Shown: positions 1 through 46,140, counted from the stretch's first letter. The stretch is DNA of 46,140 nt from Candidatus Hadarchaeota archaeon (GCA_964621445.1 CAZUNO010000023.1:1-46140), one strand, 5' to 3'. Program-made: numbers and translations. Notes: a model not told the origin generated them from the sequence alone.

Positions 1-453
1 TCTTAACTGTTTATCCCGATATTTGTGCATTTCTCTATATCGTTTCATTAGGGGTTGGGATAACCATGTATCCATCTTGATGGTTCTACTTGTTGGGAGG
101 TGTCAGGTATCCTGTTGAAACATGGGAAAATGGTCAGAAAAGCCATATCTCACCTTGACGAATCATAGGACGATCCACGGGTTAGAAGGTATAGGTCATT
201 CACTAGTACTATTTTGAGTTCAAGCTGGTCAACCGCCCAGTCACACTATTCTCAACACAAAGAAATTCAGAACCCAGTAAACACAACAAGGCGACACGAT
301 TCCCCAAGCATCTTCGGGACCTAGTTAGGTCATGGCTTTCGCTAACTACAGTCACCTGTTGGCCCAGATTTCAGATAAGGCTAGGTTCTCAAAGCCCAGC
401 TTGGCAATATGTCTAGCCATTTTCTGGGTTGTTTTCGAGTTTGCTTTTTGTTT

Positions 454-699
454 TCAGATTCGGGCGTTTTTTTGTTCTGGGTCCTGGTCTTTCGATTGGG
501 GTGGTAGGAGGTCTATGCTTTTTAGCTGGTCGAATGCTGCTCCTGTATCGATGCCTGCTTCCTCGATGTAGTGCGCAGCCATCTCCATGCTGCTCCACCC
601 GAAGTGTTTCAGCAACATGGACTCGTTCCACCCATTGTTCGCTAGGTAGGTGGCTCTGCTGTGCCGAAAGAGATGTGACTTCTTCCCGTCAGGAACGCC
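454..699 (-). pseudogene. Tyrosine recombinase/integrase C-terminal remnant (XerC/D-like)
   Basis: Not in the ORF track. Manual translation gives GVPDGKKSHLFRHSRATYLANNGWNESMLLKHFGWSSMEMAAHYIEE..., containing HxxRH, the HFGW motif and the catalytic Tyr. An in-frame TAA lies upstream at 700-702 and the N-terminal part is not recognisable. Confidence 0.85.
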
Positions 700-945
700 T
701 TAACATCAAGATTCTTGTTCAAAGTGAATCCTCACATAGTCTAATATAGTAAGATACGGAGTCGCCTTGGGTCATCGGTCGAGGCCGGGTTTTAATCTGT
801 TGCGATCATGTGATTTGTATATACATCCTGTGTCGTGCGTCTAATCGCGGCCACGAAACATCGACTATCACCACTGCCCGTCTCCCTTCAACGAGAATCC
901 ATGCAAAACGCATACCAAACGTAAGGAAAGGAATGACCGACTTGG

Positions 946-1699
946 ATGCCAACACTAAATCAGATATTGGATATCCATAAGTACAATAAAGACATGGTGC
1001 TTCGTACCAAGCCTTCTAGCAAAACAGGAACTGGAGACTTGGTGGTGGATGGAATGATACAAGAGATCATTGAAGCCATTGACGAGTGTCTGAGGAATGT
1101 GGATGACTACATAGCTGACTCGAAGACCCTTATTGAAACAGGGAGCTACGGGCATTCCCTATCTCTAGCAATCATGGGAAGAGAGGAACTTGGGAAAGCG
1201 GCATGGTACATCCCAGCCGCATTCGGCTTCTACGATCTCAAACCCTTGCTCAACCGCCATACCTGTATCGAAGGTAAGAGGCAGCTAAGCCCCCTCTACG
1301 ATCACCGTTTGAAAGAGATGATGATCAGGATCTTCAAGAAACTTCAATACCTCATTGACGAAGACCTGGGGACGCCTAGGGCCCCCGAATGTAGAAAAGC
1401 TCACTCAGGATGTCTTGCGCGGATTCAACGAAGAACTCGGCAAAGCTAAGAGCGAAACGAACAACCTTCAGGAGAGGCGGGAACCCGGTCTCTACGTAGA
1501 GCTGTATAAAAACTATCGCATCTCGAGCCCGCGTCAAATCGTCAGGAAAGAGGCGCTTGAGGTAGTGACATCATTGGAGCACGATTACAGCCAGATAGTT
1601 GGATCTCTTGAACGCTTCAAGAAGCTTGAAACCCAAGATCGAGAAGCCATAAAGCAAATACTCGTATCCGCATTAAGTCGGATTGGGATCAGACCATAG
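946..1699 (+). pseudogene. AbiV-family (HEPN-like) abortive infection protein, frameshifted
   Basis: ORF 946-1449 has SLAIMGREELGKA and DHRLK; ORF 1355-1699 has ERREPGLYVE. Removing one G from GGGG at 1368-1371 joins them as ...DEDLGRLGPPNVEK... Confidence 0.75.
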
Positions 1700-1845
1700 G
1701 AAGCGCCTTGTCAATCAACATATCGGCTGGTCCATATGTGGCTAAGATATGAGCTATGCAGCACAGCCTTGAGGGATGAACAAAGTCTTAACTGGTGATT
1801 CATGCTAAATTCCAAATCCCATTACCTCCTTCATTTAAAACTGAT

Positions 1846-2535
1846 CTAACCGATCTCTGAGTTTTGGAGCATCTCTTTCACCACAGATTTGGCGTGACGG
1901 TTCGCCGCTAATTTTCCAGTGCTGTGGTATATCCCCAGCGTTGTACGGAACTGGACATGAACAGGAATGCAGAAAACAGCGTAGGCGACACATAGCCAAA
2001 ACACAAATTCCATTGACAGCCAACCCACGAAAAACAGGGTTATGGTTATCAAGATACCACCTGCCAATGCAACCTGAGTTGCCGCAAGGGAATTTATGAT
2101 CCACTTCCACTTAGTTGGGGATTCGCTGAAGGGCTTCAAATGCATATTTGCATAGTTTGTCATGCCGAGAATGCCCATCGTCTTCTATCAGTCAGTGACA
2201 TATCCGATAGTCTACGTTTATCTTGGTTCTTACCCAACGAGTCCAAGTTGGAGAGCTCAGAACCCAAAGCATTCTCTACCTCAACAGTCCACGGCACGGC
2301 TTCAAGCCTATGCAATCGGCATTTGAGCCAATAGCAGATATACTCATGCAAGAAGAGTGAAAGTTGATGAACAAGGAAACCTGCTCCCACCGATGCACCA
2401 ATGTAGAGAAGTGCAAGAGTTTGAAGACCTATGCATTGAGAAGCCAGACTCTCTTCGAAGCCTGGTAAGAAGATCAGAAGTAATGCGATGGCCCGGGAGT
2501 ATTAAAACGAATGAGAGATTCAAATCCGTCAGGCA
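1846..2535 (-). pseudogene. Multi-pass membrane protein of unknown function, apparently frameshifted
   Basis: Consecutive hydrophobic segments lie in overlapping minus-strand frames: IALLLIFLPG...LLYIGASVGAGFLVHQL, then ORF 1846-2178 with two TM helices. The 5' boundary is approximate. Confidence 0.4.
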
Positions 2536-3049
2536 AAAAATCACCCCTCAACCAGATTTCTGGACACTACAAATGTGCTTCGGAGGTCTGATGTGAAAGG
2601 AGGGAACTGGTAATAACGAGAATTGCCAAAATGACTTTTGCCCTCAAGAGAGGGACTTGTGTGGTGCCAATTGCTTCTACCGCTAATAATAAGATGCTGT
2701 TACTTTATTCTTCCCCGACTCTCAGCACTATGCCGGCCACCACCAATCCGAATGCATGATGGATATAGATACAGCCAAATTCCACTTTTGCGGGGGCATT
2801 CTACCATGAACCCCAGCTTGGTCTAGAGATAGTAAGGTTTTGTTGATTTAGGACAAGTGTCGGCTTTACTGGTAAATTCGTGTTCGGGTCCCCCCACCCG
2901 TATTCTTCTCACGAACAAGAGTAGTGAGGTTGGTTAACCGATCGGATGAATATCTAAAGTTGTTATCAGCCCCATACCTTCACTATGAAGAGCCCACACC
3001 ACATCGGATAGGTCAACTCCTCGCTTTTCCCCGCGTGTAACTGACCTCC

Positions 3050-3458
3050 TTGAAAAGCCTCCACCGCCAATCATGGCCAGGCCTTGGCCATCCTCCACTA
3101 CCTCCTTCTTCATTCAGGAGAGCTGCTTGCCAGAGAAGGCCTTTCTGTTTGCGTCGCTAAGGATGACAACCTCAAAGTTCAAACCTGGAGTAGGTCCTCG
3201 GCATATATGCCCTTAGACTCTTCTTTATCTGCTCTACCTTCTGATGATGGGTACAAGCATAAACCGCCGTGGCATAGGGTGATGGCTCCTGATCAAGGAT
3301 GGGAAAGGGTTTGGAATCCCCATGGCGTCCCCCACGTAAAGCACGCGGATCCTCCCGGTGGCATGGCCCACTCTCAACTCACGAGCCACGGCAGCCGTGG
3401 ACGCCAGGGAGATTAAAAAGATGATCAGGCCCGGCAAGCGAAAGGCGCCACTCATCAA
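3050..3458 (-). pseudogene. Decayed N-terminal part of a YFPR-family membrane-anchored GATase1-like protein
   Basis: Signal peptide and TGRIRVLYVGD, then across frameshifts ILDQEP...IKKSLRAYMPRTYSRF, NFEVVILSDANRKAF and (TGA at 3114-3116) MKKEVVEDGQGLAMIGG. Resembles 21828-23057. Confidence 0.8.
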
Positions 3459-3856
3459 GAGACCCCCCTCAGCTGCTTAAGCTGAAGTCGCTGGTTCCGG
3501 ACGATCTCCTCCACTTTGGATGCCCCACTGGCCAAAAGAATTGTCTTCCATATCCCAGGCTTTTTGACTGCAGTGTCCCATCTATATCTGAATCCGCCTC
3601 TAGATGCCTTTCCTCCTGCAACCGTGTGCTAGATCGATATATTTGATGAGCCAATATCCGATTCAGGTTCATTGAGTAGATTCACTGCGACAAGGGAAAT
3701 GATCGCCGCAACACGGACGCGAACCTACTATATGAGAAGTTGTATCAACAGGATTTGACCAGACCGGTGTGTAGAATCGTAAGTCTTCCTAAATTTCTAT
3801 GAGTTTAGACCGGTTAGAGGGTAGAGCACAACATAAAATAGGGTCCTTCGGGCCAT

Positions 3857-5755
3857 GTGTCGTTGGTTTCCTTAACTGATCCGGTGCTATATCAAATTTT
3901 TATCCGCTTGAGCGCCATAACAAAACGCCTTCACGGAGATCTTGTATTGATTGAACACAAAGAGTTCCCCATAACCGATGTGATGGTTGATCTGGTGGTA
4001 ATAGGCGGCGGAATAGCAGGATGCACGGCCGCGGTGGCATCCTCCCGTCTTGGTCTAGATGTCGCCCTAGTACAGGACAGGCCGGTTCTCGGTGGAAATG
4101 CCTCCTCGGAGATCGGCCTTCTGATGGGTGGAGCGGATAGGGATTTCAAGCACGCGAGGGAAACCGGTATCGTTGAAGAGATCGACCTGACTAACAGGTA
4201 TTACAATCATGAGGTTCAATGGAGGAACTCCGTATCCGACGCCACGCTGGAAAATCTGGTCAAGGAGTCCGGTGTGAAACTCTACCTAAATACCCACGCA
4301 AACTCCGTGGAGATGGAGGAGAGTTCAATCTGCGCCGTCCTAGCAACTCAGCTTTCTACGGAGAAGAGATTCCGTTTCCTCTCCGACCTGTTCGTCGATT
4401 CCACGGGTGACGGGTCCATCGCCGCCCTGTCGGGAGCCGAGTATCGGAGAGGGACCGAGGCAAGGGAGGAGTTTGGGGAGAGCCTGGCCCCCGAGGAACC
4501 CTCGGATGTTACCATGGGCTCCACCCTCATGTTCCGGGTCAAGGACCTGGGAAGGCCGGCCCCTTTCACGCCCCCCGATTGGGCATATAGCTATCCAAAC
4601 AAGGAGGATCTCCCGGTCCAAATAAAATCCCTCGACTACCCCCAGCTTTGGATAGAACTGGGTGCAAGGAGGGACACCATCGCTGAGAACATGGAGATCC
4701 GGGAGGAACTCCTCAAGATTCTCTACGGCGTATGGGACCATATAAAAAACCACGGCGATTATGGAGCGGGCAATTTCGCGCTTTCATGGGTCGGCTCGGT
4801 TCCCGGCAAGAGGGAGAGCCGTCGGGTAGTAGGTGACTACATCCTAAGCCAGAAGGACCTAACTGCCCCCACGGAGTACAGCGACGCCGTCGCCTACGGT
4901 GGTTGGCCGGTCGATGTCCACAATCCTGACGGTTTCTACGCAAAGAGAAAATGGCTGGACTATACGCACCTGGACAAACCGTACCCGATTCCCTACCGAT
5001 GCTATTACTCCAAGGACATTGACAATCTCTTTATGGTTGGTAGGATCATCAGCACCACCCACGTTGCGCACGGCTCGATCCGTTTGATTAGAACCTGTGG
5101 CGTGGGAGGGCAGGCGGTGGGAACGGCCGCCTACCTCTGCAGGAAATATGGCAAACCTCCCAGAGAAGTAGGAAAGAGACACATCAAGGAGCTTCAGCAG
5201 CTCCTTCTCAAATACGATTGCTACATCCCCGGGGTGCAAAATGAAGATCCTGATGACATGGCCCCACGGGCGCGGGTCACCGCCTCAACCGAATACCAGG
5301 ATCTCGCATCCGGCAACGTTTTTTTGGCGGAGAAGGTCATTGAAGGCCTCTCCCGCGGCAGGGAAGGGGACGAGAACCTCTGGATGTCGGACCCGATTAC
5401 ATCCTTCTACCCCGCCTATATCCAGCTCGACTGGGAGAACCCCATTACCTTTGATACCATCCACCTGACCTTCGACACGATGGTTCGCGAACAGAGATTT
5501 TTCGACAGGCCAATGTTGGGAGCTACACCAACATGCGTAAAGGATTACAGCATTCTATACTTGGATACCTGTGAGGAATGGAGATCGCTAGCCAGCAGGA
5601 AGAATAACTTCCAGAGGCATAACATCATTCAATTCGACCCCATCAAGACCAAATCGATTAGAGTGAAGGTCGATGCCACAAACGGTGACCAACTGGCTAG
5701 AATATACGAGATTCGTGTCTACAACGAGGATAAGGGAAACAGGGGATATGATTGA
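3857..5755 (+). CDS. FAD-dependent oxidoreductase (FAD_oxidored family) with C-terminal F5/8 type C (discoidin)-like domain
   Basis: VVIGGGIAG FAD motif, QDRPVLGGNASSE, DSTGDG, GKRESRR, YPIPYRCYYSKDIDNLFMVGR, and a C-terminal RIYEIRVY. The true start is probably near 3947. Confidence 0.9.
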   Translation: MSLVSLTDPVLYQIFIRLSAITKRLHGDLVLIEHKEFPITDVMVDLVVIGGGIAGCTAAVASSRLGLDVALVQDRPVLGGNASSEIGLLMGGADRDFKHARETGIVEEIDLTNRYYNHEVQWRNSVSDATLENLVKESGVKLYLNTHANSVEMEESSICAVLATQLSTEKRFRFLSDLFVDSTGDGSIAALSGAEYRRGTEAREEFGESLAPEEPSDVTMGSTLMFRVKDLGRPAPFTPPDWAYSYPNKEDLPVQIKSLDYPQLWIELGARRDTIAENMEIREELLKILYGVWDHIKNHGDYGAGNFALSWVGSVPGKRESRRVVGDYILSQKDLTAPTEYSDAVAYGGWPVDVHNPDGFYAKRKWLDYTHLDKPYPIPYRCYYSKDIDNLFMVGRIISTTHVAHGSIRLIRTCGVGGQAVGTAAYLCRKYGKPPREVGKRHIKELQQLLLKYDCYIPGVQNEDPDDMAPRARVTASTEYQDLASGNVFLAEKVIEGLSRGREGDENLWMSDPITSFYPAYIQLDWENPITFDTIHLTFDTMVREQRFFDRPMLGATPTCVKDYSILYLDTCEEWRSLASRKNNFQRHNIIQFDPIKTKSIRVKVDATNGDQLARIYEIRVYNEDKGNRGYD

Positions 5756-7057
5756 GTGGGCCGGCCAGAGACTCTAGTCCGCAATAACCTGTTACCAAAG
5801 ATCAAAGAATTGGTAACCAGCAATGGACTATCCAAAATCAAGTTACCGCTGTTAAAAAAGGGAGCCCTGCTCCTTCTTCTTATCATAGCTATTTTACCCT
5901 CCTGCCACGGCAGTGAGCGTGAGATTGACGCACTGATCCTGGCTATGGCAACCGAAGTCGAAGCCGCCCAATTCTTCTTTGGCTCGGAGCCTCTCGTGAA
6001 CTATGTTGGGGTTCCATTTCGGCTTGACCAGATGTCGGAGCAGGAGGCAATCAAATCCATCAGAATGTACTTCCCCAGAAGCTACGCTGAGATGAGAGGA
6101 TATGACGTGATAATGCTGTGTTCGCCCAATTACGAGCTTCTCAGCACCAAGCAGGATCAGTGGATGTATAACGCAATCCAGGAGGGGACGGGGGGAATCA
6201 ACACCGCGAGCGTCCTCAGCTACATTCCCAAGATACACTGGGCATGGGCCAATTCCCATACATCCAAGGCCTTTCCCAACCAGGCGATGGCTGTTGCCAA
6301 GATGGGCGGCGGTCTTCAGATGAGCAGTACTCACTTCGTTGAGATTAATAGGGACTTTCCCGAACCCGTTCTGACGCCTTTCATACCCTTCGGGGTTGAG
6401 AAGATCCCGGGCAATGATGGCTCCCGATTGGTGCTTGCCCGAGAGGGCGCCAAGGTTCTGGCCTGGCAGATCGGGAACCACTATCAGGGAAAAGTTGACT
6501 ACCTGGTGGCTTGGGATTATGGTGAAGGAAGGACCATGACCATCGGGGAATTGGGATTTGGCAGGGACGCGGGTTGGTTTGACTATCGTCAACACGAGTA
6601 CGCCCCTGATATCCTAATGAACATGGTCTTCTATATGTCTGGAAGAGATTTGATAGAGGACGTGGCCCTCTTCCACAGACTCAAGACCAATTTCTTGGAG
6701 TTTAGGACAAGGATGATGGTGCTTACTTCCCTCATGGATTTCGTCGCCGGGTTCGGTGGGAACACCCAACAGATCCAGGAGGAAATATTGAAGCTTGATG
6801 GGATATATGATCATGGGGTCGACCTCTATCTTGACCAGAACTACGAACAGTGCGAAGAGGCCCTGCAATCCGGCCTGCAGCTTTTCTATGATGTGGAGGA
6901 CCTAGCAAGGAGGGTTAAGGATTCGGCCCTTCTATGGGTCTACGTAATAGAGTGGCTGGTTACCTCCTCTGCCTTCTTTTTCTCCGGCTTTGTCCTCTGG
7001 ACCCTGATGGTAAAGAGGAGAATGTACCGAGAAGTAAGAGTCACAAAATTGAGATAG
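5756..7057 (+). CDS. YFPR-family membrane-anchored surface protein (paralog 1)
   Basis: Signal peptide, IRMYFPRSY..YDVI, FGGNT stalk, ALLWVYVIEWLV-TM-MVKRRMYREV. The true start is probably downstream. Confidence 0.9.
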   Translation: MGRPETLVRNNLLPKIKELVTSNGLSKIKLPLLKKGALLLLLIIAILPSCHGSEREIDALILAMATEVEAAQFFFGSEPLVNYVGVPFRLDQMSEQEAIKSIRMYFPRSYAEMRGYDVIMLCSPNYELLSTKQDQWMYNAIQEGTGGINTASVLSYIPKIHWAWANSHTSKAFPNQAMAVAKMGGGLQMSSTHFVEINRDFPEPVLTPFIPFGVEKIPGNDGSRLVLAREGAKVLAWQIGNHYQGKVDYLVAWDYGEGRTMTIGELGFGRDAGWFDYRQHEYAPDILMNMVFYMSGRDLIEDVALFHRLKTNFLEFRTRMMVLTSLMDFVAGFGGNTQQIQEEILKLDGIYDHGVDLYLDQNYEQCEEALQSGLQLFYDVEDLARRVKDSALLWVYVIEWLVTSSAFFFSGFVLWTLMVKRRMYREVRVTKLR

Positions 7058-7167
7058 AGTGGATGCCACAAGCCCGTCGAGAGGCCAGCGGTGAGGTTGG
7101 GACGCGGGTCAAGAGTCGGGACAGCCCGAGAACCAAATATTAGGGGCCGGGGACCATCTAGCGCAGT

Positions 7168-8058
7168 ATGACCGCCCAAGTAAACTATTCGAGGAACGGC
7201 ATGAAGGGCAAGTCATTTCGCACCAACCCAAACCTCATCAGAAGCGGCCTTGCCTGCAATGAGTTCGGCGAGATGACGCCGGTGCTGTTGGGGGAAAGGC
7301 TCTTCCTTCTCGGCAGCGCCCACAAAGGTGCGGAGGCCAACCCTTACGAGGACCGCTGCCTCTGGATCGAGGAGGTATCCACCAGGGAGGTTAGATCGGC
7401 CTTCGCACCGGGATATGGGCTGGGCAGCGCATTTACCGATGGAGACACCTTCTACGCCTTCGCCATACCAAACGACAGCGGTGGTGCCCAGCACATCGAC
7501 TGCTTTCAGAGCACCGATCTCTGCTCCTGGGAATCACGCACCGTGTTGGAGGCTTTGCCGGGAGAGGAGCTGTTTAACGAGACCGTATGTAAGGCAGGTG
7601 AGCGATATATCATGGCATATGAAAGCAGGGATGCAAACTATCCTCCATTTACAATCTATTTCGCGGAGTCGGCCGATCTGCTTACCTGGAAGAGAATCCC
7701 GGGCGCGGTATACGGCACCGACAGATACACCGCATGCCCGGCTATCAGGTATCTCGACGGCACCTATTACATGATGTACACCGAGTACCTCAAGCCCCGT
7801 TGGTGGTTCGAGACCTATATGACCCGCTCCACCGACCTAGTCAACTGGGACCAGAGCACCACAAACCCGGTACTTGCTCCGGAGGGAGCGGAGGGCATCA
7901 ACACCAGCGACATCGACCTTGTTGAGTACAGGGAAGAATCTGGTGCTCCCAGAGTCCGGATTTACTATGCCACCGGCAATCAGAAGACATGGGGCTTTGT
8001 AACCTGGGCCGAGTTCGAGGGCACGCTGGAGGATTTTTGCACCTGGTATTACCCATAA
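7168..8058 (+). CDS. Five-bladed beta-propeller glycosidase-like protein
   Basis: Repeated S-x-DL-x-x-W motifs, YTACPAIRY, NPVLAP and INTSDIDL, typical of GH43/32/130-like propellers. Confidence 0.7.
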   Translation: MTAQVNYSRNGMKGKSFRTNPNLIRSGLACNEFGEMTPVLLGERLFLLGSAHKGAEANPYEDRCLWIEEVSTREVRSAFAPGYGLGSAFTDGDTFYAFAIPNDSGGAQHIDCFQSTDLCSWESRTVLEALPGEELFNETVCKAGERYIMAYESRDANYPPFTIYFAESADLLTWKRIPGAVYGTDRYTACPAIRYLDGTYYMMYTEYLKPRWWFETYMTRSTDLVNWDQSTTNPVLAPEGAEGINTSDIDLVEYREESGAPRVRIYYATGNQKTWGFVTWAEFEGTLEDFCTWYYP

Positions 8059-8334
8059 TTCCCAGGAACTGCGCGATGACCTCCAACTCATCCTAGAAAT
8101 CTTCCGGGTTACCTCAGCCCTAGCGTACCGCCCCTGAACCGATACGTACCAACGAATTTAGGCAGGGGCTCGATCTGGTCAGGGGCATGGCCTAGACGAA
8201 ATAACCGAGGATATGATAGAAATGAATGAATTATACCTGAAAATCCAACTTCATAGGGAATTCTACTCCTATGTCATTTAGGAGAAATAGTCCCTTAGTA
8301 ATTTCAGCTTCTAGTGGTCTTGCTTTCCCGTTGA

Positions 8335-9012
8335 CTAGGACCTAACCCAAACCCCGCGAGCTCGCTGACCCGTCCTGGTCGAAGCTAGGAGAAATATCGA
8401 CAAGAGGACCGGGAGAAGCTGGTACTCATCGATTCCAAGACGCTCCTCATCGCATATACCATCGCTGTCCTGCTTGTTGAATACCACCTTTGCATGGAGA
8501 TCCTGCACCGCACTTGCCTCATACAGGAGGTGAGGTTGGTCCTCCCTTTCATCCCCGGGAAGACAGAATCGGTCGGGCTCGTATGGTAGGGTGAAACCTA
8601 CTTGGGAGACTGTACTATTTCCACCATGTATCGTCTCCGCAACGTCGGACAATGAGAGATCCGCTTCAAAGGAACGACCGGATGAATCAACCAGTGCCCA
8701 ATCCCCTGGACTACAATTCCAGGACCCGGCACCGTTGTGTTTGTAAACAACCGGAAAGGTTAGCTGTGACCCGGTATCATGCTCCGATATGGACCATGAC
8801 CCTATGGCCATAGCGAGCTGCCAATCCCTATAATCGCCAGGCAGCTCCCCACGGGCCTTGATCTCCCAACCATCGGTGACGAAGAAAACCGTGGACGAGT
8901 TATTCTCATAGTCCCAAAGACCAATTGTCTTTTGCCCCGCGATCCCTGGCAGTACCAGGATCGAGAGGCACAGGAAGAGCAGGTAAGCTACGGGCCTAGT
9001 CAGGATAAGCAC
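8335..9012 (-). CDS. Secreted Ig-like (DUF4352-like) protein with C-terminal IDE plus TM anchor
   Basis: Signal peptide, WALVDSSGRSF motif, C-terminal IDEYQLLPVLLSIFLLA followed by a basic tail. Confidence 0.6.
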   Translation of the reverse strand: MLILTRPVAYLLFLCLSILVLPGIAGQKTIGLWDYENNSSTVFFVTDGWEIKARGELPGDYRDWQLAMAIGSWSISEHDTGSQLTFPVVYKHNGAGSWNCSPGDWALVDSSGRSFEADLSLSDVAETIHGGNSTVSQVGFTLPYEPDRFCLPGDEREDQPHLLYEASAVQDLHAKVVFNKQDSDGICDEERLGIDEYQLLPVLLSIFLLASTRTGQRARGVWVRS

Positions 9013-9258
9013 CTAGATCGCCGTTTCCATATGTCACTTCAAATGTGTTTTTATGATAGAAGACTCGAGCCATGGACATAAGCGATTTGGCAAAGAACGG
9101 AAAAGATACATGCACCGTGGATGCAATAGAGAATGGAAGATGACCTCCTTTAATCCATCACGTTGGATTAATATGGCCTTTTTACACCATTATATTGGCA
9201 AGGCATAAATGGCCTTGGATCTACTCCATCCGTTGCAGTCACATCTACAGATGACCAA

Positions 9259-9543
9259 GTGCTCCGAATATTAGCATACCAATCCCTGGTGGTTAAAGGG
9301 GTCCATACCAGAACCCTACAGGAAGAAACCCCACCCGGGGCCCACAGCGGATGGGGATACATGGAAGGTGCCGTTCATATGAAACCCAAAACCGTTTTGC
9401 AGCATCTTGAATGGGCCGCTACCATGGATGCTAATTTGCCGTTAAATACCGGGCCATTACCGGACGGCGGAATTCACCCGGAAGACATAAACACCTTGAA
9501 AGCTGTGGGCAAACATATTAGGAAGAAAGGGTGGCCTGCCTGA
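9259..9543 (+). pseudogene. C-terminal fragment of an alpha-L-fucosidase (GH29)-like gene
   Basis: GWGY...ANLPLNTGPLPDGGIHPEDINTLKAVG matches the GH29 C-terminal LLN-x-GP-x-x-DG motif. The rest of the gene is absent. Confidence 0.65.
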
Positions 9544-9734
9544 CCTTGAAGCAACTATTCAACTAGAATAAGCGGACAGGAGCCCTGAATAGTAAATTAC
9601 GGCGAGACCATCCGAGGCAAGCACAAATTTGGTATTCTTTTTTATTGGAAAATTGTAATAGTCGAATGACTTCCAAAATAACTCACATGATTCGGAAGGG
9701 TAAAGCTTATGTGTCCCTGACGCCGCACAAGAAT

Positions 9735-10382
9735 ATGGCATATTCGAATGGAAAAATGGCCGGATTTCTATTCTTCATCGCCAGTACCCAGTTCATAATA
9801 GGACTCATGGTGGCAGAGGCGGCCTATCCAGGATACAATCTCTCCGGCAACTACATAAGCGACCTAGGGGTGGGCCCCTCCTCGGCCATCTTCAACACCT
9901 CAGCTTTCCTCTTTGGGCTTCTCTCTCTCATCGGTACCTACTTCCTCGCAAAAGGCATAAAGTATCGGGCTCTCATAGTCCTGTTGGGACTAATGGGCAT
10001 GGGCGCCCTTGGAGTTGGACTGTTTACCAGCGATTTTACCAACCTCCACGGTATCTTTGCTCTTATGGCTTTCTGGTTTGGCAGTCTATCAGTAATGGTT
10101 TCCTACAGAGTATCGAAAATGCCGCTATCGGCGATCAGCGTTGCACTAGGATTAATGGCCATGGGAGCTTTGGTACTTTTCGGTGCAGGTTTGCTGACAA
10201 CGGACTCCTCGAGCAGCACCACGCCGCCCCCGGAAAGCGATCTCTTTCTGGGAATCGGTCCCGGTGGTATGGAACGCATGATAGTCTACCCGTCGCTCTT
10301 TTGGCTCATCCTGTTCAGCGGCCACCTTATGACGCACTCAACTACAAATGAAAACTTGAAACGCACGGAAATGAATCACTGA
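9735..10382 (+). CDS. DUF998-family membrane protein
   Basis: YPGYNLSGNYISDLG, five TM helices and GGMERMIVYP. ATG 9735 is preferred over the TTG at 9645. Confidence 0.85.
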   Translation: MAYSNGKMAGFLFFIASTQFIIGLMVAEAAYPGYNLSGNYISDLGVGPSSAIFNTSAFLFGLLSLIGTYFLAKGIKYRALIVLLGLMGMGALGVGLFTSDFTNLHGIFALMAFWFGSLSVMVSYRVSKMPLSAISVALGLMAMGALVLFGAGLLTTDSSSSTTPPPESDLFLGIGPGGMERMIVYPSLFWLILFSGHLMTHSTTNENLKRTEMNH

Positions 10383-10443
10383 TCTATCAGCTATCCACCA
10401 ACCCCCTAGTAATACGCAGCCATCAATTTGGGCCCAGCAATTT

Positions 10444-11391
10444 CTATTTCCTTTCCTTAAGCCCATCCTGGTCCACCGTCATGATAGCTGCCAAAATAGC
10501 TTTAGTGGCCATGGTGACGTTCTCGATATCCACCTCTTCCGGCACGTCGGTTTCCCTGTGGTAGTTCGGATCGCCGTAGGGGTGTGAGCCGACGTTGATT
10601 ATGGCTGCCGGAAAACCGGCTTTAATGAAGGAGCCATCATCGTCCCCCGGTTGCTTCCGTTTGTGAACCTCCTGCTGCAATCCGATGGAGTAATCCTCGT
10701 TAACCTGGCACATTAAATCGGCTAATTGCTTACCCTCAGGTTTAGTATACAGGGTGGCGTTGGTCTTACGACCGGCCTTCAGCGCTTCACGAGGCTTACC
10801 TCCCAGGGAATCGGTGTTGAATACCGCGATGATGTCATCGCCATACCTCTTGGCATTCTCTGCAGCCGTTATGCTGGTCCAGGGGGTATGCTCCTCGTTG
10901 CAGAAAAGAAACCATAGCGAGCGGTTAAGGGGGTAATCGGCCAAAAACCGAGCCATCTCCAACAGGGCGACCGTACCCACTGCATTATCATATGCTCCCG
11001 GTGAGTCAACCCAGCTCTGGGAGTCCTTATGGGCGCAGACCAAAATGATCTCCTCCGAGCATTTCCCGCCCTTCCTCTTGCCGTATAGATTATATGCCTT
11101 ATACCAGGGGTCCCCCTCCTCCGGCCTGCCGTATTGGTGGGCCTTCGGCTTGGAATCGTCGCAGCGGTAGGCCTGTACATTAACCTCATCTCTCCCAATC
11201 TGATAGTCCCAGCATTCCAACTTTCTGCTGATGAAGTCATCGGCCTCATGCAACGTGCTCTTCTGGTGGCCTGGAAGGGTGAAGTTCAGCTTGCGAAAAG
11301 GCAGGGGGTCCTTGGAAAGGTAGAACAGGTTGTTGGATAGTCTCGTGGAGTCAACCGCGTTGAGCATCCGGGAGATTCTTTCGTTTTTCAT
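10444..11391 (-). CDS. M28-family metallopeptidase
   Basis: AHKDS, PGAYDNAVG, NEEH, NTDSLG, DDGSF and YHRETD zinc-peptidase motifs. Confidence 0.85.
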   Translation of the reverse strand: MKNERISRMLNAVDSTRLSNNLFYLSKDPLPFRKLNFTLPGHQKSTLHEADDFISRKLECWDYQIGRDEVNVQAYRCDDSKPKAHQYGRPEEGDPWYKAYNLYGKRKGGKCSEEIILVCAHKDSQSWVDSPGAYDNAVGTVALLEMARFLADYPLNRSLWFLFCNEEHTPWTSITAAENAKRYGDDIIAVFNTDSLGGKPREALKAGRKTNATLYTKPEGKQLADLMCQVNEDYSIGLQQEVHKRKQPGDDDGSFIKAGFPAAIINVGSHPYGDPNYHRETDVPEEVDIENVTMATKAILAAIMTVDQDGLKERK

Positions 11392-11518
11392 CCTTCAAGT
11401 CAACTCATTAATTTAGGGCTATGCCCAAAGCTAACTGCCTCATTAATGATACGGCTATGATTTGATTCAGGTGATACCTTTGGTAATATTTTTAGCATTT
11501 TTCCCCTCCGGATAGAGG

Positions 11519-12637
11519 ATGAACCCCCGTGGGAGAATGCTGGCCGCGATCGATCATGGCCCTCTGAAAGAAGTCCCTGTCGGTATCTGCTATCTGGACA
11601 TATTTCTAAGGGATCACTGGGACCAGTTAACATCCAGGCCATGGTGGATAATGCGCAGCCCCAAAATTAACGACCACCTTGGAGTGTATGGTGACCTTCT
11701 CGAAAAACTCGACCTTGACTGGATTCCATGCTCAATGTGCCAACCCAGATCATGGCGAGAAAGCCACCGAATATGCAGCGATAACGACCGCTTCTTTCTA
11801 CTCAACAAGGAGGAGAGCACAAGGACCGAGATAAAGAAACCTCCCCCCGGGGGCGGTCACCTGAGCATTTCCTCAGAACCGGTTGTCAGTAGGCGCTCGG
11901 AGATAGAGGATGCAATACCGGTGAGGGATGCCTCTGAGCTAATGAAAGACGGACGTCTGGATTACGTTCAAATGCTCAGGAAGGATATCGGTTCAGACAG
12001 GTTCCTGGTGGCAAGCACGGTCTCCCCCTTCTGGAAAGCCATCATCCAGTACTTCGGTTTCAGGTCAATGATGCTTAATCTTCGGAGAGACCCTCGCCTG
12101 GTAGAGGGGGTCCTGGAAAGGGTGTTACAGGATCGCAAGGGGATCATCACGGCCTACGGTCGAGCAGGCGTGGATGGCATATGGTTGGAGGAATGTTTGG
12201 CATCGGGAGCTGAGATATCTCCTGCGGACTATCGGCGTTTCGTTCTGCCATACAACCGCCAACTTGTTGAAACCATTCACAAGGAGGGCATGAAATGTAT
12301 CTACTATCCCGCGGGGGATGTCATGGACAGGATCGAGGATATCATAGAGACCGGTACCGACTGCCTGTCCCTCGAGGAGAGCAAGAAGGGTTTTTGTATC
12401 GACCTCAAGGATGTGGACGAGAAGGTATCTGGTCGTACCTGTCTTTTCGGGAACCTCTCATCCGATATTCTTGCTCGGGGTAGTGAAAGGGAACTTAGAG
12501 CTAGCATCAAACGTCAGATCAAGATAGGCCGGAAACACGGTCGCTTTGTTATGTCGCTGGGTAGCCCGGTCATCCCTGGAACCGGGTTGAACAGGGTAGC
12601 AAAGTATGTCAGGGTAGCCCGCGAGGAATCGCGTTAG
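11519..12637 (+). CDS. Uroporphyrinogen decarboxylase/MtaA-CmuA superfamily protein
   Basis: N-terminal MNPRGRML, ISPADYRRFVLPY, CLFGNL and FVMSLGSPV. Confidence 0.8.
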   Translation: MNPRGRMLAAIDHGPLKEVPVGICYLDIFLRDHWDQLTSRPWWIMRSPKINDHLGVYGDLLEKLDLDWIPCSMCQPRSWRESHRICSDNDRFFLLNKEESTRTEIKKPPPGGGHLSISSEPVVSRRSEIEDAIPVRDASELMKDGRLDYVQMLRKDIGSDRFLVASTVSPFWKAIIQYFGFRSMMLNLRRDPRLVEGVLERVLQDRKGIITAYGRAGVDGIWLEECLASGAEISPADYRRFVLPYNRQLVETIHKEGMKCIYYPAGDVMDRIEDIIETGTDCLSLEESKKGFCIDLKDVDEKVSGRTCLFGNLSSDILARGSERELRASIKRQIKIGRKHGRFVMSLGSPVIPGTGLNRVAKYVRVAREESR

Positions 12638-12734
12638 GATTTATTTCGAAATGGCGGCAGTCATTTGCTCCTTCTCTTGGCCAGAAAAGACCGTCTTTTT
12701 CGACGGAGTTATGCCAAAAATGGCGACCCAAATC

Positions 12735-12742
12735 CTTAAATA
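12735..12742 (+). promoter_or_regulatory. Putative archaeal TATA box
   Basis: CTTAAATA about 30 nt upstream of ATG 12772. Confidence 0.35.
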
Positions 12743-12756
12743 TTTACAGGCAAAAT

Positions 12757-14013
12757 TTGGCTGGAACCGAAATGAAATATTCCAGGCTCTCTGTCAAACC
12801 ATTCAAATTAATTATGGCCCTAATTGTGTTCTCCCTGATTTTTCTTCCAACCTGTTTTGGTCAGGAAAAGATCAAGGCCATCGCTATAGGGGCCGGTGGC
12901 ATTATTGGAAGACTTGGAAAGATTTTCGAAAACGAGCCCCTTGTCTATTACGACTCGGTAATTGTCAGATCCTCACAATTCAGCAAGCTCTCAGACCAGA
13001 TGAAGGTGATTAGGCTTTACTTCCCCAGAAACTACGAAGAAATGAAAAGCTACGACCTCATACTTCTCGTTTGCACCGACTACTCACTCCTCACCACCAA
13101 GCAGGACAAGTGGATATACGATGCGATCAGGGAGGGTGCGGGCGGAATCAATGATGGTGGCATGTTCAGCGTGATAGCTCCCATCTCCACCGTTTGGGCC
13201 AACAGTCTCGCCCAACAGGCCTTCCCCAACAATGCTCCCCTAGTCGATACGAAAAACTGGAGGGCCACTCGAGGGTTCAGGGTTGAAATAAACCGCGACC
13301 ACCCCGAGCCAATCCTCACCCCCTTTATCCCTTACGATGTCGAGGAAGCACAGCTGGCAGGAGAAGTGGGTATGGTGATTCACAGGCAGGGATCCCAGGT
13401 GCTCGCCTGGCAGATCGGCAACTTCCCAACAAAGACCGACTTCCTGGTCAACTGGGAGTACGAGGAAGGTAGAACCATTACCAGCGGGCAGTACCTAGCG
13501 GAACTCTGGCTGGGATACCCGACACCTGAAACAAATAACCCGTATTCCGTGGATGTATTCATGAACCTGTTATTCTGGCTGACCAACAGGCCCCTGATCG
13601 ACGATATCGAGGTGTTCCACAGGGTCAAGACAACTTTCGAGGAGTACAGGTCCCGGCTCGGGATGCTGATCTCCCTCAGGGATTTCATCGACAAGTTCGG
13701 GGCCAACACCCAGAGGATACAGAGCGAGCTAATGAATCTCCAGGAAGAATACGAGCAGGCAACGGATCTTTATCTGGAGAACAATTTCGTGGATAGCGAG
13801 AGTGCCCTCGAGCAGGGACTGGAAAGATTCCCCAAGGCCGAGGATATCGCTAGAGAAGAGAAGGAGGCGGCCCTGTTATGGGTGTACATAATCGAGTGGC
13901 TGGTCGCCTCATCCGCAATGTTCATATCCGGCTTCGTCCTCTGGACGCTAATGGTCAGGAGAAGGCTATACAAGGACGTAACGGCCACCAGGCTATCACA
14001 GGTCGAGCAATAG
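12757..14013 (+). CDS. YFPR-family membrane-anchored surface protein (paralog 2)
   Basis: Signal peptide, IRLYFPRNY..YDLI, KFGANT, ALLWVYIIEWLV-TM-MVRRRLYKDV. The probable start is ATG 12772. Confidence 0.9.
   Translation: MAGTEMKYSRLSVKPFKLIMALIVFSLIFLPTCFGQEKIKAIAIGAGGIIGRLGKIFENEPLVYYDSVIVRSSQFSKLSDQMKVIRLYFPRNYEEMKSYDLILLVCTDYSLLTTKQDKWIYDAIREGAGGINDGGMFSVIAPISTVWANSLAQQAFPNNAPLVDTKNWRATRGFRVEINRDHPEPILTPFIPYDVEEAQLAGEVGMVIHRQGSQVLAWQIGNFPTKTDFLVNWEYEEGRTITSGQYLAELWLGYPTPETNNPYSVDVFMNLLFWLTNRPLIDDIEVFHRVKTTFEEYRSRLGMLISLRDFIDKFGANTQRIQSELMNLQEEYEQATDLYLENNFVDSESALEQGLERFPKAEDIAREEKEAALLWVYIIEWLVASSAMFISGFVLWTLMVRRRLYKDVTATRLSQVEQ
13930..14001 (+). repeat. 72-bp exact direct repeat, copy 1 (3' end of paralog 2)
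   Basis: GGCTTCGTCCTCTGG...GGCTATCACAG is identical to 15359-15430. Confidence 0.95.
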
Positions 14014-14140
14014 AAGAAAGCAAGAGGCGGAAAATGCTTGCAGCTATGCCCAACTACCAATAGGAGACCTTGGACACGGTATCCTTACCCAGAACTTCTT
14101 TTCTAGTCCCTTGAGACGAGGGTGATCCCAAAAAGGGAGC

Positions 14141-14148
14141 TATATATA
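14141..14148 (+). promoter_or_regulatory. Putative archaeal TATA box
   Basis: TATATATA preceded by a purine-rich stretch, about 30 nt before the in-frame ATG at 14177. Confidence 0.35.
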
Positions 14149-14158
14149 GTTAAAAAAA

Positions 14159-15442
14159 ATGAAATTTATCATAAGGATGAAAGAGAAGGCTCTCCCAATC
14201 ATCATCATGCTTCTTCTTGTAAGTTCCCCTTCCTATGCCAAGGATGAGGCGAGTAAGATCAAGGTAATTGGAACTGGCAAGGCCCAGGGAATGCCCATAT
14301 TAACCACCTGGTTCACCACCGAGCCGTCGACTGATGCTCTAATTATTCCAACCAGAGTGTATGGAGCGGTGAACGCGGAGTCCATAAGGAGGCACATGCG
14401 CATCTACTTCCCGCGTACGTACGGGGACATTCTAGAATACGCGTTCTTCTTCCTGGCCTCGGTGGATATGCAGTTCTTCGGACCGAAGCACGAGAAATGG
14501 ATCTACGATGCCCTGACCAATCACCAGAAGGGAGGGGTAAACACCAGAAGCGTAATGAGTGCGTACAATGTTTACAGCTTACCCTGGAGAGACAGCATTA
14601 TATCCGGGGCATTTCCGAATGACGCTCCCGCGGTCATAGCAGATAAAAAGATCATCCGTGGGGCCAGGATAATAAGGGAAGTGACCGGAGAACTGGTGGT
14701 AAGGGAGGAAACCGATCTGCCCAGGATCATGAAGCCCTTCAAGGAGCCCATAAACGGGATTTACAGGCAATACCGAGGCCTAACTACCATTCCCAAGCCC
14801 GGCTCGGTTATACTTTCATATGTCAAGACAAACCGGGACGTCGGCCACCCCGTCCCGGGGCAGGTGGCTCACGTGTTCTACTGGCAATGGAACCGATCGA
14901 TAACTTTCACCTTTCAGGACATGGTATATGATCGCTTCTGGAGCTCCAGAACAATTGGGGAGACCAATCCTTATGCCCTGGACATAATCATCAATATACT
15001 ATGGTTCAGCACCGGTAGAGAGCTACCCAGGGACCCCTATAGGATCCACGACTTCAGGAGCAATCTCTATGATTTCGCCATGAGAAAAAGTCTATTGGTA
15101 AGCCTTCTCGATTTCGCCGAAGGCTTTGGGGCGAATCCCTCTCAAGAGTATAAGAAATTGAGAGCCCTGGAAAACACCAAGTCCGATGCGTCTGGTCACT
15201 ACCTTGATGGAGATTTCGATGACGCCTATGAAGAAATGGAAACGGCCTTGGATCTTATGGGGGAGTTGGAGGAAGAGGCTAGGGAGCTTAAAGACAAGGC
15301 ACTCCTGTGGGTCTATTTTGTGGAATGGGCGGTTACCACGGGCATCTTCCTGATTGCAGGCTTCGTCCTCTGGACGCTAATGGTCAGGAGAAGGCTATAC
15401 AAGGACGTAACGGCCACCAGGCTATCACAGATCGACATATAG
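14159..15442 (+). CDS. YFPR-family membrane-anchored surface protein (paralog 3)
   Basis: MRIYFPRTY, NPYALDI, FGANP, ALLWVYFVEWAV-TM-MVRRRLYKDV. Its ectodomain is closest to 24792-26069. Confidence 0.9.
   Translation: MKFIIRMKEKALPIIIMLLLVSSPSYAKDEASKIKVIGTGKAQGMPILTTWFTTEPSTDALIIPTRVYGAVNAESIRRHMRIYFPRTYGDILEYAFFFLASVDMQFFGPKHEKWIYDALTNHQKGGVNTRSVMSAYNVYSLPWRDSIISGAFPNDAPAVIADKKIIRGARIIREVTGELVVREETDLPRIMKPFKEPINGIYRQYRGLTTIPKPGSVILSYVKTNRDVGHPVPGQVAHVFYWQWNRSITFTFQDMVYDRFWSSRTIGETNPYALDIIINILWFSTGRELPRDPYRIHDFRSNLYDFAMRKSLLVSLLDFAEGFGANPSQEYKKLRALENTKSDASGHYLDGDFDDAYEEMETALDLMGELEEEARELKDKALLWVYFVEWAVTTGIFLIAGFVLWTLMVRRRLYKDVTATRLSQIDI
15359..15430 (+). repeat. 72-bp exact direct repeat, copy 2 (3' end of paralog 3)
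   Basis: Identical to 13930-14001; the flanking bases differ. Confidence 0.95.
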
Positions 15443-15651
15443 TCAATATGATAAGCATTTAGGGTTTTGAAGCAAATATACCACAAGTTAAGGTGCCGGG
15501 CAGCCCAACTCCCGATCAACTATTCACCCAAGATAGCCCTTTTAGCAGTTTCACGTTTCAGGATTTGCCTCTCCAGTGATTTCAGTTTCCTGATAGAATT
15601 CCCTCATGTCATGAATGAAGGGAGACCCGGGTACCTACTCCTCAATCGCCT

Positions 15652-17028
15652 TCAAATGCGTCCTGAATCAAAGCCCGAAAGCTGTGCGAATTCCTCCAGC
15701 TCATCGCCGTAATCCCCGTGGAACCAGACCTGGTGGAATCCTGGAAAATCTCGTACCTTCTGAACACCATCGAACTGGACGTTGACCGATATCACGCATC
15801 CTCCGTGCGGGGGCACGCTCAACTGGTCGATAACCTCGCCGGTACCTATCTCCAGTTTGCTGGGAGAGCCCGGATAGACGTCCAATGAGGTGACCCGCTG
15901 CCCCTTCTTCCACCTCGTCTCGGTGGTCACGTCGCGAAGGCCGTGGTGATGGCTCAGGTCGAAAGGTCTTCCAGGGGCTTCGTATCCGTCGAGGCGTGTG
16001 GGGCATGAGCAATGTGCACCGATAACCGAGTTATTGTCGGTGTCCGCCACCGGGTCCTGCTGAAAACCGGGGCGATCAAAAAGATAGTGGGTAATTATAT
16101 GGGAGATGATGGCGCCCTGGTCGGCCTCGCAGATAGCGGGTATACCCGTGTCATTGAACCTGGACCAGGCCAGACAGGGCAATGGAACATCCGGATTTCT
16201 CCTTCCCATACCGAGGCAATCCATGGTGATGGCGTCGCTCTCGTGATCCTCGATCAGTCGGGTGCACGCAGCATATGCTCGGGCAGCCTTCAGCACATCC
16301 TCATGACTTGCATTGGTGAGTGTCCCGGCTTCCCTTTCATATTGGTCCGCCAACTCCCGAATCGGCGGAGAAATATCGGTATTCTTGAATGCCTCCACGT
16401 AGGTCCTTTCCGGTAGGTGCCGTAGTTCAATCCCTGTGTCGGCAAGTCTCTCATCATAGGCCTCCTCACCATGCAGAACCAGGCAACGAGTCCTTTTCAT
16501 TCGGGCCAAGGCGGCCATCATCTTCATTCCAAAGATTGCCTGGTCGAACTGAGGCGCCGAGTAGATCACAACTCCCTGCCTGTCCACGTAATTACGGGTG
16601 TTGGTGGTGAAAGAGGCACCGATTGTGCAGAAGATGACCGTCGGAATTCCCAGGTCAACGGCCCCCTCTGCAGCATACCACGCTGGGCCATGGCGGTCCT
16701 GCAGTATCAGCAGATGACCGTCGGGTTTTTCAGCCTCAACTTCCTCCAGCCATCGGTCGGTGTCCCCCTCATTATATAGAGGCTGCTCGCGAAGTACTAG
16801 ATCAATTCCCATATCCTCGGCCTCTAATCTTAAGCGGCGGACATATCTCTCACGCGCCTCGTCACCCGGGTAAACGGCCCCCGGCCACGACAAACCATAC
16901 TCCTTTCGGCGCACGAAGGCTGCCCTGACGGTGGGTACATACTCTCCTGCAGGGCCACACTGCCCTACATCCAGTTGATCCGCTTTGCTTTGTGACTCTT
17001 CCTCGATCATTTTCATTCTCCTCAGCAA
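15652..17028 (-). CDS. L-fucose/L-arabinose isomerase-like protein
   Basis: DAITMDCL, PCLAWS, IPAICEAD, PGFQQDP, GAHCSC and FHQVWFHGDY. Confidence 0.7.
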   Translation of the reverse strand: MLRRMKMIEEESQSKADQLDVGQCGPAGEYVPTVRAAFVRRKEYGLSWPGAVYPGDEARERYVRRLRLEAEDMGIDLVLREQPLYNEGDTDRWLEEVEAEKPDGHLLILQDRHGPAWYAAEGAVDLGIPTVIFCTIGASFTTNTRNYVDRQGVVIYSAPQFDQAIFGMKMMAALARMKRTRCLVLHGEEAYDERLADTGIELRHLPERTYVEAFKNTDISPPIRELADQYEREAGTLTNASHEDVLKAARAYAACTRLIEDHESDAITMDCLGMGRRNPDVPLPCLAWSRFNDTGIPAICEADQGAIISHIITHYLFDRPGFQQDPVADTDNNSVIGAHCSCPTRLDGYEAPGRPFDLSHHHGLRDVTTETRWKKGQRVTSLDVYPGSPSKLEIGTGEVIDQLSVPPHGGCVISVNVQFDGVQKVRDFPGFHQVWFHGDYGDELEEFAQLSGFDSGRI

Positions 17029-17194
17029 TTTAAAGACGGTATTACGTAAATCCTTCCAGCCTTAAATTAAGATTTACGGGTATAGCGAGCTTCAAAGAAA
17101 GGTAAAGTTGACTAGCTGCACCCAGTCACTGGAAGATGCAAATCATCATCCATGGAAACATGAATGCGCTATTTACCGTTTCATCGGGCAACCC

Positions 17195-18478
17195 TTAGTT
17201 AAAGCGTGTGGTAGTGGTTTCCCTATACAGCATCCTCTTGATCATGACAGCATGTATCACTACGCCACACAACATTCCAGTTGACACAACAACCAGCCAT
17301 TCGATGGTGTATGTCCAGATCAAGGCGATGTCCCTTAGACCCATCGCCTTGTCATCAGCACTCTTCACCTCCTTAATGCATTTCTCCCAGGTGGATATCG
17401 ACTGCTCCACCTCCTGGTTCAGGTACTCCACCTCAGCTTTCTCCGCCATGTCCTCTATTCTGCTTAAGTCTGACAGCAATCTTCCTGTGTTGGCCCCGAA
17501 CTTCTCGGCAAACTCCATAGTGGATAGGAGAATTCCGTAGCGATTTTGGAATTCCTGAGCCTTGATTCGGGCAAGGTGCAAGAGGGGAATATCCTGGTGA
17601 ACCTGCTTACCAAGAGTATTTAGGACCATATTTACAGCAATATCTACGACATACCTGTTTTCACCGCCTTCTGGAGGCGTCAGGAACCATTGGAGACCGA
17701 AAAATTCCGAAACTAACATCGTCCTCCCTTTGGAGTAATCCCAAGCCACAAGAAATGGAGCTCTCTGGATCCCGGGAAATCTTATACCCTTCATAAAACC
17801 GTATATTGTAGAACCTTCCCTGGGGATGATTAACCTGCCATAATTCCCGTGAATCCTTTCTATTCCCAGAGAACGGAATGGTTTTAACGGATTATTATCT
17901 CCAATTGCCGTGATCTCTACGGTAAATGGTTGCCATGCCGCCCCCCACTTTCCGGTGGAAACAACACCCGGAGCGTCGCTGGGAAAGACCTCCCACATCC
18001 CTGACCCTATCCATTTTGAAACTATATCATCCGTCACTGACACGCCCCCGAGATCGGCAATAGCTCCTTTGCCGCCCTCCTCAATCGCTCTTTTCAACAT
18101 CGATATCTGGGAAGAGCTGATGAAGTCAACGGATCCTCCTACATAGACGAATAGATCGCAGTCAAGCATGTTATCATAATTCCGGGGAAGATAAAGCCGA
18201 ATCGCCCGCTCATATTCCGTCGTTGTTAAGGACATTCCATAGCCTCTTGTGGGAACATGGGATACCGAAGTTAACGGTTCTGACATGAACCAGGAAACAA
18301 CAGGGGTCATCTGGGGCATTGTAGCTCCGATGGCCAGGATCTCTAATTGGCGGCTATCGACAGCATGGGCATATGACAAGACGGAGATCAGGCAAATCAA
18401 AACTAGCGACCACCAAGCAAAACGGAAAGCATTGAATTCGAGTTCTAAATTCAAGAGTTGTTCCCCGTGATTTCTCAA
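17195..18478 (-). CDS. YFPR-family membrane-anchored surface protein (paralog 4)
   Basis: IRLYLPRNY, FAEKFGANT, ALIWTYTIEWLV-TM-MIKRMLYRE. Confidence 0.9.
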   Translation of the reverse strand: MRNHGEQLLNLELEFNAFRFAWWSLVLICLISVLSYAHAVDSRQLEILAIGATMPQMTPVVSWFMSEPLTSVSHVPTRGYGMSLTTTEYERAIRLYLPRNYDNMLDCDLFVYVGGSVDFISSSQISMLKRAIEEGGKGAIADLGGVSVTDDIVSKWIGSGMWEVFPSDAPGVVSTGKWGAAWQPFTVEITAIGDNNPLKPFRSLGIERIHGNYGRLIIPREGSTIYGFMKGIRFPGIQRAPFLVAWDYSKGRTMLVSEFFGLQWFLTPPEGGENRYVVDIAVNMVLNTLGKQVHQDIPLLHLARIKAQEFQNRYGILLSTMEFAEKFGANTGRLLSDLSRIEDMAEKAEVEYLNQEVEQSISTWEKCIKEVKSADDKAMGLRDIALIWTYTIEWLVVVSTGMLCGVVIHAVMIKRMLYRETTTTRFN

Positions 18479-18593
18479 ATTTTAAGGCCCCCCTCGAGAT
18501 GTATATATGTTCGGCGAGCATTCCCAATTTAATTTGCAGTTGTAATTCTTGTCCATTATTATAGTCATAGGAGTTGAGAATGGAAATTAGGAT

Positions 18594-19865
18594 TTGAGAA
18601 AAATACTAAAGGCCCTTGAAAACCTTAGTCGCCACATGACATGGGCGAGCTTCAGGGTCATATCGATCCTCTTAATATCACTTATGGCAATTCCAATAAA
18701 TGTGTCGGCGGAAAACGACCTGGTCATGGAGTTCCTCATGGTGGGCGACGTTCAGGGATGGCCGAATAATTTAGGGGATGCACAACCGGCGATAGATATA
18801 AACCTGGTTCCATGTAGATCATTCTTCCTAGACTATTCGGACGAGGACCTTCAAAGGCTAAGCCGGGTTTACTTCCCCAGGAACATGGAGGTATTGAACG
18901 AGTACGAGGTCCTCTTTTTCAACCATCCGAGATTGAACTTCCTCACCCTTAACCAACAACTGATGATGGTCGAATTCGCGGGCACAAAGAATAAGGCATC
19001 AATTGCCTATCCTCTAAGCCACTACGAGGAGGTCCAGGACCCCTGGCTTAACAGCCCCATCTCCGAGGCCTTCCCCGTCGATGTCGAAAAGTTCGCCTCC
19101 GCAAGCCGACAGGGCCTGCCTGACGAGTTCGGTGGATACACCGGCCTAAGGCTCGATGTGAGGGACCCGCCAGTATTCGCCAATTTTGAGCCCTCCGGGA
19201 TATATGATTCAAAGATCTATCAGTGGTCAAGACCGGCCTTCGCCAAGGAGGGCGCCAAAATCTGGGTATCCATGATCGATGGCCCTCCTGCTCTGCCGGA
19301 AGCCCCGGCATTCCTCTCCTGGCCATATGAAGATTCCGAGACCTGGGCGTTCGGCATACATCCTAATCGGATGGGTTTTCATTGGGCCCAGGCCGGGGAG
19401 TGGTGGGAGCTGCAATTCCTTATCATATGCTACTATTCATCCGGTCGGGACATCCCGAAGTTCGACCAGATCCTGAACATGAAGCGGGTTCGATCCCAGT
19501 TCATCCACTTCAGGGAAGTGGAGTCCATGTTCCAGGGTGTGGTTAATTTCGTGTCCAAGGTAGGTGCAAATACCATGGAAAGCGAAGAGATCCTTCTGGA
19601 AGCCCAGATACTTAGGAGCGAGGCTGAGCTCGACTATCTCGAGGGCGCATACCAATCGGCGGATAACACTGTCGAAGAGGCACTGGACATGGTCAACCTT
19701 GCCATGGATGAGGCAATGGAGGCAAAGGACAGGGCTCTTACCTGGATCTACATCTCGGAATGGCTGGCAACATTCGCTGTAGCCATGCTATCCGGCTTCA
19801 TAGTATGGGAGCTCATGGTTAGAAGGATCCTTTACCGCCGAGTAAAAACCACCAAATTGAGATAG
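18594..19865 (+). CDS. YFPR-family membrane-anchored surface protein (paralog 5)
   Basis: SRVYFPRN, KVGANT, ALTWIYISEWLA-TM-MVRRILYRRV. Confidence 0.9.
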   Translation: MRKILKALENLSRHMTWASFRVISILLISLMAIPINVSAENDLVMEFLMVGDVQGWPNNLGDAQPAIDINLVPCRSFFLDYSDEDLQRLSRVYFPRNMEVLNEYEVLFFNHPRLNFLTLNQQLMMVEFAGTKNKASIAYPLSHYEEVQDPWLNSPISEAFPVDVEKFASASRQGLPDEFGGYTGLRLDVRDPPVFANFEPSGIYDSKIYQWSRPAFAKEGAKIWVSMIDGPPALPEAPAFLSWPYEDSETWAFGIHPNRMGFHWAQAGEWWELQFLIICYYSSGRDIPKFDQILNMKRVRSQFIHFREVESMFQGVVNFVSKVGANTMESEEILLEAQILRSEAELDYLEGAYQSADNTVEEALDMVNLAMDEAMEAKDRALTWIYISEWLATFAVAMLSGFIVWELMVRRILYRRVKTTKLR

Positions 19866-19992
19866 GGCCAAATCATGCAATCTGGATTTTGACCAGGCGA
19901 GAAAATTAAAAGGAAAATTCAGAATCGGCCCCAGATTTTTAGATCCAACCTATTTTAAAGCGGAATTTCCCAATCTTCAATTGGAGATGATT

Positions 19993-21246
19993 TCAAGGTT
20001 CATCGTGCATGAGGGCGCCTTTAAGTCTGGTGGTTTCCACCTCTCTGTAGGACCTGCGGCGGATCATAACCGTCCAAAGCGCGAAACCACAGAGGGCACC
20101 GGTCCCGCTCACCGCCAGCCACTCCACCAGGTAGACCCACATGAGGGCCTCATCCTTGAGTCGAACCGCTTCCGCCGTGGCCAGCTTCACTTCCTCCAAT
20201 AGAGACTCCAGAAACTCTATAGCCGGCCCGTAATCCTGGTCCATGTAGTCGTCTGCTGCCCCTTCTGCCTCTCTTTCCAGATATGTCAAATGTTCGTAAA
20301 GCTGGGCTGTATTGGCTCCGAAGCTCTCCGCCCAGTTCATCATCGAGCCAATGAGAGATACATGGGCCCGAATGTTCCTGAACATCCGCCTGGCTTCCCT
20401 TCTAGCCGGTATATCACCTATAAGCTCCATGTCAAGGGAGTAGAATATCATATTGGTCGCTACATCCAGAGCATATGGATTATTGCTTTCGTCCCACCAG
20501 ATATCGAACCTGTGGGCCACATTCCACAGTATGCCTGGATCTCCGCCACCCGGCCTCCACGAAACCAGCCAGGGAAGATCATAGGGCACGATATCCCCCC
20601 ACACCGTGGCCCCCTGTTTGATATACATCTCGGTATACACGTTACCAAACACTTTTTCGGCCCCATACTTCAAAAAGGGGCTGAAAACCGGGTGCCTATT
20701 CGTCCGAAATCTGACCCTGTAGCTTCTGTGGTATGGACTTACGCTTCTTTCGTGTATCGGTATGACCTCTAGTAGGACGGGATGTTCCCAGCCAAGACCA
20801 AGACCGGTTAGTCCGCAAAAAGCCGCCATTTCGCCCTCCCTGAAGGCGTAATCTAGGTCATGGACCTGTCGGGGGAGAAAGTGCTGTATTCGAGGGCTGT
20901 GAAACACCATTATGTCGTAGGCTAGAAGTTCCTTTCTCGTCCTCGGATAGTAGATTCGGTCCAGCTTCCTCTTATCCTCGATTGAAACGCCGCCGGGAAG
21001 AGGGTGTACATCGAGGGTTAACATCGGGTCCTCGATTGACAGTATCCAGAAGGGTTTGTAGTGGGCTCCACCAACAACCATGCCAGTTAGCTGCTCGGAG
21101 GAAGCCAGGGCAGGGAAACAGGAGGATACCAGAATCATGAGGATAACTATTGAATATACTCCAAACCGATTATCATCGCCCGGGCGATAAATGATCAAAT
21201 TCAAACGAGGCCGGGCTCTGATATTATTAAATTGTGTCTTCTGCAA
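19993..21246 (-). CDS. YFPR-family membrane-anchored surface protein (paralog 6)
   Basis: DRIYYPRT, NPYALDV, SFGANT, ALMWVYLVEWLA-TM-MIRRRSYREV. The start is uncertain. Confidence 0.9.
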   Translation of the reverse strand: MQKTQFNNIRARPRLNLIIYRPGDDNRFGVYSIVILMILVSSCFPALASSEQLTGMVVGGAHYKPFWILSIEDPMLTLDVHPLPGGVSIEDKRKLDRIYYPRTRKELLAYDIMVFHSPRIQHFLPRQVHDLDYAFREGEMAAFCGLTGLGLGWEHPVLLEVIPIHERSVSPYHRSYRVRFRTNRHPVFSPFLKYGAEKVFGNVYTEMYIKQGATVWGDIVPYDLPWLVSWRPGGGDPGILWNVAHRFDIWWDESNNPYALDVATNMIFYSLDMELIGDIPARREARRMFRNIRAHVSLIGSMMNWAESFGANTAQLYEHLTYLEREAEGAADDYMDQDYGPAIEFLESLLEEVKLATAEAVRLKDEALMWVYLVEWLAVSGTGALCGFALWTVMIRRRSYREVETTRLKGALMHDEP

Positions 21247-21827
21247 TAATCTTCGTTGGCTAATGATTGCTATCTTGGTCCCTATTCAAGAGGTTAGTTA
21301 CCATCACTTAACAACTTCTAGATTGGGATATTAATAGAATAGACAAATATCTCCAAAACGTGGGAACGACCAAGAATTATACCCGATCTATTCTGATTAC
21401 TCGGCATGGACTTTGACTTTTCTAATGAGCCCGCTCTCAACTACTCAAGATCTTCACGGATTTCCATGAGTTCGTCAAGTATACCAGCTACTGGCCTCTA
21501 TGTGACCTGGTTGGAGAGCCTATTCGCCATGGTTCTAGCTTCCGGGTTCTTGCCCTTTCAGTAATCTACTTCTTTTTGGCTTTTTCTATTCTTTCACTAT
21601 CACCCCCTACCAAACGGGCATCTCGAAAAAGAAGAAGTTGGAAGCGATAACTCCATGACTATTTGAGTCGTTATAAGGTCCTCGCTATTCACAGGTGAAG
21701 GAAAATGAGGCCAACTACCTACCCAAATCGAACCATTTCTGGGATCTATTCGATTATCTTCATGAGATTTAATGAAGGAAAGACATGCAGCCTCCCGCAG
21801 TTGATTTGAAGAAAGTCAATATGCACT

Positions 21828-23057
21828 TCAGGACGTCAACCGGGTGCTGGTTACCTTCCTATACATTTTCTTCCTGATCATGAGGCTCCATAATGCCATT
21901 CCGGATACAAGTGCCGTTGCAGTAACCACCAGCCACTCGATGAAGAACACCCAAATAAGTGCCGTCTCTTTTGCTTCGAATGCTAGCTGATATGCCTCCT
22001 CAAGACGTGAAATTGTATCATCCGTTCCCTCGAACGCGGCTTCCAGTTCCAAATCTACAAAGAATCCCCTGGCCTTTTCCAGTTGCTCTTCAGCTTCGTC
22101 CATTTTCTGCTCCACGGGGCTGATATCCGCGTTGAACTTGGCGGCGAACTCCATCATGCCAGCGGTGAGCTGCTTTTGTATGTCAATCTCCCTGAACCGC
22201 TCCCTTACCCTATACATAAGGGCTATGTCAGCGGGGGGCCTTAGTCCGGCCGAAAAATATACCATATTGCAGACGAAGTCCGGGTAATGCTTCCAGTCCA
22301 GAAAGCTTAGGCTGGCCGATGTTATAACTCCAGGTCCTCCTATTGATCCCCTGAATCCGGTAGGCGAGGCAAAGAAACGCCCTTCACCTACGTCCCACCA
22401 AACCCATCCAGGATCCCTCCTACCTCCGCCGGTCTTTCTAATTTCAGATATTTGATTTGCCCCGAACCTGATTTCAACGACATTGTAACCACGGAAAATA
22501 TTATGTTCCCCATAGTTCTCCCAGGGAGTCCTACTGGCAAATTCGTCTTCCGGATTGACCACGAAGTTACGTGCATAACCTTCAGACATGGGGATTGGTT
22601 GGACCGGCATCACCTCTACCAAAGGTGTATCTCCCCAGGAAGGAAATCCATGTGCACCACCAAACGCCTCAGAGCCTCCTCCCATGAATATCCCAAGCCC
22701 GTTGTCCCTGCAACCTAAAGTGACCCATTCGATAAATCTCATGGTGAAGGAAACATAAGTACAGTCATCGAGCCCCACTACATCGTATTTGCCTACCAGA
22801 TCCGTCTTGGACCTAGGAAGGTACAGCCTCATTGCCTTTTTCACTACATCCTGGGAAAGGCCGAACTGATTGCCGGAGATGGGTGTCACGGATAGAAGCG
22901 GATCCGAATTCAGGTAAACATAAGGTCCTCGAGCGGAAAATGGCGCACCGATGTAGAGAACCCGTATCATACCAGTGTTTGGATCCCTCTTGATCTGCCT
23001 GCAGGTCGCGCTGGTAGATACTATCAGAAGGAGAATCAATAAGGGTAGGGTCTTCAT
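21828..23057 (-). CDS. YFPR-family membrane-anchored surface protein (paralog 7)
   Basis: IRVLYIG, MRLYLPRS, YDVVGLDD, GLGIFMGGGSEAFGG...WGDTPLVEVMPV (the clearest GATase1-like/DUF1355-type signature), ALIWVFFIEWLV-TM. Confidence 0.9.
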   Translation of the reverse strand: MKTLPLLILLLIVSTSATCRQIKRDPNTGMIRVLYIGAPFSARGPYVYLNSDPLLSVTPISGNQFGLSQDVVKKAMRLYLPRSKTDLVGKYDVVGLDDCTYVSFTMRFIEWVTLGCRDNGLGIFMGGGSEAFGGAHGFPSWGDTPLVEVMPVQPIPMSEGYARNFVVNPEDEFASRTPWENYGEHNIFRGYNVVEIRFGANQISEIRKTGGGRRDPGWVWWDVGEGRFFASPTGFRGSIGGPGVITSASLSFLDWKHYPDFVCNMVYFSAGLRPPADIALMYRVRERFREIDIQKQLTAGMMEFAAKFNADISPVEQKMDEAEEQLEKARGFFVDLELEAAFEGTDDTISRLEEAYQLAFEAKETALIWVFFIEWLVVTATALVSGMALWSLMIRKKMYRKVTSTRLTS

Positions 23058-23169
23058 TGAGCCGGGGAATATTGGAATCTGCTAAATGTATTTCCCAGCA
23101 GAGTTGGATGCGTGGAAGTATTCAGAACCTCCATAATACAATCTAGCTTTCAGAGGACACTTTATTGGA

Positions 23170-23959
23170 ATGGGCTTTACTTCCATCGGTACGGAATCAA
23201 TCCCTAACCAAAATCAACCTCTGATTATAACCCAAAAAAAGAATAACAAAGACCTAATCCCGGAACCGGTTCTCATTCCGTTCATTCCTCTAGGAATAGA
23301 GAACTTCGTCGGCTACAAGGCCTACCGAATAACCCCAAGGACTGGAGCCCAGACACTTGCCTGGAATATCGATAGTTTTGATGACAAGGTACCTTACATG
23401 GTAACACGGGACTACGAGCAGACCCGAACCATGACCTTGGGAGGATTCATTTGGACTTCAATTCTGAAGCGGATATGCACATCGATATACCGAGGATAAC
23501 TACGGACTAGATATACTGATGAACATGGTGCTTTACCTGAACAGGAGAAAAATCCCCGATGAGGTGTTGATCATCCACCGAATAAGGATTTCATTCGTGG
23601 AGTTTCGGACAGGGATGGACATGCTCATGACCGTTTCCGAATTTGCCAGGGGCTTCGGGGCCAGCGATCGGGGCATAAGCGAGTTAACCAGCGGCCTTTA
23701 AGAGGAATATTCCGAAGCAATAGAGCTCTACCTACAGGATGAGTTCCAGGAGAGTGAGGAAAAGATGGAATCTCTGCTCATCGATCTAAACCAGGCCGAA
23801 GCCAGGATGATTGAACTCAAAGACCAGGCAATGTTTTGGATTCACCTAGTCGAATGGCTGGTTATCACCGCAACCGTCATGATTAGTGGCCTCGCCACCT
23901 GGACCCTGATGGTTCGCCGGAGGCTTTATAGAGAGGTACAAACACTTCGTTACGATTAG
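23170..23959 (+). pseudogene. YFPR-family paralog, 5'-truncated with a frameshift and an internal stop
   Basis: PEPVLIPFIPLGIE...LAWNI, a frameshift near 23460-23500, an in-frame TAA at 23699-23701, then AMFWIHLVEWLV-TM-MVRRRLYREV. Confidence 0.9.
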
Positions 23960-24108
23960 AAGGCGTTGGCATTTTACTAGGTAAGGATCCTCTGCATTTA
24001 TCGGGGGAAATCCAGGACAATTAAATGAAAAGAATCGGGTGTGATTTGAATCCAAGGAAAACGGGAAGAAGCCGCTAAAATGGACCCAACTCCCGGAGAG
24101 CTCTATAA

Positions 24109-24711
24109 TTGCATATAATGCTAATCCGTCACGCAAAGCACGGGAAACCGGCCCAACCAGAGGAAGGTAATCTCACCAGACTGGGCATAAATCAGGCCCA
24201 AAGAACCGGTGATTCCCTGGTGAATCAGGGGATAGAGCGGCTGTTATCATCACCTTATCCCCGCAGCATGCAGACGGCTTCGATTATCTCCAAGCGGATT
24301 GAAGTGCCGGTCAATATCCGGGTTTGTCTTCACAATAAGATAAGGCCTGGAGAGATAACCACAACCAGGGCAAGCCTTGAAAAAATGTATCCCGATGCGA
24401 TTTTTCAGCCTGACATGCCTGAGGTTTGGTCGCCAGGCGGAGAAACAGGACAGGAAGTATACGAAAGGCTTGTTCCTGAGGCCGAGTGGATAAGGTCTTT
24501 GGAACCGGTAAATGAGAGAATAGCGATTGTTAGCCACGCATTTACACTGGATGCACTGATTTCAATGCTAACCGATCTGCCTCCAAAGAAATCAATGCGA
24601 TTCTGGTTCGATAACTGCTGCCTGTCCCTGGTCTCAATTGTCAAGGGAGTGGGTAGACTCCACTATCTCAATTTGGTCGGGCACCTAGGTAGAAGGGATT
24701 TGTTCTTTTAA
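24109..24711 (+). CDS. Histidine phosphatase (phosphoglycerate mutase) family protein
   Basis: LIRHA, LTRLGINQA, SSPYPRSMQTA, GGET, VSHA and DNCCLS. Confidence 0.9.
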   Translation: MHIMLIRHAKHGKPAQPEEGNLTRLGINQAQRTGDSLVNQGIERLLSSPYPRSMQTASIISKRIEVPVNIRVCLHNKIRPGEITTTRASLEKMYPDAIFQPDMPEVWSPGGETGQEVYERLVPEAEWIRSLEPVNERIAIVSHAFTLDALISMLTDLPPKKSMRFWFDNCCLSLVSIVKGVGRLHYLNLVGHLGRRDLFF

Positions 24712-24791
24712 AACAGCCGGTCCGGGTAATTATCGAGGAAATAATATGGCCATGTGACCGCTTAACGCACATGCAAGCCGCGAAAAGACGA

Positions 24792-26069
24792 TTACCTAGA
24801 GGTGGCAGTGGTACCTACTTCCCGGTAGAGCCTTCTCCTGACCATTAATGTCCAGACCATGAACCCGGCAAAAAGCAAGGCCGCGGTGGTGATCAACCAT
24901 TCAACGACATACACCCACAGAAGGGCACGGTCTTTGAGCGTTGCCACCTTTTCCTCAAGGCTATCCAGTTCCTGAAGGGCGGTGTTCATGGTGTCATAGG
25001 CAACATCGAAATCTCTCTGAAGATAAAATCTGGAGGCCTGGCCCCGGATTTCCTGGACCTCGGCTAGCTCCGCATATTCATTTGAGGGGTTGGCACCGAA
25101 TATCTCAGCGAAATCTATGAGACTGGTGATTAGGCTCTGTTGAATCCCAAAGTCGTAAAGGTCCCTCCTGAAGTCGTGGACCTTGAATGGGTCCTCTGGA
25201 AGCTCTCTTCCCGTGCTGAACCAGACGATATTTGCAATTATGTCGAGGGCATAGGGATTCGAGTTCATCCCACCTGTGCGGAGGCCGCTCCAGAACAGGT
25301 CATATACTACTCCCCTGAATGTGAAGGTGATGGAATCATTCCAGTGCCAATAAAAAACCTGTGGAATCTGCCCCGGAATTGGTGACCCGATTCCCATGTT
25401 ATTCCTTGTATAGGAAAGGATGGTCGAGCCCGGCTTGGGGATGGTTAGAGGAAAATTTGAATGGTGGCTTATGTAGACCGGGATTAATTTTTCGATGCTT
25501 GTCCTATACGGCTTCATGATATTTGGCAGATCCGAATCATCCCTAATTACCAGTGGTCCTGAAGGGGCATCGAAGTTCCGATTATCCGATATTACCGCTG
25601 CTGCATCGTTTGGGAAGGCATTGGAGACCTGGCTCTCGACCCACGGCATGTAGAAATTGGCGTTAACGCTCATGGCGCTCCTGGTATTCACCGCTCCTTT
25701 TCGATGATCGGTGAGTCCATCAATGAGCCATCTCTGCTGTTTATCGCTCAGGGAGAACATGTCGACCTGATCCAGGAAGAAAAACTCGTACTCCAATAGG
25801 CCCTGGTAGCTGCGGGGAAAATAGATCCTAACGAACCGCTTGATGTCATTGCGGTCCACATCGCCATGCGCCCTAGTCGGAATGATCGTTGGATCGGTTG
25901 AAGGCTCGGTTAGGAACCAGGAGGTCAGGATGGGCATGCCTATCGCCCTTCCCGTACCCATTACCTTGATCCTGGTCGGCTTTCCCTGACCAAAAACGAT
26001 TGCAGGGAAGGCTAAAAGGATGACAAAGACTACTAGAGCTACCTCCCTATCCACGGGAAAAATGAACAA
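24792..26069 (-). CDS. YFPR-family membrane-anchored surface protein (paralog 8)
   Basis: VRIYFPRSY, NPYALDI, IFGANP, ALLWVYVVEWLI-TM-MVRRRLYREV. Confidence 0.9.
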   Translation of the reverse strand: MFIFPVDREVALVVFVILLAFPAIVFGQGKPTRIKVMGTGRAIGMPILTSWFLTEPSTDPTIIPTRAHGDVDRNDIKRFVRIYFPRSYQGLLEYEFFFLDQVDMFSLSDKQQRWLIDGLTDHRKGAVNTRSAMSVNANFYMPWVESQVSNAFPNDAAAVISDNRNFDAPSGPLVIRDDSDLPNIMKPYRTSIEKLIPVYISHHSNFPLTIPKPGSTILSYTRNNMGIGSPIPGQIPQVFYWHWNDSITFTFRGVVYDLFWSGLRTGGMNSNPYALDIIANIVWFSTGRELPEDPFKVHDFRRDLYDFGIQQSLITSLIDFAEIFGANPSNEYAELAEVQEIRGQASRFYLQRDFDVAYDTMNTALQELDSLEEKVATLKDRALLWVYVVEWLITTAALLFAGFMVWTLMVRRRLYREVGTTATSR

Positions 26070-26149
26070 ATATCCCTTATTAGGTTATTCCATGCATGAT
26101 TTTCCGGGAAGGCTTATCCGGGAAGTAAACCCCAATCGATTCCTTTATC

Positions 26150-28348
26150 TCACAGTCCTTTTTTGGGTTCAAATTCGCCAGGTATTACTACATCTTTCGT
26201 TCTGCTCCTCGGCTCCGTTGACAGCCTTTCCAGTTGCCCTTTCCGGAATCGCCCCTTTACTACCGTGCGAAAGGGAGCGCGTAGCTTGAAATCGACATCC
26301 CATCCGCGGGGCCAGGCAGGCAGGACGAATAGTCTACTCCCATCACACTGCATGACCATGCGCTGGAGGGCGATCATTCCCACGCAACCATGGTCCTGGT
26401 CCGGGACCCAGTCGAAATTTGGACCCCAGAAGGCGGGGAACCTGGAATTTGGGTCCTTGGTCGAAAAACGGTCCTCGACCATCTCGCCCGCTAACTCGCC
26501 AAGGCCCAACATGGCGGCATGTATATCGTCCTGCTGCCATCCATAGTTACCCCTGAAGGGCCTTTTATCGAAGGTGTCCAGGCCAGTTTGGAGTTTTGGT
26601 TTTCCAATGCCAAATATGCGGTATGGAAAGACCGGATATAGTTCGGGATTCTCCTGGTTATTTGGCCCCTCGATTACTGTTTCGGCAGGAAAAATTCGAT
26701 CTAAACCCTCGCCGGCGATTGGAATTGGAGGCACCTCTGACCTTAGCCTCTTCCATTCCTGCCTCAAGGAATCCCTTAGCTTACAATCTAGGTCCAGAAG
26801 GCCGTCCAGGTCCCAGGCCAACCCGGCGAGATCGGGAGTTGGATTAATTGTCCTTTGATAGGTCTCCAGAGCCTGGGAGGGCTCGAGGAGAATCATTCCC
26901 TGATCATCGCGCTCATAATGTTTGTCGAAGAAGGTGAGGACTTCTTTGGCAAAAGTCAAAAGTGTGCTTTCAAGGAACTCGGAATTCTCCGTCCACTTGA
27001 AGTAATCGATCATCATGGCCAGGAGCTCCAGACCGGAGTTGTAGTGCCACCTGATGAACCGGTTATCCACATGTGACGGGTCCCTGCCCTCGCGGTCCCA
27101 ACCGTAGTTCTCGTTCGCGTAGGATCCCCAGAAGAACATGGTTTCCGGGAAGAATGCCCCGGCATGTCCGAAATACTTTCGAGTCCTCCTTCTTGCCATT
27201 GGAAGGGCCCTCATATACATGGAGAAAAGGGGCTGCATGAGATCGAAATCGCCCGCCATAAGCATGGACCAATAAGGCAATCGGGTGTTCTGGAACCAGT
27301 AGGGCCCGCCCCACCGGCGATAATCCGCATCGAACCGCCTTCCCTTACCCTCGGCATCCACCGTGAAGATGGACCCGTTGAACTTTATTGGGAACCTGCC
27401 ACGGCCCCCGCAGGCATTGATGTAGCGTTGAAGTCGATATCCACGGGAAACGCTGTTAAAACCACCGCTATTCGCGCTTACATGTATCCAACTTCGATTC
27501 CAGAATTCCCTCCACCAAGCTACATGTGACCTATGAAACTTTTTCTCCGCAATACCTCCAAAAGTTCGGGCATTTTGATGGATGCGGGACAGCCAGTCCT
27601 TTACATCCGGGCAGATAGATGTGAGGAGGTGGATGTTCACCGCATGTGATTTTCTTTTTTCCCCGGAGCTGAGGACGCCCCTCTCCCCCGAAACAAGGCC
27701 CTCTCCCCACATTATCCCGCCAAATGTCCGATATAGCAAGGGGTCCTCGGATACCGCCAACCAATCCTCCATTCCTTGGAGCCTGAGTGTCGAGGGATAG
27801 ATCGTGCCCTTATTCCTGTGGAACCACACTACCTGGTCATCGCCAAAGCGTAGCATGTCAGGTGTCACAAATACCCCCTCAGGTCCTCCTCGGGCACCAT
27901 AGGCGCTGAATTCCTCCCTCTCTCCCAGCCTTCTCCGCTCTCGACGCCAGATCTCGACCCTGGCACTGATATCGAATTGCTCTTTACCTTGCAGCTCAAG
28001 CCTGATGATAGGATGGTTGGCATCCACTCGCAGCTTGATTTCGATCTGATTGCCATGCCCACCCTCCAGAATCGTTAACTGGCCCCCAAGAGTGTCGAGT
28101 TCCTGCCGGAATTCCGTGATCTTTCCTAGCCTCGGAATGACGTTAATGCGTATTCTGCCTAATTTCAACAGGCGCGCGTTCTCGCTCCAGGAATCGGTCT
28201 TGCCGAGATAGAAAAGCAAGTCACCCTTATCATCCGCCCACGCGTTAACCCCCATATCGCCGTTCCCCAGCGGCATGGACCCGGATGAATTTCCACTAGG
28301 ACTATTCCAGACTACCTTCTGTCCAATATCGCTAGTAAGGCTGTTCAA
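26150..28348 (-). CDS. GH95-like (DUF5703-type) glycoside hydrolase
   Basis: SMPLGNGD, PIKFNGSIFT, WGGPYWFQNTRLPYW, NQENPELYPVFPY, DWVPDQDHG and LPAWPRGWDVDFKL. Confidence 0.8.
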   Translation of the reverse strand: MNSLTSDIGQKVVWNSPSGNSSGSMPLGNGDMGVNAWADDKGDLLFYLGKTDSWSENARLLKLGRIRINVIPRLGKITEFRQELDTLGGQLTILEGGHGNQIEIKLRVDANHPIIRLELQGKEQFDISARVEIWRRERRRLGEREEFSAYGARGGPEGVFVTPDMLRFGDDQVVWFHRNKGTIYPSTLRLQGMEDWLAVSEDPLLYRTFGGIMWGEGLVSGERGVLSSGEKRKSHAVNIHLLTSICPDVKDWLSRIHQNARTFGGIAEKKFHRSHVAWWREFWNRSWIHVSANSGGFNSVSRGYRLQRYINACGGRGRFPIKFNGSIFTVDAEGKGRRFDADYRRWGGPYWFQNTRLPYWSMLMAGDFDLMQPLFSMYMRALPMARRRTRKYFGHAGAFFPETMFFWGSYANENYGWDREGRDPSHVDNRFIRWHYNSGLELLAMMIDYFKWTENSEFLESTLLTFAKEVLTFFDKHYERDDQGMILLEPSQALETYQRTINPTPDLAGLAWDLDGLLDLDCKLRDSLRQEWKRLRSEVPPIPIAGEGLDRIFPAETVIEGPNNQENPELYPVFPYRIFGIGKPKLQTGLDTFDKRPFRGNYGWQQDDIHAAMLGLGELAGEMVEDRFSTKDPNSRFPAFWGPNFDWVPDQDHGCVGMIALQRMVMQCDGSRLFVLPAWPRGWDVDFKLRAPFRTVVKGRFRKGQLERLSTEPRSRTKDVVIPGEFEPKKGL

Positions 28349-28581
28349 CGGACATCACAACAGAGCAATCTGTCCATCGGATTCCTAGCAGTTGAAGAAT
28401 ATCTCCTGTCCAACGAATCGCTGAACTAGTCGAATGGCGATCCTTTGCTGCTTCGGCGGTTCATATGGTTGTAATCCCGAGTCGGTGGTTAGAAATGATC
28501 ATACGAATCCTAAGGTTAAAATAGGGCGATGATCGGTTAGAAACGGTTGATGCAGATATAAATGAGCTCACCGAACCTATA

Positions 28582-29547
28582 ATGGAGAGCTTCAATATCG
28601 AGCTAGCTCCGATCAGAGGTATGGGAAAATACTGGAAGGTTACTATGACACACTCCAGAGAAAAGTTATTGATATTCGGGGGCAAACCACAGCAATATCT
28701 CACCGAATGGGATATAACCAGTAATTTGACCTTTGCTGAGAATAAGCTGGCAGTAGATTTCGAGGAAATACCTGCGGATGAACTGATATCGCGCTACGAA
28801 TCCCTAAGTGCCGACGACGGTTACAGGGCATCCCAGATGGCCCAAGAACTGCTGGAAGGTGTCTCGGGGCTAAAAAGAAGCCTACCAAAACCTCCATCTA
28901 CGGATGGAATAGTAAAGGCAGCAAAACTGTATCTGGCCATGAAGGCGATTCAAGAGGAGAGAGAAGGTGATGCCCTAACCATCGTCTGTAAGCCCTGGAT
29001 TGAGGAGAAAGGGCTTCCAACCCCGTGCTTGCCGCTGATGCTTTTCCAGGAGGAGGAAATTCCTGCCGCCTGTCAGGGTGATATCGATGCGCTGTTGACC
29101 ATGGTTCTCTTCAAAAGAGTGTCCGGACTAACCAGCTTCATGGGCGGGGCCATTGCATCTATGGGGGAGCTTGGTATCAGCCACTGCGTCCTTTCTCGAA
29201 AAATGCTTGGTCCTGACGCTGAGCCTCAGCCATATCGGGTTTGCGACTTTCATGGCAAGAAGGATAGTCCCACTGTATACACCGAAGTTCCTGCCGGACA
29301 AACGGTGACCATTGCACGCTTAACCCAAGGCCTGGAAAGCCTTCTACTAATAACCGGCACACTGGTGGCCTGTAAAAATAGCAATTCGAGATGTAGAAAT
29401 ACAATGGTAATCCATGTGCCGGACAGGAGTAAGGTGTTCAGGGCTGTCAAGGGACATCAGAATCATTATGTGGTAGCGTGTGGAGACCATGCCCCAGGGC
29501 TGACCCAGATAGCTGAAGAAAGGGGAATTGCTGTGGTGAATATGTAG
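28582..29547 (+). CDS. L-fucose isomerase-like protein (C-terminal-domain type)
   Basis: PCLPLM, IPAACQGD, ISHC, VTIARL, CRNTM and NHYVVACGDH. The start may be downstream. Confidence 0.7.
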   Translation: MESFNIELAPIRGMGKYWKVTMTHSREKLLIFGGKPQQYLTEWDITSNLTFAENKLAVDFEEIPADELISRYESLSADDGYRASQMAQELLEGVSGLKRSLPKPPSTDGIVKAAKLYLAMKAIQEEREGDALTIVCKPWIEEKGLPTPCLPLMLFQEEEIPAACQGDIDALLTMVLFKRVSGLTSFMGGAIASMGELGISHCVLSRKMLGPDAEPQPYRVCDFHGKKDSPTVYTEVPAGQTVTIARLTQGLESLLLITGTLVACKNSNSRCRNTMVIHVPDRSKVFRAVKGHQNHYVVACGDHAPGLTQIAEERGIAVVNM

Positions 29548-29675
29548 TATTTGTCTCTAACTGTAAAGCATGCAATGAACAGAAAGGATGTTCATAAATA
29601 TCAATGGAAGTACCCAAAAAAGGGAAAGGCAACTAAATGTGGAAGATAGAAGAATAATCGGAATCAGTATAGGCC

Positions 29676-30152
29676 ATGAGATCTCTATTGGTCTTATTTT
29701 CTTACCATCAGCATAACGCAGAGAAGATAGCTGATGCCCTAGGAGAAGTCCTGGGTGCAGAAATTAGAACACCACAATAAATCAAAGCTGACCAGCTTCA
29801 GCAGTATGACCTAGTTGGATTCGGTTCTAGCATATATATTGCAAAGCACCACCAATCCCTCCTCGACCTTGCTGATCGACTACCCCCGGGCGACAATGTG
29901 AGGGCATTCATCTTCTCAACCTGTGGAATCCCAGCCATTGGTATGAACGAAGAGGTCATGTCACAAAAGCACTCGTCCATCAGGGAGAAACTTCGGTCTA
30001 AAGGCTACTTCATCGTTGATGAATTCAGTTGCGTAGGCCACAACACGAATAGTTTCCTTAGACTATTTGGTGGAATCAACAGGGGCAGACCCGATGTTGA
30101 GGACCTTAGTCAAGCAGAGGAGTTTGCTCGGGCCCTGAAGGAGAAATTGTAG
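29676..30152 (+). pseudogene. Flavodoxin with an in-frame stop
   Basis: MRSLLVLFSYHQHNAEKIA...PQ*IKADQLQQYDLVGFGSSIY...AFIFSTCG...NRGRPD. The TAA at 29778-29780 is in frame with ORF 29898-30152. Confidence 0.85.
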
Positions 30153-30205
30153 ATCAAGACAAGATGACTTGTGTAATAAATGGAAATCAAAACCGGGGAT
30201 ACTTC

Positions 30206-30317
30206 ATGAAAGCGATCGTTTGCAACAAGTACGAACCACCGGATGTCCTTGGTTACAGCAGGTGGAGAAACCAGTCCCTAAGGATGATGAGGTAGGGGTT
30301 AGAATCCATGTGGCAAT
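30206..30317 (+). pseudogene. N-terminal remnant of an MDR-family (quinone oxidoreductase/alcohol dehydrogenase) gene
   Basis: MKAIVCNKYEPPDVL, a frameshift, then LQQVEKPVPKDDEVGVRIH, after which homology ends. Confidence 0.7.
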
Positions 30318-30571
30318 GGGGCAGAATGGCTATGTCGGCTTAAAGGTATTCCATCACCTGACTCCTCAGGGCAAGCGATATCGAAAACAGTGCACAAAGA
30401 CGATAGAGACCATGCTCCAGGTAGGAACGGCCAATCGCTAACCACAATTTTATCTTTTCAATTTTTCTCCATTGGCAGAACTCATATGAGGCTAATCCTT
30501 CGAGAGGTTTCAAACCCATAAACCAAATTGATTTAAGAGCTCACGGCTATGATTGGATTGTTGAAAAGAAC

Positions 30572-33500
30572 TTGGAAGGGATACCCCGCATAACCCCCAT
30601 CATACTGATGGTATTGCTCATCACTTGCGCTCCGCTTGAAGTCATCAACGCTCCTAACCCTCCTCAGCCCCCGCCAGTTGCTCAGAGCGGTCCTTTACAC
30701 CGTACAGCCCTAAGTGGCTTGATCTTCCGTCTACTGAACGCAACCACGGACTGGACGGATGACGACATGGACGGCCTTCCCAACACGGTGGAGGCGGTCA
30801 TCGGGACCAATCCCAATAACACCGACTCCGATTTCGACGGTTTGAACGATACCTACGAGGGTAATCATGATCTTGATCCCCTTGTAGCCGACTCTAACTA
30901 CGATGGCCTCCCCGACTATTACGAGGTTACTAACCTGATATCCACCGACCTTGATGGCGATGGGGTGCACAATGCCTGGGACGCCGATAATGACGGGGAC
31001 GGGATTTCGGATAGAACCGACCTATCACCCTCCTCCAGAACCGATATCACGGACCTGGTCAATATCGACCTGAGAACCGGTGGTCACCTGACCTACGTGA
31101 CCTTCCAGCTTGTCCCTGAAAACCCGGAGCACCTCAAGCTCCTGGACCGGCAATGGGATTGGCCCCTCGATAATGAGGCCATGATGAAGGACCTGGACGA
31201 TTCCAGGGAGGACCTCCAGGTGGTACCCATGCTTAACCTAACCCTGGATGTATCTCTGGATCAGACCGACCTCCGGGATTATGGAGCCATCGCCACTTCA
31301 AACGGGGTCATGCTTCCACTCTACCCAGTTGGGGAGCTAGGGACAGTAGCCGCAATGGGCGGGAAGCTATCCTATCCTGGTTCCGTCGAGCCCGACGCTC
31401 TTATTGAAGCCGGTTTGATCTGGAGGGTTCTGGGCCAAACCGATCAGGAGGCCGTGGCCCTGAAAGCCGAAAATGGCCTCTATGTTACGGTAAGAGACGA
31501 TGGCCGTGCAGTGGCTTCCAAGGAACAGCCCAATGCCTCGGAGACCTTCGGCTGGCTGGAGATCGATAATGAGTTATTTCTTAAATCACATAATGGCCTG
31601 TTTCTTGCATCTTCGCCAGATGGGCTCATGGTAGCCAATGGAACAAACCAGGGAGTTAACACCTCCCTTACACTGACCGAGGTGACAGGGGGAGTGGTTT
31701 TTTCCACATCCGGGGGAGGCTATGTATCGTTGGCAGAGAACGGTTACCTAGTAGCCAATGCTAGCAGGGCGAACGCCTCCACCTTCCAAATAGTTGATAT
31801 GGGATATTCCTCGGAAACCATCAATCTGGGTACATACAGTGAGGACTTCATGCTCACCGGCCTGAGACTTGAGGAGAACCACGGGACGGATGTATCCGTT
31901 TTCTATGACAACAATTTCAACAGCACCCTGGCCGCCAATTTCGTGCTCGTCTACGAGTTCCTCAGGAATTCAACTAGCACGGTCTACGATATGGAGGAAG
32001 TCCTGGGAACATACGATTTACACGTGAACCAAAGCAAGGCTACCTTTGACACCCGGGACGAGGCCATGGCCTCCCTGGCGGGTGAAATAATACCAGACGC
32101 CCTGCGATCTCTACCAAACGGTTCGGTGCTTCCCCTTATCACCGCGGTTGAGGATCGCTCCTCGATACTGGATCTGGTCGATCTCTCTCCAGGCACACCT
32201 ATTGCCGGGAATGATATTATCGCTGACCTGGTGTACGAACCCGTCGCCGTTAGCAAGACCGTGAAGAGTGACTGGTACAACGTGACCGTCCAAAGTGCCC
32301 TATCCGTGGAGCAAATAACAGACCGCATCATCGCCCTTGGAATGGACGACAACGTCACCATGGACCTCATCTGTCTCACAACAGCCTGGAATACGGGAGA
32401 ACAGACCCTGGCCAGGATAGGTTCCCAGGAGACGGCATTCGATCAGTCCGACCTCCAGATGTTGCCGGACCTGGTGGATGACATCGCCACATATGGGATG
32501 GAAGGCATCGCCATTCTGCACGAGAGCATCGGCTCCGTGGAGAACGTCCTTCACTCCTACAGGTTCATACAGGCAATCAAGCTTCTTAGGAGCCTTAAAA
32601 AGGCCGGTTTTAGCATTAGCGTCAAGGGCTCCAGAGCATGGACCAAAATGCTAACAAGTACCTACAAGCAGGTAACCAAGAGCTCCTCCAAATTCTGGAA
32701 GAGCTGGGAGAGGCTCGGAAAGGCCCTGGAGGCCATCGCCATCCTCCTGGATCTTGGATTCGCCATCTATGAGGTAATAACCATCGTCTATGGAAGCGAC
32801 CTGAATCCTCAGCAAACCTATATGGCGCTCCAGATGACCTTCATGAACCTGATCTACGCCATGAGTCTGATCATGATCGGGGCCATCCCACTCGTTGGTT
32901 GGCTGATCTCACTTTCAATAGCCATATCAGACCTCATCGGCGAATGGTCCGAGAAGCTTTTCACCTGGTTCGTAGACCTGTTCACGGACGTGACCAATCA
33001 GGTCACCCCCGACATCCAGATGGTCGGTGACCCCTCGATAGACGTCGACGATAAGGATCGAAACGGGATCGACGTAGGCGACAGGATCACATTCCGAACC
33101 CGGTTGAAGGCCAACATGAGCTGTAATGACTATAGCCTTCTTTGGAGGAGCGCCCTCTATCCCTACGTCAAACTGACCGGCCCGGCGGGGTCAAACTCCA
33201 CTACCGGGTACGTCTACCCACCCAGATCCTTGAACTATGAGATGCTTCCCGTCCCCCCGAGGTCGACCTGGACCATTTTTAGCGGAAGCTCTGGCAATTT
33301 GAGGTACAAGGGCCAGACATACGAGTCCGGGGCCTGGATCGAGCCGGGGATCGGAATGCCCAACTTCCCGGTAACCGTGGAGCTTGAGACGTACTACGAG
33401 CTCTGGTACGAGTGGAGGTACTTCGTCTTCCTGGTATTCTACTGGTTCTGGCAGTACCACGACGATTGGGAGGAGGGAATAGCGAGCCTTGGGACATTCA

Positions 33501-36500
33501 CGATCCCGTTCGACATCATGCCCGGCACCATCGAGGACTTCGTCACCTGGAGCAGGATCACACCACTGGATCGGGACGGAGACGGCCTGGAGGACGATGA
33601 GGAGACCACCACGGACCCGTGGCGCTATGACTCCGACGGCGATGGATTAAATGACAAGTTCGAGATTGATACGGGGACCGACCCCAATAACCCGGATACG
33701 GATTCCGACGGGCTCCTTGACAGGTATGAGCTGGTCCGGGGAACCAACCCAACAAGTGCGGATACCGATGGAGATAACCTAACCGATTACGTGGAGGAGG
33801 CGGGATGGGTAATATCCTTCGAGTATTGCGATCAGCCATTTAGGATGAGGGTTCATTCCAACCCTCTGATCCCCGACACCGATGGAGACGGGGTAGTTGA
33901 CGAGATGGAATACTATAGTGACCTAAATCCCTCCTCGCCAGATACCGACGGGGATGGCTCCGGGGATGTGGCGGACCCCAAATGGATCGAAAAGCGGCTC
34001 TATTCCCAGGAAAAGTGGTCGGTGGCCCCAGAGATCGTGAACCTCGATGTTGCCTCAAATGATACATTCTACACCGCCGCCCTGGAAGAGGGAGTTCTAA
34101 TCTATAGTAATGGGTCCATCACCGGCCACTGGGAACCGTCATCTCATTCCATCTCATCGGCCGGGGATATTGCCATAAGTGACGGGCTGTTCTGGGTGGC
34201 CGATGTCGGTAGCAACGATATTCGTTGTTACAATCCAAATGGGACCCTGAACCGGTCATGGGGGGCCGATCAAAGGCCCGCCGCATTGACCGTGGATGAT
34301 GTTGGTGACATACACATTGCGCGCTCGGGCCCCGGTTACGCCTACATCCAGACCTATGACCCCAACGGCACTCGCCTTGACCAGTGGGGAAGCCTCGGTC
34401 CGCTGCCGCAGGGCCTCAATAACTTGACCGGGCTGGCAGCGGATCCGGGTCGAAACCGTGTATACATCGCCGATGGGGGAAACGGTAGCGGACGCTGGGG
34501 GCGTATCGCGGAATTCACTCTTGATGGTACCTATTTATCCGATCTCTCAGGCACAGCCGATCCACGCGACGTGGCAATTTCCCCCACAGGCATATTCGCG
34601 GCCGATCCAGGAAACTCCAGCATCCTAATGTATCATTCCAACGGCACTCTGCTCGAATCATGGACCGATTACGATAACGGGAACTCCAGCCTCCAAAATC
34701 CTATTGCTATAGCGATGTTTGAAAACCTACTATTTGTTCTAGATCGTAATCCGGGATTAACAGAGGTAATAGTACTTGAGATACGGGACATCTATACCCG
34801 CCCGGAAACCGTGGATGGCGTAGATGATCTCGACGAGGATGGTCTAGAGGATGTACAGGAGATAGCCGGATGGCAAATCACGATCGATGGTCCAGGGGGA
34901 AATCAAACCAGGTACGTGAACAGCGATCCCATGCTCGTGGATACGGATTTCGATGGCCTAACGGACTACGAGGAATTCAACCTAACGACCGACCCCAGAA
35001 ACCCGGACACCGATGACGATGGACTGCAGGATAGCGTCGAGATGTCGCGATACGGCACCAATCCCCTTGATTTCGACACCGACGATGACGACGTGGATGA
35101 TGGTATGGAGATCGCTCTGGGAAGTGACCCCAGGAAGCCGGACACCGATGACGATGGCCTCTCCGATCATGAGGAACTAAACCTCGGCACCAACCCATGC
35201 AAACCGGATACGGATGGGGATGGATTAAGCGATTACCATGAGATGGTCATGAACACCGATCCCTTCGATCCCGATTCCGATGGTGATGGTATCTTCGACG
35301 GACTGGAGCGAGATCTGGGGACTAATCCCTTGGAAAAGGACAGCGACGGGGACGGCATCAACGATAATGTGGAGATCGAGCTCAAAACCGACCCCACAAA
35401 TGAGGATACCGATGGGGATAACCTGACCGACGGATTCGAAAGAAGAATCCGGCTAGATCCACTTTCCATTGACACCGATGGAGATGGACTCTCGGATTGG
35501 CAGGAGCTGGCCCTTGGGACCGATCCCCTACGGGAGGATACCGACGGGGACGGCATACCGGACGGCGCTGACAAGGATTCACTCCGACCCCATGTCAGGC
35601 AGATAGTACTTAGCTACGATCAGACTCCCGAAAACCAGGACTTTGTTGATGCTTTAGAGGCCTACGTTAATGTGACCCAGGTATCGACCCAGGAGCTTCT
35701 GACCAGCTACAGCGGGGCCCCCTATATAGTTCTAGTGGGGGATCCAGGGGGAAACGGGTCCATTGGAAACCTCGTGGGAGAGCTGCTTCACGATGCAGGA
35801 GACGTGCTCGATGAAATGCTTGCATCCAGCGCCAACCGGCTCGCGGTGAGATACGGAACCTGGAACCAGCCCCAGACGGTTGTGCTTCTATCCCAACCCC
35901 GAACCTCCGACCACCTTCTGGTACTGGATGCGCTAAGGGAAAAAACGGTGATCATCTCCAATAGCTCGGTTACCATGGAATTCAACCGCAGCCTGTGGAT
36001 AGAATATGACCTGAATGAGACCACCCTATCATACCAGTTCATGAACACCGAGGGCATAGATACCACCAAGATCACCGATTCCATAGCTCTAATCGCCCTG
36101 GGCGAGGGGGAGAAACCCGGGATAGTGATCACCAAATACGATTCCACCACCACTCCTCGACAACTAACCAGGGGATGGGGACTATCAAGATTGGAAGAAA
36201 CTATCGGCAAGTACCTTAATTTCTCCCTCATGGAAAGCGAATACATCGAGGGCGCATCCATAACCCTGTACTATACCGAGGATGACCTAGACCGTACCGG
36301 AGATGGGGATTCCGATGATAGGGATGACCTGGATGAGCACACCCTAAGCCTTTACCACCTTGATGAACGGACCGGCAGGTGGTCGAAAATTGATCCCTCG
36401 AAGGACTGGGTTTTCGACACCGGGGTGAACACTACCGACTGTCTACTCTATGGTGAAGATTACGCTGGATATGTCTGGGCGGACGTGACCAAGCTTTCGC

Positions 36501-37432
36501 TCTTCGGCCTGGCCGCTCTACCCCAGAACCTCCGTCCTCACCCGATTTTGGATCTTAAAACAACCGCCACCGAGGGAGATTCAATCACCATGAACGCATC
36601 CCAATCCTGGGACCCCGACGGGGCCATAATCTCTTATAGCTGGAACTTTGGCGATGGAATGACCGCGACGGGAAAGACCATTGAGCATGTATATATGGAC
36701 GATGGAAAGTACACGGTGCGACTCACGGTCGAGGATAGCGGAGGGTCCATCGGAACCGCAACCAAGCGCGTAACCGTGCTCAACGCCGACCCCGTGGTTG
36801 ACGCGGGGCCAGACATCAAATCCATCACCCATGATGAGGTCTCCTTCAACGGGTCTGTATGGGATGCGGGTGAGCTGGATACGCACGAGTTTACCTGGAA
36901 TTTTGGTGACGGTGAAACGGCAACCGGGTGCCTGGAGACCGAGCACATCTACGAATCCCCCGGGAACTACACCGTCAGTCTCCTTGTAATGGATGATGAC
37001 GGGGGGTGTGGCGAGGACACAATGGTGGTCCAGGTTAGGGAGCCCCAAGGGATCATCGATGAGATGGAAGCAATAATACTGGGTCTCGATGAAGAGGCCT
37101 TCAAGATACCCGACCTTGAGAAATTCTACAAAAAGCACTACCTGATGTCTCTGGAAGGAATAAAATCGGACATTCAATCGGAAAGATACGCTCAGGCCAT
37201 AACCTCCCTAAATCAAAGTCTCAGAAGCACCATGGACGGCCAGTTGGATAATGCCAGTGAAAAGAAGGATGACTGGATAGTCGATGGCCAGATACAAGGG
37301 GAACTCGTTTCGTTGATCGATGAACTGGTTTCCAATCTTGTCGGTCTTAATGGAGGTCTTCCCGAGGAAGGTTACCAAGAACATCCGCTGAGAAGATCTA
37401 GATACGAGTCATGGAATGGAATGCCTGCTTGA
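30572..37432 (+). CDS. Giant secreted multidomain protein with Ca-binding DxDxDG (TSP3-like) repeats, fascin-like beta-trefoil, hydrophobic helical region, NHL-like propeller and two PKD domains
   Basis: Signal peptide; three clusters of D[TS]DGDGL-x-D..E...GT[ND]P repeats; ALKAENGLYV and LKSHNGLFL; YIADGG and AADPGNS; SWDPDG..SYSWNFGDG and FTWNFGDG. Confidence 0.85.
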   Translation: MEGIPRITPIILMVLLITCAPLEVINAPNPPQPPPVAQSGPLHRTALSGLIFRLLNATTDWTDDDMDGLPNTVEAVIGTNPNNTDSDFDGLNDTYEGNHDLDPLVADSNYDGLPDYYEVTNLISTDLDGDGVHNAWDADNDGDGISDRTDLSPSSRTDITDLVNIDLRTGGHLTYVTFQLVPENPEHLKLLDRQWDWPLDNEAMMKDLDDSREDLQVVPMLNLTLDVSLDQTDLRDYGAIATSNGVMLPLYPVGELGTVAAMGGKLSYPGSVEPDALIEAGLIWRVLGQTDQEAVALKAENGLYVTVRDDGRAVASKEQPNASETFGWLEIDNELFLKSHNGLFLASSPDGLMVANGTNQGVNTSLTLTEVTGGVVFSTSGGGYVSLAENGYLVANASRANASTFQIVDMGYSSETINLGTYSEDFMLTGLRLEENHGTDVSVFYDNNFNSTLAANFVLVYEFLRNSTSTVYDMEEVLGTYDLHVNQSKATFDTRDEAMASLAGEIIPDALRSLPNGSVLPLITAVEDRSSILDLVDLSPGTPIAGNDIIADLVYEPVAVSKTVKSDWYNVTVQSALSVEQITDRIIALGMDDNVTMDLICLTTAWNTGEQTLARIGSQETAFDQSDLQMLPDLVDDIATYGMEGIAILHESIGSVENVLHSYRFIQAIKLLRSLKKAGFSISVKGSRAWTKMLTSTYKQVTKSSSKFWKSWERLGKALEAIAILLDLGFAIYEVITIVYGSDLNPQQTYMALQMTFMNLIYAMSLIMIGAIPLVGWLISLSIAISDLIGEWSEKLFTWFVDLFTDVTNQVTPDIQMVGDPSIDVDDKDRNGIDVGDRITFRTRLKANMSCNDYSLLWRSALYPYVKLTGPAGSNSTTGYVYPPRSLNYEMLPVPPRSTWTIFSGSSGNLRYKGQTYESGAWIEPGIGMPNFPVTVELETYYELWYEWRYFVFLVFYWFWQYHDDWEEGIASLGTFTIPFDIMPGTIEDFVTWSRITPLDRDGDGLEDDEETTTDPWRYDSDGDGLNDKFEIDTGTDPNNPDTDSDGLLDRYELVRGTNPTSADTDGDNLTDYVEEAGWVISFEYCDQPFRMRVHSNPLIPDTDGDGVVDEMEYYSDLNPSSPDTDGDGSGDVADPKWIEKRLYSQEKWSVAPEIVNLDVASNDTFYTAALEEGVLIYSNGSITGHWEPSSHSISSAGDIAISDGLFWVADVGSNDIRCYNPNGTLNRSWGADQRPAALTVDDVGDIHIARSGPGYAYIQTYDPNGTRLDQWGSLGPLPQGLNNLTGLAADPGRNRVYIADGGNGSGRWGRIAEFTLDGTYLSDLSGTADPRDVAISPTGIFAADPGNSSILMYHSNGTLLESWTDYDNGNSSLQNPIAIAMFENLLFVLDRNPGLTEVIVLEIRDIYTRPETVDGVDDLDEDGLEDVQEIAGWQITIDGPGGNQTRYVNSDPMLVDTDFDGLTDYEEFNLTTDPRNPDTDDDGLQDSVEMSRYGTNPLDFDTDDDDVDDGMEIALGSDPRKPDTDDDGLSDHEELNLGTNPCKPDTDGDGLSDYHEMVMNTDPFDPDSDGDGIFDGLERDLGTNPLEKDSDGDGINDNVEIELKTDPTNEDTDGDNLTDGFERRIRLDPLSIDTDGDGLSDWQELALGTDPLREDTDGDGIPDGADKDSLRPHVRQIVLSYDQTPENQDFVDALEAYVNVTQVSTQELLTSYSGAPYIVLVGDPGGNGSIGNLVGELLHDAGDVLDEMLASSANRLAVRYGTWNQPQTVVLLSQPRTSDHLLVLDALREKTVIISNSSVTMEFNRSLWIEYDLNETTLSYQFMNTEGIDTTKITDSIALIALGEGEKPGIVITKYDSTTTPRQLTRGWGLSRLEETIGKYLNFSLMESEYIEGASITLYYTEDDLDRTGDGDSDDRDDLDEHTLSLYHLDERTGRWSKIDPSKDWVFDTGVNTTDCLLYGEDYAGYVWADVTKLSLFGLAALPQNLRPHPILDLKTTATEGDSITMNASQSWDPDGAIISYSWNFGDGMTATGKTIEHVYMDDGKYTVRLTVEDSGGSIGTATKRVTVLNADPVVDAGPDIKSITHDEVSFNGSVWDAGELDTHEFTWNFGDGETATGCLETEHIYESPGNYTVSLLVMDDDGGCGEDTMVVQVREPQGIIDEMEAIILGLDEEAFKIPDLEKFYKKHYLMSLEGIKSDIQSERYAQAITSLNQSLRSTMDGQLDNASEKKDDWIVDGQIQGELVSLIDELVSNLVGLNGGLPEEGYQEHPLRRSRYESWNGMPA

Positions 37433-37767
37433 TATCGATTGCAGAATCGCCCATTAAGATAAAGACTGGTTGAAAAGGGAGGGAGCGACCCTATCAAATT
37501 CAGAGGAATTTCTTTTCGCTCGGGGGCCTCCTGTTTCCCAACTGAAAGGTTAGTCGTCTGCCCGGCCCTTAACCTTCCTAGCCGGCCAGTCCTGCTTCGA
37601 GAGCGGGTTTGACTTCCGTCAAGGTTGATGGACAATGATGCACAACCACGCCCTGGAAAAAACCGGCGAGCAGGAAAATTTTTTAGAGTCATATTGTTTG
37701 CCCCTCCGGGTGCTCTCATTAGGATCCACACGCCTAGCTTTCTTGGTTTTGCCGACATGACCATCTT

Positions 37768-39180
37768 TTGTCTTCTTTTGGGCGTTCGAGCGGACCCCGG
37801 TGTCCCCGGAATGCCTTACAGGAAGCCAGCAAAAATAGGCGATGGGCATCCTTTGCGATTCTGGTATTGGCCACCTGGGCCTTTCTCTCCCTGTCCCCCA
37901 ACTCAACCGGGTTGAACCTTGAGGAACTGCCCATCGACGGGACCACCCTCACCGTCTCGGCCAACTCGACTCTGATGATCGGTGGCGGCGAGTCCGCATA
38001 CCTCAACGGGACCGTCCTTGTCCAAGGGGATAAATCCGAGCCGGTTGTCCTAAGCATCCGGAACCTAGGTAACCTCACCATCGGCAATGGGGTGATCAGA
38101 TGTGTCAATGCCAGCCTCCATCTTAACAATAGCGGCTTGGTCAGGGGCGGGTCCCTAATTCTGGAGTCCCTTTCAGGGGCCAATCTCACCGTGGAAAATC
38201 CCGAGACGATCTCCCTGCGGAGGATCGAGTATTTCTGTCACCAAGGGAGTACGATGCTCTTCAATGATGAAGAGGACTCCGTAACCACCTTCGGCACCTG
38301 GCAGATCAACAACGAAGGAAACATGGAGATCGGGGCCTGGGGTCGTTGGGAGGGCGATTCGTTTTTAGCAAGCGTTTCCAATGATGAGGGGTTGGAAATG
38401 CTCCTGGCAGGAGTCTTCGACCTAGGCACCATCAAACTCGCTGGGGGTGACCACCTTTCCATCATGGGCGACGGAAACGCCTCTCTGGGGAAGATGGAAT
38501 GGCGTGGGACGGGCAGTCTGCAAAATGATGGATCTCTGAAGGTGAACGAGCTCTTCGCCACTGACCGAACCGAAATCCTCAATGACGGATCTCTCCAAAT
38601 CGAGCAAATGCGGCTCTACGGCGGCACAACCGACGACGTCCTCCTAAGCAATCGAGGCAATCTCTCAGTGGAGGCTGCAGACATCAATATCTTCTCTCCC
38701 GGGACCTCGAGCCTGATTACCCTCGATTGCGGGGGCATGACACGCCTACAGAACCTGGAAATTTTATGCAACGTCCCTTTGCCACCAGGCGGAACGGCGG
38801 AGTATTTCGGCTTGATCAACCTGTCCTGCCCTTCGAGGGGTGTTCTCGAAATCGGAAACTTGAAAGCCGGGACGGCGGGACCCGGCCGGGTCCAGCTCAC
38901 CCTAGGCTGCGATGCCTACGTCAATTCTGCCTTTGTCCAGGGCGACACCGATATCATTTGTAAAGGCATGGCGGAGTTCGGCAAGCTCTCTGCACCGGGC
39001 GACAAGGGCCCTCTCGAGCTGTCGGAAGGCGAGTCACTGATCATCGAGGAGGTGGAGCTCGTGGTCCTGTCCGGATCCCTTCGTATCCCCGAGGCCATCT
39101 TCCCTCCCGCCACGTTGCGGTGGGTCGCAGTGGGCGGTATCATAATACTCCTTTCCAGAGAGGAAAGCCAAGGTGGTTAA
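37768..39180 (+). CDS. Secreted beta-helix-like surface protein with IPE plus TM tail
   Basis: Hydrophobic N-terminus, repeated N-x-G-x-L strands, C-terminal RIPEAIF...WVAVGGIIILLSR. Confidence 0.65.
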   Translation: MSSFGRSSGPRCPRNALQEASKNRRWASFAILVLATWAFLSLSPNSTGLNLEELPIDGTTLTVSANSTLMIGGGESAYLNGTVLVQGDKSEPVVLSIRNLGNLTIGNGVIRCVNASLHLNNSGLVRGGSLILESLSGANLTVENPETISLRRIEYFCHQGSTMLFNDEEDSVTTFGTWQINNEGNMEIGAWGRWEGDSFLASVSNDEGLEMLLAGVFDLGTIKLAGGDHLSIMGDGNASLGKMEWRGTGSLQNDGSLKVNELFATDRTEILNDGSLQIEQMRLYGGTTDDVLLSNRGNLSVEAADINIFSPGTSSLITLDCGGMTRLQNLEILCNVPLPPGGTAEYFGLINLSCPSRGVLEIGNLKAGTAGPGRVQLTLGCDAYVNSAFVQGDTDIICKGMAEFGKLSAPGDKGPLELSEGESLIIEEVELVVLSGSLRIPEAIFPPATLRWVAVGGIIILLSREESQGG

Positions 39181-39356
39181 CCCAGTAACATCGCTTGTGG
39201 AAAGGTACGGAAAAGAGACCACGTGTTAAGAATGTCTTTACGCTCTAAAATTTCAGAGCGAACGAGGTATGTGAAGCGAGCATAGCTTAAACAAACGGCC
39301 AGGAACACTGAGAGCGGTCTAAGACACCGGCACAACCGAAAAGCAGGAGGCGGCAA

Positions 39357-39928
39357 CCCAGACGGTGGTTCTTCTTTTCCAACCGCATCCCTCCGACCAC
39401 CTTCTGGTACTGGATGCGCTAAGGGAAAAAAACGGTGATCATCTCCAATAGCTCGGTTACCATGGAATTCAACCGCAGCCTGTGGATAGAATATGACCTG
39501 AATGAGACCACCCTATCATACCAGTTCATGAACACCGAGGGCATAGATACCACCAAGATCACCGATTCCATAGCTCTAATCGCCCTGGGCGAGGGGGAGA
39601 AACCCGGGATAGTGATCACCAAATACGATTCCACCACCACTCCTCGACAACTAACTAGGGGGTGGGGACTATCAAGGTTAGAAGAAACTACCGGCAAGTA
39701 CCTTAACTTCTCGCTTATGCAGAGCGGCGAGGACACAATGGTGGTCCAGGTTAGGGAGTCCCATGGGATCATCGATGAGATGGAGGCAATAATACTGGGT
39801 CTCGATGAAGAGGCATTCAAGATACCCGACCTCGAGAAATTCTACAAAAAGCACTACCTGAGAAATATCAGGAGGACCCGATAAAGAAATCTAGATACGA
39901 GTCATGGAATGGTATGCCTGCTTGATAT
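39357..39928 (+). pseudogene. Deleted and degenerate copy of the 3' part of the 2286-aa gene
   Basis: Matches about 35871-36238, 37010-37145 and 37370-37435. Positions 39390-39655 are identical to 35904-36168 except for one extra A in an A-run. Confidence 0.9.
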
Positions 39929-40078
39929 GGATCCCGGATATCGTCCACTATCCCGACAGTTTTCCTTATCCAACCCCCACCTGACCAGGCGGAGAGATGT
40001 TTAATACGAGAACCAAGACGAAAGACTCTTCAACGGGTATACTCCCTGAAAAGGGTATTATCTCAGGAGGAAGCGACC

Positions 40079-41731
40079 TTGTCAAATAGAAATCATTTCC
40101 TTGATGGGAACTACCCATTGATCGGGAGGATAGGTATCGCTTTCCTCTTCGCCCTGCTCGTACTTCACTGCACCGCAATTTACGCCCTCAACACGTCGGC
40201 AAACCAGCCCCATGGAGGGAATGATATTCCCTATTTGCTTCTGGTGTGGTCTAGGATGCAAAATTTTGATCAGCAAGCAATGAAACTATTGGAAGAATCC
40301 CATTACAACGGAACCGCTCTCAAGCCTTTTTCGGCCGGATATGACGGACCTATACCTGATCTCGAAAATTATATTTCCCTCCTTGATGATCTGAACGAGC
40401 TCAAGTCCAACTCCACAAAGGCTCTGTGGCCTGCCGTATACCTGAATAGGATAGTAGGGTATCATCCCGATGAACCCCCAGGTAGCAGCGAGTACTTCAG
40501 GAAGATCGATGGTATCGACCTGGATAATGAATCGGGGGCCAGGGCTGATTTCGAAAAGATCTTCACCCTTGCCCTGCAGATGGCTCGTCACCTTGAAAGC
40601 CCGGGCATAGTGTTGGACCTGGAGGCTTACAATGCAAAGGGTTCCGGGGTTAACCCCGTTTACCACATGAATAACCTGATGTATATCCGTGGGGAGACGG
40701 AAAACGTGCTGGTTCAAAAACTTCAATCATTTGGACATTCGCTGGCAGATATCGCTGCCCAGACCTATCCCGGGTGCAAGATCATGTTTCTATTCACCAG
40801 CCATGATTGGTCGGTGGCCGAAATCGTGGTGGGCATGTTGGACAGGACGCGGGAATTGGACTCTGGCGTCCATATGATCGATGGCGGGGAGGTTGGAATT
40901 GGTTATTGCAGCGAGGACGTGGAGCATCTAAGGTCTAAGATCAGGGAAAGGGAGGAAGTGTGGGCCGAGAAGTTTCCCTATCCTCCCGATCTGTTCAGCC
41001 TCGGGGGAACCATATGTCCCTACCTCAACCGTTCAAAAGCCTCCAGCTTTCTCCTAAACAATGGCCCCCAGATTAAGACATTGAGGGATTTCGAGCCCTT
41101 GTTCCATGAACTCTTCGATGCCTTCGACCTGATATGGATCTACTCCGGTGGATCAGATTACACTCCATTAAATCCCAACGACGCCGCCGTATTCAACGAG
41201 GTGTTTGGCCAGATGATCGACAACTACAAGGCCTATGGTAAGAAGAGTCCTAAGCTTGTTGAGAACCTAGTTGAGGACCTAAGGAATGCGATCATTGACG
41301 CTGCGGAAGATGGAGTGGAAACCACCGCCTACAACCAGAGCATGGATGATGTAATCTCCCTCTGCGACCAAGACAGATATCCCGAGGCATATGATCTGGT
41401 GGAAACCGTCCTATCAAGCGTCACTGAAGCACATGAAAATGCCAAGATATCCCATGCACAGGAGCTCATCTCAAAGGCAGAGGAAAAGATCGCGTTGGCC
41501 AAACATGAAGGCATAGACACCTCCAGGTGCGAACTCTTTCTAAGCAAGGCCAGGCAAGCACTAGAAGAAGGTCAATATAGATCGGTGGAATCCATGTGCG
41601 CTTGCGCGTTGAATTTGCAGGAAAAAATTCCAGAGAGTATTACGATGACATTCCTCGCCAATGTCATTTTATCTATTGTGCTAATACACCTCTCATCTCG
41701 ACCTCATCGGAATGCACATCGAGACATTTAA
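40079..41731 (+). CDS. Secreted putative glycoside-hydrolase-like (TIM-barrel) protein with helical stalk and IPE plus TM tail
   Basis: Signal peptide, GIVLDLEAY, MIDGGE, IWIYS, helical EGIDTSRCE..LSKARQAL, C-terminal KIPESITMTFLANVILSIVLIHL plus a basic tail. Confidence 0.55.
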   Translation: MSNRNHFLDGNYPLIGRIGIAFLFALLVLHCTAIYALNTSANQPHGGNDIPYLLLVWSRMQNFDQQAMKLLEESHYNGTALKPFSAGYDGPIPDLENYISLLDDLNELKSNSTKALWPAVYLNRIVGYHPDEPPGSSEYFRKIDGIDLDNESGARADFEKIFTLALQMARHLESPGIVLDLEAYNAKGSGVNPVYHMNNLMYIRGETENVLVQKLQSFGHSLADIAAQTYPGCKIMFLFTSHDWSVAEIVVGMLDRTRELDSGVHMIDGGEVGIGYCSEDVEHLRSKIREREEVWAEKFPYPPDLFSLGGTICPYLNRSKASSFLLNNGPQIKTLRDFEPLFHELFDAFDLIWIYSGGSDYTPLNPNDAAVFNEVFGQMIDNYKAYGKKSPKLVENLVEDLRNAIIDAAEDGVETTAYNQSMDDVISLCDQDRYPEAYDLVETVLSSVTEAHENAKISHAQELISKAEEKIALAKHEGIDTSRCELFLSKARQALEEGQYRSVESMCACALNLQEKIPESITMTFLANVILSIVLIHLSSRPHRNAHRDI

Positions 41732-41757
41732 CCAGGCAGAAATTGGATTAAATTTTC

Positions 41758-43062
41758 ATGCCTGAGTTCAAATGGGGTAAGGCCAAACTAGCAAGTAGCA
41801 TAGCAGATGATAATCATGCTCCAGAATTGACGGAAATCGTGCCGCTTTGCTTGCTTGTCCTAGCCATAATTTCATCAAGTTTTTTGGCACAGGCCAACGC
41901 GGCTGACCAGGTGAGAATTCTGGCCATGGGTCAGGTCGACCCTGATTACAGTCCTCTTCTGGGATTCATGAACTCCGAGCCTTCATTCGATGGAACTCTC
42001 CTAATCTGCAGGTCTATTTTCGTTGAATATAGCGAGCCGGAATTGAGGAGATTCATGAGGATATACTTCCCCCGAACCTATGATGACCTAATCGAGTACG
42101 ATTATTTTGTGTTCGACCAGCCAATGCTCGTTCTATTCAATGACGAACACATCAAGTGGATGTACCAGGCAATGGAGAGAGAGGGAACCGGGGCTCTCGC
42201 CTTCACCATTAGCCAACGTACGGAAATGTACGGTCCCTGGATGAACTCAGTTCTCCCCGAGGCATTTCCTCATGATCAGGAAAAGATAATCGCCAAGGCA
42301 CAGTACAATATAGTTTCCTATGACATAGATGTGAATGACGATCCACAACTGCCTCCGGTTCTTAAGCCGTTCAAGGATCTAGGTATAGAGGAGATCAGGC
42401 CCTTCGGAAAAATAAGGTTATTGTTCAGGAAACAGGGCACCACGATATGGGCCACGGCAAAGGACCTCTCCCTGTATGGATTTCCAAGCTGTCCTCTGTT
42501 AATCTCCTGGGAATACGGAGAAAAAAACTCGAGAATATGGTCGACCGCAAACCAGTTCCATCACCCATTCTGGGATCAGAGGGACGGGAAGGAAAGATAC
42601 GCGCTGGATATTTTCAGCAACATAGTATCATATGGGTGTCGGAGGGGTCTTCCCAGGAACATATTGATGGTGCACAGGATCAGAGAGCATTTCACCCAAT
42701 ACAAGTCCAGAATGGGAATGCTCTACTCACTCCTGGACTTTGTGGAAAGGTTTGGCGCCAGTACACAGAAGATCCAGGGATATATCTCCCAGCTAGATTC
42801 CATGGAAGAGGAAGCCGAGGAACTCTATCTAAGCCAGGAATTCGAGTCAACCCTTGCCCAACAGGAGGAGATCTTCGATTTCTTCTCCAAAGTAGAGTCG
42901 GAGGCCGTGGATGTGAAGGAAAACGCACTCCTGTGGGTCTATGTCCTGGAATGGATAACCGTGAGCGGAACCGGTATGCTGACCGGCTTCGTTATCTGGA
43001 CAATTATGGTCCGCAGGAGATTCTACAGGGAGGTAAAGGTTACCCGAAAAAAGAATCGCTGA
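41758..43062 (+). CDS. YFPR-family membrane-anchored surface protein (paralog 9)
   Basis: MRIYFPRTYDDLIEYD, RYALDI, RFGAST, ALLWVYVLEWIT-TM-MVRRRFYREV. Confidence 0.9.
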   Translation: MPEFKWGKAKLASSIADDNHAPELTEIVPLCLLVLAIISSSFLAQANAADQVRILAMGQVDPDYSPLLGFMNSEPSFDGTLLICRSIFVEYSEPELRRFMRIYFPRTYDDLIEYDYFVFDQPMLVLFNDEHIKWMYQAMEREGTGALAFTISQRTEMYGPWMNSVLPEAFPHDQEKIIAKAQYNIVSYDIDVNDDPQLPPVLKPFKDLGIEEIRPFGKIRLLFRKQGTTIWATAKDLSLYGFPSCPLLISWEYGEKNSRIWSTANQFHHPFWDQRDGKERYALDIFSNIVSYGCRRGLPRNILMVHRIREHFTQYKSRMGMLYSLLDFVERFGASTQKIQGYISQLDSMEEEAEELYLSQEFESTLAQQEEIFDFFSKVESEAVDVKENALLWVYVLEWITVSGTGMLTGFVIWTIMVRRRFYREVKVTRKKNR

Positions 43063-43108
43063 ACCTTGGTATACAGAATATTCTCTACAAGGGGTTTGAA
43101 CTTACTTC

Positions 43109-43558
43109 TCACCAGAAAATTATCCTAACAGCGTGGTGAAAAGCTACCGATTTCTCGGTGAAGTTAGATGCATAGCAGTGCATGTACAATCTTCTGTCCT
43201 TGTCTATGAGGAAATGGCAACCTGATGGAAAGGCCTCATAGGTGTTGACATCGGTTATCCCACCCACTTCGGTGTAGTAATCCCTTCCACAGTAACCGAA
43301 ATAGCCCTCCGTGCCAGTGGGTTCCATTCCGGTTGGATTCCTATTCCACTCAATCCATGGATTCCTTGCGCTTTTTGAAAGAATGTGTCCATTATCACTC
43401 CAACCGCCCTTGCCAACACCGATGAAATGCTCCAATGCAACTACGTGCATATCTTCCCCAGCTTCCAACTCTTCAGACCATCTCTTCGTTCCCTTTTGGG
43501 TGACTTCCAATAGGGAATTCATGGTAATGGATCTCAATGTCCTCCCTGTCATGAGCAC
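43109..43558 (-). CDS. Hypothetical protein or gene fragment
   Basis: Protein-like composition in an otherwise unassigned gap; no family recognised. Confidence 0.25.
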   Translation of the reverse strand: MLMTGRTLRSITMNSLLEVTQKGTKRWSEELEAGEDMHVVALEHFIGVGKGGWSDNGHILSKSARNPWIEWNRNPTGMEPTGTEGYFGYCGRDYYTEVGGITDVNTYEAFPSGCHFLIDKDRRLYMHCYASNFTEKSVAFHHAVRIIFW

Positions 43559-43644
43559 CTCCTCCTGGGAATTTCCATGGCTTATAATTCATTTGACTCA
43601 ATGTTGAGTAGGATTGCCTAGTGACCCGACCTACTACTAATCGA

Positions 43645-44290
43645 TTATTCTGCAATCCATTTTTCATGGGAAATCAGTGGTTGGCTGATAGCCCTTAGAA
43701 CGTCTGGAGCTATCTCCCCCCCCTCTGATCAGCTGCTGACCCGCATCCCTCGAAGCTTCCAGCACCTCTTCTCTCTTATCCTCATTGTGCCTCATATAGT
43801 CAAAGTGTGGTCGAAGGAGGGCTCCAGCGAACCTAATACTCGCATCCTCACAGAACTCCTCCAATATGCGCACCACAGTCCGAAAATTCCCCATCTCCCA
43901 CCAGCCACATGTGGAAGCAAGAACAGCTTTCCCAATCTTAACATCATCCTGCAACCTGGCTCTTGTTCTCCCTTCACGGATAACTAAATCGGGATTCAGA
44001 AGAGGGCATAACCTGTTCATGAAGTTCTGAATTTTAACGAGCAGAGGTATATAGACAGGGGTGGCTAAAACCAGGATATCAGCTTTCTTAAGATTCTTGT
44101 AAAGATTATCCATGTCATCCGATTGTATGCACTCGGGTACCTCACATCGCCTAAACAGGCGGTAATATCCATACCCTCCAGATAATGTAGATCCACCGAA
44201 GCCCCGGCCTCTCTCATCCCCTCAAGGAAGGGATTCAGCAATACTGTTGTATTGCTTTCTCTCATACGCCTGCTACCACTACCGCCAAAC
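43645..44290 (-). pseudogene. NADPH-dependent FMN reductase/multimeric flavodoxin family gene, frameshifted
   Basis: GSRRMRESNTTVLLNPFLEGMREAGA..ITACLG, a frameshift, then KADILVLATPVY...STCGWWEMGNF. A second shift in a C8 run (43716-43723) restores ..ISQPLISHEKWIAE*. Confidence 0.8.
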
Positions 44291-44425
44291 AGAAGGTCAC
44301 ATACATACCCCCAGTTGGTTAGAAACCTCGAACAAGAAAAGGTTTTAGGCCCCGCCCTGGCCACAATGGCTCAGTTGACTCTAATCCGGTAGATCTATAT
44401 CCCAGTACTATCAAATTGGGCCATA

Positions 44426-44896
44426 ATGAAATCCCTGGTCATATATTATTCAAGAGGCGGCCACACAAGGGAAATAGCAGAAGTCATTTCTCAGGAATTA
44501 AGCTGCGAGGCGATTGACCTTAAGGAGGGGAATCCGGATGTCTCAGACGTGGATATGCTTCTGGTTGGTAGCGGCAATTACGGTGGTAAGCCGCATCAAA
44601 ATGTGGGAGAATTCATAGAAAACCTGAAACCCGTTAAGGATCGGAAAGCGGCTGTTTTCTCAACGAGCGTTGGAGAACATCCCGAAGGGATCAAGATCAT
44701 GAAAGATGGTCTCCAAAAAAAGGGATACGATGTCATTTCCACCTTCGATTGTCGCGGGCAGTTTTTGTTCCTGATCAGCCGAGGCCATCCCAATGAAAAG
44801 GATATGGAATCTGCAAAGGAATTTGCAGCCCAAATAAGGGAGAGCGTCCTGGACTTGTGGGGCCCGTTTGAAGAGGACATGTCCGGACCTGATTGA
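44426..44896 (+). CDS. Flavodoxin family protein
   Basis: VIYYSRGGHTREIA, LVGSGNYGG, AAVFST and GHPNEKD. Confidence 0.9.
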   Translation: MKSLVIYYSRGGHTREIAEVISQELSCEAIDLKEGNPDVSDVDMLLVGSGNYGGKPHQNVGEFIENLKPVKDRKAAVFSTSVGEHPEGIKIMKDGLQKKGYDVISTFDCRGQFLFLISRGHPNEKDMESAKEFAAQIRESVLDLWGPFEEDMSGPD

Positions 44897-44906
44897 TAAT
44901 GGTGGG

Positions 44907-45875
44907 TTATCCCGCCTCGATATTAGGGAAGACATGATCATTAGCCCGCTTCCAAGCGGCAAGCTCATGAAGTCGTTTGATATGTTCAAGCTCCTTCCTC
45001 GTGATCCCATCCTCGATCAGTGTCCTTTCATCCATGTCATGCTCAACTACATAGGCCACCCTGTCAATATTATCGTATTTATGTCCAATTAGTTCCTCGT
45101 CCCCGATACCTATGAACATGTCCGGTGAGGGAGCCTGAGATATTATGTAATCTGGCAACCCAAGATATTTTGCAAGCTGGCGGACCTGGTTCTTGTAAAG
45201 ACCCAAGAGGGTTTCAACTGGGAGATCGTCAACTCCATCCTTTACGAACCAACCTACAAAGGATTCTGATCGATTGGCAGCGCCAATCAGAAGGAGATTA
45301 TGGTGCCGAGCATATTCCTCAAGCATTCTCCTCCTCTGGATATGACGCCTATTGAAGCCATTTTCAATATTCTTGGCTATACCCGCGAAACTGCCAAACC
45401 TGATCTTCGAGGGATCCGCCCTCTTCAGCGTCATCACGAATGGGGTCTCCCTGTAGAAAATCGTGGACGCGATCTTGTTGGAGAGAAGAATCATCTTGTT
45501 GATGATCCTCGAATAGGGCACAAGTTTTATTATGAATGGCTTGTAGGTTCCCTCGCCCCTCAATATCTTGCTTATGTCCTTCGAACTGAATTGAATACCA
45601 AGGTCTTTCGCTAGGAGCCTAGCATTCCCCCCATACTTGCCCTGACTATCCCGATCATAAAGATAAAGACCATGAACCTTCTTTGGATCCCCAGTGGCCC
45701 TCACTGCAAGAACTGCGGCAACTGACGAATCGAGCCCTCCACTAATCCCAATGCATAGGCCATCGTTACCGGATTCGGACATTCTCTGCTTAATGAACTC
45801 CACTATCAAGTTTGATACTCTCTCGCAATCGATGAGCATGAGTTCCATTAGACCAGTTAGTTTGTCCTCAACCAT
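44907..45875 (-). CDS. nadE: NH3-dependent NAD+ synthetase-like protein
   Basis: GISGGLDSSV PP-loop, GAANRSE, LYKNQVRQLAKYLGLP, APSPDM and DEELIG..Y. Confidence 0.8.
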   Translation of the reverse strand: MVEDKLTGLMELMLIDCERVSNLIVEFIKQRMSESGNDGLCIGISGGLDSSVAAVLAVRATGDPKKVHGLYLYDRDSQGKYGGNARLLAKDLGIQFSSKDISKILRGEGTYKPFIIKLVPYSRIINKMILLSNKIASTIFYRETPFVMTLKRADPSKIRFGSFAGIAKNIENGFNRRHIQRRRMLEEYARHHNLLLIGAANRSESFVGWFVKDGVDDLPVETLLGLYKNQVRQLAKYLGLPDYIISQAPSPDMFIGIGDEELIGHKYDNIDRVAYVVEHDMDERTLIEDGITRKELEHIKRLHELAAWKRANDHVFPNIEAG

Positions 45876-46140
45876 AATTTATCAACCTCAAAATCGGACT
45901 CCTGTAGAACTTTAATATGGCATTTCCTTGGACTCGGAAGATATCTTTCCCACCGAAAAATGGACTTAGAACCTGTTACAAGTATCTGCGGAAATCGCGA
46001 TCGGAGTTCTCTAAAAAGCCAAATGGATCGATATCCACGAATGTCATTCCGGAATAATATAGATGGGGCCGCGTGAGTTCGCTCTCAATTAAGGCTCGGG
46101 AGTCGCTCCTCTCTGGCCTTGTTTTTGGGTTTAGTGGTTG

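Follow-up and report, generated by a model that had tools for sequence, protein, structure and literature searches.

The eleven loci studied here, which lie between positions 3,050 and 43,062 of the window (the whole stretch of 46,140 nucleotides that was analysed), are the local part of a lineage-specific protein family. An earlier note on this DNA had put the size of the repertoire at eleven, and had proposed a count with a family HMM: that count shows eleven to be too low, as the source genome holds at least 117 intact genes. Each copy encodes a membrane protein of type I topology, whose signal peptide looks cleavable. The reading that we favour, although it is slightly more apt to be wrong than right, is by analogy: the family may be a repertoire of membrane-tethered, non-catalytic binding heads, probably for glycans, comparable to the protein Bt1761 of Bacteroides.

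Local copies and genome-wide extent

The nine intact paralogs of 409 to 434 amino acids, whose open reading frames align over their full length, and the two decayed relics that had been counted in the window are confirmed:

about 3075..3428, - strand: relic B, a frameshifted N-terminal remnant, from the signal peptide to about profile column 144
5756..7057, + strand: paralog 1, 433 aa; family-profile E 1.7e-169; no sequons
12757..14013, + strand: paralog 2, 418 aa; full-length alignment and profile match
14159..15442, + strand: paralog 3, 427 aa; full-length alignment and profile match; one sequon, at residue 245
17195..18478, - strand: paralog 4, 427 aa, the most isolated copy; full-length alignment and profile match
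18594..19865, + strand: paralog 5, 423 aa; full-length alignment and profile match
19993..21246, - strand: paralog 6, 417 aa; full-length alignment and profile match
21828..23057, - strand: paralog 7, 409 aa, the copy nearest to Pfam GATase1_like; PF07090 E 4e-4
23137..23956, + strand: relic A, a broken copy without its N-terminal third
24792..26069, - strand: paralog 8, 425 aa; full-length alignment and profile match
41758..43062, + strand: paralog 9, 434 aa, the copy modelled with AF2

These loci occupy about 12.6 kb, or 27% of the window, close to the quarter estimated earlier. Identity to the first copy ranges from 24 to 46% among the nine open reading frames; the motif R-x-Y-x-P-R and the anchor pattern A-L-x-W...E-W...G...M...Y...T are invariant in all nine, and the hairpin motif F-x-x-x-F-G-A-N is part of their consensus. 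Relic A is read in two frames, as matches to profile columns 168-262 and 266-428, and is interrupted by one TGA and one TAA; relic B, a weak match (E 0.002-0.004 in a small six-frame hmmsearch) to columns 29-144, keeps RAYMPRTY. The start of paralog 1, at 5756, abuts the stop of an FAD-oxidoreductase gene at 5755.

Paralogs 1 and 2 fall in the same 11-leaf subclade, and paralogs 3 and 8 in the same 8-leaf subclade. The nearest relative of paralog 4 in its own genome is only 33% identical, and a 62% match is found in sister genome G003 only; paralog 5 has 55% matches in G001 and G003, and none at E<=1e-85 in G002. Public data contain orthologue-like matches to paralog 9, which are 74, 66 and 53% identical to it.

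The source genome (3.21 Mb) contains 117 intact copies and 32 partial loci (14 split, 8 truncated and 10 contig-edge pieces), or about 149 loci. Counting the intact copies and 49 partial ORF pieces, the family covers 167.7 kb, which is 5.2% of the genome, on 41 of the 89 contigs. With 148 called genes, it is the largest paralog cluster of the genome, where other large clusters comprise 45 sulfatases, 40 ABC ATPases, 40 URO-D-like and 30 GFO/IDH/MocA genes. The next-largest gene families of the cell are sulfatases and sugar-catabolic enzymes. The family is present in all four genomes of one GTDB family of uncultured archaea, and absent from each of the 37 other archaeal genomes searched. The earlier note knew of no described system of this form, and our literature search turned up no published description of the family.

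Head, anchor and sequons

The architecture that had been read from the window, namely a signal peptide, a GATase1-like head, a helical stalk, a conserved membrane helix and a basic tail, is recovered. The AF2 model of paralog 9 (pLDDT 90.8, pTM 0.84) divides that copy as follows:

41911..42636, + strand: GATase1-like head, residues 52-293
42661..42933, + strand: helical stalk, helices 302-331, 337-358 and the start of 362-419
42934..43059, + strand: membrane helix and basic cytoplasmic tail, residues about 393-434

In the secondary structure of the model, the stalk (pLDDT 95-98) has three helices, the last of which runs on into the membrane helix. The head had been assigned to the GATase1-like fold of the DUF1355/PF07090 type, and both a profile search and a fold comparison bear this out: against PDB chains, the family profile matches 2gk3 (E 1.4e-6), 3soz (E 1.8e-6) and 3rht (E 4e-4), and the model, compared with the PF07090 structures by VIA, gives Z 20.5 for 2gk3 (rmsd 2.8 over 210 residues, model range 50-296), 20.4 for 3rht and 19.8 for 3soz, over 207-213 residues, against 15.7 for a ThuA-like structure. 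The suggested kinship with GIFT-type extracellular modules holds at the level of this modelled fold (IFT52 Z 14.1, OST48/Wbp1 Z 13.5-13.8). The Pfam family itself is barely matched: paralog 7, at 20.4 bits (E 4e-4), is the only one of the nine to match PF07090 at all (E<=0.1), none of the nine reaches the gathering cut-off of 27 bits, and 7 of 62 family members match at E<=0.1, the best at E 1.1e-10. Aromatic residues make up 13.0% of the heads, and Trp 3.3%, versus 9.9% and 2.0% in other secreted-like proteins.

Per-site conservation over the 117 copies reveals no conserved triad, and no Cys or His column reaches 75%, in keeping with the non-catalytic module proposed earlier. The heads do not qualify as catalytic class I glutamine amidotransferases, in which the nucleophile of a Cys-His-Glu triad sits at the elbow behind the central strand: no such triad is conserved, and the columns after the G-x-G strand are variable. 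The conserved positions of the head are R97, Y99, P101 and R102 (96-100%), followed by D111, D282 and D299 (82-84%).

Ectodomains had been described as more diverged than anchors, and the 117 copies agree: their median pairwise identity falls from 49% in the anchor to 26% in the stalk and 21% in the head. Anchor columns A388, W391, E396, W397, G408, W412, M415, Y421 and T427 are each conserved in at least 90% of the copies, and the basic cytoplasmic tail, of roughly 15 residues, is also conserved. An HMM of the anchor retrieves 145 ORFs from the genome, all of them family members or fragments except one ORF of 81 amino acids (E 0.0077); the search found the anchor on no other head in the source genome.

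This confinement to one head type bears on a reading that concerns the anchor only, and could be combined with any reading of the head: the C-terminus might be, in place of a lasting docking anchor, a sorting signal cut by one of two archaeosortase-like enzymes, leaving a lipid-anchored mature protein. Each of the four family-bearing genomes has two genes of the Exosortase_EpsH type, and a sister genome without the family has none; the genome has no PGF-CTERM match, and three of the nine window paralogs match NCBIfam PVV_CTERM weakly (E 0.003-0.09, under its cut-off). However, known sorting signals are common to unrelated proteins, the model joins the membrane helix to the stalk in one helix (362-419), without a flexible linker between them, conserved Tyr and Thr residues occur in the long tail, and a family copy adjoins an archaeosortase gene in only one of eight loci, that copy being broken. 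We consider such processing improbable.

The family is also poor in N-x-S/T sequons: 36 are observed in the 117 copies, where 181 are expected (ratio 0.20), and 86 copies have none. The ratio is 0.26 in 192 public homologues; in the rest of the genome it is 2.06 for secreted-like and 0.90 for cytoplasm-like proteins, two classes drawn by a crude hydrophobicity rule on crude gene calls, and it is 1.4-3.4 in the five other signal-peptide families that offer enough residues for an estimate. Half of the aligned sequons (13 of 26) sit at profile columns 252-253, the region in which the sequon of paralog 3 probably lies. The source genome has two STT3/AglB genes. Such a purge is a sign that the oligosaccharyltransferase has access to the heads and that these have to remain glycan-free, which is what a lectin would need if glycans of its own cell could mask it.

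Possible roles of the heads

Under the favoured reading, the variable Trp-rich heads would differ in the polysaccharide or oligosaccharide that they capture, with acidic or sulfated ones as possible ligands; the invariant R-x-Y-x-P-R, the stalk and the anchor would form a common chassis, and the anchor with its tail would dock every paralog to the same putative membrane or cytoplasmic partner. We infer three things here: binding as such, glycans as ligands, and docking through the anchor. The glycan reading draws indirect support from the Trp-rich heads, the sequon purge and the fold likeness to Bt1761. A bolder version, which we regard as possible but doubtful, sees more than one hundred glycan-free, membrane-tethered lectin heads of GATase1 fold, which would all share one membrane machine and connect to it by an invariant helix and tail. 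Together they would make up an archaeal, single-membrane counterpart of the SGBP/utilisome system of Bacteroides (SGBP, surface glycan-binding protein) and capture many different polysaccharides, probably sulfated, with sequons purged against masking by self glycans. If this is true, 5% of the genome of an uncultured archaeal lineage goes into polysaccharide capture. Several points weigh against glycan binding. The Arg/Tyr/Arg motif could be catalytic or structural instead of a binding chassis, and c6, the one family clearly enriched beside these genes, is a protein that is neither an enzyme nor a transporter.

Sulfatases lie within two genes of family genes 14 times, where 6.5 are expected (p 0.003), a modest excess, uncorrected, among dozens of clusters tested; polytopic membrane genes beside family genes number 10, versus 10.4 by chance, and among the 40 ABC ATPase genes only one has a family gene at most two genes away, so that no genomic coupling to transporters is seen. 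The families c6 and c12 are two other lineage-specific surface families, which sit with a subset of the copies, and they raise an unlikely, but more serious, alternative: the heads would bind other surface proteins and not glycans, the family and the related stalked family c12 forming a docking scaffold that holds or assembles beta-sandwich glycoproteins of the c6 type, and perhaps other envelope proteins, at the membrane. In the source genome, 13 of the 14 c6 genes have a neighbour from the family (7), from c12 (8) or from both; the seven with a family gene compare with 1.1 expected (p 3.4e-5). Five of these seven pairs have the family gene followed by c6 on one strand, and in four of the five the two genes touch or overlap (spacing -8 to 9 bp). 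The paired family copies are only 24-41% identical to each other: the pairing is consequently old, or was established repeatedly. Of the 30 best c6 loci in three sister genomes, 27 have a gene of the family (13), of c12 (22) or of both at no more than 1.5 kb, and a c6 gene follows each of the best matches of paralog 7 in G001 and G003. The c12 head is, moreover, distantly related to the family head (hhalign probability 75%, E 2.5e-5, 196 columns). The c6 enrichment thus fits a protein-docking role at least as well as the glycan reading. However, gene adjacency alone is no proof of binding, a c6 or c12 neighbour exists for only about 7 of about 117 copies, and for none of the nine in the window, where there is no c6 gene.

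The conserved motif invites another interpretation, in which the proteins are extracellular enzymes of an undescribed kind, for example lyases or esterases acting on acidic polysaccharides, whose active site would combine R-x-Y-x-P-R with the conserved Asp, and whose substrate specificity would come from the variable loops. The motif is indeed kept at 96-100% while the heads are otherwise 21% identical, the genomic context is rich in glycan catabolism, and the fold superfamily includes many hydrolases. We nevertheless give this interpretation a small chance, as no Cys, Ser or His nucleophile is conserved at the elbow position used by enzymes of this fold, and no activity is known for the nearest relatives, the PF07090 proteins 2gk3, 3soz and 3rht. 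These proteins also share some of the conserved core (F-P, Y-D, G-x-G, L-P), which for this reason looks structural.

Divergent heads on a constant anchor and tail could also be exchangeable parts of a surface coat comparable to the variant-specific surface proteins (VSPs) of Giardia, and varied against viruses or grazers. More than one hundred dispersed copies, 22 broken ones, and presence or absence that differs among sister genomes agree with such a coat. As to the birth-and-death evolution proposed in the earlier note, the broken copies (14 split, 8 truncated) and the paralogs that lack counterparts in sister genomes speak for turnover, but most lineages are old, and that proposal stands only in part. 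The same age tells against a coat. Counterparts at 50-74% identity exist in other genera for many of the paralogs, and for 60 of the 117 copies the closest relative lies outside the genome, in an outside set that is itself incomplete. Nearest paralogs seldom adjoin (the closest is at most 10 kb away for only 5 of the 117), and the copies have no upstream element in common that might allow them to be expressed one by one, no 8-mer being found in eight or more of 114 upstream regions. A variable coat seems to us a poor bet.

Finally, the heads could be accessory subunits of a glycosylation or export machinery, archaeal counterparts of OST48/Wbp1, with which they share their topology (type I, with a single membrane helix and a short basic tail) and a GIFT-type head. 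The fold matches are OST48 8b6l_N (Z 13.8) and 6s7t_G (Z 13.7), and Wbp1 7oci_G (Z 13.5); passages of PMC7226087 describe Wbp1 as a GIFT-domain protein, proposed to bind a sugar or a lipid-linked donor. The avoidance of sequons shows some tie to N-glycosylation. However, PF07090 structures match far better (Z about 20), the family profile retrieves no OST48/Wbp1 chain from the PDB at E<=1, and the Pfam family DDOST_48kD is absent from the 16 families matched by 62 members. The two STT3 genes (contig C32, 7184-9560) have no adjoining family gene, the only family match on that contig being about 13 kb away, and more than one hundred diverged copies are not easily reconciled with a single enzyme's subunit. 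This makes the idea highly improbable.

Comparison with known systems

OST48 and Wbp1 also differ from the family in having two lumenal domains and in being single-copy subunits. Membrane helices flank GldG on both sides, and it adjoins its ABC transporter, which sets it apart from our family; none of 62 family members matches PF09822, the GldG-type auxiliary proteins of ABC transporters. The VSPs of Giardia are encoded by many dispersed genes, and combine variable ectodomains with a membrane helix that is highly conserved and a cytoplasmic tail that is short and invariant. Our family resembles them in these respects; the fold is unrelated, the paralogs of our family are ancient, with counterparts in other genera, and we found no sign of a switching mechanism.

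The solved members of PF07090 are STM3548 (2gk3), STM1381 (3soz) and the Planctomyces limnophilus protein 3rht. They share the core F-P, Y-D, G-x-G and L-P with the family heads, and both lack a catalytic triad, but these proteins are annotated as cytoplasmic, or lack the stalk and anchor. The family alone has the R-x-Y-x-P-R motif and the F-G-A-N hairpin, keeps the membrane helix and tail conserved, has expanded more than 100-fold and has purged its sequons.

The closest functional analogue under the favoured reading is Bt1761, the levan SGBP of Bacteroides. According to passages of the preprint (bioRxiv 10.1101/2022.08.15.503959), its membrane-tethered ThuA-like domain binds levan, and levan binding is lost in the W297A/W359A mutant. 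Both systems present a tethered, non-catalytic domain of ThuA/GATase1 fold held off the cell surface, which in Bt1761 binds polysaccharide through tryptophans, as those passages describe. Bt1761 is one of many paralogous binding proteins of a glycan-degrading host, in the levan utilisome of Bacteroides thetaiotaomicron. The match of 8aa2_G to the AF2 model of paralog 9 (Z 10.8 over 194 residues) is no better than that of many other GATase1-fold domains, and the likeness is at the level of fold. Bt1761 has an N-terminal lipid anchor and two Ig-like spacers, where the family has a C-terminal helical stalk and membrane helix. The docking partner of Bt1761 is SusC, in an outer membrane, and its gene lies in a polysaccharide utilisation locus, whereas the genes of our family are mostly solitary.

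Copies of the family and their history

The earlier note described nine intact paralogs of one architecture in the window, and an ORF listing with an alignment bears this out, at lengths of 409-434 amino acids. Its two pseudogenes were located as well, the match of relic B being weak, and the eleven loci together occupy 27% of the window, where about a quarter had been claimed.

Copies and relics of the family in the window (coordinates, strand, feature; paralogs from the ORF listing and the alignment)
5756-7057, +, paralog 1
12757-14013, +, paralog 2
14159-15442, +, paralog 3
17195-18478, -, paralog 4
18594-19865, +, paralog 5
19993-21246, -, paralog 6
21828-23057, -, paralog 7
24792-26069, -, paralog 8
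41758-43062, +, paralog 9
23137-23956, +, relic A, profile columns 168-428 in two frames, with internal TGA and TAA
about 3075-3428, -, relic B, a frameshifted N-terminal remnant that keeps RAYMPRTY, E only 0.002-0.004

Identities to paralog 1 range from 24 to 46%. The nine copies have in common the motif R-x-Y-x-P-R, the F-G-A-N hairpin motif, and a C-terminus of the form A-L-x-W-x-Y-x-x-E-W ... G ... M-x-R-R ... Y ... T.

To count the family, the source assembly (3.21 Mb, 89 contigs, 96% complete, 4% contaminated), of which the window is contig C23, was scanned with an HMM built from the window copies, over all stop-to-stop ORFs of at least 80 amino acids. This census yields 117 full-length uninterrupted copies and 49 partial pieces; the family takes up 167.7 kb, or 5.2% of the genome, and is spread over 41 of the 89 contigs. 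The partial pieces reduce to 32 loci: 10 are cut by contig ends, 14 are full-length and split by a frameshift or a stop, some of which may be sequencing errors of the metagenome assembly, and 8 are truncated relics. When 2959 crude gene calls are clustered all against all, the family forms the biggest paralog cluster, with 148 genes, followed by sulfatases (45), ABC ATPases (40), URO-D-like proteins (40), GFO/IDH/MocA oxidoreductases (30) and xylose-isomerase-like TIM barrels (16). That the URO-D-like cluster (PF01208) should equal the ABC ATPases is unusual; the URO-D family is best known from haem synthesis and from methyltransferases.

All four genomes of the GTDB family have profile matches, with 174, 155, 123 and 240 first-look candidates, and none of the 37 other archaeal genomes searched has any. 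The GTDB phylum holds only five species genomes, and the fifth (G004) gave one first-look candidate and no profile match. Among 1.84 billion representative proteins, 970 clusters match at E<=1e-3 and 310 at E<=1e-30; the 68 word-index matches are named only 'hypothetical protein' or 'uncharacterized membrane protein', two of them carrying PF07090. A single-protein query found a related public contig, L035, labelled Candidatus Hadarchaeota, and a search of the ESM Atlas with the stalk and anchor led to archaeal clusters alone, all without a name (best 0.91) and probably fragments of the family. No fused form appeared at E<=1e-5 among 6484 candidates of 810-2310 amino acids, which is weak evidence.

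The claim that ectodomains are more diverged than anchors holds over the 117 copies: heads share a median pairwise identity of 21%, stalks one of 26% and anchors one of 49%. The closest paralog of a copy within the genome has a median identity of 52% and lies less than 10 kb away in only 5 of 117 cases, so the window cluster cannot be a tandem array of recent origin. A tree of 307 sequences puts window copies together in three pairs, in subclades of 23, 11 and 8 leaves, and none are sisters; for the 117 copies, the sister group consists of outside sequences only in 52 cases, is mixed in 29, and comes from the same genome only in 36. Of the 117 copies, 60 are matched better by an outside sequence than by any paralog of their own genome, the 190 outside sequences used being an incomplete set.

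Individual paralogs can be followed into the three sister genomes: the best matches are at 59, 56 and 48% identity for paralog 1, and at 55, 50 and 51% for paralog 7. Paralog 5 has matches at 55 and 55%, with none in the third genome at E<=1e-85, and paralog 4 has one at 62%, with only 33-34% in the other two; the public matches of paralog 9 are at 74, 66 and 53%. Overall, the repertoire is old and largely maintained, with some turnover. Of the birth-and-death process proposed earlier, the turnover stands; most lineages are old and maintained. Elsewhere in the window, a search of the three sister genomes, each 91-100% complete, with the NAD-synthase-family gene at 44907-45875 gave nothing at E<=1e-40.

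Anatomy and fold of the heads

The AF2 model of paralog 9, computed from a 62-sequence alignment (pLDDT 90.8, pTM 0.84), consists of a hydrophobic N-terminal helix (27-45), an alpha/beta head (52-293), and helices 302-331, 337-358 and 362-419, the last running unbroken into the membrane span. Of the 117 copies, 115 have a hydrophobic N-terminal core, with a small-x-small site at most 16 residues after it in 101 of them, and the first strand of the domain starts a median of 8 residues past the core (117 copies). Since basic residues precede this core and R-R-R follows the C-terminal helix, the head is predicted to be located outside the cell.

Among the window copies, paralog 7 alone matches Pfam PF07090, at E 4e-4 and 20.4 bits for a cut-off of 27, and no window paralog has an NCBIfam match above the cut-offs; over the family, PF07090 is matched by 7 of 62 members, with a best E of 1.1e-10. 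The family profile matches solved proteins of the PF07090 type (2gk3, E 1.4e-6; 3soz, 1.8e-6; 3rht, 4e-4), and the structural ranking of the paralog 9 model by Foldseek and VIA puts the same three on top, 2gk3, 3rht and 3soz having Z of 20.5, 20.4 and 19.8. Lower down come ThuA-like proteins (15.7 and 15.2), IFT52 (14.1), OST48 (13.7-13.8) and Wbp1 (13.5), and then many GATase1-fold domains of carbohydrate-active enzymes and a levan SGBP chain, 8aa2_G (Z 10.8). The GATase-like fold announced for the head is thus present, and, in keeping with the remark that no described system was recognised, a full-length match to a characterised family was not found.

Columns conserved in at least 90% of the 117 copies are P72, R97, Y99, P101, R102, W159, P169, G331 and Y355, and, in the C-terminal part, A388, W391, E396, W397, G408, W412, M415, Y421 and T427. 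Conservation stays under 75% for every Cys or His column. Profile columns 181-220 and 261-280 vary the most. The amidotransferase triad, which would have marked the copies as ordinary isoenzymes, is absent, and the heads are non-catalytic by the criteria of their fold.

Avoidance of glycosylation sites

The 117 intact copies contain 36 N-x-S/T sequons in 49,451 residues, where shuffled sequences lead one to expect 181, a ratio of 0.20, with ordinary contents of Asn, Ser and Thr. There is no sequon in 86 copies, one in 26, and two in 5; 13 of the 26 sequons of the aligned part fall at one place, profile columns 252-253, and 5 lie in the signal-peptide region. For 192 public homologues the ratio is 0.26, and 142 of them have no sequon at all.

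In the same genome, the ratio is 2.06 for 224 secreted-like proteins and 0.90 for 1524 cytoplasm-like ones; these classes were drawn by a crude hydrophobicity rule on crude gene calls, to which a contrast of this size is robust. Five other signal-peptide families, including two that we label c6 and c12, have ratios of 1.4-3.4, and a sixth, small one, with only 1.0 sequon expected, is uninformative. The nine paralogs of the window have 4 sequons in 3813 residues, and the secreted proteins next to them have 43 in 2286 amino acids, 10 in 470, 6 in 550 and 4 in 225.

A ratio this far under the cytoplasmic baseline means that the family is under selection against glycosylation, from which it follows that the oligosaccharyltransferase has access to the heads. 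Two STT3/AglB genes lie back to back in the genome, at C32:7184-8434 (-) and 8703-9560 (+). A literature search on sequon avoidance in archaea had nothing relevant among the papers listed. Such a purge is a clean signature of selection at the sequence level, usable to find other proteins that must stay free of glycans.

Neighbourhoods and the role of the heads

The neighbours of the family in the window are mostly catabolic enzymes that look cytoplasmic.

Neighbours in the window
FAD oxidoreductase carrying an F5/8-type-C domain; the stop of its gene adjoins paralog 1
11519-12637, URO-D-like protein (PF01208)
Others: a weak GH43-like protein, an M28 peptidase, a histidine phosphatase, a DUF5703/GH95-like protein

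Three further observations concern the window. A 550-amino-acid protein (40079-41731), without Pfam match, has a hydrophobic N-terminal segment and a hydrophobic C-terminal stretch; its gene, on the same strand as paralog 9, ends 26 bp ahead of it, so that one transcript may cover both. The segment 39357-39932 is a patchwork partial copy, 82-96% identical, of 35871-36236, 37010-37145 and 37373-37439, which belong to the 3' part of the gene of a 2286-amino-acid surface protein; it lies about 2 kb downstream of that gene and looks like a deletion-derived pseudo-copy of its end. Finally, 946-1449 is a 167-amino-acid ORF with an AbiV/HEPN abortive-infection domain (PF18728, E 6e-12).

Genome-wide, tight same-strand pairs are rarer for family genes (32 of 116) than for other genes (991 of 2185), and no 8-mer or 9-mer is shared by at least 8 of 114 upstream regions; the best 7-mer, an AT-rich one, has p 6e-5 among 57 tests. 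Sulfatase genes within two genes of the family are in modest excess (14 versus 6.5 expected, uncorrected p 0.003), and loose, unconfirmed first-look candidates for sulfatases number 52, 42, 22 and 26 in the four family-bearing genomes, and 3 in one without the family. A coupling to transporters was rejected: the family is near only one of 40 ABC ATPases, and polytopic membrane neighbours number 10 for 10.4 expected. The genome has only six BPD_transp_1 permease-domain matches, or about three classical binding-protein-dependent importers, beside about 45 sulfatases, 30 GFO/IDH/MocA and 16 xylose-isomerase-like genes.

The sole family clearly enriched beside genes of the main family is c6, a lineage-specific surface family (7 of 14 versus 1.1 expected, p 3.4e-5). 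Its proteins, of about 280 amino acids, are sequon-rich and combine an N-terminal membrane helix, which is conserved, with two beta-sandwich domains; in the AF2 model (pLDDT 86.6) the best fold match has Z 9.0, among generic Ig-like or pilin-like beta-sandwiches, and 30 of 30 public homologues are unnamed or hypothetical, none with a Pfam domain. Its partner gene, c12, encodes about 325 amino acids, in which a signal peptide is followed by a ThuA/GATase1-like head and a helix, with a membrane span at the C-terminal end; this head is distantly related to ours (hhalign probability 75%, E 2.5e-5, 196 columns), and at E<=1e-40 c12 is confined to the same four genomes as the main family. In the source genome, 13 of 14 c6 genes adjoin a family gene, a c12 gene or both. 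Such neighbours also accompany c6 at 27 of its 30 best loci in the three sister genomes, where family-c6-c12 is a frequent gene order. These places are on contigs C4, C5, C6, C10, C13, C15, C25, C32, C45 and C65 of the source genome (G000), and at loci L091-L120 of the sister genomes (G001-G003).

We tentatively regard the family as a set of tethered heads that bind ligands, glycans most likely, because the head is non-catalytic, outside, glycan-free and rich in Trp (3.3% versus 2.0% in other secreted-like proteins), because its lineages are old and diversified, and because of the precedent of Bt1761, whose tethered ThuA-fold domain is an experimentally shown glycan-binding module (bioRxiv 10.1101/2022.08.15.503959). 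The invariant anchor and tail point to a putative common partner, to which they would dock all the heads; the anchor HMM finds this anchor on no other head in the genome.

Several other roles were weighed against that of binding heads. The heads might instead dock proteins, namely c6 and c12, and in two sister genomes the gene that best matches paralog 7 is indeed followed by a c6 gene; no c6 or c12 gene lies beside any of the nine window copies, and we hold this role to be unlikely. Less likely still are three proposals that we place on a par. An undescribed enzyme would agree with the many hydrolases of the fold superfamily, and has the missing triad and the lack of conserved Cys and His columns to account for. 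A variable surface coat would suit the diverged heads, and sits uneasily with lineages maintained across genomes. An archaeosortase might process the anchor: at C19:25944-28000 a frameshifted family copy is directly downstream of one of the genome's two archaeosortase-like genes, and this is the only copy within 1.5 kb at the eight such loci of the four genomes, being absent at the other seven, so that this link by position, one broken copy in eight, was taken as chance. As for an accessory role like that of OST48, the likeness of fold speaks for it, the PF07090-type proteins rank well ahead, and we consider it very improbable.

Literature searches on GATase1-like proteins and DUF1355 gave nothing on the family by title and abstract, those on Hadarchaeota with sulfatase found nothing, and the family was not among the subjects of the papers listed for Hadarchaeota, microbial mats and glycoside hydrolases; in the literature searched, neither the stalk-anchor chassis nor the extent of the expansion, the purge of sequons or the module with c6 and c12 turned out to be described. 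Should its function prove different, the family would still deserve structural and biochemical study with priority, being the largest of its genome, unannotated and restricted to one lineage. If the heads do bind glycans, they would offer a handle on the capture of complex polysaccharides by a wall-less, single-membrane cell. Compared with known systems, the head belongs to a known, uncharacterised branch of its superfamily, and the family, were this reading true, would be the first case of a large repertoire of surface receptors to be described from archaea.
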